A stretch of DNA of 56,301 nt from a virus (IMGVR_UViG_3300030061_002141:1-56301), one strand, 5' to 3'; positions 1 to 56,301 are shown, counted from the first letter of the stretch. The notes: a model not told the origin generated them from the sequence alone. Program-made: numbers and translations.

Positions 1-80
1 ACCAGTATATATATTTTTTATCCTTTTAAAACCTTTTTATTCTGTTGTTTTAATTTTATTGTTGCGGATATATATACTCC

Positions 81-207
81 TGATCCTTGCTGATCCGCCG
101 TGATCCTTTACCCGGGATCCTTGCTGATCCTTAGTGAGGGATGCTGTTTGTTGTTGTGATCATCGTCATGATCAAGAGTCAAGGTTGTGGTCGGTTTTGA
201 TTTGATC
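81..207. repeat. GATC/TGATCC repeat array, candidate pac (packaging initiation) site
   Basis: GATC at 82, 92, 102, 116, 126, 158, 170 and 204; first three TGATCC are 10 bp apart; GATCCTTGCTGATCC duplicated at 82-96 and 116-130; overlaps and follows the 3' end of terS. Confidence 0.6.
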
Positions 208-642
208 AAGATACTTGGCCAGGTCGTCATCAGACATAGAGTCAAGGGTTGAGTGTTGTACTTCTTTCTTCTCCACCAAAAACCCCAACAGTTGAGACTT
301 CAACCTTATCGCGTTGACTGCTGCTGTATATTGTTTCTTGCTACAAGCATCAACATACAATTTATCTAGCTTTTCTACCTCTTTTGACACAGATTCACTG
401 GTCAAGCGCCTAGCATCACCACGCAATCTATCAATATACTGGATAATTTTATCTTTCTTTAAGTTGCGTGCAGCTTGAACGTGAGCAGAAGTTTCAGAGT
501 AACCTGCGTCAACAGCCGCTTGTTTCTTACCTTTTCCTTTAGCTATCTCCTCGCAGAACTTCTTTTCCATTGAGGATAAAGTCGCTTCGTTTGTCTGATG
601 TATTTGGTCTATAGTTATCGCCATATTTATCCAATATAGCAA
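172..642 (-). CDS. terS: Terminase small subunit
   Basis: N-terminal HTH pattern EKKFCEE...QAAVDAGYSETSAHVQAARNLK typical of TerS; would precede terL if the genome is circularly permuted; true start may be MAITID at 624. Confidence 0.85.
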   Translation of the reverse strand: MLYWINMAITIDQIHQTNEATLSSMEKKFCEEIAKGKGKKQAAVDAGYSETSAHVQAARNLKKDKIIQYIDRLRGDARRLTSESVSKEVEKLDKLYVDACSKKQYTAAVNAIRLKSQLLGFLVEKKEVQHSTLDSMSDDDLAKYLDQIKTDHNLDS

Positions 643-660
643 TTAATTTAGGAATGTAAA

Positions 661-933
661 TTAAGAATAATAAGGTCTATGTTTAGGAAAACTATCTGGT
701 GTACCACGATAATAAACATCACATTCTATTCCAAATTCTATAGAATTCCATTTATTACCAAATAATTTATTAAATAAACGACAAGCACGAAAAGCTTTCT
801 TAGGATCAGTAAATTTAATTTTACCTTCTTTAAGTCGTTCACCAGCGTTATAGTACCAACCACCTTCTTCGTGTCCGCCAAGTAATCTATCCGTTTTGTA
901 CACTGCTAGTTTCCAGAATTTTTCAACAGCCAT
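661..933 (-). CDS. Hypothetical phage protein (GGHEEGGW motif)
   Basis: ORF overlapping the upstream gene; GG.EEGGW.Y motif of the kind seen in small phage proteins. Confidence 0.6.
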   Translation of the reverse strand: MAVEKFWKLAVYKTDRLLGGHEEGGWYYNAGERLKEGKIKFTDPKKAFRACRLFNKLFGNKWNSIEFGIECDVYYRGTPDSFPKHRPYYS

Positions 934-1201
934 TATCCCTCGCTAGTTTAACTTGTGCGTCAACTCGATCAATATTTCTATCATCTTCTAATCTACGATG
1001 TCGATAAATTGAATCAATACGCTGTCTTGATTTAAGTCTTTTATCCTCATCGTTATCTAGACAAGCATGGGTTTCTTTTAGAAAATCACCTTCATAAAGT
1101 TGAAAGCCACCTCCGATATACTTAATATCAAAACCTCTATACTTATCCAATGGTACCTTCAATTCTCGCAGGAATAACTTTTTCATTATCGCACGTATCA
1201 C
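923..1201 (-). CDS. Hypothetical protein (true start probably near 1150)
   Basis: ORF track; the 5' part overlaps the Cys-rich ORF 1143-1298, so the start is likely downstream. Confidence 0.5.
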   Translation of the reverse strand: MIRAIMKKLFLRELKVPLDKYRGFDIKYIGGGFQLYEGDFLKETHACLDNDEDKRLKSRQRIDSIYRHRRLEDDRNIDRVDAQVKLARDNGC

Positions 1202-1298
1202 AACATTCTCCTTCGTCTTTTATTGGTGATGGATTATTACCCCAACCTGTAAATTCTTCTTTACAGATAACACAAACTTTTATTTCATTATCGTCCAT
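1143..1298 (-). CDS. Small Cys-rich (Zn-binding) protein, 51 aa, not in ORF track
   Basis: Translated by hand: MDDNEIKVCVICKEEFTGWGNNPSPIKDEGECCDTCDNEKVIPARIEGTIG; CxxC...CCxxC; start overlaps the upstream stop (TAATG). Confidence 0.65.
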   Translation of the reverse strand: MDDNEIKVCVICKEEFTGWGNNPSPIKDEGECCDTCDNEKVIPARIEGTIG

Positions 1299-1534
1299 TA
1301 TTTATATGCCTCCTTAATTGAAATAATTTCATACATAGAATTTTTTTCTTGAGGTTCTGCTAAGTCAAAATTATGTATCATTGGTTTATACATATCAGAA
1401 AGATAAGTTTCAAAAGTAGCTGAGACACTTTCAAAAGTACCTATAATTTCAGTAGTAACGTAAACAAAATGCATGTTATCTTTAGTATTAAATTTAAGAC
1501 AACCTTTACATTCAAAAGTATGATCTGTTATCAT
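1298..1534 (-). CDS. Hypothetical early protein
   Basis: ORF with strong RBS AACTAACTAAGGAGAA. Confidence 0.6.
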   Translation of the reverse strand: MITDHTFECKGCLKFNTKDNMHFVYVTTEIIGTFESVSATFETYLSDMYKPMIHNFDLAEPQEKNSMYEIISIKEAYK

Positions 1535-1607
1535 TTTATTCTCCTTAGTTAGTTTTTTCTAATAATTTAAGAATAAATAAAAAATTACCTTTTAAGACAA
1601 AAAAATA

Positions 1608-1784
1608 CTATTCATAGTCCTTAAAACGAACATCATCAAAACTATCTCCATTCTTAAATGATTTAGATAATCTTTCTGATAATTTTTTTTCCTCTCTTGC
1701 TTCTAAATAACTGATAATAATTAACATAAGCATACCAATAAATATTAGAAACAAACCACCTAATATAACTAATTCAACAGTCAT
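1608..1784 (-). CDS. Small single-pass membrane protein, 58 aa, not in ORF track
   Basis: MTVELVILGGLFLIFIGMLMLIIISYLEAREEKK...; ATGA overlap with the upstream gene. Confidence 0.55.
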   Translation of the reverse strand: MTVELVILGGLFLIFIGMLMLIIISYLEAREEKKLSERLSKSFKNGDSFDDVRFKDYE

Positions 1785-1978
1785 AATTGTATAGCTTTAA
1801 CTCCTTTCATTTGTTGCACTTGATCATGTGTTAAACCATAATACTCTGTAGGGTTAACAGGAAACCTACCAGTTTCGTCTAAATAACAGTCAGTAATAAT
1901 AAACTCGTTATGAACAAAACCAGGCTTACCATCATAATGTTTTACATTACGTTGCAAGTTTATAAATTTAGTAGTCAT
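1781..1978 (-). CDS. Hypothetical early protein
   Basis: ORF with AACTAACAAGGAGAAA leader. Confidence 0.6.
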   Translation of the reverse strand: MTTKFINLQRNVKHYDGKPGFVHNEFIITDCYLDETGRFPVNPTEYYGLTHDQVQQMKGVKAIQL

Positions 1979-2044
1979 TTATTTCTCCTTGTTAGTTTTC
2001 TATATATTTTAAATTTATAAAAATTTATTACAATTTAAAACAAT

Positions 2045-2464
2045 TTAAGTTCTAACAATATCAAGTTTATCTCTCATATCTGGAGCAGGTCCATCTTCTA
2101 ATTTGATAGATTTAAAGCTAGGTGCATTTTTATAATCTATTGGAGTAAACATTACATCGAAACCATAGTAACATTCTAAATACCAATCTTGAGGACTACC
2201 TTTAGGCCATGCGTAACTTTTAGGGTGGCTACCTAAAGAATAACCTACACCCCAATCATGTGGTCCTGCTTCGAAACCTACAATAATAATCTTATCAGAA
2301 CTGCTATCAGTATAATCTTTGCCAAGCATTATATTAGTTTCCCAATTTGGATCCATACCCATACGTTTACAGTTTTCATCAATAGCTTTCTTAAACATTC
2401 TAGCTGCAGTAAGCATATCAATCTTTTTACTTACAAAGTCTGGTAAATTAGTTAATCTATCCAT
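2045..2464 (-). CDS. Hypothetical early protein
   Basis: ORF with AACTAACTAAGAAAGGAGAAA leader. Confidence 0.65.
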   Translation of the reverse strand: MDRLTNLPDFVSKKIDMLTAARMFKKAIDENCKRMGMDPNWETNIMLGKDYTDSSSDKIIIVGFEAGPHDWGVGYSLGSHPKSYAWPKGSPQDWYLECYYGFDVMFTPIDYKNAPSFKSIKLEDGPAPDMRDKLDIVRT

Positions 2465-2546
2465 AACTTTCTCCTTTCTTAGTTAGTTATTATTGCTAAT
2501 AAGTTTATAAAATCTATAACCATAAAAAACAAAATAAAATTTTCTA

Positions 2547-2822
2547 TCATATGCTTTTTCCATTCTCATCTATAATTTTTTCTATGCTATCTACTTCACG
2601 ATTAGGGTCATCTTCGAAATAACTATTGTCAATTGGTGACAATCCATATTCTTCAATATAATCATTACCTAAAATTTGCTGTCCATCGTCATCATTGGCT
2701 ATAGATACAAATTCATCTTTAGTTTGTATCCATAACTTTTCGTCAACAATCTCATATTCTTTTTCAGCAGGAATTATTATCTTGAATTTTACTTTAATTT
2801 TTTTATTTACAGTTGTAGCCAT
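2547..2822 (-). CDS. Hypothetical acidic protein
   Basis: ORF coupled to the upstream gene; D/E-rich. Confidence 0.55.
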   Translation of the reverse strand: MATTVNKKIKVKFKIIIPAEKEYEIVDEKLWIQTKDEFVSIANDDDGQQILGNDYIEEYGLSPIDNSYFEDDPNREVDSIEKIIDENGKSI

Positions 2823-3112
2823 TTACCATTCTCCTTATGAAACATTTTAGTATGACCGCTATGAGATTCCATAATATCTAATGGATCAAACTCTAGATTA
2901 CCATAATACATACCATATTCTTTATCTAAATCGTCATCGTCACAAGTATAAAATTCTACACCTGAATCTGCTATTTTTTTATAATGTTCTTTAACTCTTG
3001 TCTGTTTAGTAAATACAGAAAAACCTTCGTTCATATCTTTTGTGCAAACTCTTATCCATCTATCTATACTATTGAAATAATAACACCAATCTAATTTGTC
3101 TTTCTCTACCAT
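2807..3112 (-). CDS. Hypothetical protein
   Basis: ORF with AAGGAGAAAG RBS. Confidence 0.6.
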   Translation of the reverse strand: MVEKDKLDWCYYFNSIDRWIRVCTKDMNEGFSVFTKQTRVKEHYKKIADSGVEFYTCDDDDLDKEYGMYYGNLEFDPLDIMESHSGHTKMFHKENGKWLQL

Positions 3113-3126
3113 TACTTTCTCCTTTT

Positions 3127-3164
3127 TAACGTAGCCAAGGTACGATAAAAACTTGGCTACGTTA
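3127..3164 (-). promoter_or_regulatory. Perfect 13-bp stem-loop directly upstream of an RBS
   Basis: TAACGTAGCCAAG (3127-3139) and CTTGGCTACGTTA (3152-3164). Confidence 0.65.
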
Positions 3165-3198
3165 TATTTATAAAAAAGAAAAAAAGCAAACTATACAA

Positions 3199-3561
3199 TT
3201 ATTTTAAAGTAAAAGTTGCTTTAGGCGTTTTACTTGCTTGACCTGATTTATCTTTATCTTCAGTCGCAACAAAGCCTCTTTCTCTATCCCAATCTAAATC
3301 GATTGTTTTACCACCTTTTTCTAAAAAGTCTCTGATTCTCATTCCAGTCTTGTATAACTGAAATCTTTTATAACCACCAGAACCTTCTCTCTTAGGGTTT
3401 TTAGGTACGCATACTTGTATTCTTGCGTCCCTATCGTATTTGTATGTACCAGAAAATTCTTTCGGGTCCATAACCTTAGGCTTCTTAGTTTTAGCTTTTG
3501 GCTTTATAACAGTAGGTTGACTCTTAGGAGTAACCTTTGGTTTAGTTGCTAGATTTATCAT
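3199..3561 (-). CDS. Basic putative DNA-binding protein
   Basis: Lys/Pro-rich N-terminus plus NPKREGS..YKRF.LY core; adjacent to the putative origin. Confidence 0.5.
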   Translation of the reverse strand: MINLATKPKVTPKSQPTVIKPKAKTKKPKVMDPKEFSGTYKYDRDARIQVCVPKNPKREGSGGYKRFQLYKTGMRIRDFLEKGGKTIDLDWDRERGFVATEDKDKSGQASKTPKATFTLK

Positions 3562-3654
3562 TTCTACCTTTCTATTTATTTATTAATATTTACTATATAG
3601 AGCAACCAATTAGAAAATTAAACAATAAAATTAGCCTTGCGGGCAGCCTCGGGA

Positions 3655-3778
3655 GGTATTGGCGGTATTGGCATAAAAGTAGTACCAATACCAGTTATTA
3701 TCATTGGTATACTTGAATAATAGTCGAAAAGGTATTGGTATTGGCACTTTTTATAAATTTGAAAAAATATTTTTCAAA
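3655..3778. repeat. Iteron-like GGTATTGG(C) repeats plus AT-rich palindrome, putative replication origin
   Basis: GGTATTGGC at 3655, 3664 and 3737; GGTATTGG at 3731; inverted CCAATACC at 3685; palindrome TTTGAAAAA-ATA-TTTTTCAAA at 3758-3778; lies in a large intergenic gap. Confidence 0.5.
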
Positions 3779-3905
3779 ATATATTTTCCTATATAGTAAT
3801 AACGTAAAAAAGAAGAAATAGCAATAAACAGTAACCAATTAAATGTCTTAAAAAATAAATCATTTAAATCTTATATACGTGATTTTTAAAAAACGTACAA
3901 GTATC

Positions 3906-4238
3906 TTATTGATCGTTCCTATTTATTTCAAGTATTGCGAGAGTTAAATGAGCAGAACTATTTGCTCCTGCTTTAGCAAAAAGATAATCATTTTCTTCAA
4001 GGATTATCGGTCCTTTAGCCAAGTTAATTGTCTCTTTCGTACTAAGTTGATCATGCGAAATTTCATGGTCAGTTCCTGCAGAACTATCTCTGACAAATAC
4101 ATCAACATTATTATTGTTCGAAGTATCATTAGCCACTTGAATAGTTTGAATTATAGCTCTACTATCACTAGGTGTAGTGTATAAAGTAGTGTTCGCTGTA
4201 GTTAAATCTTTCATTGCGTTTTTATAAATATTAGCCAT
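3906..4238 (-). CDS. Putative small virion structural protein
   Basis: MANIYKNA...TTLYTTPS...IILEENDYL pattern resembles small beta-rich tail-associated proteins of marine podoviruses. Confidence 0.55.
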   Translation of the reverse strand: MANIYKNAMKDLTTANTTLYTTPSDSRAIIQTIQVANDTSNNNNVDVFVRDSSAGTDHEISHDQLSTKETINLAKGPIILEENDYLFAKAGANSSAHLTLAILEINRNDQ

Positions 4239-4414
4239 TAATTACCCCTCATTAAAAACCATTGTTTTCTGTCTTGTTCATCTTGAATATCTTTAGGATA
4301 CGTTGTATTTAAAACTTTTACAACGTCTTGTAAATCTTCAATAAGTTGATCGAAATCAGTTTTGTTATATTCTACAGGTGCTGTATTTAATCGGGATGTA
4401 GGGATCTTAGCCAT
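4238..4414 (-). CDS. Putative small virion protein, 58 aa, not in ORF track
   Basis: MAKIPTSRLNTAPVEYNKTDFDQLIEDLQDVVKVLNTTYPKDIQDEQDRKQWFLMRGN; TAATG coupling to the next gene. Confidence 0.55.
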   Translation of the reverse strand: MAKIPTSRLNTAPVEYNKTDFDQLIEDLQDVVKVLNTTYPKDIQDEQDRKQWFLMRGN

Positions 4415-4456
4415 AGTTTACACTAATCCATAAAAACCAAAAAGTACAACAAAAAT

Positions 4457-4621
4457 CTATTTCTTTTCGCTGTCTTCTTTAATCTCTTGTGCAACTTCAT
4501 TTATCTTTTTTTGAATTTGCACCATTTCAACTGTTACTGAGCCATTACTTAACAATTTAGAGGCCCACTGTGCCTCTAGGTTCCGCTTCTGGCTCAATTT
4601 TGTTTCCAGAGCTTCGCTCAT
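4457..4621 (-). CDS. Small coiled-coil protein, 54 aa, not in ORF track
   Basis: MSEALETKLSQKRNLEAQWASKLLSNGSVTVEMVQIQKKINEVAQEIKEDSEKK, with a GGAG RBS upstream. Confidence 0.55.
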   Translation of the reverse strand: MSEALETKLSQKRNLEAQWASKLLSNGSVTVEMVQIQKKINEVAQEIKEDSEKK

Positions 4622-4793
4622 TCCATTCCTCCACTGTTAGCCGATTTTCGTCTTCGGGACCTTGTATATCCGTCCACTTAAAAGTTTTAGGATGCTCTTT
4701 CCAAAGAGCTTGGCTTGCACTGTCTAAATTATCATGTTCTACTAGCCCTTCAGCAAAATATCCACAACGATAAAATTTAAAGTGCACTAACAT
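4557..4793 (-). CDS. Hypothetical protein
   Basis: ORF track; same strand as neighbours. Confidence 0.55.
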   Translation of the reverse strand: MLVHFKFYRCGYFAEGLVEHDNLDSASQALWKEHPKTFKWTDIQGPEDENRLTVEEWNERSSGNKIEPEAEPRGTVGL

Positions 4794-4831
4794 TTACGCT
4801 AGGGCTATCATAAAAACGTTGATTTGTAAAG

Positions 4832-5365
4832 CTAATTAAACCAAGATGGAATCTCAGTTTTCCACGTTGCAAACTCACGTTTGTGAGCCTTGTAAAAATT
4901 ACGATATGCTCTTACTGCGCTAATTTCTTTACATTCGTCAGGCATACATTGAGGTGGTTCTTTAAAACCATTATTTTGAATATTTTGTGGAAGTATCGAT
5001 AAATATGATCTTAATTTCTTCCAAGTCATGTGTGTTTTATCATATCGTTCTGTGTATTCCATACAAAGATTATGCCATAATCTCCATAGATAAATATAAT
5101 GATCACCGGACTGACGAACCCATATATTAGAAGGGTGGCTTACATGAGCAACTTTATAAAATACATTATCGCTGTCTCCGTCTAGTTTCCAATTAGATAC
5201 CATACGTTTGCCTGAATTAGATATAACTTTAACATGCTCTCCATCTAATACTCGATGAGCAGTAGAAAGTAATTGAGCATATTCTAAAATCATTTTAGTA
5301 ACATGTTGATCGCAATGCCATTTAGCGCATTGAACTGGATCCTCGGATAAATAAAATATATTCAT
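4832..5365 (-). CDS. Pyrimidine-dimer DNA glycosylase (DenV)-related protein
   Basis: MNIFYL...HCDQHVTKMILEYAQLLSTAH, HPSNIW and PQCMPD motifs of this phage family. Confidence 0.7.
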   Translation of the reverse strand: MNIFYLSEDPVQCAKWHCDQHVTKMILEYAQLLSTAHRVLDGEHVKVISNSGKRMVSNWKLDGDSDNVFYKVAHVSHPSNIWVRQSGDHYIYLWRLWHNLCMEYTERYDKTHMTWKKLRSYLSILPQNIQNNGFKEPPQCMPDECKEISAVRAYRNFYKAHKREFATWKTEIPSWFN

Positions 5366-5703
5366 TCGTAATCTACAACTTTAACATCGCTATATAAATT
5401 ATCATCGTGTGGAAAATAAAACATAAGCTTATTGTCATATTCTCCCTCTAACTCAGGTCTAGGAAAATCTAGTTTGATTTCTATTAGATGTTCGTATTCA
5501 TTGAATACTTTAGGTCTGTCAGTATAAATTTTATTAGTGACACAAGTACCTGTCATATATGAATAATTATATTCGTAATCAGTAACAGTATGTTCGTGTT
5601 TTTCGAAACGATATTTTTTACCAACAACACAATCTTTTATTTTAACGTATTTAGTCATTTTCTCCTTTCTATATTTACTCGGATGTTTAAAAACGAAAGT
5701 CAT
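5362..5703 (-). CDS. Hypothetical protein (start probably MTKYV at 5658)
   Basis: ORF track; AGAAAGGAGAAA RBS before the internal Met. Confidence 0.5.
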   Translation of the reverse strand: MTFVFKHPSKYRKEKMTKYVKIKDCVVGKKYRFEKHEHTVTDYEYNYSYMTGTCVTNKIYTDRPKVFNEYEHLIEIKLDFPRPELEGEYDNKLMFYFPHDDNLYSDVKVVDYE

Positions 5704-5734
5704 TTTAGTTTAAAAGTAACATTTTAATACAATA

Positions 5735-5944
5735 TTATCTACACATACAACCGTAAAAATATCCCGATCCATCGTTCATATAGTATTGATTAAGATTTTC
5801 AGAAAATGTTGCAAACTTTAATTTAATTATTTCGCATAGATCAAAGCAATCTACATTTAAAGCGTGAACTTTAATATCAACAAGCATTTCTTTAGTTATT
5901 TCAACTAAATGAAAAACGCCATCATTAAGAATAATTATTTCCAT
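5735..5944 (-). CDS. Hypothetical Cys-containing protein
   Basis: ORF coupled to the upstream gene. Confidence 0.55.
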   Translation of the reverse strand: MEIIILNDGVFHLVEITKEMLVDIKVHALNVDCFDLCEIIKLKFATFSENLNQYYMNDGSGYFYGCMCR

Positions 5945-6288
5945 CTATATACAGTTACTTCTTCAATAGGACCCCCGGTCGAATGTCTACCATTTAATTT
6001 TAATGAATTTATATTTTCAATATCTTCTTCGCTCCAACCATTATCCATAGTCATATCGTCTTGCATAATTTCTCCAGTAGTAGGCTTATCTCCAGCATCT
6101 GCATTTACACAATAACCATGCCACCATACTACAAAATATCTTCTACTTGAAGCTTTTACTTTAGCAGCAGTATCAGTTTCTAAAACACCACAACTATCAC
6201 ATTTTTCAAAACGAGGTTTATCATCATCGCTACCACTAGGTGTAGTCCATATATAACCATCGTCATAACATTCTCTACATTTAGTCAT
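5935..6288 (-). CDS. Zn-finger (CxxC...CxxC) protein
   Basis: CRECYDDG...CDSCG; strong RBS. Confidence 0.55.
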   Translation of the reverse strand: MTKCRECYDDGYIWTTPSGSDDDKPRFEKCDSCGVLETDTAAKVKASSRRYFVVWWHGYCVNADAGDKPTTGEIMQDDMTMDNGWSEEDIENINSLKLNGRHSTGGPIEEVTVYRWK

Positions 6289-6304
6289 GTTTCTCCTTTC
6301 TAAT

Positions 6305-6452
6305 TTAAGCTAGGCGAAGTAATTGTTAACTAACTTGAGAGCAAAAAATGACTACTCCGCCTAGCACCAAAGAGGATTATTAGCTAAGTCATAGACTTTA
6401 CCTCCAATCCAAATGTATATACTATCGACCAATTTCGATAGTAAATACAGAT
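6305..6452 (-). ncRNA. Candidate structured RNA or 5' leader with three hairpins
   Basis: 15-bp stem 6309-6365 that pairs fully only on the minus strand (G-U pairs); GAGG/CCTC plus AAGTC/GACTT stem near 6372-6404; TACTATCGA/TCGATAGTA stem at 6420-6443. Confidence 0.4.
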
Positions 6453-6481
6453 TAACTATTTAAAAAACAACTTATACAAAA

Positions 6482-6670
6482 TTATTTTCTTTCTGTAATG
6501 TAAAAGCTTATTGTTCTTTTATCAAAATCAAACTCTGTAGAAGTAACATCTACATGCTTGACTGGACAATTACCTAACCATGCTTTAAACATTTCTTTAG
6601 TATTATGTTTATGTCTTTTAGCTTTATTTGAATCAATAACTTCTTTTACTTGATCATCGATAACAGCCAC
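6482..6670 (-). CDS. Hypothetical protein
   Basis: ORF coupled to the upstream gene. Confidence 0.5.
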   Translation of the reverse strand: MAVIDDQVKEVIDSNKAKRHKHNTKEMFKAWLGNCPVKHVDVTSTEFDFDKRTISFYITERK

Positions 6671-6948
6671 TAATGTTTCCTTTCTTCTTCAAGTTTTAAT
6701 TTAAGACTATTGAATATACTGTCTTCAACATCTAATTGATATAACTCGCCATTATCATGTTCAAATAGAACACGCCAACAGTCAGGTCTTTTCTTAATAT
6801 GAAAAAGTATCGGCCACTCTTGTTCTGGTTCGTACTTTTTCGCTTCTTCATCTAACTCAAATTTTTCAAATCTGCGTGGCCAATTATTTTTCTTAGCCAC
6901 TTCATTAGCTTGAAGCAATTGAGATTTAGTCATAACTAAATAACTCAT
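6670..6948 (-). CDS. Hypothetical protein
   Basis: ORF with overlapping start and stop. Confidence 0.55.
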   Translation of the reverse strand: MSYLVMTKSQLLQANEVAKKNNWPRRFEKFELDEEAKKYEPEQEWPILFHIKKRPDCWRVLFEHDNGELYQLDVEDSIFNSLKLKLEEERKH

Positions 6949-7085
6949 TCGTTACCCTCGATAATGTCTCGTAATTCGTCTAGATCAGAACCATCATCGC
7001 TAAAGTCTGATAATTCTAAACCAAATGAATTAGCTAATTTTTCATCGTCTGTCTTTTCTACTTTCTTTTCTTTGTCTTTACTCAT
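6945..7085 (-). CDS. Small acidic protein, 46 aa, not in ORF track
   Basis: MSKDKEKKVEKTDDEKLANSFGLELSDFSDDGSDLDELRDIIEGNE; AGAAAGGAA RBS; ATGA overlap. Confidence 0.55.
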   Translation of the reverse strand: MSKDKEKKVEKTDDEKLANSFGLELSDFSDDGSDLDELRDIIEGNE

Positions 7086-7221
7086 AATATTCCTTTCTAT
7101 AATAAAATTATTATATATTTATTACGAATTAAAAAGTCAATAAAAACAACGAAAACTCCTGTGATAGACTATATGGATTAGAGTAAAACCGGGTGAATAA
7201 ACCGGCTCTATGAGCGATTTA

Positions 7222-7527
7222 TTAATGGATTTTAAACTCATTTTCGATATCAGTCTGATATCTAGGACCAGTGGTAAAACAATCTACAATTTCATAATCT
7301 ATAAATTTAAATTTCTTTTTCATCTTTTGATTGCAAAATTCGTAGAACCTATTGATCCTCGGAAAAAAGGGTTCACTATCTATTTGAGTAAATTCTAATT
7401 TTTTAATTTCATTGGGATTATCTATTTCATGATATTTAAATGTTACCATATAATCTTTAACTGGAGCAGAATATAATTCTTGTATCATATCTTTTGCTTC
7501 TTGATCTTTATTAAATAGTTTCGACAT
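7222..7527 (-). CDS. Hypothetical protein
   Basis: ORF track. Confidence 0.55.
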   Translation of the reverse strand: MSKLFNKDQEAKDMIQELYSAPVKDYMVTFKYHEIDNPNEIKKLEFTQIDSEPFFPRINRFYEFCNQKMKKKFKFIDYEIVDCFTTGPRYQTDIENEFKIH

Positions 7528-7750
7528 ATTCTTCTTTACAAGTCCATTTTGTATAAAATTTATATTTATTTACTGCTTCCTTTTTAGTTTCAGCAAACAT
7601 TAATTCAAAAGAATCACCATATCCATCTCTCATGCAAGACCAATGATCCTCATAAATTTTTGGTTCAGTAGTAGTTTCGTGACACTCCATGGTTACTGCG
7701 GAGCATAGATATATCATCAAAAAAAATTTAGTCATTCGACAAGTATACAT
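7511..7750 (-). CDS. Hypothetical exported or Cys-containing protein
   Basis: Hydrophobic N-terminus KFFLMIYLCSAV and spaced Cys residues. Confidence 0.5.
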   Translation of the reverse strand: MYTCRMTKFFLMIYLCSAVTMECHETTTEPKIYEDHWSCMRDGYGDSFELMFAETKKEAVNKYKFYTKWTCKEEYVETI

Positions 7751-8034
7751 CTATTTAAAAGGTTTCGTAAAACTTTATTTTGTTTTAAAATGTTATAGTA
7801 TTCCTCTGTTAATCCTGCGACCTTTTCTTCTCCATGATTCGCTACTGGAAAATCGTTTAATGTAACTATGATGTGAAATAATTCGTGAAACAAAGTTTTA
7901 CCTAAAATTCTTTTAGTTAAACCTTTTCTAATTACAAGAGTATTATCATTAGTTTCAAAATATCCATATTCTTCTATATCCTTGAAAGATACTTTGATTA
8001 TTTTATTTTTGTATTTAATCTCTGTTAGTTTCAT
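7732..8034 (-). CDS. HExxH zinc metallopeptidase-like protein
   Basis: TLFHELFH followed by EE motif. Confidence 0.6.
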   Translation of the reverse strand: MKLTEIKYKNKIIKVSFKDIEEYGYFETNDNTLVIRKGLTKRILGKTLFHELFHIIVTLNDFPVANHGEEKVAGLTEEYYNILKQNKVLRNLLNRCILVE

Positions 8035-8056
8035 AGGGCCAACTTAATGGCCCTAT
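8033..8056 (-). promoter_or_regulatory. 9-bp hairpin overlapping the start codon of 7732-8034 (terminator or translational repressor)
   Basis: ATAGGGCCA-ACTTAA-TGGCCCTAT. Confidence 0.5.
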
Positions 8057-8063
8057 TATAACA

Positions 8064-8810
8064 TTATCGACCTAACATTCTACTTCTAGTTTGATTATTG
8101 ACTTGCGTATCAAGCCCTATTCCATTGCCTTTTTGCTTACCATTCTCATAAGCTGCTCTATCTCTTATGTTAAATGAAGACTTTTTAGAGACAACTCTTA
8201 CACCTTGATTACGAAGCCAATCTGAGATAGCTTTCTGCTCGTTTTTATAAAGCATAGGCAAACCATCTGGATTTTTTATACCTTCGTAAGGTGGAGCTAT
8301 CTCATTAAATCTTTCAGTAATACGTTTTTGCAAACGAGATGCGCAACCTAGTATAAATGCTCTCTTCATTTTATTAATAGCAGATTTACTTCCCGGGACT
8401 GTCTCAAATTCTTTATCCGCTAATCGTTTTACAGTATTGATAAAGTAATCGCACATTGATTTAGCAACTATTCTATTAGATTTTCTTCCAACGAATACAG
8501 CTTGATTAACACGCTTGTAATTACTATCAACACCTGACTTAGAGAAGTATTGACAAAAATATAATTTAGCAGTAGCTGATTGTATCCAACCTTGCCAATT
8601 ATCTCTTTCTGCGTCATATGTTTCTCTCTCGATTGGTTCTACTTGACTGTCGTCTTTAATATCTGATCGAGATAGATTATGTTCTGAAAGTAATTCTTGA
8701 GCTTTTTGAGCAGCAAGCATTGCTTCGTTTTCTGAAGCACCTTTATCTTCTGACATCTTTAAAAGCTTTTGAATACGTTTCAGTATGCTTTCTTTAACTT
8801 CTTCTGGCAT
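8064..8810 (-). CDS. DUF2786-domain protein
   Basis: ILKRIQKLL.MS...ASENEA.LAA.KAQELL..HNLS N-terminus is characteristic. Confidence 0.8.
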   Translation of the reverse strand: MPEEVKESILKRIQKLLKMSEDKGASENEAMLAAQKAQELLSEHNLSRSDIKDDSQVEPIERETYDAERDNWQGWIQSATAKLYFCQYFSKSGVDSNYKRVNQAVFVGRKSNRIVAKSMCDYFINTVKRLADKEFETVPGSKSAINKMKRAFILGCASRLQKRITERFNEIAPPYEGIKNPDGLPMLYKNEQKAISDWLRNQGVRVVSKKSSFNIRDRAAYENGKQKGNGIGLDTQVNNQTRSRMLGR

Positions 8811-8828
8811 ATTTCTCCTTTCTTGTTA

Positions 8829-8878
8829 GCAGGGCGGACAGAATCATCTTAACGACACTTTCTTACTTCAGGCCCTGC
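8829..8878 (-). promoter_or_regulatory. GC-rich stem upstream of an RBS
   Basis: GCAGGGC (8829-8835) and GCCCTGC (8872-8878). Confidence 0.4.
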
Positions 8879-8902
8879 GATTATTATTCTATATTTTTAT
8901 AA

Positions 8903-9730
8903 TTAGTTATTCGACAAAAAATTATCTATATAGTCAACTAAATTAATTTTAGGTTCAAAAGATAAAGTATTTACTATTTTTCCACTTTTAAATCTTTCAC
9001 CTTTTTGTGCTTTTATATACTTTATATTAGTTTTAAAAAGTTTAGCAACTTCAATTATTGAATAACTTTTTTTATTACCAATCATTATTTCTTTATTTGT
9101 TTTATTAGAGCTTTCTATTATACCTCTTACAATATCGTCAATATGAGTAAAATTTCTTCTCTGTGTACCAGGTTTTACTACAGTCAATGGTTGTTTATTT
9201 TTATACTGTTTTTCAAAGATACCAATAACAGTTGCCATTGCTCCAGATTTTATTTGTCTAGGTCCATAAACATTAAAGAAGTAAAGTATATTGTATTTTA
9301 AACCAAACCATTTAGAATAATTTTTAATCAAATTTAAATTATGATATTTAGAATAGGCATAAGGAGATAAGTTTTGTTTATTGTTTTGAATAGCAGATGA
9401 AGCTGAATAAATTAATTTTATTTTTCTTTCTGTACAAAACTTTATTACTTCAAGAGTTCCTTTTATATTAAAATCTAAGCAGTCTTTTGTGTTAATAAAA
9501 CTTTGATTAATTCTTGAAAATTCTCCAAAATGATAAACTAAATCAATCTTAATTTTTTTAAAATGTTTGTTAATATTTTCTGACTTATCATTTATATAAA
9601 GTGTTTTACTAAATTTAAAATTACCTGAAAATTGATTATCTAAGACAATTACATTATGTTTTTTATTTAGTTTATCAACTAAATGACTTCCGATAAAACC
9701 ACAACCACCTATGATTAAAATATTTTTCAA
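8903..9730 (-). CDS. NAD-dependent nucleotide-sugar epimerase/dehydratase (extended SDR)
   Basis: GGCGFIGSHL (GxxGxxG), YSASSA, YAYSK (YxxxK), FNVYGP and RNFTHIDD. Confidence 0.9.
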   Translation of the reverse strand: MKNILIIGGCGFIGSHLVDKLNKKHNVIVLDNQFSGNFKFSKTLYINDKSENINKHFKKIKIDLVYHFGEFSRINQSFINTKDCLDFNIKGTLEVIKFCTERKIKLIYSASSAIQNNKQNLSPYAYSKYHNLNLIKNYSKWFGLKYNILYFFNVYGPRQIKSGAMATVIGIFEKQYKNKQPLTVVKPGTQRRNFTHIDDIVRGIIESSNKTNKEIMIGNKKSYSIIEVAKLFKTNIKYIKAQKGERFKSGKIVNTLSFEPKINLVDYIDNFLSNN

Positions 9731-10119
9731 TTGTTTTCTAAATAATTATTAATGTTATCCCAATTTTTACAAATACTTATTTTTTCAAAATCTTCAAAAC
9801 TTACACCTTTAGCTAATTCTTCACCATTTTTTCCATAAAATAAATAAACATCTCTATCTTTTTTTACAAGTATAAATACTTTACCACCATAAAATTCGTA
9901 TGATTTATGCCAAGCTAATTGTTCAATGGATAAATTTACTTTAATTTTTGTCTTTCTTCTTTTAGGAGTTTTAACCCATTTACCTTCTATCCAACCACAA
10001 TGACCACCATAAGTAACATAATGAACATCAGGGATCCCTCGTTCTATTTGAGTTTCAACTCTTTGTATAAAAAAATTTTTAAGTTTTTTTCTGATCTGTG
10101 TCCAGAGTGTCTTTTCCAT
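9727..10119 (-). CDS. VRR-NUC / PD-(D/E)XK nuclease (resolvase-like)
   Basis: RVE...GIPD...WIEGK...LSIEQLAW. Confidence 0.8.
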   Translation of the reverse strand: MEKTLWTQIRKKLKNFFIQRVETQIERGIPDVHYVTYGGHCGWIEGKWVKTPKRRKTKIKVNLSIEQLAWHKSYEFYGGKVFILVKKDRDVYLFYGKNGEELAKGVSFEDFEKISICKNWDNINNYLENN

Positions 10120-10855
10120 CGAATTTACATACAGGGATTGGTTTCATCTTATGTAAATTCTTCTTTCTTATTGCAAGATATTTATCATAGCCAACTTCAT
10201 CTGGTCTAGACATTAGATGTTCTATTTCTTTATAACTCATACCTAATTGATCTGTATCAGTTCTACCATCTGACCATAATCCATCAGTCGGTTCTGCCAT
10301 TTGTATTTCTTCTAATATACCTAATTCTTTACCCATAGCCCATACTTGAGTTTTAGTACAATCAGCAATAGGAGATATATCCACACCGCCATCGCCATAC
10401 TTTGTATAAAAACCTACACCAAAGTCTTCAATCTTATTACCAGTTCCAACTACTATTCCACTTGTACTTGCAGATATTTGATATAAAGTCATCATTCTTA
10501 ATCTAGCTTTAGAATTTGCAAACCCTAAACTTTCTGTAAATTTTTTATCAGTCATAGAATTTTCAAAAGAAAGATATGTTCCTGTTAAATCTATTTCTAC
10601 ACCATAAGCATTTTGATATTTACTTGTTAGCCATTCTTTATGTTTAATAGATAAGTCATGATGCTCGGGTCTTTGAGATATTGGCATGGAAGCTACGAGT
10701 GTTTTTATTCCAGTACGTGCACATAATGTAGAAACTACTGATGAATCAATTCCACCAGAAACTCCTACAACTAAACAATTAGCTGGACTATCCATACTCT
10801 CAACATAGTCTTTTATCCAATCGGTTATTATCTTTACTCTGTCTTTTGCTTCCAT
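10079..10855 (-). CDS. nadE: NH3-dependent NAD+ synthetase family (PP-loop amide ligase)
   Basis: VGVSGGIDSS, NSKARLRM, GTGNKIED, YTKYGDGGVDISPIAD and PTDGLW. Confidence 0.9.
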   Translation of the reverse strand: MEAKDRVKIITDWIKDYVESMDSPANCLVVGVSGGIDSSVVSTLCARTGIKTLVASMPISQRPEHHDLSIKHKEWLTSKYQNAYGVEIDLTGTYLSFENSMTDKKFTESLGFANSKARLRMMTLYQISASTSGIVVGTGNKIEDFGVGFYTKYGDGGVDISPIADCTKTQVWAMGKELGILEEIQMAEPTDGLWSDGRTDTDQLGMSYKEIEHLMSRPDEVGYDKYLAIRKKNLHKMKPIPVCKFDGKDTLDTDQKKT

Positions 10856-12105
10856 GTATTGTCTCCAATAGGAATATATTTAACATCATTTCCAAGTTTA
10901 AGATACCTAAATGGATCGATGATTACTGAATTAGGATAAAAATAAAAATCTTTAAATGCTTCGTGTTTAGTACCAATAAAAAATAATTGTGGTTTAGTTT
11001 CCCATTCCATTTCTTTAGCAACATCTTTAGAGTCAACATATGGATCCCAAATTTTAACTCTTTCTCCTCTTTCTTCTAAAATATTTTTAAGTAATATTGA
11101 TGGACTTCCTAATTGTAAATTAGTTTCAGGTTTAAAACATTTACCTAAAATATTAATATCCATTTCAAATTTTTCTGTAATAATTAAATCAGCTAACCAA
11201 TCAGTTTGTTTTTCTCTTTGAGCCATGATACCATCGTACCAATTATAAGAAAGATTTAATTTATCAGCAAGATAACTCAAAGCAATGTTATCCCGGGGAT
11301 GACAACCTCCTCCATCTCCCATTCCACCATATAAATATTTATCACTTATTAATCTTTTATCGCATAAAGCAAATGCTCTACTGATATCGTCAATATTAGT
11401 ATTAGGTAAATTATGACATGTTTCCATTAAAGTATTAATCATAGCGATTTTAGTTGAGATAAAAGTATTATAACCAACTTTTATTAATTCAGCATTTTCT
11501 ATCGTAGTATCAAAGAATGGAGCATTATTAATTGTTTTATAAAACTCTTTTGCTTTATTAAGAGCTTCTTTATCATCTACACCAAATAGATTTATTTCTG
11601 CTCCTAAGAAATCGTCAATAGTTGTTCCCATTGCAATAAAATAAGGATTATAACAAAGCTTTAAATGAGTACCAAGAATTGGTTTAATAAATCTTGAAAT
11701 AGTACCAGGCAAGACAGTAGAAATAATAACAACGACTTTATCTTTACCTTGTTTTTCGATTTCATTATTTAAATCTGTTATTCCTTTTACTAAATATTCA
11801 TAATTAAAATCTTTTCTTTCTTTAGGTACTCTATGTATACCTTCATACTTTTTATCGTGAGGAGTTTGAATAGGAACAAAAATTATATCAGAATCAGAAA
11901 CTATTTGCTCTATATTTTTTATTTTAATTTTAGAATTATTTAGTAGTTCTTGAGCACCTTTTTCTTTATAATTGAGTGTCTTAAATCTAATATTTCTTAA
12001 AGTTGTTTCATTTATATCTGTACCAAAAACATTATGTCCTTTACTTTCAACAGCTAGAGCTACAGGTAAACCTAGTTTTCCTAGTCCTAAAAATCCGATA
12101 TTCAT
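10834..12105 (-). CDS. UDP-glucose/GDP-mannose 6-dehydrogenase family
   Basis: GLGKLG Rossmann motif, AELIKVGYN, catalytic GGGCHPRD and FKPET. Confidence 0.9.
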   Translation of the reverse strand: MNIGFLGLGKLGLPVALAVESKGHNVFGTDINETTLRNIRFKTLNYKEKGAQELLNNSKIKIKNIEQIVSDSDIIFVPIQTPHDKKYEGIHRVPKERKDFNYEYLVKGITDLNNEIEKQGKDKVVVIISTVLPGTISRFIKPILGTHLKLCYNPYFIAMGTTIDDFLGAEINLFGVDDKEALNKAKEFYKTINNAPFFDTTIENAELIKVGYNTFISTKIAMINTLMETCHNLPNTNIDDISRAFALCDKRLISDKYLYGGMGDGGGCHPRDNIALSYLADKLNLSYNWYDGIMAQREKQTDWLADLIITEKFEMDINILGKCFKPETNLQLGSPSILLKNILEERGERVKIWDPYVDSKDVAKEMEWETKPQLFFIGTKHEAFKDFYFYPNSVIIDPFRYLKLGNDVKYIPIGDNTWKQKTE

Positions 12106-12108
12106 AAC

Positions 12109-13962
12109 TTATTTTGCAGTGCCCCAATTACTTCCTTTCTCTACATCTACTTCTAAAGGCACTCCTATTTCTACACAATTTTTCATAATATGTATAGCTT
12201 CATTTAAACATTTTTGTTGTAATTGATCAACAGAAAAATCTAATTCGTCATGAATTGTTAATTTTAAATCAATATAATCTAAATATCCATCTTCCCATAT
12301 TTTTAACATTGCTGCTTTAGTAATATCAGCAGAGCTTCCTTGAATTAAAGCATTCATTGCTGTATGAGTATATGCTCTTTTTAATTCTTGTTTATGATAT
12401 TTAGCAGAAGCTTCAGATAAGGGATATGCTTTTTGTCCCCATTCATCTCTTGGTTCCCACAGTTCAAATCTTCTTTTTCTACCAAGTAAAGTTTTAATAT
12501 AACCTCTTGTACTAGCTACATGAGATACTTGTTTAGATAATTCTTTTACAAATGGTACTTTAGAATGATAATTATTAAAAAGTTCATAAGCTTGATCTTG
12601 TTCAAGACCTAACTCTGAAGCTAACTTCTTATTACCCATTCCATAAAATAAACCAAGATTTATAGTTTTTGCTTGTTTTCTAGGTATACTAGCCATATTT
12701 GCAACCATAGAATGAAAGTCAGTTCTAGGATTATTTAAATATTCTTTTTGCATCATTAAAGCAGTATCCATTAGCTTTAAAGAAGCATAGTGTACTAATA
12801 CCCTAGGTTCTTGTTGAGCATAATCACAAGCTACCCAATCGTGATTTTCTTCTGGTAAAAATAAACTTCTGATCATCGGACCAAGTTCAGGGTCTCTAGC
12901 AGGCACTTGTTGAAGATTAGGATACTGAGAACTAAATCTACCAGTTACAGTTCCCATAGGATTAAAGCTACAATAAATTCTACCATCTTTAGCTTTATCT
13001 AGAATCATATTTTTTATAAATGTATTTCTAATCTTGTCTAACTTTCTTATTTGTAATATAGTTTTAGAAACGTCATCAGTTTGAGTTTCCAACCAACTCG
13101 CAGTGAAACTCGGAGTTCCCTTTGCGGTGTGGTTATACTGAATCGAATTATTATCATATGCTTGTTTTAGTGAAGCATTTGCCCATACATTAACTTCACT
13201 TCCTCCAAGTCTATTTAGTATTGATTGATGGTCTTGTTGTTTTTTTTCTAATGTATCATATAATTCTTCAGCTTTAGAAACATTTACTCTTACTCCTCCT
13301 TTTCTCATATGAAATAGTAAAGGAATTAATCTAGATTCAAAGTCAACAATACCTTCAACTTGCTCTCTTTTAATTCTTGTTTGCTGTTTTAAAAAAATAT
13401 CTAAAGTTAATTGTGCGTCTGCTTTTGCATACTCTGCAACTTCATTTGCATGTAATCTCCATAAACTTTCTTTTACTTTCGCACGTTTACCAAATTTTGC
13501 TAATACTGCTTGCTCTAATTCGACTTCATATTTTGATTTTCTTAGATAAAACTTTGCAAGTGAATCTAAACTATACTTTAATTTATTTTCATCTAGTAGA
13601 TGTTCTATAGTTTGAATATCGAAAATCCTGTGACTCTTAGTAAGCGTAAGTCTATTATCCAGTGAATAAAGCCACTCTACGTCATACATTGCGTTAGCAA
13701 ATATCATTGGAAATCGCTTTTCTTTACATCTATTATAAATATAATAAACATAACGAATTACTTTTTCCTTATCTAAATTTCCACCACCTTGATGATTAAT
13801 TGGTAAATATTCATTAAGACCATTATCTGTTGCAATAGAAATACCTGCAACGAAACCATCTTTTCTAAATCCACCAGGTCCATGTGTTTTTAATCTAGGA
13901 TCGTGTGTTTCGGTATCTATAGCAATATATTTTGCTGTATCTATCTTATTTAAATTAAACAT
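12109..13962 (-). CDS. polA: DNA polymerase family A with 3'-5' exonuclease
   Basis: IDTET exonuclease motif, TGRFSS..PNLQQ, DYAQQE (motif A), KTINLGLFYG (motif B), IHDE (motif C); start taken at MFNLN, coupled to the upstream stop. Confidence 0.95.
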   Translation of the reverse strand: MFNLNKIDTAKYIAIDTETHDPRLKTHGPGGFRKDGFVAGISIATDNGLNEYLPINHQGGGNLDKEKVIRYVYYIYNRCKEKRFPMIFANAMYDVEWLYSLDNRLTLTKSHRIFDIQTIEHLLDENKLKYSLDSLAKFYLRKSKYEVELEQAVLAKFGKRAKVKESLWRLHANEVAEYAKADAQLTLDIFLKQQTRIKREQVEGIVDFESRLIPLLFHMRKGGVRVNVSKAEELYDTLEKKQQDHQSILNRLGGSEVNVWANASLKQAYDNNSIQYNHTAKGTPSFTASWLETQTDDVSKTILQIRKLDKIRNTFIKNMILDKAKDGRIYCSFNPMGTVTGRFSSQYPNLQQVPARDPELGPMIRSLFLPEENHDWVACDYAQQEPRVLVHYASLKLMDTALMMQKEYLNNPRTDFHSMVANMASIPRKQAKTINLGLFYGMGNKKLASELGLEQDQAYELFNNYHSKVPFVKELSKQVSHVASTRGYIKTLLGRKRRFELWEPRDEWGQKAYPLSEASAKYHKQELKRAYTHTAMNALIQGSSADITKAAMLKIWEDGYLDYIDLKLTIHDELDFSVDQLQQKCLNEAIHIMKNCVEIGVPLEVDVEKGSNWGTAK

Positions 13963-14426
13963 TAGTTTATTCTTTCTGTTAATACTCTTAGATTTATAAA
14001 TGTGTAACCTCTTCCTGAAGATTCCCATAATTTTCTTGATAAATCATGAACGTATTTTTCTCCATAAATAATTTGATTTGCCGATGTATTTAAAAGAAGT
14101 TTAGTACAGTGGACGCACGGTTCTAATGTAGTATAAACTCTATCAATTTCATTTACGTCTTTACATTGAAGTAAAGCGTTCTGTTCAGCATGAATTGCTT
14201 CACACTTATCTAAATCTTTTCCTCTAGGAGAATTAGCACCTAGACAAGGTTTATTTATACAATGAATAAAACCAGAAGGATTACCATTATAACCAGTAGC
14301 AATAACATGATTTTTTTTATTTACAAAAACACAACCAACTTTTCTTCTGACGCATGTTCCTCTTTCTGAAACTAACTTCGCCATTTTTAAAAAATAAAAA
14401 TCAACAGGAGGTCTATAATTATCCAT
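13962..14426 (-). CDS. dCMP deaminase
   Basis: TC.RRKVG, GYNG, HAEQNA and EPCVHC zinc motifs; start taken at MDNYR. Confidence 0.9.
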   Translation of the reverse strand: MDNYRPPVDFYFLKMAKLVSERGTCVRRKVGCVFVNKKNHVIATGYNGNPSGFIHCINKPCLGANSPRGKDLDKCEAIHAEQNALLQCKDVNEIDRVYTTLEPCVHCTKLLLNTSANQIIYGEKYVHDLSRKLWESSGRGYTFINLRVLTERIN

Positions 14427-15255
14427 AAAGAAGGTAATTAAGCCTTTCTGATAACATACCATTAGGTCTAAATTCTGTTCCTTCTAAATCAGCCATTTCT
14501 TGTAATATATCAATAAATTTTTTAGGACTTTTAGAATACTTATCAATAAGTTTATTTAAAGATATTTCAGGTTTATCATCAAAATTAGATGTAAAAATAT
14601 TATCTAATTTTTTATAATCAGTTTCATATATATGTCTACTACCTGCTTGAATAGTAAGTTCTCCTAATTTACATTTTAAACCTCTTAAATTTAAACAACA
14701 AGCTATGTAAAAAGATATTGCACTAAAGTTAAAAGTATCATAAGGTACACCTAACCATGCATCGTTACTTCTCATATTAGCAATAGTATGTAACCATAAG
14801 TCATCGCTTGCTTCTCTTAAAAAAAATTGTAATGTTAAAGTACAAGGAATATCTTTACTTGATCTAGGATTCTCTCTCCATATACTTAAAACTGCTTGTC
14901 TGCTATCATTATCTTTTATTAAAGTATCAACAATATAAGATGTTTGAGTTATGATCTTCGGACCATATGCTCCAAAAAAAGTTACACCATCATCGCTAAA
15001 TCTTTTAATACCTCCTACATATTTACTTACACTTTCTACATCGTTCTTACCTTGAAGCATCCATGTAGCTTCACCAAACATAAATGGATAAGATAATTTT
15101 CTTTCTGGTAAAGTAATAATAGGATCATCCATATCAATACTCCATGTATGATTTAACTTTTCACTTATCTTTAAATCTCTAGGTTTACAAATAAAATCTG
15201 GTTGACGGTATACGTCCCATAACATTTTTTTATATTTTAAATTTATATCTTTCAT
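14419..15255 (-). CDS. Thymidylate synthase-fold enzyme, probable dCMP hydroxymethylase/methylase
   Basis: SRQAV, catalytic DIPCT and MRSNDAWLGVPYD, with Asp at the position that is Asn in dUMP-specific ThyA. Confidence 0.8.
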   Translation of the reverse strand: MKDINLKYKKMLWDVYRQPDFICKPRDLKISEKLNHTWSIDMDDPIITLPERKLSYPFMFGEATWMLQGKNDVESVSKYVGGIKRFSDDGVTFFGAYGPKIITQTSYIVDTLIKDNDSRQAVLSIWRENPRSSKDIPCTLTLQFFLREASDDLWLHTIANMRSNDAWLGVPYDTFNFSAISFYIACCLNLRGLKCKLGELTIQAGSRHIYETDYKKLDNIFTSNFDDKPEISLNKLIDKYSKSPKKFIDILQEMADLEGTEFRPNGMLSERLNYLLYG

Positions 15256-15812
15256 TAATTAATTACCTTATCTATAAATGCGTCCATTTTATGTCCGTCT
15301 TTAAATAAATCATATCTAATAAAATCTTTTCTGTCACGTAATGGAGAAAGCGTATTTAAAAAATTATTCCGTTTACATTTACCATACCATGAAAAATAAT
15401 AATCATCAATAACATTATCAATATCATGATATTCTTCATGTCGTAATTCTCTGTTAATTCTATGATTTTCTTTAACTCTTGCAGTATCTTCTGGAATACA
15501 CCATACATATTTAGCACCTCTATCTTTTAAAATGTTATATAATTTTTTAGGATTATAACTTGGTCCATTGCTTCTAATATAAGAATAACATTGTTCACTA
15601 GGCCAATGTCTATCTAATAGAACTAATTTACCAATCATTTGTTTTTTAATGGCTAATCTAACAGTTGCAGTATGCCATAATTTCATATTTTTATGCACTC
15701 TTAAATGCATATAGAAATTATTTTTAAATCTTTCTTTAATTCTATTTATAAGTGTAGTTTTACCTACACCATCTGGTCCTTCTACAATTAAGATTTTTCC
15801 TCTAATAAACAT
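15255..15812 (-). CDS. Deoxynucleoside monophosphate kinase (thymidylate kinase-like)
   Basis: VEGPDGVGKTT P-loop and LLDRHWPSE. Confidence 0.85.
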   Translation of the reverse strand: MFIRGKILIVEGPDGVGKTTLINRIKERFKNNFYMHLRVHKNMKLWHTATVRLAIKKQMIGKLVLLDRHWPSEQCYSYIRSNGPSYNPKKLYNILKDRGAKYVWCIPEDTARVKENHRINRELRHEEYHDIDNVIDDYYFSWYGKCKRNNFLNTLSPLRDRKDFIRYDLFKDGHKMDAFIDKVIN

Positions 15813-16834
15813 TTAAAATATTCTTTCGTTCTTTCTCTTGTCCAAAATTTGCTTTTTAAACAATCCATATGTTCTCTAGCAATTTCTATTAATTCTTCTT
15901 TACTAGAATTTTCTATTTTATTTAAATCAACTTTTAAACCTAAAATTTTAGCTTCTTCAGGATGTGCATAAACAATACATTTAGCATCTAATGCCATCTT
16001 ATATCTTACTCTCCACCAACCTGAACCTTTAGCAGTATGATAATGAGGTGGACTAATAACTCCCCATACTTTTCTATACTCTTGAAACATTTCATGTTCT
16101 TTTAATCTAGTTTGACCTTCTCTTTGATTTCCAAAAGTTTTAACTCTCCAATTAAAACTTTCTTTAGAAAGCCAACCTTGTTTACTTACTAGACTTGCAC
16201 AAACCCATGCGTTTTCTTTAATACCGTCATTAGGTGCATATACACTTAGTAAATCTTCTTGATTATCAGGACTTTTTAAATAAGTATCTGTATAAGCAGA
16301 AGGATCCCAATTAGTAATTTCTTTAGCTTTCATACCTAATTCATCGTAATTACCTCCATCATAAGCTGGAATCAATAACTTATGTGGCCATTCTTTATGT
16401 GCAAAATGATCAACTAAATCTTCAATTTCTTTTTTATATGGTTGAGCCTCGTCCCAATTAACTTTACCTACAGGATTTCCTGCTTTAGAAACTTTTTTCC
16501 ATATTCTCCAATGACCATTACTAAATGTTCTAAATCCACTAACTGAATCTTTTGTTTGCCAATCGTCAATAGAAACTATTGCGTCAGGTCTTTTAATAAT
16601 TGTATATGCTGCGCCATACCAATATCTTGCAGATAAACTATTAGGTCCAAATACAAATACAAAAACTTTATCATACATTGATACATCTTCTCCCGGGACA
16701 ATCTCTTTTTGTATTACTTCGTGACCTAGTTCTTCTAATACTTTAGGTAAAATTCTAGCAGATGTTGCAATATTTAATGGTGATCTTGCTGTACCTATTG
16801 CTAATGCATTAAACCCTGTTACTAATATTTTCAT
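15788..16834 (-). CDS. Putative GT-B DNA glycosyltransferase (T4 beta-glucosyltransferase-like)
   Basis: 348 aa; N-terminus MKILV...LPKVLEELGHEV...DVSMYDKVFV recalls T4 BGT as I remember it; acidic IDD after the third strand; WRVRY.MAL near the C-terminus; gene context. Resemblance by eye only. Confidence 0.55.
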   Translation of the reverse strand: MKILVTGFNALAIGTARSPLNIATSARILPKVLEELGHEVIQKEIVPGEDVSMYDKVFVFVFGPNSLSARYWYGAAYTIIKRPDAIVSIDDWQTKDSVSGFRTFSNGHWRIWKKVSKAGNPVGKVNWDEAQPYKKEIEDLVDHFAHKEWPHKLLIPAYDGGNYDELGMKAKEITNWDPSAYTDTYLKSPDNQEDLLSVYAPNDGIKENAWVCASLVSKQGWLSKESFNWRVKTFGNQREGQTRLKEHEMFQEYRKVWGVISPPHYHTAKGSGWWRVRYKMALDAKCIVYAHPEEAKILGLKVDLNKIENSSKEELIEIAREHMDCLKSKFWTRERTKEYFKCLLEEKS

Positions 16835-17264
16835 TTTGTTTTTCCCTTTCTTCTTCTATGATTTGTTCAATATCTGGTGCTGTCCAACCTTTTGGTTTAA
16901 CAACGTCAAAAGACGTACCTCGTTTTTTAGATTTGCTTTTAGTTCTTATTTTACTCATGTTAGCTTTTTGTACTTCGTCCCATGCTCTATTAAATGGTAA
17001 ATTAAAAAGCCAAGCTGTTCCTAAAGCTATATAAACTATATCAACAAGAGCATCTAATGCTGCTGCTGAATCTTTTTTAGTAATAGCTTGAGTGTATTCT
17101 GCTAACTCTTCCATTAAAAAAGATGTTCTAAAATTTACAAGTTCATTGTCTTCAGGAATTCCAACTTTATCATTTTTTTCAAATTTATATTTTTTATGAA
17201 AAGCATCTATATCTTTAAGTAAAGTATCTTTATCCATATCATCAAATATACCAGAATAAGTCAT
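16809..17264 (-). CDS. MazG/PRA-PH-like all-alpha NTP pyrophosphohydrolase (candidate dCTPase/dUTPase)
   Basis: EELAEY...DALVDIVY, EVQKANMSK and KPKGW.AP. Confidence 0.85.
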   Translation of the reverse strand: MTYSGIFDDMDKDTLLKDIDAFHKKYKFEKNDKVGIPEDNELVNFRTSFLMEELAEYTQAITKKDSAAALDALVDIVYIALGTAWLFNLPFNRAWDEVQKANMSKIRTKSKSKKRGTSFDVVKPKGWTAPDIEQIIEEEREKQNENISNRV

Positions 17265-18322
17265 TAAAGCAAAGCCTCTTGTTCTGGAACCTTTCTATAA
17301 TCTACAATTTTTAATTCTTCTTTCGCTTTAGTTTTATCTTCTATACTATTTTTAATTATTCTTGCTACATATTCAGCTACAGGTGGCATTACACCTCTTG
17401 CAATTTGTGATCCAATAGAAGAAGCAGGTCCTTCCCATTTATAATCTACAGGGTACCCTGCCATATAAGCTAGTTCTTTATGACCAAATAATCTATCCTC
17501 TGTCGGATGTATATAAAATCCTCCAGCAATAACTGGTATATGAGCATCTGATTTTAATCTCCACTTCATAAATTGAGGTCTACCTTTAACTCCATTACGC
17601 ATACCTCCTCTTACCCAAGTTTCTGGTGGATTATATCTTTCCCATGTAACTCTTAAACTCTCTCCTTGTTTACAATGTTTTAGATAAGGTTTTTCGTTTT
17701 CACCTAATTTCATTAAGTGTCCTACATCTTTTCCATATTCTTTTTTAAAAGAACCTAATACTTCACCTGCGGTTGGTAAAGGTTGAAAGTTTAAACCACT
17801 TGCATTTAAATTATATTTAGTTGCTATAAAGAAAAATCTTTTTCTTGAATGATTTAAACCAGTAAAACCTCCATCAATAAGTAAGTGAGTTACTTGATAA
17901 CCAAGTTGATTTGCTTCTTTAGTTAATTCCATGATCATCGGTCGACCACCATTTTTACTATAAACTCTAGGAACAGATTCAATAGCTATCGCTTTAGGAT
18001 TTAATTCTTTTAATAAATTAAAACTATCTCTCCAACATTTAATTCTAGGATCATCTCTCCATGCTCCTGCTCCTTTTTGTGCTCCACCTAAATTAGACCA
18101 TGGCGCACATGGAGGATTACAATAAACAAAATCTATTTTATTTTTATATTTATCTCTTGGCCAATCGTCTTCACCTTCAAATACAGGTATATTTGGAAAA
18201 TTAGCTTTAAATGTTTTTTTATATAATCCAGGTTTTGATTCAAAATGTGCTTGTACATCGAAATGTTTTTTAACGCCTAGAGTAAAACCTCCAGCAAAAA
18301 TGTATGTTCCTAGTGCTTTCAT
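17264..18322 (-). CDS. Divergent DNA cytosine-C5 methyltransferase homolog
   Basis: Motif I YIFAGG, IV NPPCAPWS, VI ESVP, VIII HSRKRFF, IX HPTEDR, X QIARGV. Confidence 0.85.
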   Translation of the reverse strand: MKALGTYIFAGGFTLGVKKHFDVQAHFESKPGLYKKTFKANFPNIPVFEGEDDWPRDKYKNKIDFVYCNPPCAPWSNLGGAQKGAGAWRDDPRIKCWRDSFNLLKELNPKAIAIESVPRVYSKNGGRPMIMELTKEANQLGYQVTHLLIDGGFTGLNHSRKRFFFIATKYNLNASGLNFQPLPTAGEVLGSFKKEYGKDVGHLMKLGENEKPYLKHCKQGESLRVTWERYNPPETWVRGGMRNGVKGRPQFMKWRLKSDAHIPVIAGGFYIHPTEDRLFGHKELAYMAGYPVDYKWEGPASSIGSQIARGVMPPVAEYVARIIKNSIEDKTKAKEELKIVDYRKVPEQEALL

Positions 18323-18340
18323 AATTCTTTCTTTTTTTGG

Positions 18341-19849
18341 TTAACGAATATCATAACTATACTTCGTTTCAGGCTGTAATATAAACAAATTTTTTTTAGC
18401 TCTTGTAATTGCAACATAAAACACTCTATGTTCGTCATCTGGTTCAGTATTTAATTTACGCCAAGTTTTGTAAGAAATATCGGACATTACAACTACATTT
18501 TCACTTTCTCCACCTTTCATTCCATGTATTGTACTTAATCTAATTCTTGCTTTATTTTTAAATATATCTTTTGATTTAACTAAAGATTCAAACATAAGTA
18601 TGTCCTCTGGATCTAATCCTTGTAAAATATCTTGCCATTCACCTTCTGCTAGTAATCCAACATTTTCTTTTAAATAATCTAAATCAAAATCTATATCAGT
18701 TTCAATATTTTTCAAACCTTTAAATCCTCTTTTTACACCCACATTTGTTTTAAGACAAGAGTAAAGTTTTTTTAATTCATCATAAGAAATCTTTTCATTA
18801 TTATTTAAAGCAATCCATGAACGTATTGCAATTACATATTTATTAGCTCTAAATTCATTATAACCTTTTTCATAAAACCAACCCATTCTTTTACAATAAG
18901 ATTCAGCTTTATTTAATTGATACCCGGCTCTTGCTAAAACTAACCAATTACCTTTTGACATATCAATATCTTCAATAGATTGTATTTCAGTAATAGTTCC
19001 TTCTTCATCTCTACAAGACCACTCTTTAGTTTGTCTTAAAGATATTCTATTTGAAATTTGATTTGCAAGTCCATGAATTTTTTTAGGAAGTCTATATGAT
19101 ACAGGTAATACTTGTATGTTTCCTTTAATTGATAAGAATTTTCTAACATCTGCACCAGCCCACTTATAAATAGCTTGATCATCGTCACCTGCTATATACC
19201 TTATTTTACAGTTTTCACTTAATCTTTCTATAACTTTCCATTGTTTAGTTGTTAAATCTTGTGCTTCATCTACAAAAACTACATCTAATCTAGGTATATA
19301 TTCTTCTTCTAAAAATGCATCTAACATATCTGTAAAATCTAAAAGTCTTTTTTCTTTTTTAAAATTTTTAAGTGCTTTAGAAAAATAATCTTGTTCTTCA
19401 AAAGAATGATCACACTCTAATTCTTTCCAAACTGCTCTTAAATCTCTTTCACTTGATCTTGAAACCTCGTCACAAAATAAAAGTAAATCTCCTTTTTTAC
19501 TTCCTACAGATAAACCAGATGTATCTTCTTCTGATACACTCGACATCTCTACTCTTACTAATTCTGAAAACTCTTTTACACGTTCTCCTTTAAATACTTG
19601 ACCACTATTTATTGATAATGTTCTATAACATAAACTATGAATAGTTCTAAAATAATCTAAATCATCATCTGATAAATTAAATTTATGTATGACACGCCTA
19701 CGAGCTTCTTTTAATGCTCTACGAGTAAAAGAAAAAAAACCTATTCTACTAGGCTCGTAACCTTCTTTTATTTTTTCCTCTAGGATATTCAATAATGTTG
19801 TCGTTTTTCCTGTACCAGGACTTCCAAATATCTTTATTGTTTCGCTCAT
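18341..19849 (-). CDS. UvrD/Rep-family SF1 helicase
   Basis: GSPGTGKT, VDEAQD, GDDDQAIY, STIHGMKGGE and YVAITRAK. Confidence 0.92.
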   Translation of the reverse strand: MSETIKIFGSPGTGKTTTLLNILEEKIKEGYEPSRIGFFSFTRRALKEARRRVIHKFNLSDDDLDYFRTIHSLCYRTLSINSGQVFKGERVKEFSELVRVEMSSVSEEDTSGLSVGSKKGDLLLFCDEVSRSSERDLRAVWKELECDHSFEEQDYFSKALKNFKKEKRLLDFTDMLDAFLEEEYIPRLDVVFVDEAQDLTTKQWKVIERLSENCKIRYIAGDDDQAIYKWAGADVRKFLSIKGNIQVLPVSYRLPKKIHGLANQISNRISLRQTKEWSCRDEEGTITEIQSIEDIDMSKGNWLVLARAGYQLNKAESYCKRMGWFYEKGYNEFRANKYVIAIRSWIALNNNEKISYDELKKLYSCLKTNVGVKRGFKGLKNIETDIDFDLDYLKENVGLLAEGEWQDILQGLDPEDILMFESLVKSKDIFKNKARIRLSTIHGMKGGESENVVVMSDISYKTWRKLNTEPDDEHRVFYVAITRAKKNLFILQPETKYSYDIR

Positions 19850-19952
19850 TAACTTTAATTCCTTTTCTTTTTAATTCGCAAGGCGCACAGTAATAAATTT
19901 TATCTTCTACTATGTGGGCTAACTCACCACATAAAGAACATTTTTTAGCCAT
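19749..19952 (-). CDS. Small Zn-finger protein
   Basis: CSLC...CAPC; overlaps neighbours. Confidence 0.5.
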   Translation of the reverse strand: MAKKCSLCGELAHIVEDKIYYCAPCELKRKGIKVNERNNKDIWKSWYRKNDNIIEYPRGKNKRRLRA

Positions 19953-20748
19953 GTTTACTATAAATTTTTCTTAAAGTATCATATTGCTTACTAGACAATA
20001 ATATATGTTCGTCATACTTATCGAGCTTTTCAATAACTGACTGACAAAAATTATTTTCCCATTCATTTATTTTAGTTACATCAATATTATTTAAAAAATT
20101 AACAAGATTTTTATACTTTTCTCCATCAATTCTTTTTAATAATTCTTTTGGTATATCTTGTGGACCTTTTAATAAAATTGCTTTTCTTCTTAATTGAAAG
20201 TAAAGCTCTCTACATAATTGTACATCTAATAAAGCATCGTGATAATTTTGAACTCCTTTATGAAAAAAGTGATCAAAACATTCTTGTAATTTAGGAAATT
20301 TATAATCACTAAATTTACCTTCTAATTTCATTTCATCTTTAGATGTCATCATAGTACAATGAAAATTATCTGGTTTTTTCCACATATATTTTAAAAGATT
20401 TACTTCTCTTTGAATTATTTGAATATCAAATGCTAAATTATGAGCAACTAAAGTATGACATTTACTAGAAAAATAAGTAAACACTGCTAATGCAACATTA
20501 AGAGATATACCGGTGTCTTGTGCTTCTTTAGTAGATATTCCATGAATATCTGCAGCTTCTTTAGGTATTTTAAATTCTGGATACTCTACATTTTTAGGTT
20601 CTATTCTACTAGAATATTGAGCAACAACTTTTTCATTATCATCAGTAACTTGAAAAGCTAAACTGACTAATCTTGGTTGATCTTCGTGGTCTGGATTTAA
20701 ATCTCTACGCCATAAACCATTTGTTTCTGTATCAAAAAATAAAATCAT
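19945..20748 (-). CDS. DEDDh 3'-5' exonuclease (DnaQ-like)
   Basis: FFDTET, HGI, VAHNLAFD and HDALLDV. Confidence 0.9.
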   Translation of the reverse strand: MILFFDTETNGLWRRDLNPDHEDQPRLVSLAFQVTDDNEKVVAQYSSRIEPKNVEYPEFKIPKEAADIHGISTKEAQDTGISLNVALAVFTYFSSKCHTLVAHNLAFDIQIIQREVNLLKYMWKKPDNFHCTMMTSKDEMKLEGKFSDYKFPKLQECFDHFFHKGVQNYHDALLDVQLCRELYFQLRRKAILLKGPQDIPKELLKRIDGEKYKNLVNFLNNIDVTKINEWENNFCQSVIEKLDKYDEHILLSSKQYDTLRKIYSKHG

Positions 20749-20957
20749 ACTCCCTTTCTAACATCAAAAGATATTCCTTTAACTTCTACTTTAGCATCTT
20801 TTTTATTTGATTGTATATCTTTTTCTAAAAAAAGAATTGCAGCAGTAAGATCATCGCTTACTTTTTCAGTATAACCTGCTTCTTGTCTTATTTTAATCGC
20901 TTCACAATTAGTTTTTGCAAAATCAAGTAGAATATTAATTGCTCTTTCTTTATTCAT
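20745..20957 (-). CDS. Hypothetical protein
   Basis: Translationally coupled ORF. Confidence 0.55.
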   Translation of the reverse strand: MNKERAINILLDFAKTNCEAIKIRQEAGYTEKVSDDLTAAILFLEKDIQSNKKDAKVEVKGISFDVRKGV

Positions 20958-22455
20958 AAGCCTCCTTTTCTATTTTTGGTTGTGTAAATTCTTCTTCTTG
21001 AATACTAAAATTTTTTATAGACCATACATTCATAAATTTACCTTTTACTTTCTTACCAGAATGTTCTGCTCCTAAATTTTTAAGATAAGCTGTTATTTCA
21101 TTTAACTTAAATTCTTTAAATCTATGTCTATCTAAAAATTCCATTAAATCATTTATTCTAAATTCTGTGTGAGTAGAATTTATAATAGCTTTACCTCTTA
21201 AAATATCTTCTACTTCTGATGAAGAAGTTGAACCAGTACAAAATCTTTCTAATAAATCTAATAAACGACCTTCATTACTACTATCTTTAGGTGCTTCTAC
21301 TGCAATAACTCTTGACATAAGATCATTTACTGATTCGGTCCATAATTTATCATTTATTTTAGGTAGTAACATATCTAAATTTTCAAATACAACTTGTTTA
21401 AAATCCATAAAATTATAAATTTGTTTACTAGCTAATGGACCAATCTTTCTTTCATTAAGTGTTAAAAAGTATTGTGGTGGATTAGTAAGTATTTTAGTAA
21501 TACTATTTAAAACTGGCATTGTTCCTTCATCGCTTATACCATATTCGCAAGTTAAACATTTAGTTTTATTACAAACAGAATTAATAGGACTATCTTTACA
21601 TTTATAGTTATAAGTTTTTTTATCTAGACTGTTTAATACAGATGTAAATTCTCTTGGTTTTAACGGTGGATCTATGTACTCATCATTATATTCTTCTAAC
21701 TTTTCTTGCCATTCTTCTGGAAATCTTTTTCTTAAATAGACACCTATGTTAAATAAACCATTATTTCTACCACCTTCTCCTAAAGCACCTTGAGAAAGTA
21801 AATCTTGTAAACAAGGTGGTCCTCCCGGGAGTATTTCGTTTGATTTATTTTCTTTTTTTATAAAATCTAATTTTATTTCATCTAAAGAATTTACTGCAAA
21901 CTTTTCTACCCATTGTAAAAAATGTTCTAAAGATAATGCTTTACCATCATATAAAGCATATCTATCTGTTTCTTCTCCATTAAAGTATGGCATATTAAGC
22001 CAACTACCTACATCGTCTTCGTTCAATAATTGAGTTTGTTGTGGTCTTAAATCGTATTTTACAAAACCAAAAGCTTTAGCTATCGCTTTTAATTTTTCTA
22101 TCATTGATTTTGCAGATACAAATTTTTTAGTAAAAATAAATATGTGAGCACCACCTGATTTTGATCTACATACTATTAAATTCTTTTTTACAAATTGTTT
22201 TGAAATTTTTTCTATATTTACTGAGTAATCGTCCACATCTAGACAACCCCATTTACATTTATTATCTTCATTAATAGGTATAACACCTAATCCAGTTTTA
22301 CCAGATAGGTGTTCTACCCATAAGTCTTCAACATATTTTTCTCTTATTGTTTTTCCATAGCCATCAAGCTTAGGTCCTTTTCTTTCTGTAATAAAAAAGT
22401 GACCATAAGCCCGATGTAAACCAGGAAATATTTCAAAGAGTTTAGAATGGTGCAT
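20950..22455 (-). CDS. Primase-polymerase (AEP superfamily) with PriCT-type domain
   Basis: CLDVD, RSKSGGAH, PPCL...GRNN and Cys cluster. Confidence 0.8.
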   Translation of the reverse strand: MHHSKLFEIFPGLHRAYGHFFITERKGPKLDGYGKTIREKYVEDLWVEHLSGKTGLGVIPINEDNKCKWGCLDVDDYSVNIEKISKQFVKKNLIVCRSKSGGAHIFIFTKKFVSAKSMIEKLKAIAKAFGFVKYDLRPQQTQLLNEDDVGSWLNMPYFNGEETDRYALYDGKALSLEHFLQWVEKFAVNSLDEIKLDFIKKENKSNEILPGGPPCLQDLLSQGALGEGGRNNGLFNIGVYLRKRFPEEWQEKLEEYNDEYIDPPLKPREFTSVLNSLDKKTYNYKCKDSPINSVCNKTKCLTCEYGISDEGTMPVLNSITKILTNPPQYFLTLNERKIGPLASKQIYNFMDFKQVVFENLDMLLPKINDKLWTESVNDLMSRVIAVEAPKDSSNEGRLLDLLERFCTGSTSSSEVEDILRGKAIINSTHTEFRINDLMEFLDRHRFKEFKLNEITAYLKNLGAEHSGKKVKGKFMNVWSIKNFSIQEEEFTQPKIEKEAYE

Positions 22456-23197
22456 CTTCTCCAGAAGTTTCTGTTGGCTCTGATGCTTTAACTTTTCCAG
22501 TTGTTACTGAATCAGCTAGTTTTTCACCCTCTTTAAAGATGTCTTTACTATCTACTTGACCTGCTTCTTCGATTTTATATTTATGCCAATTACCTAAATC
22601 GTTTTCAGCTTCGACTGTAGATAATTTAAATTTATATAAAAAAGAAGGTGCTTCAACAGTTTGACCTTTTACATTTAATCTTTTCATTTTAAGAAGTGTA
22701 TTCCACTTTCTTGAAACACCAAGATTGCTTGAAGTCATTGTTAAAACAGCAGGTGAGTAACCTTCTGACGTTTTTACTAGAACAAAATGTTCAGCTGTAT
22801 CAACTATTTGATTTTCGCCTAAAAAAGTTTTTCTAGTTTTAGGATCAGTTGTAGCTTTTTCTGGTTTTAAATCATGAACAGCTACTAGACCACCGCCTTT
22901 TTCTCTTGGTACCCACTCTACATATGTTTTACGATATCCACAAGGTACTACTTCTAAACTATCTTTAAATAATTCGTTAGTAACAGTATTGAATATCATA
23001 CCTTCATCTGCTCCGTCAATGTATTTTTCGTCTTTCTTTTTACGTTGTGGCGAACCAGATTGTATTATAGCTAGTCTAGGAATAGTAACATCATCGTTAC
23101 TTATATTTTGTAACCCTTTACCAGCACTTGCTAAAATTAAATCATCTGGTAATGCAATATTACTATTTGATTTTTTAGCTATTTCTTTATCACTCAT
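22442..23197 (-). CDS. Putative single-stranded DNA-binding protein
   Basis: IPRL.IIQ..SPQ motif, acidic C-terminus ending in EDAPF; replication operon context. Confidence 0.65.
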   Translation of the reverse strand: MSDKEIAKKSNSNIALPDDLILASAGKGLQNISNDDVTIPRLAIIQSGSPQRKKKDEKYIDGADEGMIFNTVTNELFKDSLEVVPCGYRKTYVEWVPREKGGGLVAVHDLKPEKATTDPKTRKTFLGENQIVDTAEHFVLVKTSEGYSPAVLTMTSSNLGVSRKWNTLLKMKRLNVKGQTVEAPSFLYKFKLSTVEAENDLGNWHKYKIEEAGQVDSKDIFKEGEKLADSVTTGKVKASEPTETSGEDAPF

Positions 23198-23198
23198 T

Positions 23199-23783
23199 TT
23201 ATTTCTCCTTTCCAAGTGTCACTTTTGCAATAGATGCTTCGTATACATTAAATAAATCCTCTGGAAGAGTTTCACCTAATTTATATTGATCTTTAGCAAA
23301 AGCTTTTAAAGTTTGTGAATGGACTGTACTGTTTTCATCATAAGGAATATTCTTAAAATTTTTATTAAGAACCTCCACTAACTTATCAGCTTGATCGTAT
23401 TCACCTTTTGCAAAACTTACTTTTACATCGTGTTTAATAAGTCCTGCGTGTCCATTTTCTTCTAACCATTTTAAAGCATCTGCTTTTTTATCTAATGGTA
23501 TAGAACAAAATATATCGTCTTTTACTTTTATTTGACTACCGTCTTTTAAATCGAAACGTGTCATTCCATTACACGCTCTCATAGCATCTGGTAGTTCTTT
23601 TTCTTCTATGTCTCTTATCTCTGCTTTCAAAGTTTTCAATCTTTCTTCTTCTTTAGCAAGATTTTTTTTCTTCTCTACCAATTTATTTCCAATTTTAGTA
23701 ACTACTTCTAGTCCTACACTTGGAAGTTTTTTCTTTTTACTATGTTTTTCAACTTCGTCAAATATCCATGTTTCTTTAGACAT
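23199..23783 (-). CDS. Conserved replication-module protein
   Basis: WLEENGH.GLIK...TVHSQTLKAF pattern typical of phage replication clusters. Confidence 0.6.
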   Translation of the reverse strand: MSKETWIFDEVEKHSKKKKLPSVGLEVVTKIGNKLVEKKKNLAKEEERLKTLKAEIRDIEEKELPDAMRACNGMTRFDLKDGSQIKVKDDIFCSIPLDKKADALKWLEENGHAGLIKHDVKVSFAKGEYDQADKLVEVLNKNFKNIPYDENSTVHSQTLKAFAKDQYKLGETLPEDLFNVYEASIAKVTLGKEK

Positions 23784-24105
23784 TACTTTCTCCTTTCTGA
23801 TACATATCTATTTTTACATTATAGTAGCAACTATTTTCTCTATCCCATTTAAGTATATTTACTTTTCCATTATTAACTTCAGAAGCAATTATACAAGATA
23901 TTCCAATAGCTACAGGATCACCCATCGCAAGAATAAAATCGTCATCATTATAATCTTTTAATTTTTGACGCATTAATCTTACTACAGGAGCAGACGACAA
24001 TGTAATTTGTTTACCAGGATTTAATAACGGTATCAATTCGCCATATCGTCCTGCTGCAAGAATATTAACTCTTGGATTTTCTTGCACTACATAAACTTTC
24101 GCCAT
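23776..24105 (-). CDS. Conserved phage protein
   Basis: VYVVQE...A.RYG...DFIL.MGDP...LKWD; first gene of the replication operon. Confidence 0.65.
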   Translation of the reverse strand: MAKVYVVQENPRVNILAAGRYGELIPLLNPGKQITLSSAPVVRLMRQKLKDYNDDDFILAMGDPVAIGISCIIASEVNNGKVNILKWDRENSCYYNVKIDMYQKGESNV

Positions 24106-24189
24106 AGTTCTCCTTTCTTAGTTTTTAGATTTACTTATAAATTAAATTCTATATAAAGTAAATTAATAATTAGAAAACAGAAAGAATAT
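24106..24189. promoter_or_regulatory. Divergent promoter region (replication operon / helicase)
   Basis: AT-rich gap between head-to-head genes, with RBS-like sequences on both strands. Confidence 0.5.
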
Positions 24190-25665
24190 ATGCAAGTACA
24201 GTTTATCGATGATCAGGATTTTATAAAGTATAAGTTTAAAACTAAACCTTATAAACATCAGTATGATGCATTTTTAAAATGCAAAGATAAAGAGAGCTAC
24301 GCTTTGTTTATGGAACAAGGTACAGGTAAATCTAAAGTTATTATAGATAATATCGCTTATCTTTATAGAGAAGGTAAAATAGATACAGCAATCATTGCTG
24401 CACCTAAAGGTGTATATCGTAATTGGCTAAGTTCTGAGTTTAATACTCATATGCCTGATGATGTTAAAAGTTTTACAGAAATGTTAGTATGGTCGCCTTC
24501 TGAAACTAAATCAAATATAGAAGCTCTTACTAATTTTCTTAAACCGAACAATACTTTAAAATTTTTTATTATTAACATAGAAGCTTTATCGACTGGTAAA
24601 GGTAAAAACTATTTACATAGATTATTAAATTCAAGTAAAGCTTTTTTCTGTATAGATGAAAGTACAAATATAAAAAATAGAACAGCAAGAAGAACTAAAG
24701 CTTGTCTTAAATTAGGTCGTCTTGCAAAATATAGAAGAATATTAACTGGTACACCAGTGACCCAAGGTCCATTAGACTTATGGGCTCAAGTAAATTTTTT
24801 AGATGAGTATATTCTACAAGCAAGTTTCTATGCATATAGAAATACTTTTTGTGTTATAAGAAGAAGACGAGTATCAACTCATAGTTTTGATGAAATTACT
24901 GGCTATCAAAGATTAGAAGAATTACAATCTATCTTAGATAAACATAGTTTCAGAGTTACTAAAGAAGAATGCTTAGATTTACCACCAAAAGTACGAACTA
25001 TTAGACAAATCGACATGACGCCTGCTCAGAAGCTCATGTACACGCAACTTAAAAAACGTGCTATACTAGAACTAGAACAAGAGAAATTAGTGACTGCGCC
25101 TCTTATTATCACACGAATTCTACGTTTACAGCAGATATTATGTGGATTTGTTAAATTTGACGATGGAACTGAAGAAATTATTAAAGGTGCTAATCCTAGA
25201 CTAGATGAACTATTAGATGTACTTGAAGAAACTCAAGGTGGAGTAATTATATGGGCTACGTTTAGAAGAACGATACAAATGATCCGTGATGCTCTAGCTA
25301 AAAAATATGGAGCAAGTAAAGTTGCAACATATTATGGAGAGACAGAATCAGAAGTAAGACAAGAAATAGTTGAGAAGTTTCAAAAAGGTGAGATTAAATA
25401 TTTTATAGGCCAACCTAGAACTGGAGGTTATGGTCTTACATTAACTAATGCAAAGACTGTTATATATTTTAATAATACTTATGATATGGAAGTTAGATTA
25501 CAGTCAGAAGATAGAGCACATAGAATAGGTCAAAAAGATAAAGTATTATATATAGACTTTGTATGTCCTAAAACTATAGATGAAAAGATACTTAAAACTT
25601 TAAGTAATAAGAAAAAATTAGCTGATCAAATAACTGGTGATAATTGGAAAGAATTATTTATCTAG
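24190..25665 (+). CDS. SNF2-family (SF2) helicase
   Basis: MEQGTGKS, IDEST.IKN, LTGTP, GGYGLTL and QSEDRAHRIGQ. Confidence 0.92.
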   Translation: MQVQFIDDQDFIKYKFKTKPYKHQYDAFLKCKDKESYALFMEQGTGKSKVIIDNIAYLYREGKIDTAIIAAPKGVYRNWLSSEFNTHMPDDVKSFTEMLVWSPSETKSNIEALTNFLKPNNTLKFFIINIEALSTGKGKNYLHRLLNSSKAFFCIDESTNIKNRTARRTKACLKLGRLAKYRRILTGTPVTQGPLDLWAQVNFLDEYILQASFYAYRNTFCVIRRRRVSTHSFDEITGYQRLEELQSILDKHSFRVTKEECLDLPPKVRTIRQIDMTPAQKLMYTQLKKRAILELEQEKLVTAPLIITRILRLQQILCGFVKFDDGTEEIIKGANPRLDELLDVLEETQGGVIIWATFRRTIQMIRDALAKKYGASKVATYYGETESEVRQEIVEKFQKGEIKYFIGQPRTGGYGLTLTNAKTVIYFNNTYDMEVRLQSEDRAHRIGQKDKVLYIDFVCPKTIDEKILKTLSNKKKLADQITGDNWKELFI

Positions 25666-25748
25666 CAGGACCGCCATATAAAGCTAAAAGAACCATTAAT
25701 ATAATTAATGTACCTGTAAAATAATAATTCATCTTAGCACACTCCATA

Positions 25749-26138
25749 TTATTTTCTTTTAATTATATCGGCTCCTTTCAATCCGTATATTGCTGAAACT
25801 ACACCAATAAACAACGCTTGATACCAATAAGGCATATTATTAAATTGATCGAAGAACAATTTTAATTTAGCATGAATCTCTGGATCGTCAGAAAAAATAG
25901 AATACACCAATATAAGAACAGGAGCGGACACCAAAATAAGTACAAATTCGTCCTTCCATCCTTGTTGATTATTTTTAATAACTTCTTTTTTATATTCCAG
26001 TTCTCCATTGGCCATCCTTTCAGCGTGTTTCATTTCAGCCATAGATTCAAATTCTTTTGCTTGTCTTCGATTAGCTGCAATTTTCATTCCAGTCTTAATC
26101 ATTCCCGGGACAAGCTTACTTGCGATATTAAGCCACAT
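25749..26138 (-). CDS. Putative holin
   Basis: Two hydrophobic segments after WKDE; follows the endolysin. Confidence 0.6.
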   Translation of the reverse strand: MWLNIASKLVPGMIKTGMKIAANRRQAKEFESMAEMKHAERMANGELEYKKEVIKNNQQGWKDEFVLILVSAPVLILVYSIFSDDPEIHAKLKLFFDQFNNMPYWYQALFIGVVSAIYGLKGADIIKRK

Positions 26139-26571
26139 TAATAGCCTCCTTGTTTAACCATTCTTTTACATTAAAGCCTGGACAATTAGGTTTGTTTTCT
26201 TGAACATCACAATGACCTAGAATTTCAGTTATGTCTGAATACTTGTCCATTATCATATTAATTAAATCTTTTAAAGTTAAAAATTGTTCTAGAGTAAAAT
26301 TATTTTCTGCTGTACCATCTTCTGCCATACCGCCGACTAAACAGATACCTATACTTCTTGAATTATGAGAAGGCGCATGTGCTCCAGAGTATCCTTCAGG
26401 TCTAGCTTTTTCATATTTACCATTACGTCTTATTATAAAATGATAACCTACGTCATCCCAACCATTTTGATCCACGTGCCACTTTCTAATTTCATTATAG
26501 CCAATATCCATAGATGGCTTAGTTGCAGCACAATGTATTATTATTGAATCAGTTTTTTTTCTTAAATCCAT
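26128..26571 (-). CDS. Endolysin, T7-type N-acetylmuramoyl-L-alanine amidase
   Basis: IIIHCAAT, GW.DVGYHF, GAHA, SIGICLVGG and GH.D...CP.F. Confidence 0.93.
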   Translation of the reverse strand: MDLRKKTDSIIIHCAATKPSMDIGYNEIRKWHVDQNGWDDVGYHFIIRRNGKYEKARPEGYSGAHAPSHNSRSIGICLVGGMAEDGTAENNFTLEQFLTLKDLINMIMDKYSDITEILGHCDVQENKPNCPGFNVKEWLNKEAINVA

Positions 26572-26858
26572 TCAGCACTCCTTCTAGGCACTATTCTACA
26601 CTTTTTTTGTTCTAAGTCTACACTCAAAATTTTAACTCTTTGATCCTTGACTCTAGGAGTTCTAGAAATAAGACTACCATCTTTTCTACGACCTACATGT
26701 TTTACATCAAAATAAGAGCTTTTAAGAGTTGTTGGATCTACTGCAATAATATCTATAGGTGAATGTGTTTGAGAACCTTTATAAACGTAATAGCCTTGTT
26801 CTTGTAACCAGACTACTGCTAAATTTTCACAAAGACAACCTTTATTTTTTTTAATCAC
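26562..26858 (-). CDS. PD-(D/E)XK nuclease-like protein
   Basis: E.LA..WL...GY...PIDIIA...DVK. Confidence 0.6.
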   Translation of the reverse strand: MIKKNKGCLCENLAVVWLQEQGYYVYKGSQTHSPIDIIAVDPTTLKSSYFDVKHVGRRKDGSLISRTPRVKDQRVKILSVDLEQKKCRIVPRRSAEWI

Positions 26859-27055
26859 TTATCTATTAAATGAAGCAATGCTGTACCAAGACCTGTTATT
26901 ATAAGACCCGCTGCTCCAATTAATATTTTCTCCAATCTAGCAATTTGATTTGCTAATCCTTCTATTTTATCATGAGTTTGTTTTTGCATAATACGACACA
27001 ATTTTTCGTGACTATCTAATCTAGAGTGTGCCGTATTAGCTGTTTTCTTATTCAT
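26855..27055 (-). CDS. Small coiled-coil membrane protein (XhlA-like lysis accessory)
   Basis: HEKLC, coiled coil and C-terminal TM helix. Confidence 0.55.
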   Translation of the reverse strand: MNKKTANTAHSRLDSHEKLCRIMQKQTHDKIEGLANQIARLEKILIGAAGLIITGLGTALLHLIDK

Positions 27056-30000
27056 TCTCTAAAACCTCTGCTTCAAAAATATCTTCTTCTCTACCTTTCT
27101 CTGTTTTTCTTCTTTTCTTTTGTGACTCTAAAAACATTTTAGTAAGATTACCAATAGTTGCATCAAATGCTGTACCTAAACCATCTGCAACTTTTTTAGC
27201 AACAACATCTACCGGCTCAAAAGGTGTTGGCTCACCTATATCTTCTTTTTGATCTAATTTTTCTTTTATATATTCTTTAGCTATTAATGGGTTTCTGTAA
27301 GATATATCAAAAGCTTTTCTTCTACCAAAGTTTTGTGAAAAACCTAATGTTAATACTTTATTAACTTTATCAATAGCTTTATCTGCAAGATTTCTTTCTG
27401 CTTTAGTACCTTTTAACATATCATCTATAATTTTAGGATAGTTACCAGCCATAAAATTCTTTTTAGCACCATTTAAAAATAAATTATAATCTCTTAATAA
27501 ATTAAGACTGTCACCACCTAAATCAAAACCATCATAAATTCTTGCTATTCTATTTAACACCAATCTCTTATGGTTTAGAGGACCAGCAAATATATCTACA
27601 AATAATCCAGCTTTATTTGCAGCGCCAGTTAACCCGGGAGCATCAACTGCTCTCATACCAGCAGGACTTTGTATAATTTCTAAGGCATTAGCAAGTGATC
27701 TATGTACATCAAAAAAATCTTTATTGAACATTTGTTGAATTGCACCTCTATTTTCATTCAAAAATTTATTTAAATTTTGTCCATTAAGACCAGTAAAAGA
27801 AACTCCTAAATCAGAGTTTTGAGTTCTTGTACTTTTAATCATTCTTTCTAAAAAAACTTGTCTTATATTAGTAAGCATTTCAGGCGATTGTTTATTTAAA
27901 TTTACAATTAACTGTTTTACATCAGCTTTATTACCTAATCTTAAAATACTTTCTACAACTTGACCTGGTGCACCTGCGTCTAGAACATTAACATCTATTC
28001 CTGGAAGAGCTTTAGAAAATGTAGTTTGAATATCTGCAGTATTTTTAATAATATTGTCATAAGCTTCTATTGCTTTTTGAGGTGTTTTAAAAAAATCATC
28101 ATATTCTTTACCAAGAATATTTTTATATTGTGTTCCGTAAGTTTGTTTAAATTTATCAAAAGTCATTTTAGCAGGTTTACCTATCTCTGTAGGAGCAACT
28201 TCGTCTAGATATTTTTCATACAATGCTGCTTTAATTCTTTTTTTAGAAGAAGCATTAAATACTTTTCTATTATTTATTAATGTACCTAATACTAAAGAAT
28301 TTTTTAAACCTTCTGGACCTGGATTTATAAATTTATTAAATAAACTTGTAGATTCAAATTTAATTCTATTTTTTACTTTTCCAGTATTTCCATAACCAAA
28401 TGTTTGTGCAAAATCTTGAAAATAAGATTGTCTTTTAGCATTTAGTAATTCATCAAATTCTAGAATTTTTTTAGCTGCTGTTTCATTACCTGACAAAGCA
28501 TCGTCTATAATAGTATTTAATTCACCTTTTAATTGTCTTACTGTATTTTTTACTGGACCAGTTGCTAAAACTTCATCCACGTTACTCGCTAAAGTTCTTA
28601 ATTGTACAACATCTTTAAGAGATAAATCTGCAGACTTGAATGCTTTTAAACCTTTTTCAATTGATGTTAATTTTGCTATTTGACTTGTAGCTCCTACTTC
28701 ATCTCCTAATGTTTTAAATAAATCATCTATAGCTTTATCATTATAATATTTAGCTTGTTGATCTGGCGAAAGTTTTTGAATTTGTTCCGGTGTTTTCGTT
28801 TTAAAACTAGCTCTTTTATATTTTTTAATTAATTTATTTGCTGTACTCAAAGTTTCTAAATCTAAAGGTCCTACTTTTATTTTTTGTTTTAATTGTAAAT
28901 TATCTATTTGATCTCCTAAAGTTCCAATTCTTTTTTCTAAATTACCAACAGCACCAGCAAAATCAATATTAAATTCATCTATTATATTATCAGTTTCTGT
29001 TTTAAATATTTTATTTTTAGTTCTTTGAATATTTTTAAAAGCTTCTGCTGCTTCATCAGAAGTATTTGCAAGTTCTACATTTCTAATATTTTTAGCTTCG
29101 TCATCTATTAATTTAATTGCTTTATCAGCAGATGCATTATCTAAAGCATTTAATCCTGTTAATTCTTTTAAAATCCTATTTTCTACTTCTTTAACATTTC
29201 CTGCATTTTCTGCAACAGCAAGTTGTCTATTATATAACTTATCTGCAACAGTTCCTTTTTCTACTATGCCTGATCTTGGAATTGCTTTACTTACTTCTAA
29301 AGCTAAATAATTATCAGCATCTTTAGGGTTAACTCCTAAGTCTATAATTTTTTTTCTAGCTTCATCTAAAGGTTCTTTTAAAGATTTATCCATACCTCCT
29401 GAATCTAAAAATTTCTTAATTGTATCTTGAGATAATTTTTCTTTAGGCGTTGTAAAAACTATCTTCTTTACAACTGCTGCTAATGGTAAAAATGCTGCTG
29501 TTGCTGCAGCATCGATTGCTGCATATTTTGCTGCTTGAGCAACTGCCATATCTTGAAATTGTTCATCACTCATATCAGGATTAAAATTATATAATTTACG
29601 ACCCATATACAATCTTCCAAGTTCGCCAACAAACGCTGCTCCACCCGAACCTGCAATAGTTCCCGCAGGACCTGCTATACTTCCAAAAGTACCACCTGCT
29701 ATACTTGAAGCTATTGGTAATAAATCTCCTGATATTGCAAATAAATCTCCAGTCTCTAAACCTGGTTGATTAGCTTTATAAAATTTATTATCTCCACCTA
29801 ATTCCTTAGGTACTTTAAAAATTAAACCTTGACTTTTGTATCCTTCTATTCCTACTTCTTTGTTTAAAACTTCTATTTTCTTTTCATATTTTTTTACTTT
29901 TTCTTCACCATACTTTTCAGTTAAATCTTGAATAAGTAATTGCCTTGTATTATTTACTAAATCAGCAGGAGTATTAGAGCTTAAACTTAATGCTGCTCTT

Positions 30001-30347
30001 AAATCATTTGGTAAATCTTTATCAGTTCTAATACCTGAAGATTCAAATAATAATTTAGTAGAAGGTTTATAATCTACAAAAGCTGATTCTAAATCAAACT
30101 CTCTAGTTTTTTCATCATTGGCTATATCTTTTTTAATTTCATCTATAGACGATTTCATTAAATCTACATCATAGCCACTATCATTTAAAAAAGTTTTTTC
30201 ATCTACAACTTTAGGTATAGCTACTGATTTAAAGTCTTCTAATGATATGTTTCCTGAAAGATAATTTACTATGGTGTCTTTATTGACTTTAGGATACTGA
30301 CTTTGAAGTTTTTCGTATATTGCAGTTTGATTTTCATTTAATTCCAT
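27048..30347 (-). CDS. Large internal virion (DNA ejection) protein
   Basis: 1099 aa, helical, Gly/Ala-rich hydrophobic segment; last of three genes after the tail hub. Confidence 0.65.
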   Translation of the reverse strand: MELNENQTAIYEKLQSQYPKVNKDTIVNYLSGNISLEDFKSVAIPKVVDEKTFLNDSGYDVDLMKSSIDEIKKDIANDEKTREFDLESAFVDYKPSTKLLFESSGIRTDKDLPNDLRAALSLSSNTPADLVNNTRQLLIQDLTEKYGEEKVKKYEKKIEVLNKEVGIEGYKSQGLIFKVPKELGGDNKFYKANQPGLETGDLFAISGDLLPIASSIAGGTFGSIAGPAGTIAGSGGAAFVGELGRLYMGRKLYNFNPDMSDEQFQDMAVAQAAKYAAIDAAATAAFLPLAAVVKKIVFTTPKEKLSQDTIKKFLDSGGMDKSLKEPLDEARKKIIDLGVNPKDADNYLALEVSKAIPRSGIVEKGTVADKLYNRQLAVAENAGNVKEVENRILKELTGLNALDNASADKAIKLIDDEAKNIRNVELANTSDEAAEAFKNIQRTKNKIFKTETDNIIDEFNIDFAGAVGNLEKRIGTLGDQIDNLQLKQKIKVGPLDLETLSTANKLIKKYKRASFKTKTPEQIQKLSPDQQAKYYNDKAIDDLFKTLGDEVGATSQIAKLTSIEKGLKAFKSADLSLKDVVQLRTLASNVDEVLATGPVKNTVRQLKGELNTIIDDALSGNETAAKKILEFDELLNAKRQSYFQDFAQTFGYGNTGKVKNRIKFESTSLFNKFINPGPEGLKNSLVLGTLINNRKVFNASSKKRIKAALYEKYLDEVAPTEIGKPAKMTFDKFKQTYGTQYKNILGKEYDDFFKTPQKAIEAYDNIIKNTADIQTTFSKALPGIDVNVLDAGAPGQVVESILRLGNKADVKQLIVNLNKQSPEMLTNIRQVFLERMIKSTRTQNSDLGVSFTGLNGQNLNKFLNENRGAIQQMFNKDFFDVHRSLANALEIIQSPAGMRAVDAPGLTGAANKAGLFVDIFAGPLNHKRLVLNRIARIYDGFDLGGDSLNLLRDYNLFLNGAKKNFMAGNYPKIIDDMLKGTKAERNLADKAIDKVNKVLTLGFSQNFGRRKAFDISYRNPLIAKEYIKEKLDQKEDIGEPTPFEPVDVVAKKVADGLGTAFDATIGNLTKMFLESQKKRRKTEKGREEDIFEAEVLENE

Positions 30348-30363
30348 AGTACATTATAACAAG

Positions 30364-31617
30364 TTAATTTTTTAAAAACTCTTTCTGAAGATCAGTAAGT
30401 GTTGTGTCTATATTTTTTTGTTCTGCTTCTGAAGTTTCTTTAAATATTTCAAAATTAGTTTTAGATGTAGGTGTAATTTGTGGTTTTAAAGTAGAATAGA
30501 AATAAGCAGACGCAACTCTAAATGGACTACTTCTATCATTACTTCCATAAAGTTCAGTTAATATTTCATCTGATACTTGATCATTGTACTGTTCAGCAAT
30601 TTTTTCCATTGATTTATCTCTTGCATTTATAGCAAAGTTAATGTCTCCTTGATCAAAGGCCAATGTTTTAGCTATTTCACCTTCAATTTTATATGCCTCT
30701 GATGCAGCCTTTTGTGCTGAAATTAATTTAACTAGAGCTTCAGGTGTAGTTGCAGAATCACCAAGGCCTTGTAACAACACTTGAATATCTTTATCAGAAG
30801 CTGGATATAAATCTTTTACTTGAGATACAATAGCTTGTTTACTTGCTGAGTTTAATATTTCTTTAAAAGTAACATTATCTTCGTCAATTAATTTTCTATT
30901 TAATTTACCATCAGAAAAATATTTATTTAATTTATCACCTATTTCTGTACCAGCTAAAACTTTTTCTATAGGAAATAAGAATGATTCTAAAGTACCAGTA
31001 GGAATATCTTTACCTTCTGATATTAATTTAAATGCTTCTAAATATCTTGTATCTAAAGCATCAAATTTATTTCTATCACTTCTATATTTATCTATATAAG
31101 GTGTATAATTTTTAAGTATCGCTTCTTCTTTAGTTCCTCTAAATCTAGGTGGTTCACCTTTTGTAGCTTTAGTTAATGAAGCTTGTGCTTTAATTAAATC
31201 TATATCTTGTTTTTTTCTTTTAGTTGATACTGCTTCTGATTCTAAAAATCCTTTTTTAATACCACCAGATATAGTTCCAAATGGTGACTTAGCTTTTGTA
31301 ATAGGTGTATATGAAGAAGCATCAATAATAGTATTAAGACCAGAAAGAAACATAGCTCTTTTTTCACGGTCATCATATACAGTTTCTAATTTCTTTTCAG
31401 CACCTTCAGCGATATTTGTAAAAGCTTCTCCTACGCCTCTAACAAAAGATTTGAATCCACCTTCTTTCTTTTTTCCTTTTTCAAGATCATCTAAATCTTC
31501 ATATTCATCTACATCGCCTTTTGCTTCAGCAGTTCTTTCTTCAAGAAGTCTTTTTGCTAATTCAGAATCAAATGCTTTACCAGTGACTTCTACATCCATT
31601 TTATCTTTGTCAGCCAT
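30364..31617 (-). CDS. Internal virion (ejection) protein
   Basis: Position and helical composition. Confidence 0.55.
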   Translation of the reverse strand: MADKDKMDVEVTGKAFDSELAKRLLEERTAEAKGDVDEYEDLDDLEKGKKKEGGFKSFVRGVGEAFTNIAEGAEKKLETVYDDREKRAMFLSGLNTIIDASSYTPITKAKSPFGTISGGIKKGFLESEAVSTKRKKQDIDLIKAQASLTKATKGEPPRFRGTKEEAILKNYTPYIDKYRSDRNKFDALDTRYLEAFKLISEGKDIPTGTLESFLFPIEKVLAGTEIGDKLNKYFSDGKLNRKLIDEDNVTFKEILNSASKQAIVSQVKDLYPASDKDIQVLLQGLGDSATTPEALVKLISAQKAASEAYKIEGEIAKTLAFDQGDINFAINARDKSMEKIAEQYNDQVSDEILTELYGSNDRSSPFRVASAYFYSTLKPQITPTSKTNFEIFKETSEAEQKNIDTTLTDLQKEFLKN

Positions 31618-32708
31618 TAATTTACCTTTTTAAATTCAACGTCTATCTTAGAGTAATCTACCATTAAATAACCATCATCATTAACTATAGAAGCATCAGG
31701 TACTTGATGTGCCATTACACCTTGATATGTTACATCATCACCTTTATATTTAAAGTTATAAATATTAATACCGCTTGAAGATTTACCAACTAATTTAATA
31801 TCTTCTTTCATTCTAATATCAGAAGTTACAAAAGGTGCTAACGCACCCGCGGCTCCTGCTATTTGTGCAAATGGACTAGGAGCACCAACTGGTGTTCCTA
31901 CTAGTGCTGATCTTTCTTCTCCATAAGTTCTTATAGGAGCACCTGCTAAAGCACCAATAATTTGTTTAACTTGATTACCTTCAAAATCTCTTTCTTCAAT
32001 AAAATCTCTAAAAGCTTCTGTTAATTTAGCTTGATCTATTCCTCTTTCTAAAGCACCAGAGCTTCCTAATCCAGCTGCAGCACCAGCAAGTCCCGATAAC
32101 TCTGCTTGAGCAGAAGCTAATTGAGCAGCACGATCAGCAGCAAATCTTGAAGCTCCTGATTCAAAACCAGCTTGTCTTAATCTAGATGATGTATCTACTA
32201 CCTGATCTAAAAATTTATCTCTACTTAAAGCTCTTTCAATTCCTTCTCTTGATCCACCAAAAGCTCCTGCACCAATTGCTCTAGCTGCCATTGATCTTTC
32301 TTGTTGACCATAAGCTTCTCCTAAATCAGATAGTGTAGATTTAATAACACCTTCTGTATAAGGATTCATATATTGTTGCATAGTAGCAGTATCAAAAGTT
32401 TGAGCACCTATTTCAGATAATTGACCTGCTTGTGGTAAAATTTGATTTGTAAATACGTTAGCCGCTGCTCTTTCTCCTGCACTTAAATCAGCTACACGTT
32501 TACCAGTATAAGCTTCATAAGGAACAGGAGTTCCCATTGATGTCATTTCTCCATTTGCATCAAATGTAGGAACACCAATTGTTGTTTCTAAAGCTCTAGT
32601 AATTGCTGCTTCTTGTGCTTCTTTAAAATAATCTGGTATTTGAGAAACTACTGTTGATTCACTTGGAGCTGAAACTACTGTTGTTTTTGGTTTAAAAAGA
32701 CTACCCAT
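31617..32708 (-). CDS. Ejection/pilot-type virion protein with C-terminal peptidase S74-like domain
   Basis: YMNPY and GAFGGSR motifs; C-terminal SDIRMKEDI...GINIY.FKY...QGVMA...VDYSKI. Confidence 0.7.
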   Translation of the reverse strand: MGSLFKPKTTVVSAPSESTVVSQIPDYFKEAQEAAITRALETTIGVPTFDANGEMTSMGTPVPYEAYTGKRVADLSAGERAAANVFTNQILPQAGQLSEIGAQTFDTATMQQYMNPYTEGVIKSTLSDLGEAYGQQERSMAARAIGAGAFGGSREGIERALSRDKFLDQVVDTSSRLRQAGFESGASRFAADRAAQLASAQAELSGLAGAAAGLGSSGALERGIDQAKLTEAFRDFIEERDFEGNQVKQIIGALAGAPIRTYGEERSALVGTPVGAPSPFAQIAGAAGALAPFVTSDIRMKEDIKLVGKSSSGINIYNFKYKGDDVTYQGVMAHQVPDASIVNDDGYLMVDYSKIDVEFKKVN

Positions 32709-33156
32709 TGATTATAAATGTTCCTCCTATATTTTTGAATCCTAATTTAGAAAAGACATTATTTTTTCTTTCAACATCTTTTCCTTGAAATATTTCGCAT
32801 ATCGCAGTAACTTTATGTGATAATGCGTATTCTTTAAAAACTACCATTATTGATCTAAAAATACTGAAATTTCGATGTTTTGGATGTACGTGTAACCATA
32901 AAGTTCTCATAAACTTTTTGTCACTATACCAAGTTTCATCTACTGATGCAGCAAGTGTACCAACAATAGTATTTTCATATTCTACTACTATAACAAAACT
33001 ATTCTTAATGTAAAATACTATATTTTCAAGAGCTTTCTTATTATTAGTGTTTCCAAAGTTAAATGGAGCTTCAATAAGCCACGTTTTTAGTAATTCTCTT
33101 ATTCGAACAGCATCTGATATTTGAGCTACTCTTATTCTATATTTATCTTTTTCCAT
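32701..33156 (-). CDS. GNAT-family acetyltransferase-like protein
   Basis: WLHVHPKHRN and F.KLGF GNAT motifs. Confidence 0.7.
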   Translation of the reverse strand: MEKDKYRIRVAQISDAVRIRELLKTWLIEAPFNFGNTNNKKALENIVFYIKNSFVIVVEYENTIVGTLAASVDETWYSDKKFMRTLWLHVHPKHRNFSIFRSIMVVFKEYALSHKVTAICEIFQGKDVERKNNVFSKLGFKNIGGTFIING

Positions 33157-34987
33157 CAGGTCTAATATTGATTCTTAATGTACCAAATCTCCAATTGCTA
33201 CCTAATTCGTCACTTTGTATTCTTATTGAAGATTGTCTACCTCTTATTCTTGAATTATAAAAAGCTGTGCTATTAGAAACAGTTATAGATTCTCCAGATA
33301 CACGATCATTATTTGGATAATCTCTTGTTTTTAAAGTAATTACAGCATTACCTGTTTGATTTTTAAAATCTGGAATAACTTTATTTATAAACGAAAATGT
33401 TTCTCCATCTTGTATATCTCCATCACCTGATTCTATAAAAGCAGTCATTGCAGTTCCATCTGCATCCACTCCATTTTCGTGTCTATATATTAATGAACGT
33501 CCCGGGGTTAATCCATAAATTGTCGTTAAACTAGCTATATTAGAATTTGGTAAATATTCAGTTCCTAATGGATTAGGTTCAACTCCATTATCAATCCAAG
33601 TTGTTCTATTTAAACTTCCAAAATACCAACTATTTTCTAAATAATTATACATAACATATTTATCTATTTCAGTAGAATTTGAAGAACAATAATACCACAC
33701 TATTTCTGAAAAATCAGAAGTATGACCTGCATAAACTTGTTGATACTGCTGTTTATTTATATCATCAAAAACATGATTTAAAATAGGACAAGGAATTTCT
33801 TGTACTGCACCAGCAAATCTAAAAAATTGTCCATCTGACATCCAATAAGCAATATCATCTACAACAATCGCACTATTTAAAGATACAGAACCACAGTCAT
33901 TACCAAGTTGTCTAAAACCAAATATAAAAGGTGGACCAATAAAAGACATAGAATGCATAGTAGTATCTGTCCATATTAAAATAGTTCCTTTTGCAGGTTT
34001 CGCACATCTTATTTCACTTCCGCCTGCTATTCTTTGAGATCCAGCAGAATTAGTTGTATTAGGAAGCCAAGAATTATAATCTTCTTGATCTGACCATCTT
34101 ATAAATAAATTATCTTGACTAGAGGTATCGCCAATAGTTGTTTCTGTTCCCATACAAATTAAATGTCTACTTTCAGTAGAAACAATTGATAATATTGATG
34201 ATGTAGGTGCATTTGCGATTGCCTCTGCTCTATTAGTCGATAATCCCCCTGATGTATTCCAATCAAATGTACCACCATTTTTTGCTGTTAATATTAAGTC
34301 TTCTCCCCAATTATTTAAAGACCATTGTCTCATATCTAAAACTACTTCAGAGGATGTTCTAGTAGTTCCCCATGTGCTTTCTCCCCAAGTTGCTGCTCCC
34401 CAACCATATCCAAAAATTTGTACATCAGGTCCTATATTTATTTGATACTGTATATCTGCATTTGATGATGTAGCTACATTTGAATTTGCAGTACCAGGTG
34501 TTGTAATTGTATAAGCATTTAAATTATTAATTTCAACAATTTCAAATTCATTTTCTAAATCAGAAGTTGTAATTCCTCCAACACTTGAAGATACATTTGA
34601 TATAGTAATAAAATCTCCTAAAATAGCTCCATGAGATGTATGATTTACAACTACGTTAGAGCTTGTATTAGTTGTTGTAAAAACATTAGTTAATGTATTA
34701 GATTGTCTTATAGGAGTTATGTCAGCATTTGTTCCTGATTGATAAATATAAACTTTTCTATCGTTTCCTAATGATTGATATCTCGTACCATCTAAAGAAA
34801 TCCATGAAAACAAAGAAGATGGTCTTCCTATATAATAATCATCACTAAATTTAGTCCAACCTCCTATTTTCTGAGGTAGACCTTTTCTAAATCTTATTTT
34901 ATCACAATTAATCCATCTACCCTCAGCACCTGTTTCGGTGTTTTCGGTATCTAATCCTGGTAAAAAATTTAACTGAGTTAATGGCAT
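33143..34987 (-). CDS. Tail hub / packaged-DNA stabilisation protein (P22 gp10-like)
   Basis: RF..G.P.KIGGW, IRWSDQED, beta-rich, 614 aa. Confidence 0.75.
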   Translation of the reverse strand: MPLTQLNFLPGLDTENTETGAEGRWINCDKIRFRKGLPQKIGGWTKFSDDYYIGRPSSLFSWISLDGTRYQSLGNDRKVYIYQSGTNADITPIRQSNTLTNVFTTTNTSSNVVVNHTSHGAILGDFITISNVSSSVGGITTSDLENEFEIVEINNLNAYTITTPGTANSNVATSSNADIQYQINIGPDVQIFGYGWGAATWGESTWGTTRTSSEVVLDMRQWSLNNWGEDLILTAKNGGTFDWNTSGGLSTNRAEAIANAPTSSILSIVSTESRHLICMGTETTIGDTSSQDNLFIRWSDQEDYNSWLPNTTNSAGSQRIAGGSEIRCAKPAKGTILIWTDTTMHSMSFIGPPFIFGFRQLGNDCGSVSLNSAIVVDDIAYWMSDGQFFRFAGAVQEIPCPILNHVFDDINKQQYQQVYAGHTSDFSEIVWYYCSSNSTEIDKYVMYNYLENSWYFGSLNRTTWIDNGVEPNPLGTEYLPNSNIASLTTIYGLTPGRSLIYRHENGVDADGTAMTAFIESGDGDIQDGETFSFINKVIPDFKNQTGNAVITLKTRDYPNNDRVSGESITVSNSTAFYNSRIRGRQSSIRIQSDELGSNWRFGTLRINIRPDGKR

Positions 34988-35092
34988 AATTTTGTATTAT
35001 GTACTGAATTATATTATAATAATAAGAAAAGCGAAAGATATAATGTGAGTGTCTTATGACTACTAAATATTAGATTTAAAGCATAGAATCAA

Positions 35093-35626
35093 ATGAAATT
35101 AGTATATTCAATTTCTGATAAACTTTATTACATACAAAATTTTTTAAACTATTCTACTTATAAAGGTATCCATAATTCTATATTTAAAGAACGTAAAAAT
35201 ATAAATTTACATACCTCTAAAGGTGTATGGTCAGAAAAATTAATTAATAATATAATCCCTCCAAAAAGAGTAGGTGTATCAAATTATCCACCATTTGAAA
35301 AATTAAAGACTTTAACTCGTCACAATCAATTTTATGAATTAAAAGATATTAAAGATATTACTGCTAATATTCATTATATGGAAAAAGGAGCAGGTATTAA
35401 TTGGCATGATGATAGCAGTTGGTTATATGGAGCAACATACTATATTAATAATAGATGGAATACTCAGTTTGGTGGAGAATTTATGTTTACAAGTGAAAAT
35501 GGTCATGGTTACATACCAGTAGTAGGTAATTCTTTAATAATAATAAAATCTCCACTTCAACATAAAGTTAATCCTGTATTAAGTCCAATCGTGCCACGAG
35601 TATCCGTGCAAATGTTTATAAAATAA
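35093..35626 (+). CDS. 2OG-Fe(II) oxygenase (prolyl hydroxylase-like)
   Basis: WHDD, GGE, H.V.PV and R.S.Q. Confidence 0.85.
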   Translation: MKLVYSISDKLYYIQNFLNYSTYKGIHNSIFKERKNINLHTSKGVWSEKLINNIIPPKRVGVSNYPPFEKLKTLTRHNQFYELKDIKDITANIHYMEKGAGINWHDDSSWLYGATYYINNRWNTQFGGEFMFTSENGHGYIPVVGNSLIIIKSPLQHKVNPVLSPIVPRVSVQMFIK

Positions 35627-37072
35627 ATGTATATATTTTCTGCACATATCGGGCATGATGGAGCTTTTTCAATAGCTAAAGATAATGAGTTATTAGTTCA
35701 TTGTCAATTTGATAGATTCAATAGACAAAAAGGTCAAGAAACTACATGCTCTAATTTTTTTTATTATTTAAGTTCTTTAAATATAAAATTTGATATAGTT
35801 TTAATTACTGATTTAAATGTAAGGTCTCAAGAACATGTATTTCATAAAACATTTTGGACGAAATTTCTAAAAAGATTTAACTTAACAAAAAAAGAAACAG
35901 AATTTAAATTTTACATAAATGACAAAACTAGACATCATCATTTATTTCATGCCTATTGTAGTAAAGCCACTTTAGGAAATAATAAAAACTATGTCATCAT
36001 AGATGGAGCAGGGTCCCTTGTTGAAGAAACTAATAATCTTGAATCTGAATCTTTATACAATGATGATTTTAAAAGAATAAAAGTTACTTCAGATGGTTTA
36101 GGACATTCTTATTCTCATGTAACTGGTAATCTTTTACAAGAACCATATATTTTTGCATTTCAACAATGTGGAAAAACAATGGCACTTTCACAATATGGAA
36201 ATAAAAAAGTGGATATAGATAACATTTTGAAAAATAAATTAACTACATTGAAAAATGATAAAAATACTCAAAATATTTTATATACTTTTCAAAAAACATT
36301 TGAAAAAAAAATTAAAGAAAAAATGCCATTAGAAAATGTAAATTATACCGGTGGATGTGCTCAAAATATTTTAGCTAATTCTAATTTTTTAAATTACAAA
36401 AATTTTAATATAGATCCGATTTGTACAGATTCTGGTATTTCTCTAGGTCTTTTAAATTTTTATTTAAAAGGAAAGTTAAAAAAAATAAACAGTGTGTATT
36501 TAGGGCCAAAACCGAATTATGATTATTTATATTTATTTAAAGAATACAAAATATTAGATAGTGATGAAAATAAAGTTTCTGAAATACTTAAAGATAATCC
36601 TGTTGCATTATTTCAAGGTAGGTCTGAACAAGGACAAAGAGGTTTGGGAAATAGGTCTTTGTTAATTAATCCTGATAATAAAAATGCTATAAAAAAAATT
36701 AATGCTATTAAAAAAAGAGAATGGTATAGACCTTTTTCTCCAAGTATTATAGAAGAAGAAGCTTCTAATTATTTTAATATAGATAAAAATTTTTCATCTC
36801 CATACATGTTATATACTTTTAAAAATAAAATTCCTTTACCTAATGTTTCTGCAATAGATGGCAGTAGTAGAATTCAAACAGTAAATAAAAAACAAAATAA
36901 AAATTATTATGATTTATTAAAAGCCTCCGGATCTATTCTTTTAAACACAAGTTTAAATTTTCCAGGTCATGTTATAGTAGAAACTTTAATTGATTTAAAA
37001 TACATGATGGATAATTCTTGTTTAAAATATGCATGGTTACCTGATATTAAAAAACTAATTGAAAAAAAATAA
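35627..37072 (+). CDS. O-carbamoyltransferase (CmcH/NodU/TobZ family)
   Basis: GHDG, HHLFHA, IDGAG, GGCAQN, DSGISLG, GRSE.G.RGLGNRS, KKREWYRPF, RIQTV and LNTSLN. Confidence 0.92.
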   Translation: MYIFSAHIGHDGAFSIAKDNELLVHCQFDRFNRQKGQETTCSNFFYYLSSLNIKFDIVLITDLNVRSQEHVFHKTFWTKFLKRFNLTKKETEFKFYINDKTRHHHLFHAYCSKATLGNNKNYVIIDGAGSLVEETNNLESESLYNDDFKRIKVTSDGLGHSYSHVTGNLLQEPYIFAFQQCGKTMALSQYGNKKVDIDNILKNKLTTLKNDKNTQNILYTFQKTFEKKIKEKMPLENVNYTGGCAQNILANSNFLNYKNFNIDPICTDSGISLGLLNFYLKGKLKKINSVYLGPKPNYDYLYLFKEYKILDSDENKVSEILKDNPVALFQGRSEQGQRGLGNRSLLINPDNKNAIKKINAIKKREWYRPFSPSIIEEEASNYFNIDKNFSSPYMLYTFKNKIPLPNVSAIDGSSRIQTVNKKQNKNYYDLLKASGSILLNTSLNFPGHVIVETLIDLKYMMDNSCLKYAWLPDIKKLIEKK

Positions 37073-37077
37073 AATAA

Positions 37078-37671
37078 ATGAAAGAAAAAACAGTCAACAT
37101 AAATAATTTTATTGGAGTGTATGATAACTATATTACTGAACAAGAATGTAATAAAGCTATTCGACTTTACGAAGATCAAAATAAATTTAATAATACAGTA
37201 AATAGAATAGGTGGAGAAAAAGCATCAATATTACAAAAACAAGACCAACAATTTTTTGCAGCACCTTTTAATTTAGATATATGGTGGGAATCATTAAAAC
37301 CAATGATGTTAAATTTTGATTTAGCATGGAATCATTATGTTCAAAACACTGGAGCAAACGATGCTTATGGAGTTCCTTTTTATTTTACAGATTTAAAAAT
37401 TCAAAAAACTCTTCCTACAGAAGGTTATCATGTTTGGCATATTGAACATGGTAAAGGTCATGGTAATGAACCAAGAGCTTTTGTTTTTTCTATATATTTA
37501 AATGATGTAGAAGAAGGAGGAGAAACAGAATTTTTACATTTTTCGAAAAGAGTACAACCTAAAAAAGGAAGAATAGTTATTTGGCCTGCAGGTTTTCCAT
37601 ATTTACATAGAGGTAATCCACCTTTATCAGGTGAAAAATATATTTTAACTTCTTGGATGATGTTAAGATGA
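37078..37671 (+). CDS. 2OG-Fe(II) oxygenase
   Basis: WHIE, YLNDVEEGGETEF and HRGNPP...KY. Confidence 0.9.
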   Translation: MKEKTVNINNFIGVYDNYITEQECNKAIRLYEDQNKFNNTVNRIGGEKASILQKQDQQFFAAPFNLDIWWESLKPMMLNFDLAWNHYVQNTGANDAYGVPFYFTDLKIQKTLPTEGYHVWHIEHGKGHGNEPRAFVFSIYLNDVEEGGETEFLHFSKRVQPKKGRIVIWPAGFPYLHRGNPPLSGEKYILTSWMMLR

Positions 37672-38213
37672 AACCAGTTTTATTAGATAATATTTTTTCA
37701 GAAAAAGAACTGTTCTTTATATATAAACAAATTATGAGTGCTCCAAATTGGCAAGTAGTGGGGAAAACAAGTGACGTAGAATATCCTTCTAATAAACAAT
37801 TTTCAGATGCACCTGTATTTAGAGTAAAAGATGATGATAGTGTGAATCACTATCCGCTTTATATATACGTACAAAGTTTAGTTTTTAGAATGGCAGAAAT
37901 GCTTAACAAAAAAAATATTGGTATGCATACTAATATGAAAAGAAGTTGGTTTAACTTAACCTATCAAGCTTCTACAAATCATTGGATGCATTATGATTCT
38001 ACAAGTCCAACAGCACAAACAGTTTTAGCATTTATAACTCCTGTATGGCAAGATGCTTGGAGAGGATCTTTCTATGTTGATGGAGAAGAATTTAAATTTA
38101 AACCTGGAAGTGCAGTAATATTTAATTCAAACGAATTTCACAGCGGAGAAACTCCAGAAAGTCAAAGCCAAAACTGGAGCAGACTTACTTTAAATATTGT
38201 ATTAGATCAATAA
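37668..38213 (+). CDS. 2OG-Fe(II) oxygenase
   Basis: HYD...H.G...R; ATGA coupling at 37668. Confidence 0.8.
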   Translation: MKPVLLDNIFSEKELFFIYKQIMSAPNWQVVGKTSDVEYPSNKQFSDAPVFRVKDDDSVNHYPLYIYVQSLVFRMAEMLNKKNIGMHTNMKRSWFNLTYQASTNHWMHYDSTSPTAQTVLAFITPVWQDAWRGSFYVDGEEFKFKPGSAVIFNSNEFHSGETPESQSQNWSRLTLNIVLDQ

Positions 38214-38218
38214 ATAAT

Positions 38219-38755
38219 ATGAATGAATTAAAAGGTAGAATAATTATTCAAGATAATTTTTTTAGTAAAAAAATATTAAATAAAATTAAAATAGATTTAT
38301 TTAATTCAAAATTTTATAATAGATTTAATACTCATAAAAATACTGTTTATAATAAAATATATTTTAATGTTGAACTCGAAAATAAACATCCTGTTGTTAT
38401 AGAAACAATAAAAAATTTAAAGAAAAAATTTAATTTATCTTGTTCTACAATTAGCTCAAATTATTTTTTAAGCACAAAACATAAACAAGCCACTCCACAT
38501 AATGATGAATATTTTGAATATAATTGTTTAATATATTTAAAAGGTAACAGTTTAATTAATAATGGTACAGGTTTTTATGATAAAATATCAAAAGATAAAT
38601 ATGAATTGAATACTCATGTTGGATTTAAAGAAAATAGAGCAATTGTGTTTGATTCAAAAATATATCACACATCACTTCAATTTAATGAAGGAACAGGTAC
38701 ACGATATTGTTTAGCTAATTTTATTAATTATAAAATTAAGAAGAATAAGAAGTAG
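38219..38755 (+). CDS. 2OG-Fe(II) oxygenase-like protein
   Basis: PHND, LIYL, GTGFY, ENRA.VFDS..YH and distal R. Confidence 0.8.
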   Translation: MNELKGRIIIQDNFFSKKILNKIKIDLFNSKFYNRFNTHKNTVYNKIYFNVELENKHPVVIETIKNLKKKFNLSCSTISSNYFLSTKHKQATPHNDEYFEYNCLIYLKGNSLINNGTGFYDKISKDKYELNTHVGFKENRAIVFDSKIYHTSLQFNEGTGTRYCLANFINYKIKKNKK

Positions 38756-39110
38756 GTCTAGCACCTAATCTAGCAATTTTTTCAGCTTCAGTTTCATTCT
38801 CAACATTATCATTGTCCCAATCAGATTGTAATTGAGTTAAATGAGCTGCATCCCATTTAGTAATAAAATCTTGAAAGTCACCTAAATTTGTGTCTTCCCA
38901 AGTAGAGTGTGGAGTTTCGTCTCTGTATTCTACAGTGTCACTTGGATTTGATGTTCCGTATTGAATAGCCCAAATGTTTGAGAATTTACTTTGAGTCCAA
39001 AAAGAATCATCAGAAATAATGTATCCTACACCTTCGTCAGCACCTTCTGCAAAATTTTTAATTATGCATTTATCTTCGAATACTACTGTCCATTGTGCAT
39101 TTGTTGCCAT
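38736..39110 (-). CDS. Tail fiber-associated protein (assembly chaperone-like)
   Basis: Follows the collar gene; IWAIQY motif. Confidence 0.5.
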   Translation of the reverse strand: MATNAQWTVVFEDKCIIKNFAEGADEGVGYIISDDSFWTQSKFSNIWAIQYGTSNPSDTVEYRDETPHSTWEDTNLGDFQDFITKWDAAHLTQLQSDWDNDNVENETEAEKIARLGARPTSYSS

Positions 39111-39118
39111 AATTTCTC

Positions 39119-39688
39119 CTAAGTTTTAATAATATATATTACTGTTAAATAAGGTTGTACAACAGATGTTGCATCACCAGAAAAGTTTGCACTCATGTTG
39201 TGTGAGTGACCAGAACCTGAACCAGTGTTATTTGAGTTTTTAGTACCGCCAACTCCTCCACCTGAACTAAGCCTACTATTTAAATAAGGTGCGGAATCTC
39301 CCGATGTAAAACCGTGACTATGAGATGCAAGTTGCGATGTTGATAATGTTGCATTAGCTGTTGAACCAGAAATATTTCCAGTAGAAGTAACTGTGTTTGC
39401 TCCACCAGTTGACGCTAAAGCTTTGTTATTAGATTTTCCAACTGCTACATTGTCAGCTAAATTTGGTACATTAAAAGTGCTTGAGCCGTCACCAACACCA
39501 TAAGTTGTACCGACAATTGCAAATAAAGCTGAGTAAGTTGATCTTGAAACTGCTGCACCATCACATTCTAAAAATCCAGATGGAACAGATGCAGATGTCC
39601 ATGGCACGATAGTTGCTGTAGGAATACCTTCGATACCTGTAAGGTTTGCTCCTGAAAAATCGTATTTAGTTGCTTCGTAATTTGACAT
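39119..39688 (-). CDS. Short tail fiber with phage tail-collar domain
   Basis: P.GFLECDG.AVSRSTY.ALFA.VGT.YG.GDGSSTFN.P, H.H motifs and QPYL...YIIK. Confidence 0.88.
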   Translation of the reverse strand: MSNYEATKYDFSGANLTGIEGIPTATIVPWTSASVPSGFLECDGAAVSRSTYSALFAIVGTTYGVGDGSSTFNVPNLADNVAVGKSNNKALASTGGANTVTSTGNISGSTANATLSTSQLASHSHGFTSGDSAPYLNSRLSSGGGVGGTKNSNNTGSGSGHSHNMSANFSGDATSVVQPYLTVIYIIKT

Positions 39689-39689
39689 A

Positions 39690-40388
39690 TTATTTCTCCG
39701 TGTAAGTCCATCCTACATTTGAACCAGAATAAACTAATCCAAAGGCTGCACCCTCAGTATTTACTACAAGGTCTTGTGTAGCATTTGCTATTTTTGAACT
39801 ATTTCTTCCTACAGTTAATGCATTAGAATCAAATGTATATCTTGAATCTACAAAATGTACTTCATCACCAACTGCAGGTGATGCTGGTAATGTAATTGTA
39901 ACTGTTCCACCATTTGTATCTACAAATAGTTTTGCACCAGCTTGAACAGTTTCAGCTGCGCTTACTGTTCTCCATTTTCTATATTCATTTGCTTTTTCAA
40001 CATTAGTTCCATCCGCATATAAAAGATAACAATTACCTTCACAAAGTAAAATTCCAGTTCCGCTTACAGTTTTAAAAGTAAGCGTATATCCTGCATGATC
40101 AGTTCCATCTATTACGTTATAAGCTTTTTCTATACTATCAGGAACAGTTACAGTTCTATTTGCTGCTAAAGTTCCAGTAAGTTTTAATGTTGCATTTCTC
40201 GCATTTGAAATTGTACCATCTGTCATCGCTAGAGCTACATCAGAAGACGCAACATCTATAGCTTGATAACCAGCAACTGCTTGTTGTACTAAATTTAAAT
40301 TGTTATTTGTTTTTGTTCCCCACGTACCAGAGTTTTCTCCAGTCGCCATCAATTCTATTTTTAAATCTGATGAATAAGTTGAAGCCAT
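39690..40388 (-). CDS. Tail fiber / tail structural protein
   Basis: MASTY...GE.SGTWG.KTN.N and TITLPASP.VGD. Confidence 0.7.
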   Translation of the reverse strand: MASTYSSDLKIELMATGENSGTWGTKTNNNLNLVQQAVAGYQAIDVASSDVALAMTDGTISNARNATLKLTGTLAANRTVTVPDSIEKAYNVIDGTDHAGYTLTFKTVSGTGILLCEGNCYLLYADGTNVEKANEYRKWRTVSAAETVQAGAKLFVDTNGGTVTITLPASPAVGDEVHFVDSRYTFDSNALTVGRNSSKIANATQDLVVNTEGAAFGLVYSGSNVGWTYTEK

Positions 40389-40446
40389 AATTTTTTATAT
40401 TATAAATTTATTATTATGTAAATAATATATATTTGTTGTCATTTGT

Positions 40447-41280
40447 CTAGTGAATATTAGTCCAAGTTTCAGTATTTGTTGGTAATATTGGATCCCAAAA
40501 TTTAAGGGTAGAAGCTGAAATATTAGCTTGATTACCAGTAATAGAAAGAAAGTTTTGAGTTGTAGTATTTACATTAGCTAAAGTAATATCTAATTGTTGA
40601 CCAGTTATAGATATATTATTAACTGTTTGTAGACTAATTGTATTTACTGTTACATTAATTTGATTACCAGTAATTGTTAAAAAGTTTTCTGATTTAGGAA
40701 CAATTGATGCTAAAGAAATAGTTGATTGTTGACCATCAACATCTATAAAATTAGCAGTTCCTGGTGTAACACTATTTACTTCTACATTTGCTTCTAAAGT
40801 AGGTGTGTTAATAGTTATGGAACCTCCAGCAACTACTGCAAAAGTATTAACAGTTGCAGTAACTAAATCCTCACCTGTAATAGTTACTAAAGCTAAACTT
40901 TCAGTTGTAACATTTCCTTGACTTAAAGAAAGTGAATTTCCTGTAATAGTTGCTAAACCATTTGCTAATACTGATGTATTATTAATACTTGCTGAAAGAC
41001 TTTGACCATCTTCTACAAATATAGTTCCACTACCAGAAACTATATCTCCAATTGGATTTCCCCAGATACCTTCTCCCCATGCTTCTCTACCCCAACCTTG
41101 ACCTAAGTTAATACTTGCAAGAGATTGTATACCTGTAATACTTACAATATTTCCAAGACCAAGACTAAAAGAAAAAGTTCCTGTGCTTCCAGTTAATCCT
41201 ATACCTGTAATAGCAGCACCAGATACTGAGTTACCCCAAGTACCTAAACTCCAATCACCTTGGCCCCATGTGCTCGCCAT
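40447..41280 (-). CDS. Tail structural protein with WG repeats
   Basis: WG.G.W repeats and ITG repeats; S/T-rich. Confidence 0.6.
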   Translation of the reverse strand: MASTWGQGDWSLGTWGNSVSGAAITGIGLTGSTGTFSFSLGLGNIVSITGIQSLASINLGQGWGREAWGEGIWGNPIGDIVSGSGTIFVEDGQSLSASINNTSVLANGLATITGNSLSLSQGNVTTESLALVTITGEDLVTATVNTFAVVAGGSITINTPTLEANVEVNSVTPGTANFIDVDGQQSTISLASIVPKSENFLTITGNQINVTVNTISLQTVNNISITGQQLDITLANVNTTTQNFLSITGNQANISASTLKFWDPILPTNTETWTNIH

Positions 41281-41293
41281 AAGGATTGTCTCC

Positions 41294-41719
41294 TTATGCT
41301 ATTCTAATTAAGCCGTTACTTGCGTCAGCGTTTGGAAACTGTAATTCGAATGTACCATTAGTAGATGTTTTAACACCACCAAAATCTAATACTGCAATAG
41401 ATGAATTACTATTATTAGCATTGTAAATTAGTGCAGCTTGTGCAGAAATTGTTGCATTAGCAAATGAAACATTATCAGCATCAAAAATTGCTGTAGTTCC
41501 ATCTGTAGAAATTGCAACATTAGTTAATGTAGCACCGCCGGTTGTGTAGTTTGTTCCACTGCTTGATATTTCATTTGCTGTTGTATACGCAGTTGTGTTT
41601 TGATTTAAAGTTGCAGTGTTGTCGTAAAGTGCACACTTCAATGTTAGAGCCTCTAAGTTTCCTCCAGGCGACATTAAGTCTTGCTTAAATGCAACAGTAA
41701 TCGCTTGTGATATAGCCAT
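41294..41719 (-). CDS. Virion structural protein
   Basis: K.ALY, Y..GG.TL and VLDFGG.KTS. Confidence 0.65.
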   Translation of the reverse strand: MAISQAITVAFKQDLMSPGGNLEALTLKCALYDNTATLNQNTTAYTTANEISSSGTNYTTGGATLTNVAISTDGTTAIFDADNVSFANATISAQAALIYNANNSNSSIAVLDFGGVKTSTNGTFELQFPNADASNGLIRIA

Positions 41720-41721
41720 TT

Positions 41722-42381
41722 TTATTGTCCTCCAGTTAATGTATTTTCGCCTAGTGGACTACCAGGAAACTTATAGTCAGTTCTTCTGTTTCTACGAGCT
41801 TCATTATTGATAGCAGCCACACTTTCGACATACTTTTGTTTATATATATTATAGTCTTCCATGTTTTTTGTAAAGAGATTTGCTTCAGATAAACAGCCAT
41901 ATAAAAGAGCATCGGGAACATTTTCAGTATACCAATTAGTTGTATTAGTATTAGACAATGGATTAATTCTACCTTGATAACCTAATTCTATTGTATAAAC
42001 AGCATCCGGAGTAGGTGCTATATATAATGTATTATCATCAAAATTAGAAAAATATCTTGGTGTAGATGTAATAGAAGCATTTGGCCAATACTCTTGTACA
42101 TATTCTAATGGTTTTATTTCTAAAAATTGTCTTTCATTATTAACTAATATGTTAACATAATTTAATAACATTGGTTCTATTGCTGACGGTAAAGTAATAA
42201 ATCTATCACCTATACTGGTATTAGATTGAACATTTTGATTAAAACCTGTAGGATCGATTTCTCTAGATAATTTAGTTTGAGTATTATCAATAAATGTATC
42301 TAATTGAGAATTAAAATCTGTTCCAGTATTTTCAGCCCAGGTTTGTATATCAGTCTTTAGACTGCTGTATGTCATTGGCAT
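41722..42381 (-). CDS. Head-tail adaptor protein
   Basis: APTPD..Y and PDALLYG.L.EA motifs. Confidence 0.7.
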   Translation of the reverse strand: MPMTYSSLKTDIQTWAENTGTDFNSQLDTFIDNTQTKLSREIDPTGFNQNVQSNTSIGDRFITLPSAIEPMLLNYVNILVNNERQFLEIKPLEYVQEYWPNASITSTPRYFSNFDDNTLYIAPTPDAVYTIELGYQGRINPLSNTNTTNWYTENVPDALLYGCLSEANLFTKNMEDYNIYKQKYVESVAAINNEARRNRRTDYKFPGSPLGENTLTGGQ

Positions 42382-43168
42382 TTTTATCTGCTCCTTCTAC
42401 ATTAAATTTATTCCACACATTACCTCTAAATGGATAAGTTCCATAATGAGTTAATGGGCTAATAACATCAGCGAAGATTTTACCACCTATTTTTTGCCAT
42501 AATCTACAAAAAGCATAATCTTCTGATAGATATCTATTACTTTTTTCATCAATAATACAGTCAAAAAATGCAAAACAATTATTACTAGAAAACCTTTCAT
42601 TATTAATTATTTGATCGCTTGTATATTTTAAATTAGGATATGCTTCTTTCATTTTATCAAAAACTTCTTTTTTTATACACATAAAACCTGTTGCAGCATC
42701 TAAAACTTCTGTAAAACCATTTTTTACAGAAATACTTAATGGCTCTGCAAAATTAAGATTATAGCCAAGAGCTTTTGATTCTAAATCTTTTTCACCAGTT
42801 TCTTTTACAAATTTTGGTACTGATTTCCAATCAATAGATTTTCTAGGATATATTCCTGCACATACATCATGACCTGATTCAACAAGTCTAATAACATTTT
42901 CTGCACTAAAACCTATATCGCTATCAATAAATAACAAGTGAGTAAATTTATTAGGATCTTTTTCACTGTAATCTAAAAATTGTGTTACTAAAGTATTCCT
43001 AGCTCTTGTAATTAAACTTTCATTACCCATTGTATTTAAATGAACTTGAATACCTTTTTGTTGTGCTTTTACAGTTGTACTTAAAATTCCATGTAGATAT
43101 GCTTCTGTAAGTTGACCGCCATAACAAGGTGTTGCGATCATAACACCATATTTTTTTTCTATATTCAT
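42350..43168 (-). CDS. GT-A fold glycosyltransferase
   Basis: IATPCY, SLITRARN, LFIDSDI (DxD), TGFM.I and SEDYAFC. Confidence 0.85.
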   Translation of the reverse strand: MNIEKKYGVMIATPCYGGQLTEAYLHGILSTTVKAQQKGIQVHLNTMGNESLITRARNTLVTQFLDYSEKDPNKFTHLLFIDSDIGFSAENVIRLVESGHDVCAGIYPRKSIDWKSVPKFVKETGEKDLESKALGYNLNFAEPLSISVKNGFTEVLDAATGFMCIKKEVFDKMKEAYPNLKYTSDQIINNERFSSNNCFAFFDCIIDEKSNRYLSEDYAFCRLWQKIGGKIFADVISPLTHYGTYPFRGNVWNKFNVEGADKNANDIQQSKD

Positions 43169-43551
43169 GATGTTACTACTGTAACACTTCCTAGATCAGT
43201 TGATAACAAATTTGTGCTTGCTTGTGCTATACCTACTGCTGGTATAGAACCTGTTGATGGAAACAATGTGTTTATTTGATCTGGTACACCTCCAGTAGAT
43301 GATAAATTAGCTTGTGGTCTAGCGTCTTGTAAAGACTGAGCATCAGTAAAATACATCAAATCTAATTGTGGTTGTTTTGGTTCAAATTCTGAATTATGTA
43401 CAAATGAACCATTCCATTCAAATACCATTTCTTGATATGGAAATTCTAACCCTGATCTATCTGATATAGCTCTTGCATACTGACCACCTGAAAATTTATT
43501 ATGTGGTGCTCTATGAGGTCTTGTACTTCTATCACCTAATTTATTTGCCAT
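43165..43551 (-). CDS. Conserved neck-region protein
   Basis: AISDRSG.EFPY.EM..EWNG...EPKQPQL. Confidence 0.6.
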   Translation of the reverse strand: MANKLGDRSTRPHRAPHNKFSGGQYARAISDRSGLEFPYQEMVFEWNGSFVHNSEFEPKQPQLDLMYFTDAQSLQDARPQANLSSTGGVPDQINTLFPSTGSIPAVGIAQASTNLLSTDLGSVTVVTS

Positions 43552-44240
43552 TATGTATAAAATCTATTAGTAGATGATGGTAATATTCTTGTAGAAGGTG
43601 TATCATCACCAGCAACTAATCTTGTATAAGCTTGTTCGTAATCTGTTTTTAATTCCATTCTTTGAGCTTGATCTATATTTACTCTTTTCTTAGATAAATA
43701 ATAAGCAAGTCCTGCACACATACATTCAAAAGCTCTAAATGGAATATCAAAATTTTGTTGTACACCATCGACTGTAGAGGCTGTAACATCTTGAATTTTT
43801 CTCATTCTGTAATATCTTAAAGTATAAGTTTGATCTGGCGCTGGATATATTTTTATTACAGGTGTATTTAATCTTTGTAAATAAAATTGAGTTGGTCTTG
43901 ATTGCTGAGTTTTATTAGATATTGCAGCATAGTCATTTAAACCTAATCTAGTCATAGAATACTCTGTACCAGCTGAATCTACTATATTAGCATTTATAAT
44001 ATCTACTAAATCATAATCTAAAGTATAATCTGTAGTGCCTTGTGATACAGTTTCATCTTTTAATTCGACAGTCCATTGATTGTAACCTCTGTTTGCCCAA
44101 TCACTGAACATAATATTTAAACTTCTACGCGCAGAACGCACGTCATAACCTAAAATAGGATCGCCTCCTATTCTATCAAATGCTTCTTGAATACAGTCGT
44201 TGACTGTAAGATTAAAAGTTGCTGTATTTGATGTAGCCAT
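43551..44240 (-). CDS. Head-tail connector / neck protein
   Basis: SARRSLN.MF..W.NRG and AGLAYYL. Confidence 0.7.
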   Translation of the reverse strand: MATSNTATFNLTVNDCIQEAFDRIGGDPILGYDVRSARRSLNIMFSDWANRGYNQWTVELKDETVSQGTTDYTLDYDLVDIINANIVDSAGTEYSMTRLGLNDYAAISNKTQQSRPTQFYLQRLNTPVIKIYPAPDQTYTLRYYRMRKIQDVTASTVDGVQQNFDIPFRAFECMCAGLAYYLSKKRVNIDQAQRMELKTDYEQAYTRLVAGDDTPSTRILPSSTNRFYT

Positions 44241-44530
44241 TAAGCAAAAAATACTGTTACGCCACTAGCACCGTTTGCAGAAATATTAATTTTTAAGTTA
44301 GTCTCAAATTTTACACCTTCATCTGGTAAACTTATATTAATAGGTCCACTATCTGCACTAGCACCTGTTGTTACTACAAATTTTGTTGTAGCATCATCTA
44401 CAAAAGTTACAGTTCCAGCAGTTGCCGATGGCGTAATAATAAAACCTTTAAGTCTTGTAGGGCCACTAAAAGCTGCAACATTCGAACCTGTAGTTGTTAC
44501 ACTATTTGCTGATATATCTGATCCTGCCAT
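44240..44530 (-). CDS. Small virion structural protein
   Basis: G/A/S/T-rich beta protein in the structural operon. Confidence 0.55.
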   Translation of the reverse strand: MAGSDISANSVTTTGSNVAAFSGPTRLKGFIITPSATAGTVTFVDDATTKFVVTTGASADSGPINISLPDEGVKFETNLKINISANGASGVTVFFA

Positions 44531-44539
44531 TTTTTTCTC

Positions 44540-45031
44540 CTATATTAAATTTTGTTTTTTTAAACCTTCTATTAGTAACGCAATTCTGTCGCCTTGGCTA
44601 GTTGGTTGTTGTAAATAAGGTGCAACAAAATTTTTACCTGCTTGAGCTCTAAAATCTATTGCTTTATTTAATTCAAATGGTTTTTCTTTAAAAGGTGATT
44701 GAGGTGGACTACCTAAACTTTTAGAAGAACCAAAAGAAGAAATAACTTTTTCGATATCTTTAAGTTTTTCATCTAATCCTTTTTCTTTTTTTTCTGCTTT
44801 TTCAGCTTCTTCTTTTCTTAAAACATCTTTTATAGTTTCCATCTCTCCGATGTCTTCTGTTTTAGCTAATTCTTTTTGTTCTTCTGTAGGTTTATAATCT
44901 TCTTGAGCTTCAAAAATTTTAACTGCTTTATCTACAATTGCTTCTGTTTCTTTTTTTTCTTCATCTTTATCTTCTTTTTCATCGAAGATACTTTTTAAAG
45001 CATTTCCTTTTTCTCTTAAAAATTCTAACAT
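44540..45031 (-). CDS. Hypothetical E/K-rich protein
   Basis: ORF with AGGAGAAAA RBS. Confidence 0.6.
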   Translation of the reverse strand: MLEFLREKGNALKSIFDEKEDKDEEKKETEAIVDKAVKIFEAQEDYKPTEEQKELAKTEDIGEMETIKDVLRKEEAEKAEKKEKGLDEKLKDIEKVISSFGSSKSLGSPPQSPFKEKPFELNKAIDFRAQAGKNFVAPYLQQPTSQGDRIALLIEGLKKQNLI

Positions 45032-45046
45032 ATTTTCTCCTAATAA

Positions 45047-45068
45047 GGAGGACCCATTAGGGTCCCCC
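45047..45068 (-). terminator. Probable intrinsic terminator or attenuator
   Basis: Minus strand GGGGGACCC-TAAT-GGGTCCTCC followed by TTATT. Confidence 0.6.
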
Positions 45069-45077
45069 TAAAAAGTA

Positions 45078-45554
45078 TTATGCTGGAACGTCTCCCGCAT
45101 CTGCAATTGAATTGTTTTGCATATACATAACAGTTACAGTTGCATTACCAGTTGTTCCATCACCATCAGTACCAGTAAAGTCAGCTAAAACTTGAATATC
45201 AGTTGTACCAATATTTGTTGCTTCAGTATCTAAAGTACCTCTAGTAGTTCCTAATGATTTTACACTTGTAGATGGAATAAAAGCATTACCATCATCTGCT
45301 GTTCCAACAATAACTGTTGCAGCATTAGAATCATTATTAACAGTTGTAACATTTAATACAACATCTACTATTTGTGAATTAGCAGGAATAGTCCCACAAA
45401 CTTGATTTAAGTGAGAAGCTCCTGTTATATCAATCTTTGCAGATTGAGCCATAACAACGAAACCTGTATTAGCAACATTTGCTCCTAATGTAGTTCCTGA
45501 AGTTTCTCTAATCGTTCCCGCTTTTATCGGTCCCGAAAAAGTAGTTGTTCCCAT
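45078..45554 (-). CDS. Capsid decoration / minor capsid protein
   Basis: MGTTTFSGPIKAG start; directly after the major capsid gene. Confidence 0.6.
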   Translation of the reverse strand: MGTTTFSGPIKAGTIRETSGTTLGANVANTGFVVMAQSAKIDITGASHLNQVCGTIPANSQIVDVVLNVTTVNNDSNAATVIVGTADDGNAFIPSTSVKSLGTTRGTLDTEATNIGTTDIQVLADFTGTDGDGTTGNATVTVMYMQNNSIADAGDVPA

Positions 45555-45593
45555 AGTCTACCTCCTTAGTAGTCAGCATAAGCTGTCGTAGGG

Positions 45594-45621
45594 TAACTAG
45601 GCGTATTTCTACGCCTAGTTA
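45594..45621 (-). promoter_or_regulatory. Perfect 12-bp hairpin with GAAA tetraloop after the major capsid gene
   Basis: Minus strand TAACTAGGCGTA-GAAA-TACGCCTAGTTA; no U-tract follows. Confidence 0.65.
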
Positions 45622-45630
45622 AGTTTATTA

Positions 45631-46542
45631 TTAATCTGCGCCTTGAGATCCGTAAACGGCTCTCCAGTCAGTGAAACCAAAAGAGTATCTTTCTCTTACT
45701 TTGTATCTTAGATTACCAGTTTCAAAATCACCTTCAACAGCTTTTTTGATTGGTGCTCTAACAAAGTGTTTCATTCCATCAGGGCAATCAGTCATAATAA
45801 AGTATTGGTCCGTGTCAGTTAGTCTTTGGTTAACGACTACTCCGCCCGGGATCATACCCATATTTCTCATTGCATTAATGTCATTGTCTGCAGTTCCTGG
45901 TCTTAAATTAGACTTAAGGATTCTTTCAGCTATGAACACTAAATTTGGTGGAACGATCAGTTTCTGACCTGTTAAAGCGATAGGTATACTTCTATCATCT
46001 TTAGCTTCTGAGATTTGTACTAAAAGTGTCTCTAAAGACGTTTCAGATAAATCAGCAGGTGTTGCTAAAATGTTAGATGCAGTACCGCCGCCACCTAGAG
46101 GGTGTGAAGCATTCAATAAAGTTACTCCGTCACCACCTAATTGTGCAGTGTTAGTTGCATTGTTTAAGATGTTTGCACCTTTGATTTCTTTAGTGTGTTG
46201 CATTGATCTTGCTAAAGCTCTAGCATACTTTGCACCTAAAGATCCGTATAAACCATCTTCTTCTGCTTCCTCAGTAATTGAGAATGCTAAAGCGATTGTT
46301 TCATGTACGTATCTTGATACAAATCCTTCTCTGCCAGATTCATAAGATATTGCAGCACCTTCAGCTTTTGTTGGTGCAGCTCCGAAGCCGATCATTTGTA
46401 CATCTTCTTCGAAAGCTTTTTGCGATTGCTCTGTAGAATAGATTTCTCTCCATTGTTCAGGATATCTATCATATTCCATACCAAACACGGTGTTCAAACC
46501 TAGATTGAGCTGTTTGGTAAAAAGTGCTCTATTTAAAGCCAT
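45631..46542 (-). CDS. Major capsid protein
   Basis: 303 aa; ETIALAFSITEEA.ED.LY, GGDG..L...HP and DF.TGN.RYK.RERYSFG..DWR. Confidence 0.9.
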   Translation of the reverse strand: MALNRALFTKQLNLGLNTVFGMEYDRYPEQWREIYSTEQSQKAFEEDVQMIGFGAAPTKAEGAAISYESGREGFVSRYVHETIALAFSITEEAEEDGLYGSLGAKYARALARSMQHTKEIKGANILNNATNTAQLGGDGVTLLNASHPLGGGGTASNILATPADLSETSLETLLVQISEAKDDRSIPIALTGQKLIVPPNLVFIAERILKSNLRPGTADNDINAMRNMGMIPGGVVVNQRLTDTDQYFIMTDCPDGMKHFVRAPIKKAVEGDFETGNLRYKVRERYSFGFTDWRAVYGSQGAD

Positions 46543-46565
46543 TTTTTAACTCCTATTAGTTAAGG

Positions 46566-47132
46566 TTAGACACCAGCCTGACGAGTACCGTATAAGTGTA
46601 AGTTAATTACAACTTCTACAAGTGCATCAGCTCCGACATCGTTGTTTGGTTTATCTACTAATCTTAATATTCTCAAGACTTTAGCAGTAGTAGCAAGTGT
46701 ACTAATGTCTAATTCGTCTGTTGAATAACCGAAAGTAGTGTTTGCAGTACCAATTGTAACATTAGCCAATTCACCAACATTTGCGTTTGCGAATGTGCCA
46801 TTACATTGTACTTGGTACGTTATATTTGGATCGTCATATACTAAAGCTTTTACTGCAGTATTTGCTTTTACAGCTGTACTTGCATTCCAAACTTTAGAAA
46901 ACTTGACATCACCAGTAGAGTTTTCAATGTATTCAACTCCATAGAATACACCTAATGCTGTTCCGCCAGCAGTACCTCTAATCACTGTACCATCTGTAGT
47001 CATAGTTACTAAGTCTCCAGATGCGATTGTTGTACCGTAGCTATTAGCAATAGGATATTCCTGAGGTCTGATAACTCCACCTGTTAAGTGCCTTAATGGA
47101 ATAAAACCATTAGGTGTGTTAGCATTTGCCAT
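46566..47132 (-). CDS. Capsid cement / head structural protein
   Basis: GVF.GVEY and V.DDP motifs; directly upstream of the major capsid gene. Confidence 0.6.
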   Translation of the reverse strand: MANANTPNGFIPLRHLTGGVIRPQEYPIANSYGTTIASGDLVTMTTDGTVIRGTAGGTALGVFYGVEYIENSTGDVKFSKVWNASTAVKANTAVKALVYDDPNITYQVQCNGTFANANVGELANVTIGTANTTFGYSTDELDISTLATTAKVLRILRLVDKPNNDVGADALVEVVINLHLYGTRQAGV

Positions 47133-47154
47133 AGTTATAGTCTCCTATTTATAG

Positions 47155-47601
47155 TTACTCTTTAAAACCACCTCTAGTAACTTCAGATTTGAAAGACTTC
47201 TGAATAGGATTTCCAGGTTGCTCTACTCTATGGATATCTTGTTCGACTGATCTCATTAAATTCTCAGTCATTTTTGCGTAATACATATTACGTTCATTTA
47301 CCATTTCTTCTGGCATTTCACAGAGTAGCATTCCTTCGATACCTATATGACCAGCAAACTTACCATGTTCAATCGTTGGATAATGATCAGCATTCTTAAC
47401 CGTTTTAGGGTCACGAGGTTGCCAACCTTCTCTCAATCGTTTGGCTACGTTTGTTGGTGTTTCCTGACCTAAAACCATAGTTGCAATCCATCTCTGTTTG
47501 TAACCAGGTCTAGCTTCAGGAGCCTCCAATAAATTACTAGGGCGCCATTGTGAAACCTTTGCTTTTTCAGCTCTAGTTTCGTTGTTTATTTTATTACTCA
47601 T
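47155..47601 (-). CDS. Conserved head-module protein
   Basis: L.APE..PG...RWI, LREGW and G.LLC.MPEE. Confidence 0.65.
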   Translation of the reverse strand: MSNKINNETRAEKAKVSQWRPSNLLEAPEARPGYKQRWIATMVLGQETPTNVAKRLREGWQPRDPKTVKNADHYPTIEHGKFAGHIGIEGMLLCEMPEEMVNERNMYYAKMTENLMRSVEQDIHRVEQPGNPIQKSFKSEVTRGGFKE

Positions 47602-47619
47602 AGTCGTGCTCCTTTACCT

Positions 47620-48561
47620 TCACGTATTGTTGCTAAAAGTTTTTACTTCTTTAGCAAACCGCTTTAGTGCCGCTTCATCATTAATGTCGATACCAAAAGT
47701 TTGTGCTGTTCTGATATCGTCTTGAGTTAGCTTAACTCTATTACTGTCTGTTCCTTTTTTACGAGAAACTCCAGCTACAGGAGATTGCACTCTGTTGTTT
47801 TTTTGTACTACATTTTTGTCAGTTTGGACAGTGTCTTCTTGACTTTTATTGAAATAAGACAACCCAGATGTTTTTAATCTTTTATCCATCTCAGTATAAT
47901 ATTCTGGATCGTTAACATCCCAACCTTCTTCAGTAAGTTCTGCATCTATGCCATAGGCCATCGCAGTTTCTTTTCTAAAACCAGGTTTATTAAACCATTC
48001 TCGATTATCTTTAACCCAATCTGCTGCTAAAGGTGGAGTTTGTGGTTGTTTTTTTTCAACTTTAGGTACTTCAGAAGATAATTCTTCTGTTTTAGTCATT
48101 TGTCCTCTTATATCAGCCATTTTTTCATACAATTCTACTTGTTTGTCAGTATTACCTTCTTCAATTGCTGATTTAAGTTCTGCAGAAACAGTTGTATAAT
48201 TATTTTTTAAGCTTTTACTAGCAATATCAAAAGTTTTTTTCTCTAAAGTTGCTAATCTTTGCTCTAATTCTACAGCTTTTTGTTCTGCTTCTGCTCTTTT
48301 AGCCACTTCTTTTGCAATTCTTTTACGAACCTTTTCAGAATATGGCATATCATTTGAATATTCAGGTACTTTTTTCTTTTCTTCAAGTTTAATTTCTCTT
48401 TCATTTTCAAATGTCTTATCATTTTCTTTCTCTTTTTCTTGAATTTCAGCTTTTTCAACTAAATCATCAATAGGATTCTTAGGAATCTCTATTTCTTTTT
48501 CAGATTGATCTTCTTCAAGCTTTACTTCTAACTCTTTCTCATTGTTTTTTTCTTCGATCAT
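47620..48561 (-). CDS. Capsid scaffolding protein
   Basis: Acidic coiled coil, N.WF motif, located between portal and capsid. Confidence 0.7.
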   Translation of the reverse strand: MIEEKNNEKELEVKLEEDQSEKEIEIPKNPIDDLVEKAEIQEKEKENDKTFENEREIKLEEKKKVPEYSNDMPYSEKVRKRIAKEVAKRAEAEQKAVELEQRLATLEKKTFDIASKSLKNNYTTVSAELKSAIEEGNTDKQVELYEKMADIRGQMTKTEELSSEVPKVEKKQPQTPPLAADWVKDNREWFNKPGFRKETAMAYGIDAELTEEGWDVNDPEYYTEMDKRLKTSGLSYFNKSQEDTVQTDKNVVQKNNRVQSPVAGVSRKKGTDSNRVKLTQDDIRTAQTFGIDINDEAALKRFAKEVKTFSNNT

Positions 48562-48600
48562 AGTTGTCTCCTATGTTGTCGTTAGGTTTTCTAACGTATA

Positions 48601-48969
48601 TTATAATTGATGAGCTATTACTTCAGGGTTTTCTAATGTAGCAATAACCTCATCGTCATTAATTAACACCATTTTGACATTCTGTACAGAAATTTTAGCA
48701 CCCGCATATCTTCCGAATACGACCCAATCTCCAACTTTACACCAAGGTGCTTTTCTATCGCTATAGCACTCTGGTCCTAAAGCAATAACTTGTCCTACAG
48801 AATTTAAATAACTTTGTTGTTCTTTATTTGTATCAGTTAAATAAATTCCTCCTTTTGTTTTTTCAACAACACCTCTAGGTCTAATTAGAATTCTATAACC
48901 TACTGGTTGTGGTATTTTTTCTGGTGTAGGCACATCATTATCAGTTGCCCATATTTCTTGACTAATCAT
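48601..48969 (-). CDS. groES: GroES-like co-chaperonin
   Basis: P.GYRILIRP...KTKGGI.L...G.V.A.GP...KVGDWV.F.RYAG. Confidence 0.88.
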   Translation of the reverse strand: MISQEIWATDNDVPTPEKIPQPVGYRILIRPRGVVEKTKGGIYLTDTNKEQQSYLNSVGQVIALGPECYSDRKAPWCKVGDWVVFGRYAGAKISVQNVKMVLINDDEVIATLENPEVIAHQL

Positions 48970-49159
48970 CTATATCTCCTTCCTTGTATTTTTGAGTAGT
49001 TTCATCAATTATTTCTAATGCTTTATTTAATCCTTCTGATATTCCTTGTATTTTTTTAAAGTCTTCAATTTTATCTACACTTCTAGACAACAAATTTTTA
49101 CCTAAATCTGTGTCATATTCTTTAATCTTCTTTTTTATTGCTATTACTAATCTTTCCAT
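48962..49159 (-). CDS. Hypothetical head-module protein
   Basis: Coupled ORF between portal and groES. Confidence 0.6.
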   Translation of the reverse strand: MERLVIAIKKKIKEYDTDLGKNLLSRSVDKIEDFKKIQGISEGLNKALEIIDETTQKYKEGDIDD

Positions 49160-49316
49160 TTACTTCTTTCATAATTACATTAAGCAATTTTTCAAAGTTA
49201 ACATTTGCTTTATGAGCAACTTGAGCAAATATTCTTGGCTTAACTGTTTTAATTGATAATTTTTTATTTTCTAAAAACTTTTTAGCTTTTCTAATTTCTT
49301 CAGGTTTAACTGCCAT
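49122..49316 (-). CDS. Hypothetical protein
   Basis: Coupled to the portal stop codon. Confidence 0.55.
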   Translation of the reverse strand: MAVKPEEIRKAKKFLENKKLSIKTVKPRIFAQVAHKANVNFEKLLNVIMKEVNGKISNSNKKED

Positions 49317-51625
49317 TAATCACTGCTTCTTGCAACTCTAGAAGCTGTTTCAACTATCTTAGCTTTAGTTTCAGCATCTTTTCTAGCTTGCGTTCTTTCC
49401 TTATCTTTTACTCCTTCAGCAAATCTAGCTTTTCTTATATTAAGCTCTTCTGCTTTTAATTGTAAACTAGCTTGGTCTTTTGCCATTTCCATTTGTTGTT
49501 TTTGTTGTTCTGGATTTGGTGGCATACTTCCCATTAAACCTTGTGCTGCTTGTGCAGCTGCAACAGCAATTCTATTTTCTTGTTCTACTGAAACTTCAGT
49601 AGTATCTTCATCTCTTAATTCTTTATTAATTTCTCCTGAAGATGTAGGAACACCTTGAGGTACTTGAGCTTGCATTTGTTGTTGATATAAATAAGCCATG
49701 TGTTGGCCTAAGTGAGCCATCATTAATGGATATAAAACTTCTTTAGCTTGTGGATTACCACCAAATCTAGGATCCATCATAAACTGTTGGTGTACTGCAA
49801 TATGAGCTTGATGATCTTGATCTTCAAAAACTTTAATTGGTTTACCATTTAATAAAGCCATATTTTCAGAAACTGGATCTCGTCTAGGTGTTTCTTCATC
49901 TTCAATAATTAAATCTTGATAATCAGGTATATTTAAAGATTGTAAAAATCTTCTGTAAGCTTCTTTAGTATCAATAATATTTGGTGCTTGTTGTGCTAAT
50001 TGTAATCCTGTTTGAGCTAATGCAATTCTTTGAGCTTGAGAAAATATATTAGGATCAGATACAGGTACTACATTAACTGCATCATTAAAATCTTTTCTTC
50101 TAATAGTTTTTCTTTCACCTATAACATCATAAGGATATTCATCATCTAAATATTCTCCATTTAATTCGTATATTAATTTAAATTCTCTACCTTGAGCTTG
50201 ATGTAATCTTTTATGAATTGCAGAAAATACTTTTGAACCTTGTTCTATTAAAGCAATTGTAGTACCTACTGGACCAGAACCTGCAGATTGACCTACCATA
50301 GCATCTGCTATACTTGCAAAACGTCTCCCTGACTCAGTTAAAACACCTAACAATTGAAGTAGTGTAGGCGATGGTTCTTTGAAAGGAAGAGGGATAAAAC
50401 TCTTTCGCAGATCATCACCATATGCTTCGACATCGACCCATTCACCAGGTGAGACTGTAATATCTCCACCTTCTATTCTAGCTCCTTTGGCTTTGAATCC
50501 ACCATTGAGATTAGCAAAGGCAGCTGAATCTAATAAAGCACGAAGTGCTCCTGTACTAGCGTGTTGCAAACCGCCGATCATTTGTATAAGGCCAAAGCCA
50601 TAGAAGCCTAAGCCAGGAAGATATTTATAGTGTATAAAATAAGTTCTTTTTCTTTTTAATGGATCGTCTTCTTTCCAGTTTCTTCTTATTGCTAAAGTTT
50701 GACCTGATTCATAATCTACCGTTACAATATAAGGAAGAGCTAAACCTGATTCATCTTCTCCTAAATCTAAATCTGCATGTATTTCTAATACAGTATGAAT
50801 TTTATCTGACATAGAAGTTGACATACCTTCTAATTTTTGCATTGTTGATTCTACTAAATCAGAAGAGTTTTGACCTCCTTGATTTTGAGTTATTGGAACA
50901 TCTCTATAAAATCCTTCTACTTGTCTTCTTTTAATTTCATTAGTTGTAAGTTTCATTACTTGAGTATATCGTTCTGCAGTTTCTAAATCTGTATTTTCAT
51001 ATGAAATAACAAACTGATCTGCTGGTACAAATTTTGAACAAATTCTATCTAAAGAATTATCAAAATATATTTTCTTAAATGCTGAACCTGCTAAAGCTAA
51101 ATAAAATAACATTTGATCAAGTTCATTAAAATAATCTGTTATTTGATTAGTAACTTGATAATTCATAAAATCTTGAACACGTTGAGCTTGCTCTATTTTT
51201 TTATCAGATTGTTTTCCAACTATTTGTGTTTTAACAGGACCACCTGCTGGAAACATTTCCGCAATAGCTCTTGCTTGAAATTGAGTTGCTGCTTCTGACA
51301 TTAATGGATGATGAACACCTGAAGCTCCCGGGAAAGGATCTTGTCTATCTTCGACAACTACTCCTAACATTTTCAAACCTTTAGAATATTGATCTTCCCA
51401 ATCTTTTCTAGAAGCTTTATCATCTTCGTATGCTTTAATTAAAGATTTACCAATACCTAAAACTTCTTGATTATCTAATTCTTCTGCTAAGTTAGCATAA
51501 TGATTTGATTCAAAAGCTTCTTCTTCTTTTTCTGTTAAATCTTGGTCTACATCTACACGAACCTTTTGTCCGTCTTCATTTGTATATTCTAATTTTTTTT
51601 TATCAAGTTTTACTTCTAATGCCAT
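49316..51625 (-). CDS. Portal protein
   Basis: 769 aa; PFPGASGV.HP, F.HY..LPGLGFYG.GL and VSDPNIFS; position between terL and the head genes. Confidence 0.9.
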   Translation of the reverse strand: MALEVKLDKKKLEYTNEDGQKVRVDVDQDLTEKEEEAFESNHYANLAEELDNQEVLGIGKSLIKAYEDDKASRKDWEDQYSKGLKMLGVVVEDRQDPFPGASGVHHPLMSEAATQFQARAIAEMFPAGGPVKTQIVGKQSDKKIEQAQRVQDFMNYQVTNQITDYFNELDQMLFYLALAGSAFKKIYFDNSLDRICSKFVPADQFVISYENTDLETAERYTQVMKLTTNEIKRRQVEGFYRDVPITQNQGGQNSSDLVESTMQKLEGMSTSMSDKIHTVLEIHADLDLGEDESGLALPYIVTVDYESGQTLAIRRNWKEDDPLKRKRTYFIHYKYLPGLGFYGFGLIQMIGGLQHASTGALRALLDSAAFANLNGGFKAKGARIEGGDITVSPGEWVDVEAYGDDLRKSFIPLPFKEPSPTLLQLLGVLTESGRRFASIADAMVGQSAGSGPVGTTIALIEQGSKVFSAIHKRLHQAQGREFKLIYELNGEYLDDEYPYDVIGERKTIRRKDFNDAVNVVPVSDPNIFSQAQRIALAQTGLQLAQQAPNIIDTKEAYRRFLQSLNIPDYQDLIIEDEETPRRDPVSENMALLNGKPIKVFEDQDHQAHIAVHQQFMMDPRFGGNPQAKEVLYPLMMAHLGQHMAYLYQQQMQAQVPQGVPTSSGEINKELRDEDTTEVSVEQENRIAVAAAQAAQGLMGSMPPNPEQQKQQMEMAKDQASLQLKAEELNIRKARFAEGVKDKERTQARKDAETKAKIVETASRVARSSD

Positions 51626-51915
51626 TAAGCTGTTCTCTTTTTAGGTTTCTTTTTACGACCATCTGCTCTTCTGTTTTTATCTCTTTTACCTTTTAATATA
51701 TCACTATCAACTTTGGCTGCTTTACCGCCTGTTAATGCAGAATTAACTCTAGCCATAGCCCATGCTTGTGGACTTACACCTTTTCTATGACCGCTAGTTC
51801 TGTATGCAGCTAATCCTCTATTATAAATAGCTCTTACTTTACTTGGTGATACACCAGCTTTTTTTGCTTTATTTCTAATTGCAGTTGCAGTGCTTGATCC
51901 TTTTGCTTTAGCCAT
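51625..51915 (-). CDS. Small basic protein
   Basis: IYNRGLAAY.TSG.R......AWAMARVNS; K/R-rich. Confidence 0.65.
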   Translation of the reverse strand: MAKAKGSSTATAIRNKAKKAGVSPSKVRAIYNRGLAAYRTSGHRKGVSPQAWAMARVNSALTGGKAAKVDSDILKGKRDKNRRADGRKKKPKKRTA

Positions 51916-52117
51916 ACATCTCCTTAAATTTTTTGTTATGTTTACTTTTCTTTTTTGATCCTACAAATTTTCCACCTTTTTTATCTCCTGGTAAAACTCC
52001 CGAACCTTTATTATCTTTATTCAATCTTTTTAATGCAGCTTTTCTTTTTGCTCTTAATGCACCTGACGTTCCAGCTAAATATTGTTTTTTAACTTTTTTC
52101 TTATTTGGTTTAGTCAT
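51908..52117 (-). CDS. Small Lys-rich protein
   Basis: Start taken at MTKPNKK after an AAAGGA RBS. Confidence 0.55.
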   Translation of the reverse strand: MTKPNKKKVKKQYLAGTSGALRAKRKAALKRLNKDNKGSGVLPGDKKGGKFVGSKKKSKHNKKFKEMYG

Positions 52118-52139
52118 AGTGTTTTTAAATCCTTTTCTA

Positions 52140-52295
52140 TTAAGCACGTTTTTTCTTTTTACCTGCTTCTGAAAGAGCAATAGCTATTGCTTGTTTTCTA
52201 GATTTAACTTTTTTCTTAGATTTTCCAATAGGTAATTTTCCTTTTTTATATTCTCTCATTACCTTAGCTATTTTCTTTTCTTTTTTAGTTTTCAT
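52140..52295 (-). CDS. Small basic protein, 51 aa, not in ORF track
   Basis: MKTKKEKKIAKVMREYKKGKL...VKSRKQAIAIALSEAGKKKKRA. Confidence 0.65.
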   Translation of the reverse strand: MKTKKEKKIAKVMREYKKGKLPIGKSKKKVKSRKQAIAIALSEAGKKKKRA

Positions 52296-52414
52296 TTAGG
52301 AAATCCCTTTCTCATATTTTTATAAGCTTTTTTAGATATTGTTGATTTAGATTTTGATCTACTTTTACCAGCTTTTCTTCTGGCATTTATATTTGCATAA
52401 AGTCCCTTTTTCAT
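52292..52414 (-). CDS. Small basic protein, 40 aa, not in ORF track
   Basis: MKKGLYANINARKKAGKSRSKSKSTISKKAYKNMRKGFPK; ATGA coupling. Confidence 0.6.
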   Translation of the reverse strand: MKKGLYANINARRKAGKSRSKSKSTISKKAYKNMRKGFPK

Positions 52415-52480
52415 AGTTTCATAATACCTCCTGGTTCATACCATACTTTCCTATAAAGAGATATAAAACAAAAAAGACAA

Positions 52481-52693
52481 TTATTCTAGTATTAATTTTT
52501 TAATACTTTTGCTACCATCAATGTTACTTTCAAGTTCTGCCATTGATTTAATGCATTGGTATTGAACATTATTATTTTTATTGGATCTCATTGCAACTCT
52601 CTTACCTTTTAAACATTGTGACATGGATTCTTGAATTCTATGTTCTTTAATCTCTCCATTTACAATCATAAGTAAAGCTATAATTAATTCCAT
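52481..52693 (-). CDS. Hypothetical protein
   Basis: Coupled ORF; two Cys. Confidence 0.6.
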   Translation of the reverse strand: MELIIALLMIVNGEIKEHRIQESMSQCLKGKRVAMRSNKNNNVQYQCIKSMAELESNIDGSKSIKKLILE

Positions 52694-53073
52694 TAATGTG
52701 CTCCGTTGCCATTTTCTCTTACTTTATCTTTCAAATCTTCAATATCTGCTAATGCTTTATCTAATTGTTCTCTTAAAAACTCAATATTAACTTTATTAGT
52801 CATATTCATTTCTTGAGTTTCTTCCATTTTTTCTACAGTCTTATAAAGATCCTCGATCAAAAAATGTTGTTCTTGATCTGTAGGGACTTGCTCAGATTTT
52901 TTAAGCAAATCATTTTCAAATAATTCTCTAGATGTCTCTAATGATACTAACCTTGCAGTCAGCTCTGTATATGCAAAGACACCAGCTGCAACGACAAAAA
53001 TTAAACTAGCAACTGTCTTCATCGGCATTTGCACTTTGGCTTCCTCTCCGAGGTCTAATGGTCTATCTTTCAT
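52693..53073 (-). CDS. Membrane-anchored coiled-coil protein
   Basis: TM helix VASLIFVVAAGVFAY then coiled coil; start taken at MKDRP. Confidence 0.6.
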   Translation of the reverse strand: MKDRPLDLGEEAKVQMPMKTVASLIFVVAAGVFAYTELTARLVSLETSRELFENDLLKKSEQVPTDQEQHFLIEDLYKTVEKMEETQEMNMTNKVNIEFLREQLDKALADIEDLKDKVRENGNGAH

Positions 53074-53257
53074 CTTTCTTTTTCTGCCTCTTAGGTGTAA
53101 ATAATTTTCCAATTAAATTACTTAATGAATCTATACCTGCAAAAAATTTATAAATTATTTTGTCTAACATTATATTTTTCTCTCCAATAATTTTTTCTTT
53201 CAAGAAGTCTAATCTTGTATTCTAGTTTATCTATTCCTAATAATTTTTTAAATAAAT

Positions 53258-53563
53258 TTAACATTTCCATCTTCTTCTAGCTTGTCTTATTCTAGAATTA
53301 GGATCATTTCTAGTTTTAGCAGAGCTTCTTTTTAATTGTCCTAAACTTCTTGCACAATATGATTTTCTTCTTTTAGCTGCTTTACTACCAGGTTTAACTT
53401 TACCAGTTACAGCCATAGATAATTTAGAACCAGGATTAGCTCGTCTATAAGCTTTTATTCCTGCTCTAGTCATACCCGCACCTTTCTTAGTAGGTCGATA
53501 ATATTTTTTTCTTCTAGGAATATCTCCTGTTCTTTTTCTAGGTCTTATTCTTGTTCTAGCCAT
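53258..53563 (-). CDS. Arg/Lys-rich protein
   Basis: GAGMT.AG..AYRR.NPGSKL...RRKSYCARS...RRWKC. Confidence 0.7.
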   Translation of the reverse strand: MARTRIRPRKRTGDIPRRKKYYRPTKKGAGMTRAGIKAYRRANPGSKLSMAVTGKVKPGSKAAKRRKSYCARSLGQLKRSSAKTRNDPNSRIRQARRRWKC

Positions 53564-54054
53564 TACATTCTAAACGCTGCATGTTGTGCAGACGTAACTC
53601 CTTGACTTGTTGTTGCAGGTGCAGAGTAACCCATATTATCATCATTATCAGAAGCTGCAATACCCGCATCTATATTTAAATCTCTATCTACTATTTTTTT
53701 CTGTTGATTTTTTAATGCACCTCCAGCTATAAAAGGAATAGCCAATGGACCTAAAACAGAAAGAACACCACCTCCTTGAGAAAGTCCATATGCCATTGAT
53801 GCAAAAGTTTTAAAATCTTGTGTTTTTTTAGACATTCCTAATTTATTAGTAACAAAATCATTATATGTTTCAATATTTGAATTTATAATATTATCGGCAG
53901 TTTCAAAAGCTGACATAGTTGGTAATTCAAAATCAAATTGTAATTTTCCTACAGGTTCTTGCATATCTTTAATTTGTCCATCATCACCTTCGAATATAGG
54001 ACAAACTCCATTTACTGACATTCTACCATTAGGACAAATAAATTCTTTTATCAT
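53563..54054 (-). CDS. Hypothetical protein
   Basis: Coupled ORF with a hydrophobic Gly-rich segment. Confidence 0.55.
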   Translation of the reverse strand: MIKEFICPNGRMSVNGVCPIFEGDDGQIKDMQEPVGKLQFDFELPTMSAFETADNIINSNIETYNDFVTNKLGMSKKTQDFKTFASMAYGLSQGGGVLSVLGPLAIPFIAGGALKNQQKKIVDRDLNIDAGIAASDNDDNMGYSAPATTSQGVTSAQHAAFRM

Positions 54055-54206
54055 ATACTTTGTAACCTTGGATCGTTAGATAAAATATTTTTAGAAGCTT
54101 TAGGTCTTGCAATAGATTGCTTACTTCTTTCTCTTAGCTGAGCTCTAGCTGATTCTTTTTTTCTTTGCTCATCTTTAATTTTTTTTAAATCCCATTTAAA
54201 ATTCAT
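54051..54206 (-). CDS. Small basic protein, 51 aa, not in ORF track
   Basis: MNFKWDLKKIKDEQRKKESARAQLRERSKQSIARPKASKNILSNDPRLQSI; ATGA overlaps at both ends. Confidence 0.55.
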   Translation of the reverse strand: MNFKWDLKKIKDEQRKKESARAQLRERSKQSIARPKASKNILSNDPRLQSI

Positions 54207-54337
54207 CTTCCTTGACCTTTGTATCGCATTTGTTTTTTTTGTCTTTTTTCATTTTTGTTTTGTGACTTCTTATGTTTACCAGGCCTTTTCTTTGGCTTTG
54301 GTCTTGGAACAAAATGTACAAACTTTTGTTTGGCCAC
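54203..54337 (-). CDS. Small basic protein, 44 aa, GTG start, not in ORF track
   Basis: MAKQKFVHFVPRPKPKKRPGKHKKSQNKNEKRQKKQMRYKGQGR. Confidence 0.55.
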   Translation of the reverse strand: MAKQKFVHFVPRPKPKKRPGKHKKSQNKNEKRQKKQMRYKGQGR

Positions 54338-54600
54338 TATTTATTTTTCTTAGGCTTTAACTGAATGATCTTAGCTTTTTTCTTTTCTAATAAAGCTTTA
54401 GCTCCAGGATAATCTTTTGCTTTACCTTTATAAAGTAAACCACCTTTGTAAGAATCAGAAACAGATGCATTAGCAGTCATTTCTCTTTCTTTTGATTTTC
54501 CTTCTTCGTAGCCATCGTCATCAAAGTCTTTAGCTGTTCCAACATTTTCAAAGTCAACATCTAAAATTTCTTTTGTAACTTCTTTTCTAGTTTTTTTCAT
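54337..54600 (-). CDS. Hypothetical protein
   Basis: Coupled ORF. Confidence 0.55.
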   Translation of the reverse strand: MKKTRKEVTKEILDVDFENVGTAKDFDDDGYEEGKSKEREMTANASVSDSYKGGLLYKGKAKDYPGAKALLEKKKAKIIQLKPKKNK

Positions 54601-54791
54601 TTTCTTTTTTTCCTTTTACCTTTTTTAATTACACCTCTTGCAATTAAAATATCTTTCTTAGTTACTTTACCGTCTCCAGACATATCTGGAAATTTACCTT
54701 TTTTCTTTTTCTTCTTCTTCATCATTTTACCAGTGATCTTAGAGTTTTGCATTCTGCCAACTCCTGATCCTGCGCCTGCGGTCATTTTCAT
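54597..54791 (-). CDS. Lys-rich protein with EF-hand-like loop
   Basis: FPDMSGDGKVTKKDIL (DxSGDGxVxxxD). Confidence 0.6.
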   Translation of the reverse strand: MKMTAGAGSGVGRMQNSKITGKMMKKKKKKKGKFPDMSGDGKVTKKDILIARGVIKKGKRKKRK

Positions 54792-55036
54792 TAAAATGTC
54801 TCCACTTCTATTTTAATTCCTCTCATCATTTTTGCATGTTGAGCTTTTCTTTCATCATCTATTTTTACAACTTCATCACCAGGATTTTGCATTGCTTTCT
54901 TTAACATTGCAGCGTCTTCGACAGCTCCTGGAAACTTATCATAAAATCTTTTATCAGCAGCTTTAACATCTTCGACACTGAAGCTCTTTACTCCTAGTCT
55001 AGGTTGCTTGCCTGTTCTTTTAAATGGGTTACTCAT
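54791..55036 (-). CDS. Hypothetical protein
   Basis: Coupled ORF. Confidence 0.55.
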   Translation of the reverse strand: MSNPFKRTGKQPRLGVKSFSVEDVKAADKRFYDKFPGAVEDAAMLKKAMQNPGDEVVKIDDERKAQHAKMMRGIKIEVETF

Positions 55037-55388
55037 CTTTTAAGTCCTCCGGTGTACTTAGTTTTTTATTTAATATACCTTGAAATACTGATTGTGTAAA
55101 GGTAGGAAGCATTAATTCACTTATAGGATTTTTAATATGGCCAGTTGACCAAGAAATACAAGGTACTCCCTTCTCGTCCCAGGCGACTAAAGCATATCCT
55201 TTAATATCAACTTTATCGCTAATTTTAATACAAGCATCATGAAAAGCTTGAACTACTTGATCGTCTTGTATTTCAATTTCTTCTTTAGGAGTAGGTTTTC
55301 TAGGTACTAATCTCCACCTATCAAGAGTAATAATGTTTGTCTTTGCGCAATTGTTTTCTTGTTTCATTGTCATCGTCCTCAGGATCAT
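55029..55388 (-). CDS. Hypothetical protein
   Basis: ORF overlapping the 3' end of terL. Confidence 0.55.
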   Translation of the reverse strand: MILRTMTMKQENNCAKTNIITLDRWRLVPRKPTPKEEIEIQDDQVVQAFHDACIKISDKVDIKGYALVAWDEKGVPCISWSTGHIKNPISELMLPTFTQSVFQGILNKKLSTPEDLKDE

Positions 55389-56301
55389 CGGGATGTAATA
55401 CTAAAAATCCATCTCTAATCCTCATTAAAGCTTGCACAATTGTATCATGAACATCATCATGCTTTCCATATGGAAATTGTGCTGATTCTTCTATAACATC
55501 CTTAGTCCACTTTTCGTCCATTGTAAACACTAAACCGCCTTCGAACATTGAAGCTACACTATGGGTTCTAGAAACTTTATCTCGTTCTGGCGTATAAGTA
55601 ACTATCGGAACTCCCGACCTTCTCATATCTTGTATAAGAGATTGACCCGAAGCTCGTTTTTCAATTAATACTTGATCGGGCATCCATTCGTAATAGCTAT
55701 CTTGAGCTCGTTTTCTTAAATCTGGATATTCTAATCTTTCTTTCCAAACATCTAATAAAATGCATGCAGCGTAAGGAACGTTGTTTTCATCTCTCGCTGT
55801 AAAGACGCCCCATGTAGTGCATGCTGAAAAGTCAGCAGAAGATTTTGTACTAAACGCAGTATCATAAGATTGAACAACATAACCTAAAGTTGGAATCTTA
55901 TCTCCTTCATATATATTCCACCAATCTCTTTTAATGATACTTCCTTCTTCATTACTAGGACGTTGTTGGTAAAGAGCTTGCCATACACGTTGACCTACTG
56001 TGTTTTGTATTTTTTCTAAATCAGATTTACTATAAGCTTCAGGCCATAAAGCATTACCTTTATCATCTATAGCTGGAAGGTCTAAAACTTTCCAGTCTTC
56101 TCCAGATTCATTTAAAATATATCCAGCTAAATCATCTTGATGCCATCTAGTTTGAATTACAATAATTTTTCCACCAGGTTGAAGTCTAGTATAAGCAACA
56201 GACTTATACCACTCTAAAAGATTTCTTCTTTGAACTTCTGACTCTGCGTCTTCTCTACCTTTGATCGGGTCATCTATAATTAATAAATGTGCACCTCTAC
56301 C
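55321..56301 (-). CDS. terL: Terminase large subunit (5' part outside the window)
   Basis: Frame read from 56301: GRGAHLLIIDDPIK (Walker B)...TRWHQDDLAG...SYDTAF...IEKRASG...FPYGKHDDVHD; in frame with track ORF 55321-55683. Confidence 0.95.
   Translation of the reverse strand, partial: GRGAHLLIIDDPIKGREDAESEVQRRNLLEWYKSVAYTRLQPGGKIIVIQTRWHQDDLAGYILNESGEDWKVLDLPAIDDKGNALWPEAYSKSDLEKIQNTVGQRVWQALYQQRPSNEEGSIIKRDWWNIYEGDKIPTLGYVVQSYDTAFSTKSSADFSACTTWGVFTARDENNVPYAACILLDVWKERLEYPDLRKRAQDSYYEWMPDQVLIEKRASGQSLIQDMRRSGVPIVTYTPERDKVSRTHSVASMFEGGLVFTMDEKWTKDVIEESAQFPYGKHDDVHDTIVQALMRIRDGFLVLHPDDPEDDDNETRKQLRKDKHYYS

Follow-up and report, generated by a model that had tools for sequence, protein, structure and literature searches.

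Comparison with described systems

The closest described systems are the iterated palindromes of cyanobacteria (HIPs), namely, HIP1 (GCGATCGC) and the alternates GGCGCC, GCsGC, and rCCGGy (Elhai 2015, PMC4390886; Xu, Lawrence and Durand 2018, PMC5861425). According to Elhai 2015 (PMC4390886), the over-represented rCCGGy has a cognate m5C methyltransferase (MTase), DmtD, and over-representation need not mean function; for HIP1 itself, Xu et al. 2018 (PMC5861425) favoured selection over biased repair.

The window studied here (the whole stretch of DNA that was analysed, 56,301 nt) belongs to a lineage of uncultured, podovirus-like marine phages that probably infect SAR11, and a full count finds exactly 10 CCCGGG in it. 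Like the HIPs, CCCGGG is a GC-rich palindrome of 6 to 8 bases in more than 10-fold excess, written into coding sequence through codon choice, non-randomly spaced, and accompanied by an orphan MTase in the same genome. Both show a core-plus-flank organization with one-off variants mostly in the outer bases, both raise the same debate between biased repair and selection, and rCCGGy, the alternate HIP described with the m5C MTase DmtD, has the CCGG core in common with CCCGGG. Unlike in cyanobacteria, the carrier is a 56-kb phage with 10 sites, on average about one per 5.6 kb, whereas HIPs reach up to one per gene. Furthermore, the signal is missing from the putative host genus, the candidate MTase is part of a module of the hypermodification type, and close relatives allow the build-up of CCCGGG to be traced site by site.

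Phage clusters of a C5-MTase, a 5-methylpyrimidine dioxygenase, and a glycosyltransferase are described to hypermodify cytosine at the MTase motif only; their MTases are described to prefer GpC, which CCCGGG does not contain, and motif enrichment is not among the properties for which the two reports describe these clusters (Burke et al. 2021, PMC8256090; bioRxiv 10.1101/2023.12.21.572611). As in the clusters of Burke et al., the C5-MTase adjoins a GT-B enzyme resembling T4 beta-glucosyltransferase (BGT), and protection seems to be limited to certain words, CCGG and GGCC being tolerated. In contrast to those clusters, a TET/JBP homologue is absent from the genome, and the 2OG oxygenases present are PF13640 proteins located 17 kb away.

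Phage T4 forms hydroxymethylcytosine before replication by a pathway comprising gp42, gp1, gp56, cd, and beta-gt, and T4 is not known to have a C5-MTase. The window resembles T4 in its predicted ThyA homologue (cytosine type), NMP-kinase-like protein, all-alpha NTP pyrophosphatase, dCMP deaminase, and BGT-like glycosyltransferase, but shows strong restriction-site avoidance, which is needless under global cytosine replacement. In E. coli, Dcm/Vsr very-short-patch repair shapes CCWGG-related words, a process that can raise the frequency of a C5-MTase site and of neighbouring words above expectation. Here, unlike in Dcm/Vsr, Vsr is absent, and the changes include transversions and bases beyond any single methylated position.

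CCCGGG is in excess and is built from rare codons

The recount returned the same 10 positions as the preliminary description (Table 1), which had expected fewer than one site by chance. Dinucleotide-preserving shuffles agree, with a mean of 0.29 and a maximum of 3 CCCGGG, and 0/100 get to 10. The base composition assumed there, about 15% each of C and G, was off (17.9% C and 12.8% G on the plus strand), with no effect on the outcome. The codon-shuffled, amino-acid-preserving null that had been proposed as a check keeps all proteins and codon usage and was built on simple ORF calls (93 ORFs, 54,126 coding bases). It does not reproduce about 10 sites either: the means, which include the fixed intergenic site, are 1.21 (within-gene) and 1.12 (genome pool), the maxima are 3 and 4, and 0/800 shuffles get to 10 (z of 20 to 25), leaving 9 observed coding sites versus about 0.2 expected.

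CCCGGG ranks first in over-representation among all 4096 hexamers relative to base composition, and of the 64 palindromic hexamers, it alone is enriched against the codon null, with TTTAAA second (z of 2.2 to 2.7). The remaining GC-only palindromes have 0 to 1 copies each, and the "about three" CCSGG counted before outside full CCCGGG are exactly 3, at 5974, 7189, and 18923. Contigs from other sequencing runs, corresponding to 8044-8954 and 21754-22710, show zero differences; sites 8392 and 21824 are therefore not assembly artefacts of the record. These analyses confirm that CCCGGG stands at about 20 times its expectation in the phage genes, through rare synonymous codons.

Table 1. Coordinates of the CCCGGG sites and associated features in the window
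Feature	Position	Strand	Codons or evidence	Relatives with the site
TGATCC/GGATCC repeat array	75..137		between terS and truncated terL	
CCCGGG, sole non-coding copy	111..116		within TGATCC repeat array	0/41 aligned
Small terminase subunit	172..642	-	phrog_51 and phrog_641	
CCCGGG (TCCCGGGA), DUF2786/DUF7168 gene	8392..8397		GTC CCG GGA (V-P-G)	2 only (L120, L143)
CCCGGG, UDP-glucose dehydrogenase gene	11292..11297		CCC CGG G (P-R-D)	1/22 aligned loci
dCMP deaminase	13962..14462	-	PF00383, E 6.5e-20	
ThyA-superfamily enzyme, cytosine type (hydroxymethylase-like)	14419..15255	-	PDB matches	
P-loop (d)NMP-kinase-like protein	15255..15812	-	Pfam thymidylate kinase N-terminus, E 6e-7; phrog_761	
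GT-B glycosyltransferase, T4 beta-glucosyltransferase-like	15788..16834	-	Foldseek, ESM Atlas neighbours	
CCCGGG (TCCCGGGA), glucosyltransferase-like gene	16692..16697		GTC CCG GGA; oldest site	20/33 aligned loci
MazG/HisE-like nucleotide pyrophosphohydrolase	16809..17264	-	PF01503, E 5e-12; phrog_671; overlaps MTase stop	
Divergent C5 cytosine DNA methyltransferase	17264..18322	-	PF00145, E 2.5e-28, full-length match	
CCCGGG (TCCCGGGA), AEP primase gene	21824..21829		CTC CCG GGA	4/31 aligned loci (closest relatives)
CCCGGG (TCCCGGGA), 129-aa gene (phrog_2524)	26104..26109		GTC CCG GGA	3/15 aligned loci
CCCGGG, 1099-aa structural gene	27633..27638		CCC GGG (A-P-G)	0/8 aligned loci
CCCGGG, virion structural gene (phrog_3287)	33501..33506		ACC CCG GGA	zero relatives aligned
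CCCGGG, major capsid gene	45845..45850		ATC CCG GGC	6/80 aligned loci
CCCGGG (TCCCGGGA), portal gene	51327..51332		TTC CCG GGA; old site	15/30 aligned loci

Nine sites are genic and one is intergenic, as stated before, and all nine lie in minus-strand ORFs. The codon examples given earlier were all right, with seven sites reading xxC-CCG-GGx (GTC three times, CTC, ACC, ATC, and TTC), one CCC-GGG, and one CCC-CGG-G, and the codons are as rare as was claimed (CCG 33/615 and CCC 11/615 of Pro, GGG 22/1145 of Gly), which also applies to GTC (58/989 Val), CTC (19/1408 Leu), and CGG (7/776 Arg). A rare C-ending codon precedes CCG-GGx in 7/7 cases; the bias toward this frame arises because CCC and GGG are even rarer codons than CCG. 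Pro-Gly dipeptides underlie 8/9 coding sites, and 8/40 of these dipeptides carry the site.

The preference extends beyond the hexamer. T/A occupies 29/44 flanking half-sites at the sites versus 20/64 at non-site Pro-Gly dipeptides (p = 0.0004), and the full TCCCGGGA is found at 8/22 clade positions, statistics which are modest, being drawn from 22 non-independent clusters. The free Gly third position favours A, so that the unit exceeds a CCGG or CCCGGG methylation site.

The gaps between sites have a coefficient of variation of 0.50, compared to 0.88 in a uniform null and 0.80 in a Pro-Gly-constrained null (p = 0.020 and 0.024), a modest result resting on 10 sites. Within the widest gap (33501-45845), positions 37066-40099 share 82.5% identity with HTVC027P, which has 0 CCCGGG in its first 50 kb.

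The non-coding copy had been placed inside a putative pac array. It does lie inside the TGATCC array, but a special role for it is not supported, since none of the 41 aligned relatives has it: the terS-side array itself is conserved in them without CCCGGG, and in the closest relative, L120, the array is one base away from CCCGGG. As this copy is not conserved, there is zero link of the motif to packaging.

Gain, turnover, and retention among relatives

Relatives have the common codons CCT/CCA-GGN at orthologous positions. Across the clade, CCCGGG was gained independently at 22 distinct positions, nearly all X-Pro-Gly, 12 of which are missing from the present genome. At site 8392, the relatives without the motif read GTA/GTT CCT/CCA GGT/GGC, so the site took three synonymous changes; most relatives read CCT AGA at site 11292, some sites needing transversions such as AGA to CGG, and at site 45845 the intermediates CCCGGA (5) and CCAGGG occur. 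Density grows with relatedness: relatives at 70 to 75% identity have 0.27 sites per 10 kb, and those at 90 to 95% have 1.78. Whole relatives have 4, 4, 2, 2, and 1 CCCGGG and 0 of the reversed-word control GGGCCC, and the present genome has the top CCCGGG density among the records counted in full.

The codon null, the common codons in relatives, and the 22 clade positions bear out the earlier view that the motif is actively favoured, beyond chance or codon usage. The accompanying idea that it is mutationally protected, in the Vsr sense, is not supported, as a Vsr homologue was looked for in the genome and is absent, and as some sites need transversions.

Motif codons are kept above other rare codons at 90 to 95% identity (15/15 versus 0.74) and at 80 to 85% (42/68 versus 0.47), but below 80% the order is reversed (71/259 versus 0.35). 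Constraint on single sites is not strong: the oldest one, 16692, is polymorphic, position 16697 being A (CCCGGA) in the dominant contigs of 4/4 runs compared.

The cytosine-modification module and the methyltransferase

The MTase belongs to a six-gene module including the T4 BGT-like protein and the cytosine-type ThyA homologue. Its motifs FAGGF, PPCA, ESV, SRKR, and QIARGV are invariant throughout the subfamily, its PDB matches reach the catalytic core only, and the names of its homologues are generic. The protein at 16809..17264 is MazG/HisE-like and not a Vsr. The GT-B protein has zero Pfam matches, but ESM Atlas neighbours with PF09198, and the best Foldseek PDB matches of its AlphaFold model (pLDDT 91) are T4 BGT structures (TM 0.54 to 0.57); homologues with 29 to 30% identity are found in Aeromonas phages, including Aes012 and phage 25. 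The top PDB match of the ThyA-like protein is the CMP 5-hydroxymethylase MilA (E 2e-23), compared to E 7e-9 or worse for thymidylate synthases, and its PYD aligns with their PFN. Global cytosine replacement by the ThyA-like route before replication would leave the C5-MTase without a substrate. The strong avoidance of many other C-containing palindromes, beside the tolerated CCGG and GGCC, argues against such replacement.

The excess is confined to phages bearing a cytosine-modification module, and a link between CCCGGG and the candidate C5-MTase is plausible but unproven. Enrichment had been expected to follow the MTase in relatives, which holds in part. In 49 loci of module-less relatives, CCCGGG is found 0 times versus 37 expected and CCGG 52 times versus 1071 expected, the observed/expected ratio of CCGG being 0.62 and 0.43 in two module-bearing clades. 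The MTase is present in all genomes showing the excess, its effect being inseparable in these comparisons from that of the other five module genes. What does not hold is the converse, as the sister clade and most of the distant carriers have no excess. The sister clade has the whole module with a 57%-identical MTase but 0 CCCGGG in 125 to 130 kb and zero enriched palindromes; the first part of its MTase recognition region is just 30 to 38% identical, so that its specificity may differ. Within the clade itself, L084, L085, and L095 (MTases 86 to 89% identical) have 0 CCCGGG in 15 to 21 kb, and CCGG is wholly absent from L095 and L096. Among distant MTase carriers, 26/29 are without a CCGG-core excess and 3/29 keep one (second-order background). 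In the unrelated GC-rich phage L334, whose MTase belongs to this subfamily as a distant member, CCCGGG ranks first among the palindromes, with 25 dispersed copies versus 5 to 6.4 expected.

Possible functions of the motif

The best explanation, to which we assign a probability of roughly 0.4, is that CCCGGG, preferably as the 8-base TCCCGGGA, represents an iterated palindrome of the HIP kind that is carried by a phage and kept at the DNA level. The sites, written into conserved Pro-Gly dipeptides through two or three synonymous substitutions that bring in rare codons, have built up stepwise within one phage lineage and would form a DNA-level signal, and selection would act on their number and genome-wide spread, not on individual sites. 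The reader would be a sequence-specific phage factor, most plausibly the divergent C5-MTase of the module acting on the CCGG core; no other reader was found among the 40 of about 93 ORFs scanned by Pfam and 6 more by PHROGs only. The glucosyltransferase-like enzyme possibly acts next, turning each site into a symmetric cluster of modified cytosines, and we can only guess that such marks might serve in self-marking or as a roadblock against a processive nuclease.

Somewhat unlikely, in our view, is a functionless by-product of methylation-linked biased repair, following Elhai's HIP model or resembling very-short-patch repair. Here, the MTase would methylate the CCGG core and mismatch correction would favour creating or extending methylated sites, so that CCCGGG piles up. 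The presence of the MTase wherever there is an excess, the gradual accumulation, and the turnover of sites are consistent with this, and so are the one-off variants in relatives (states read by hand), where the core is kept (CCCGGH) in 14 locus instances at 6 sites and broken in 6 at 3 sites. This pattern matches HIP1 as presented in Elhai 2015 (PMC4390886), the source also of the rCCGGy precedent with its m5C MTase and of the argument that an excess need not mean function. However, neither a Vsr homologue nor any other nuclease was detected among the ORFs scanned, transversions and three changes are needed at some sites, the A-favouring Gly third position makes the unit longer than the methylation site, the spacing is more even than random Pro-Gly placement, and the excess is missing in the sister clade and in most of the distant MTase carriers. 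Selection was, moreover, argued for HIP1 (Xu et al. 2018, PMC5861425).

It is less probable still that CCCGGG is bound or cut by a dimeric phage protein having nothing to do with the MTase, such as one serving genome organisation, recombination-dependent replication, or packaging, with the MTase irrelevant or merely protective. An evenly spaced 8-base palindrome would suit a homodimeric reader, 14/20 small ORFs scanned have no Pfam match at E 0.01 or better, and enrichment is not simply tied to MTase presence. Nevertheless, zero HTH proteins, nucleases, or other DNA-binding families turned up among the ORFs scanned, the MTase is the sole sequence-specific DNA enzyme identified, and the terS-side copy is not conserved.

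A translation-level signal, by ribosome slowing at X-Pro-Gly rare codons or -1 frameshifting on a C-CCG-GGA slippery heptamer, is very improbable. Although 7/9 coding sites are in the frame xxC-CCG-GGN, formally X-XXY-YYZ, and all genic sites are on the sense strand, the remaining 3/10 sites are either non-coding or in a different frame, L334 is enriched for CCCGGG in all three frames, and codon rarity explains the frame bias. In addition, G/C-only slippery sites are poor shifters, and capsid, portal, primase, and sugar-metabolism genes have no common need of frameshift products.

Mimicry of a host genome-wide signal is hardly credible: Chi-like or uptake-type signals are typically GC-rich, short, and dispersed words, as is CCCGGG, but 31 genomes (0.5 to 1 Mb) of the putative host genus have 3 to 19 CCCGGG each versus 6 to 19 for a control word, this genus being that of the MAG holding a related capsid contig and the host assignment, from MAG binning and tail-gene similarity to HTVC027P, being weak. 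Going by this genus, the CCCGGG excess is not a host signal.

As an iterated palindrome of the HIP kind kept at the DNA level, CCCGGG would be the equivalent, in a phage, of the cyanobacterial palindromes whose iteration is still unexplained.

CCCGGG sites and their codon basis

CCCGGG occurs in the window at 111, 8392, 11292, 16692, 21824, 26104, 27633, 33501, 45845, and 51327, the same ten positions as in the preliminary description. The over-representation described there was borne out, with 10 sites against 0.29 to 0.73 expected (14- to 34-fold; dinucleotide shuffles expect 0.29). A codon-aware null, in which synonymous codons are permuted while proteins and codon usage are kept, predicts about 0.2 sites in coding sequence; adding the intergenic site, which is fixed, brings the expectation to 1.21 (shuffling within genes) or 1.12 (genome-wide), and the maximum in 800 shuffles is 4. 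CCCGGG tops all hexamers, the remaining GC-only palindromes occur 0 to 1 times, and no other palindrome has a z score of >3 against the codon null. CCSGG is found outside the full motif at three sites, the number estimated earlier from the sequence.

Eight of the nine coding sites encode Pro-Gly, and the frames are xxC-CCG-GGx (seven sites), CCC-GGG (one), and CCC-CGG-G (one). The motif is indeed built from rare codons, as had been claimed, with CCG being 33 of the 615 proline codons and the preceding C-ending codons making up 1 to 10% of their families. The proteome contains 40 Pro-Gly dipeptides, 8 of them carrying CCCGGG. Avoidance of CCWGG as a driver was ruled out, as all 32 non-site Pro-Gly dipeptides remain CCT/CCA-GGN. 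The flanks of the sites are mutually unrelated, and relatives retain Pro-Gly via other codons.

Gain of sites in relatives

For comparison, we fetched IMG/VR loci anchored on the capsid (80), the methyltransferase (MTase; 37), terS (80), and the helicase (80). Most relatives have common codons such as CCTGGA or CCAGGT at the orthologous positions, and the CCCGGG sites were therefore made through two or three synonymous changes; at site 11292, the change from CCT AGA to CCC CGG requires a transversion. The older sites are 16692 and 51327, found in 20 of 33 and 15 of 30 aligned loci, respectively. Sharing is confined to the closest relatives, or is nil, at 21824 (4/31), 26104 (3/15), 45845 (6/80), 11292 (1/22), and 27633 (0/8), and site 8392 is common to two loci only, L120 and L143. 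The closer a relative is to the window in nucleotide identity, the denser its CCCGGG sites, with a smooth increase from 0.27 per 10 kb at 70 to 75% to 1.78 at 90 to 95%. Five long relatives (30 to 52 kb) carry 4, 4, 2, 2, and 1 copies, with 0 of the reversed control word GGGCCC.

Altogether, 127 site instances represent 22 distinct positions, 12 of which are not in the window, and other lineages have gained CCCGGG at Pro-Gly dipeptides that are site-free in the window. Fifteen terS-side loci have an extra CCCGGG at Tyr-Pro-Gly; from its position beside terS, it is probably located in the part of terL absent from the record.

Rare codons within the motif are retained better than other rare codons among close relatives, with 15/15 against 0.74 at 90 to 95% identity, 27/36 against 0.60 at 85 to 90%, and 42/68 against 0.47 at 80 to 85%. 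At deeper divergence they are retained worse (71/259 against 0.35), as expected of recent gains. In four independent runs, the dominant contigs have CCCGGA at the oldest site, 16692, indicating that sites turn over. In these contigs, a linked patch of differences at 16697 and 16718-16745 includes the G-to-A change of the last base of this site. For sites 8392, 11292, 21824, and 26104, conservation in other runs was judged only where whole contigs match without difference.

Extended motif and spacing

The preference extends beyond the hexamer. The full 8-base palindrome TCCCGGGA is present at 5 of the 10 window sites and at 8 of the 22 distinct positions in the clade of close relatives, and T at -1 or A at +1 is found in 29/44 half-sites compared with 20/64 at non-site Pro-Gly (p = 0.0004, orientation ignored). 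At sites 8392 and 21824, the free third base of glycine is also changed, being GGA in the window and GGT/GGC in relatives.

The gaps between the ten sites are more even than expected, with a coefficient of variation of 0.50; placing sites at random gives 0.88 (p = 0.020), and choosing at random among Pro-Gly dipeptides gives 0.80 (p = 0.024). The sole large gap, 33501-45845, spans a segment of tail genes (37066-40099, about 3 kb) that is 82.5% identical to the Pelagibacter phage HTVC027P; no other cultured phage gives a near match. The similarity of this segment points to recent exchange, and CCCGGG is missing from the first 50 kb of HTVC027P. A site-free stretch of this kind would be expected where a time-dependent process acts on DNA that was imported recently.

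The noncoding copy and the TGATCC array

The left end of the record comprises terS and a TGATCC repeat array, which relatives have kept downstream of terS. The preliminary description placed the noncoding CCCGGG within this putative pac array. A special role of the copy is not supported: the array is kept in relatives and CCCGGG occurs in 0 of 41 aligned loci, so that the array is independent of the motif, and a pac-site function of the copy is ruled out by its lack in the relatives' arrays. A single base separates the noncoding copy in the window from the corresponding sequence of L120, the closest relative at the array. At window positions 75-137 and in loci L119 to L198, conserved TGATCC/GGATCC boxes lie 10 to 24 bp apart between terS and terL, and the array of many relatives has a central dyad, GATCCTAGGATC. 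The TGATCC/GGATCC array is plausibly a terminase recognition region.

Methyltransferase and its gene module

The putative MTase (Table) belongs to PF00145 with 99.9 bits against a cut-off of 22, covering profile positions 10 to 323 of 324. Its catalytic PPC (residues 70 to 72) is invariant in the subfamily. Canonical C5-MTases have FxGxG in motif I, ENV in motif VI, and GN in motif X; in their place, this protein has FAGGF, ESV, and ARG, all conserved across the subfamily together with PPCA and SRKR as further subfamily motif forms. The target could not be read from homologues, whose names are generic and whose PDB matches cover the catalytic core only, and no carrier of the enzyme was found among cultured phages.

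Table. Annotated features of the window
Feature	Position	Strand	Remarks
Divergent C5 cytosine methylase	17264-18322	-	Pfam PF00145, E value 2.5e-28
MazG-like ORF, 151 aa	Overlaps MTase stop	-	
Glucosyltransferase-like GT-B protein, 348 aa	15788-16834	-	Downstream of MTase
P-loop NMP-kinase-like protein	Module, downstream of glucosyltransferase-like gene	-	
ThyA homologue, cytosine type	Module	-	Best solved relative, CMP 5-hydroxymethylase MilA
dCMP deaminase	Module	-	
Sugar-nucleotide genes: epimerase/dehydratase, NAD-synthase-like amidotransferase, UDP-glucose dehydrogenase	8903-12105 and 35093-38755		Span includes the plus-strand block
Three PF13640 2OG-Fe(II) oxygenases and a carbamoyltransferase	In the 8903-12105 and 35093-38755 regions	+	Plus-strand block
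Large terminase C-terminal nuclease domain	55321-56301		ORF runs off right end
CCCGGG-bearing genes (nine)		-	DUF2786/DUF7168, UDP-glucose dehydrogenase, glucosyltransferase-like, AEP primase, small unknown, 1099-aa structural, virion, capsid, portal

The glucosyltransferase-like protein matches no Pfam family at an E value of ≤0.01, PF09198 included, and a profile of 38 homologues found no BGT chain in the PDB. Its ESM Atlas neighbors carry PF09198 (T4 beta-glucosyltransferase family), and a Foldseek search of the PDB with its structure model (pLDDT 91) returned six T4 BGT entries in the top 18, ranks 1 to 3 included, with TM scores of 0.49 to 0.57 (0.54 to 0.57 for the top hits). The predicted fold is thus closest to T4 BGT, and the protein is a candidate DNA glycosyltransferase. 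Aeromonas phages, among them Aes012 and phage 25, encode full-length homologues; we take these phages to be T4-type myoviruses.

The ThyA homologue matches MilA with an E value of 2e-23, compared with 6.7e-9 for the best thymidylate synthase among the 60 matches listed, which do not include T4 gp42. Its PYD aligns to the PFN of thymidylate synthases, where Asn is presumably the uracil-selecting residue, and it has Asp there. By these sequence features, the protein can be placed in the cytosine-nucleotide C5-hydroxymethylase branch.

The six genes at 13962-18322, from the MTase to the dCMP deaminase, travel as a unit in the window's clade and in its sister clade, whose MTase is 57% identical, and more distant relatives are without them. 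Among 24 loci with a helicase match of at least 65% identity, one has no MTase, and this locus (L217) ends at the helicase gene. Taken together, the genes resemble a pathway for cytosine hypermodification, here in a pelagiphage-like podovirus. A literature search for pelagiphages with hydroxymethylase found no paper, and the accessible part of a survey of HTVC023P-type pelagiphages mentions thymidine-type hypermodification genes and no methyltransferase. The sugar-nucleotide genes and the plus-strand block might tailor a DNA-linked or surface glycan.

Profile searches of the whole record (about 91% complete) gave 0 candidates for the very-short-patch repair protein Vsr (PF03852) and 0 for a TET/JBP dioxygenase (PF12851). 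The ORF overlapping the MTase stop was considered as Vsr and rejected, being MazG-like.

Restriction sites and a possible link to the methyltransferase

Relatives without the module (49 loci, L227 to L275, 920 kb) have 52 CCGG against 929 to 1,071 expected, with 39 of the loci having none, 58 GGCC against 1,236, and 0 AGGCCT against 163. The near-absence of both tetramers implies widespread CCGG- and GGCC-specific restriction in the hosts of these phages. The module-bearing clades tolerate CCGG, at 0.62 and 0.43 of expectation, and also GGCC. The module-bearing clades still avoid many other C-containing palindromes, examples from the window's clade being AGATCT (0 against 141), CTTAAG (3 against 160), and CGCG (1 against 51 in 18 clade loci), so that protection looks word-specific and not global. 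This would allow the MTase to act and speaks against replacement of all cytosine in the manner of T4.

In the window itself, the codon null expects about 22 AGATCT (0 observed), 14 AGTACT (0), 10 to 11 ACTAGT (1), 12 AACGTT (2), and 6 CTTAAG (1). This very strong avoidance extends to the clade loci L082 to L116. AGATCT is missing from the 37 MTase loci (598 kb), and it is not avoided in the sister clade, in HTVC027P, or in genomes of the putative host genus.

If the motif is the MTase target, as the preliminary description proposed, enrichment should track with the enzyme, and it does so in part: module-lacking relatives have 0 CCCGGG against 37 expected, whereas the module-bearing sister clade has neither CCCGGG nor any other enriched palindrome. 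As part of the recognition region of the sister-clade MTase is only 30 to 38% identical, this result speaks neither for nor against the link. The flank context of CCGG is skewed only in the window's clade, with CCCGGG being 36 of the 152 CCGG sites.

Other carriers of the MTase subfamily are 29 nonredundant loci of unrelated, mostly GC-rich phages (MTase 29 to 41% identical). Over 30 distant-carrier loci, one duplicate counted, CCCGGG is not enriched overall (180 against 254 expected), and 26 of the 29 show no CCGG-core excess. In the IMG/VR contig L334 (59% G+C, MTase 32% identical), CCCGGG is the most over-represented palindrome, with 25 dispersed copies in 21 kb against 5 to 6.4 expected, in all three reading frames. 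An excess of GCCGGC in GC-rich carriers was set aside: it was seen in seven loci against a first-order background and in two, L285 and L321, against a second-order one, and preferred GCC-GGC codons are a confounder. The contig L285 mirrors itself, probably as an inverted-duplication assembly artifact, and the gaps between its GCCGGC sites read alike both ways; its unique half has 6 GCCGGC in about 4.4 kb at 40% G+C.

The record and its putative host

The record consists of one linear viral contig from IMG/VR (56,301 bp, about 30% G+C, about 91% complete by CheckV), and nearly all genes lie on the minus strand. It ends inside terL, as the ORF at the right end holds the C-terminal nuclease domain of the large terminase. 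The phage is found in marine metagenomes from many studies. The host is probably SAR11, on the weak evidence of the tail-gene match to HTVC027P and of a contig, binned in a Candidatus Pelagibacter metagenome-assembled genome (MAG), with a capsid gene 89% identical to that of the window. One contig of the Pelagibacter MAG (G001, contig C18) carries three CCCGGG in 8.6 kb and may be a further binned phage contig of the clade.

Interpretation

The closest known phenomenon is the highly iterated palindrome (HIP) of cyanobacteria. For HIP1 and alternate HIPs, Elhai (2015; PMC4390886) describes an orphan MTase that recognizes the core and one-off variants at the outer bases. The phage likewise has a GC-rich palindrome of the 6- to 8-mer class enriched by an order of magnitude above other words, which lies in ORFs through codon choice at 9 of 10 sites. 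One-base deviations also fall at outer positions (CCCGGH, 14 locus instances at 6 sites), compared with 6 instances at 3 sites for core-broken variants in a hand count of phylogenetically nonindependent instances. A C5-MTase is encoded in the same genome, and the CCGG tolerance and L334 lend indirect support to it as a candidate for the cognate enzyme. HIP can reach about one copy per gene; the motif is far sparser, at 1 site per 5.6 kb, and its spacing is more even than random (p = 0.02), with 10 sites too few to show a period.

Our tentative reading, to which we give a probability of about 0.4, is that a dispersed set of sites is selected for at the DNA level, its likeliest reader being the MTase. 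This is favored by the preference at free flanking positions and the even spacing, by the multiple changes, including transversions, to the rarest codons, and by the lack of excess in most other MTase carriers. A serious rival, if on balance an unlikely one, is methyl-directed biased repair that leaves functionless sites, an explanation advanced for HIP by Elhai (2015; PMC4390886); selection with periodic spacing is the explanation of Xu et al. (2018; PMC5861425). A dimeric reader other than the MTase, for which the same sites would serve, we consider improbable.

Translational effects have very little to recommend them. Mimicry of a host signal has almost no probability and is ruled out for the putative host genus, where 31 genomes hold 3 to 19 CCCGGG per 0.5 to 1 Mb compared with 6 to 19 for the control word (about 0.1 CCCGGG per 10 kb, while the phage has 1.8), and the signal therefore belongs to the phage.

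Selection for a site set read by the MTase could take a specific form, which we regard as a long shot, in which the palindromes are evolved landing pads for the phage's own cytosine modification and the marks label its DNA as self. At each TCCCGGGA, methylated and perhaps also glycosylated cytosines would form a symmetric cluster, and marks about 5 kb apart would identify phage DNA. They could serve as Chi-like signals that stop a processive nuclease or protect from it; host DNA, whose sites are unmodified and ten to twenty times fewer, would be degraded.

Phages are known to avoid short palindromes, and this phage also avoids many. CCCGGG shows the reverse: it is actively accumulated in conserved genes, among them those for the capsid, portal, and primase, although the rarest codons must be used for it, and this points to a genome-wide DNA signal. 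Our literature search on over-represented CCCGGG or palindromes in phages and on HIP1 in cyanophages found no such phage signal described. HIP1, the closest analogue, has been without explanation for decades. Here, a HIP-like signal of 10 sites is found in a 56-kb genome of a widespread uncultured marine phage lineage with a C5-MTase and T4-like cytosine-modification genes, and the order of gains can be read from close relatives. A clonable candidate MTase would make the choice between repair by-product and selected function more directly testable. If the self-marking reading is true, the phage would carry an epigenetic code in its codon choice and would offer a small, tractable model for HIP sequences.
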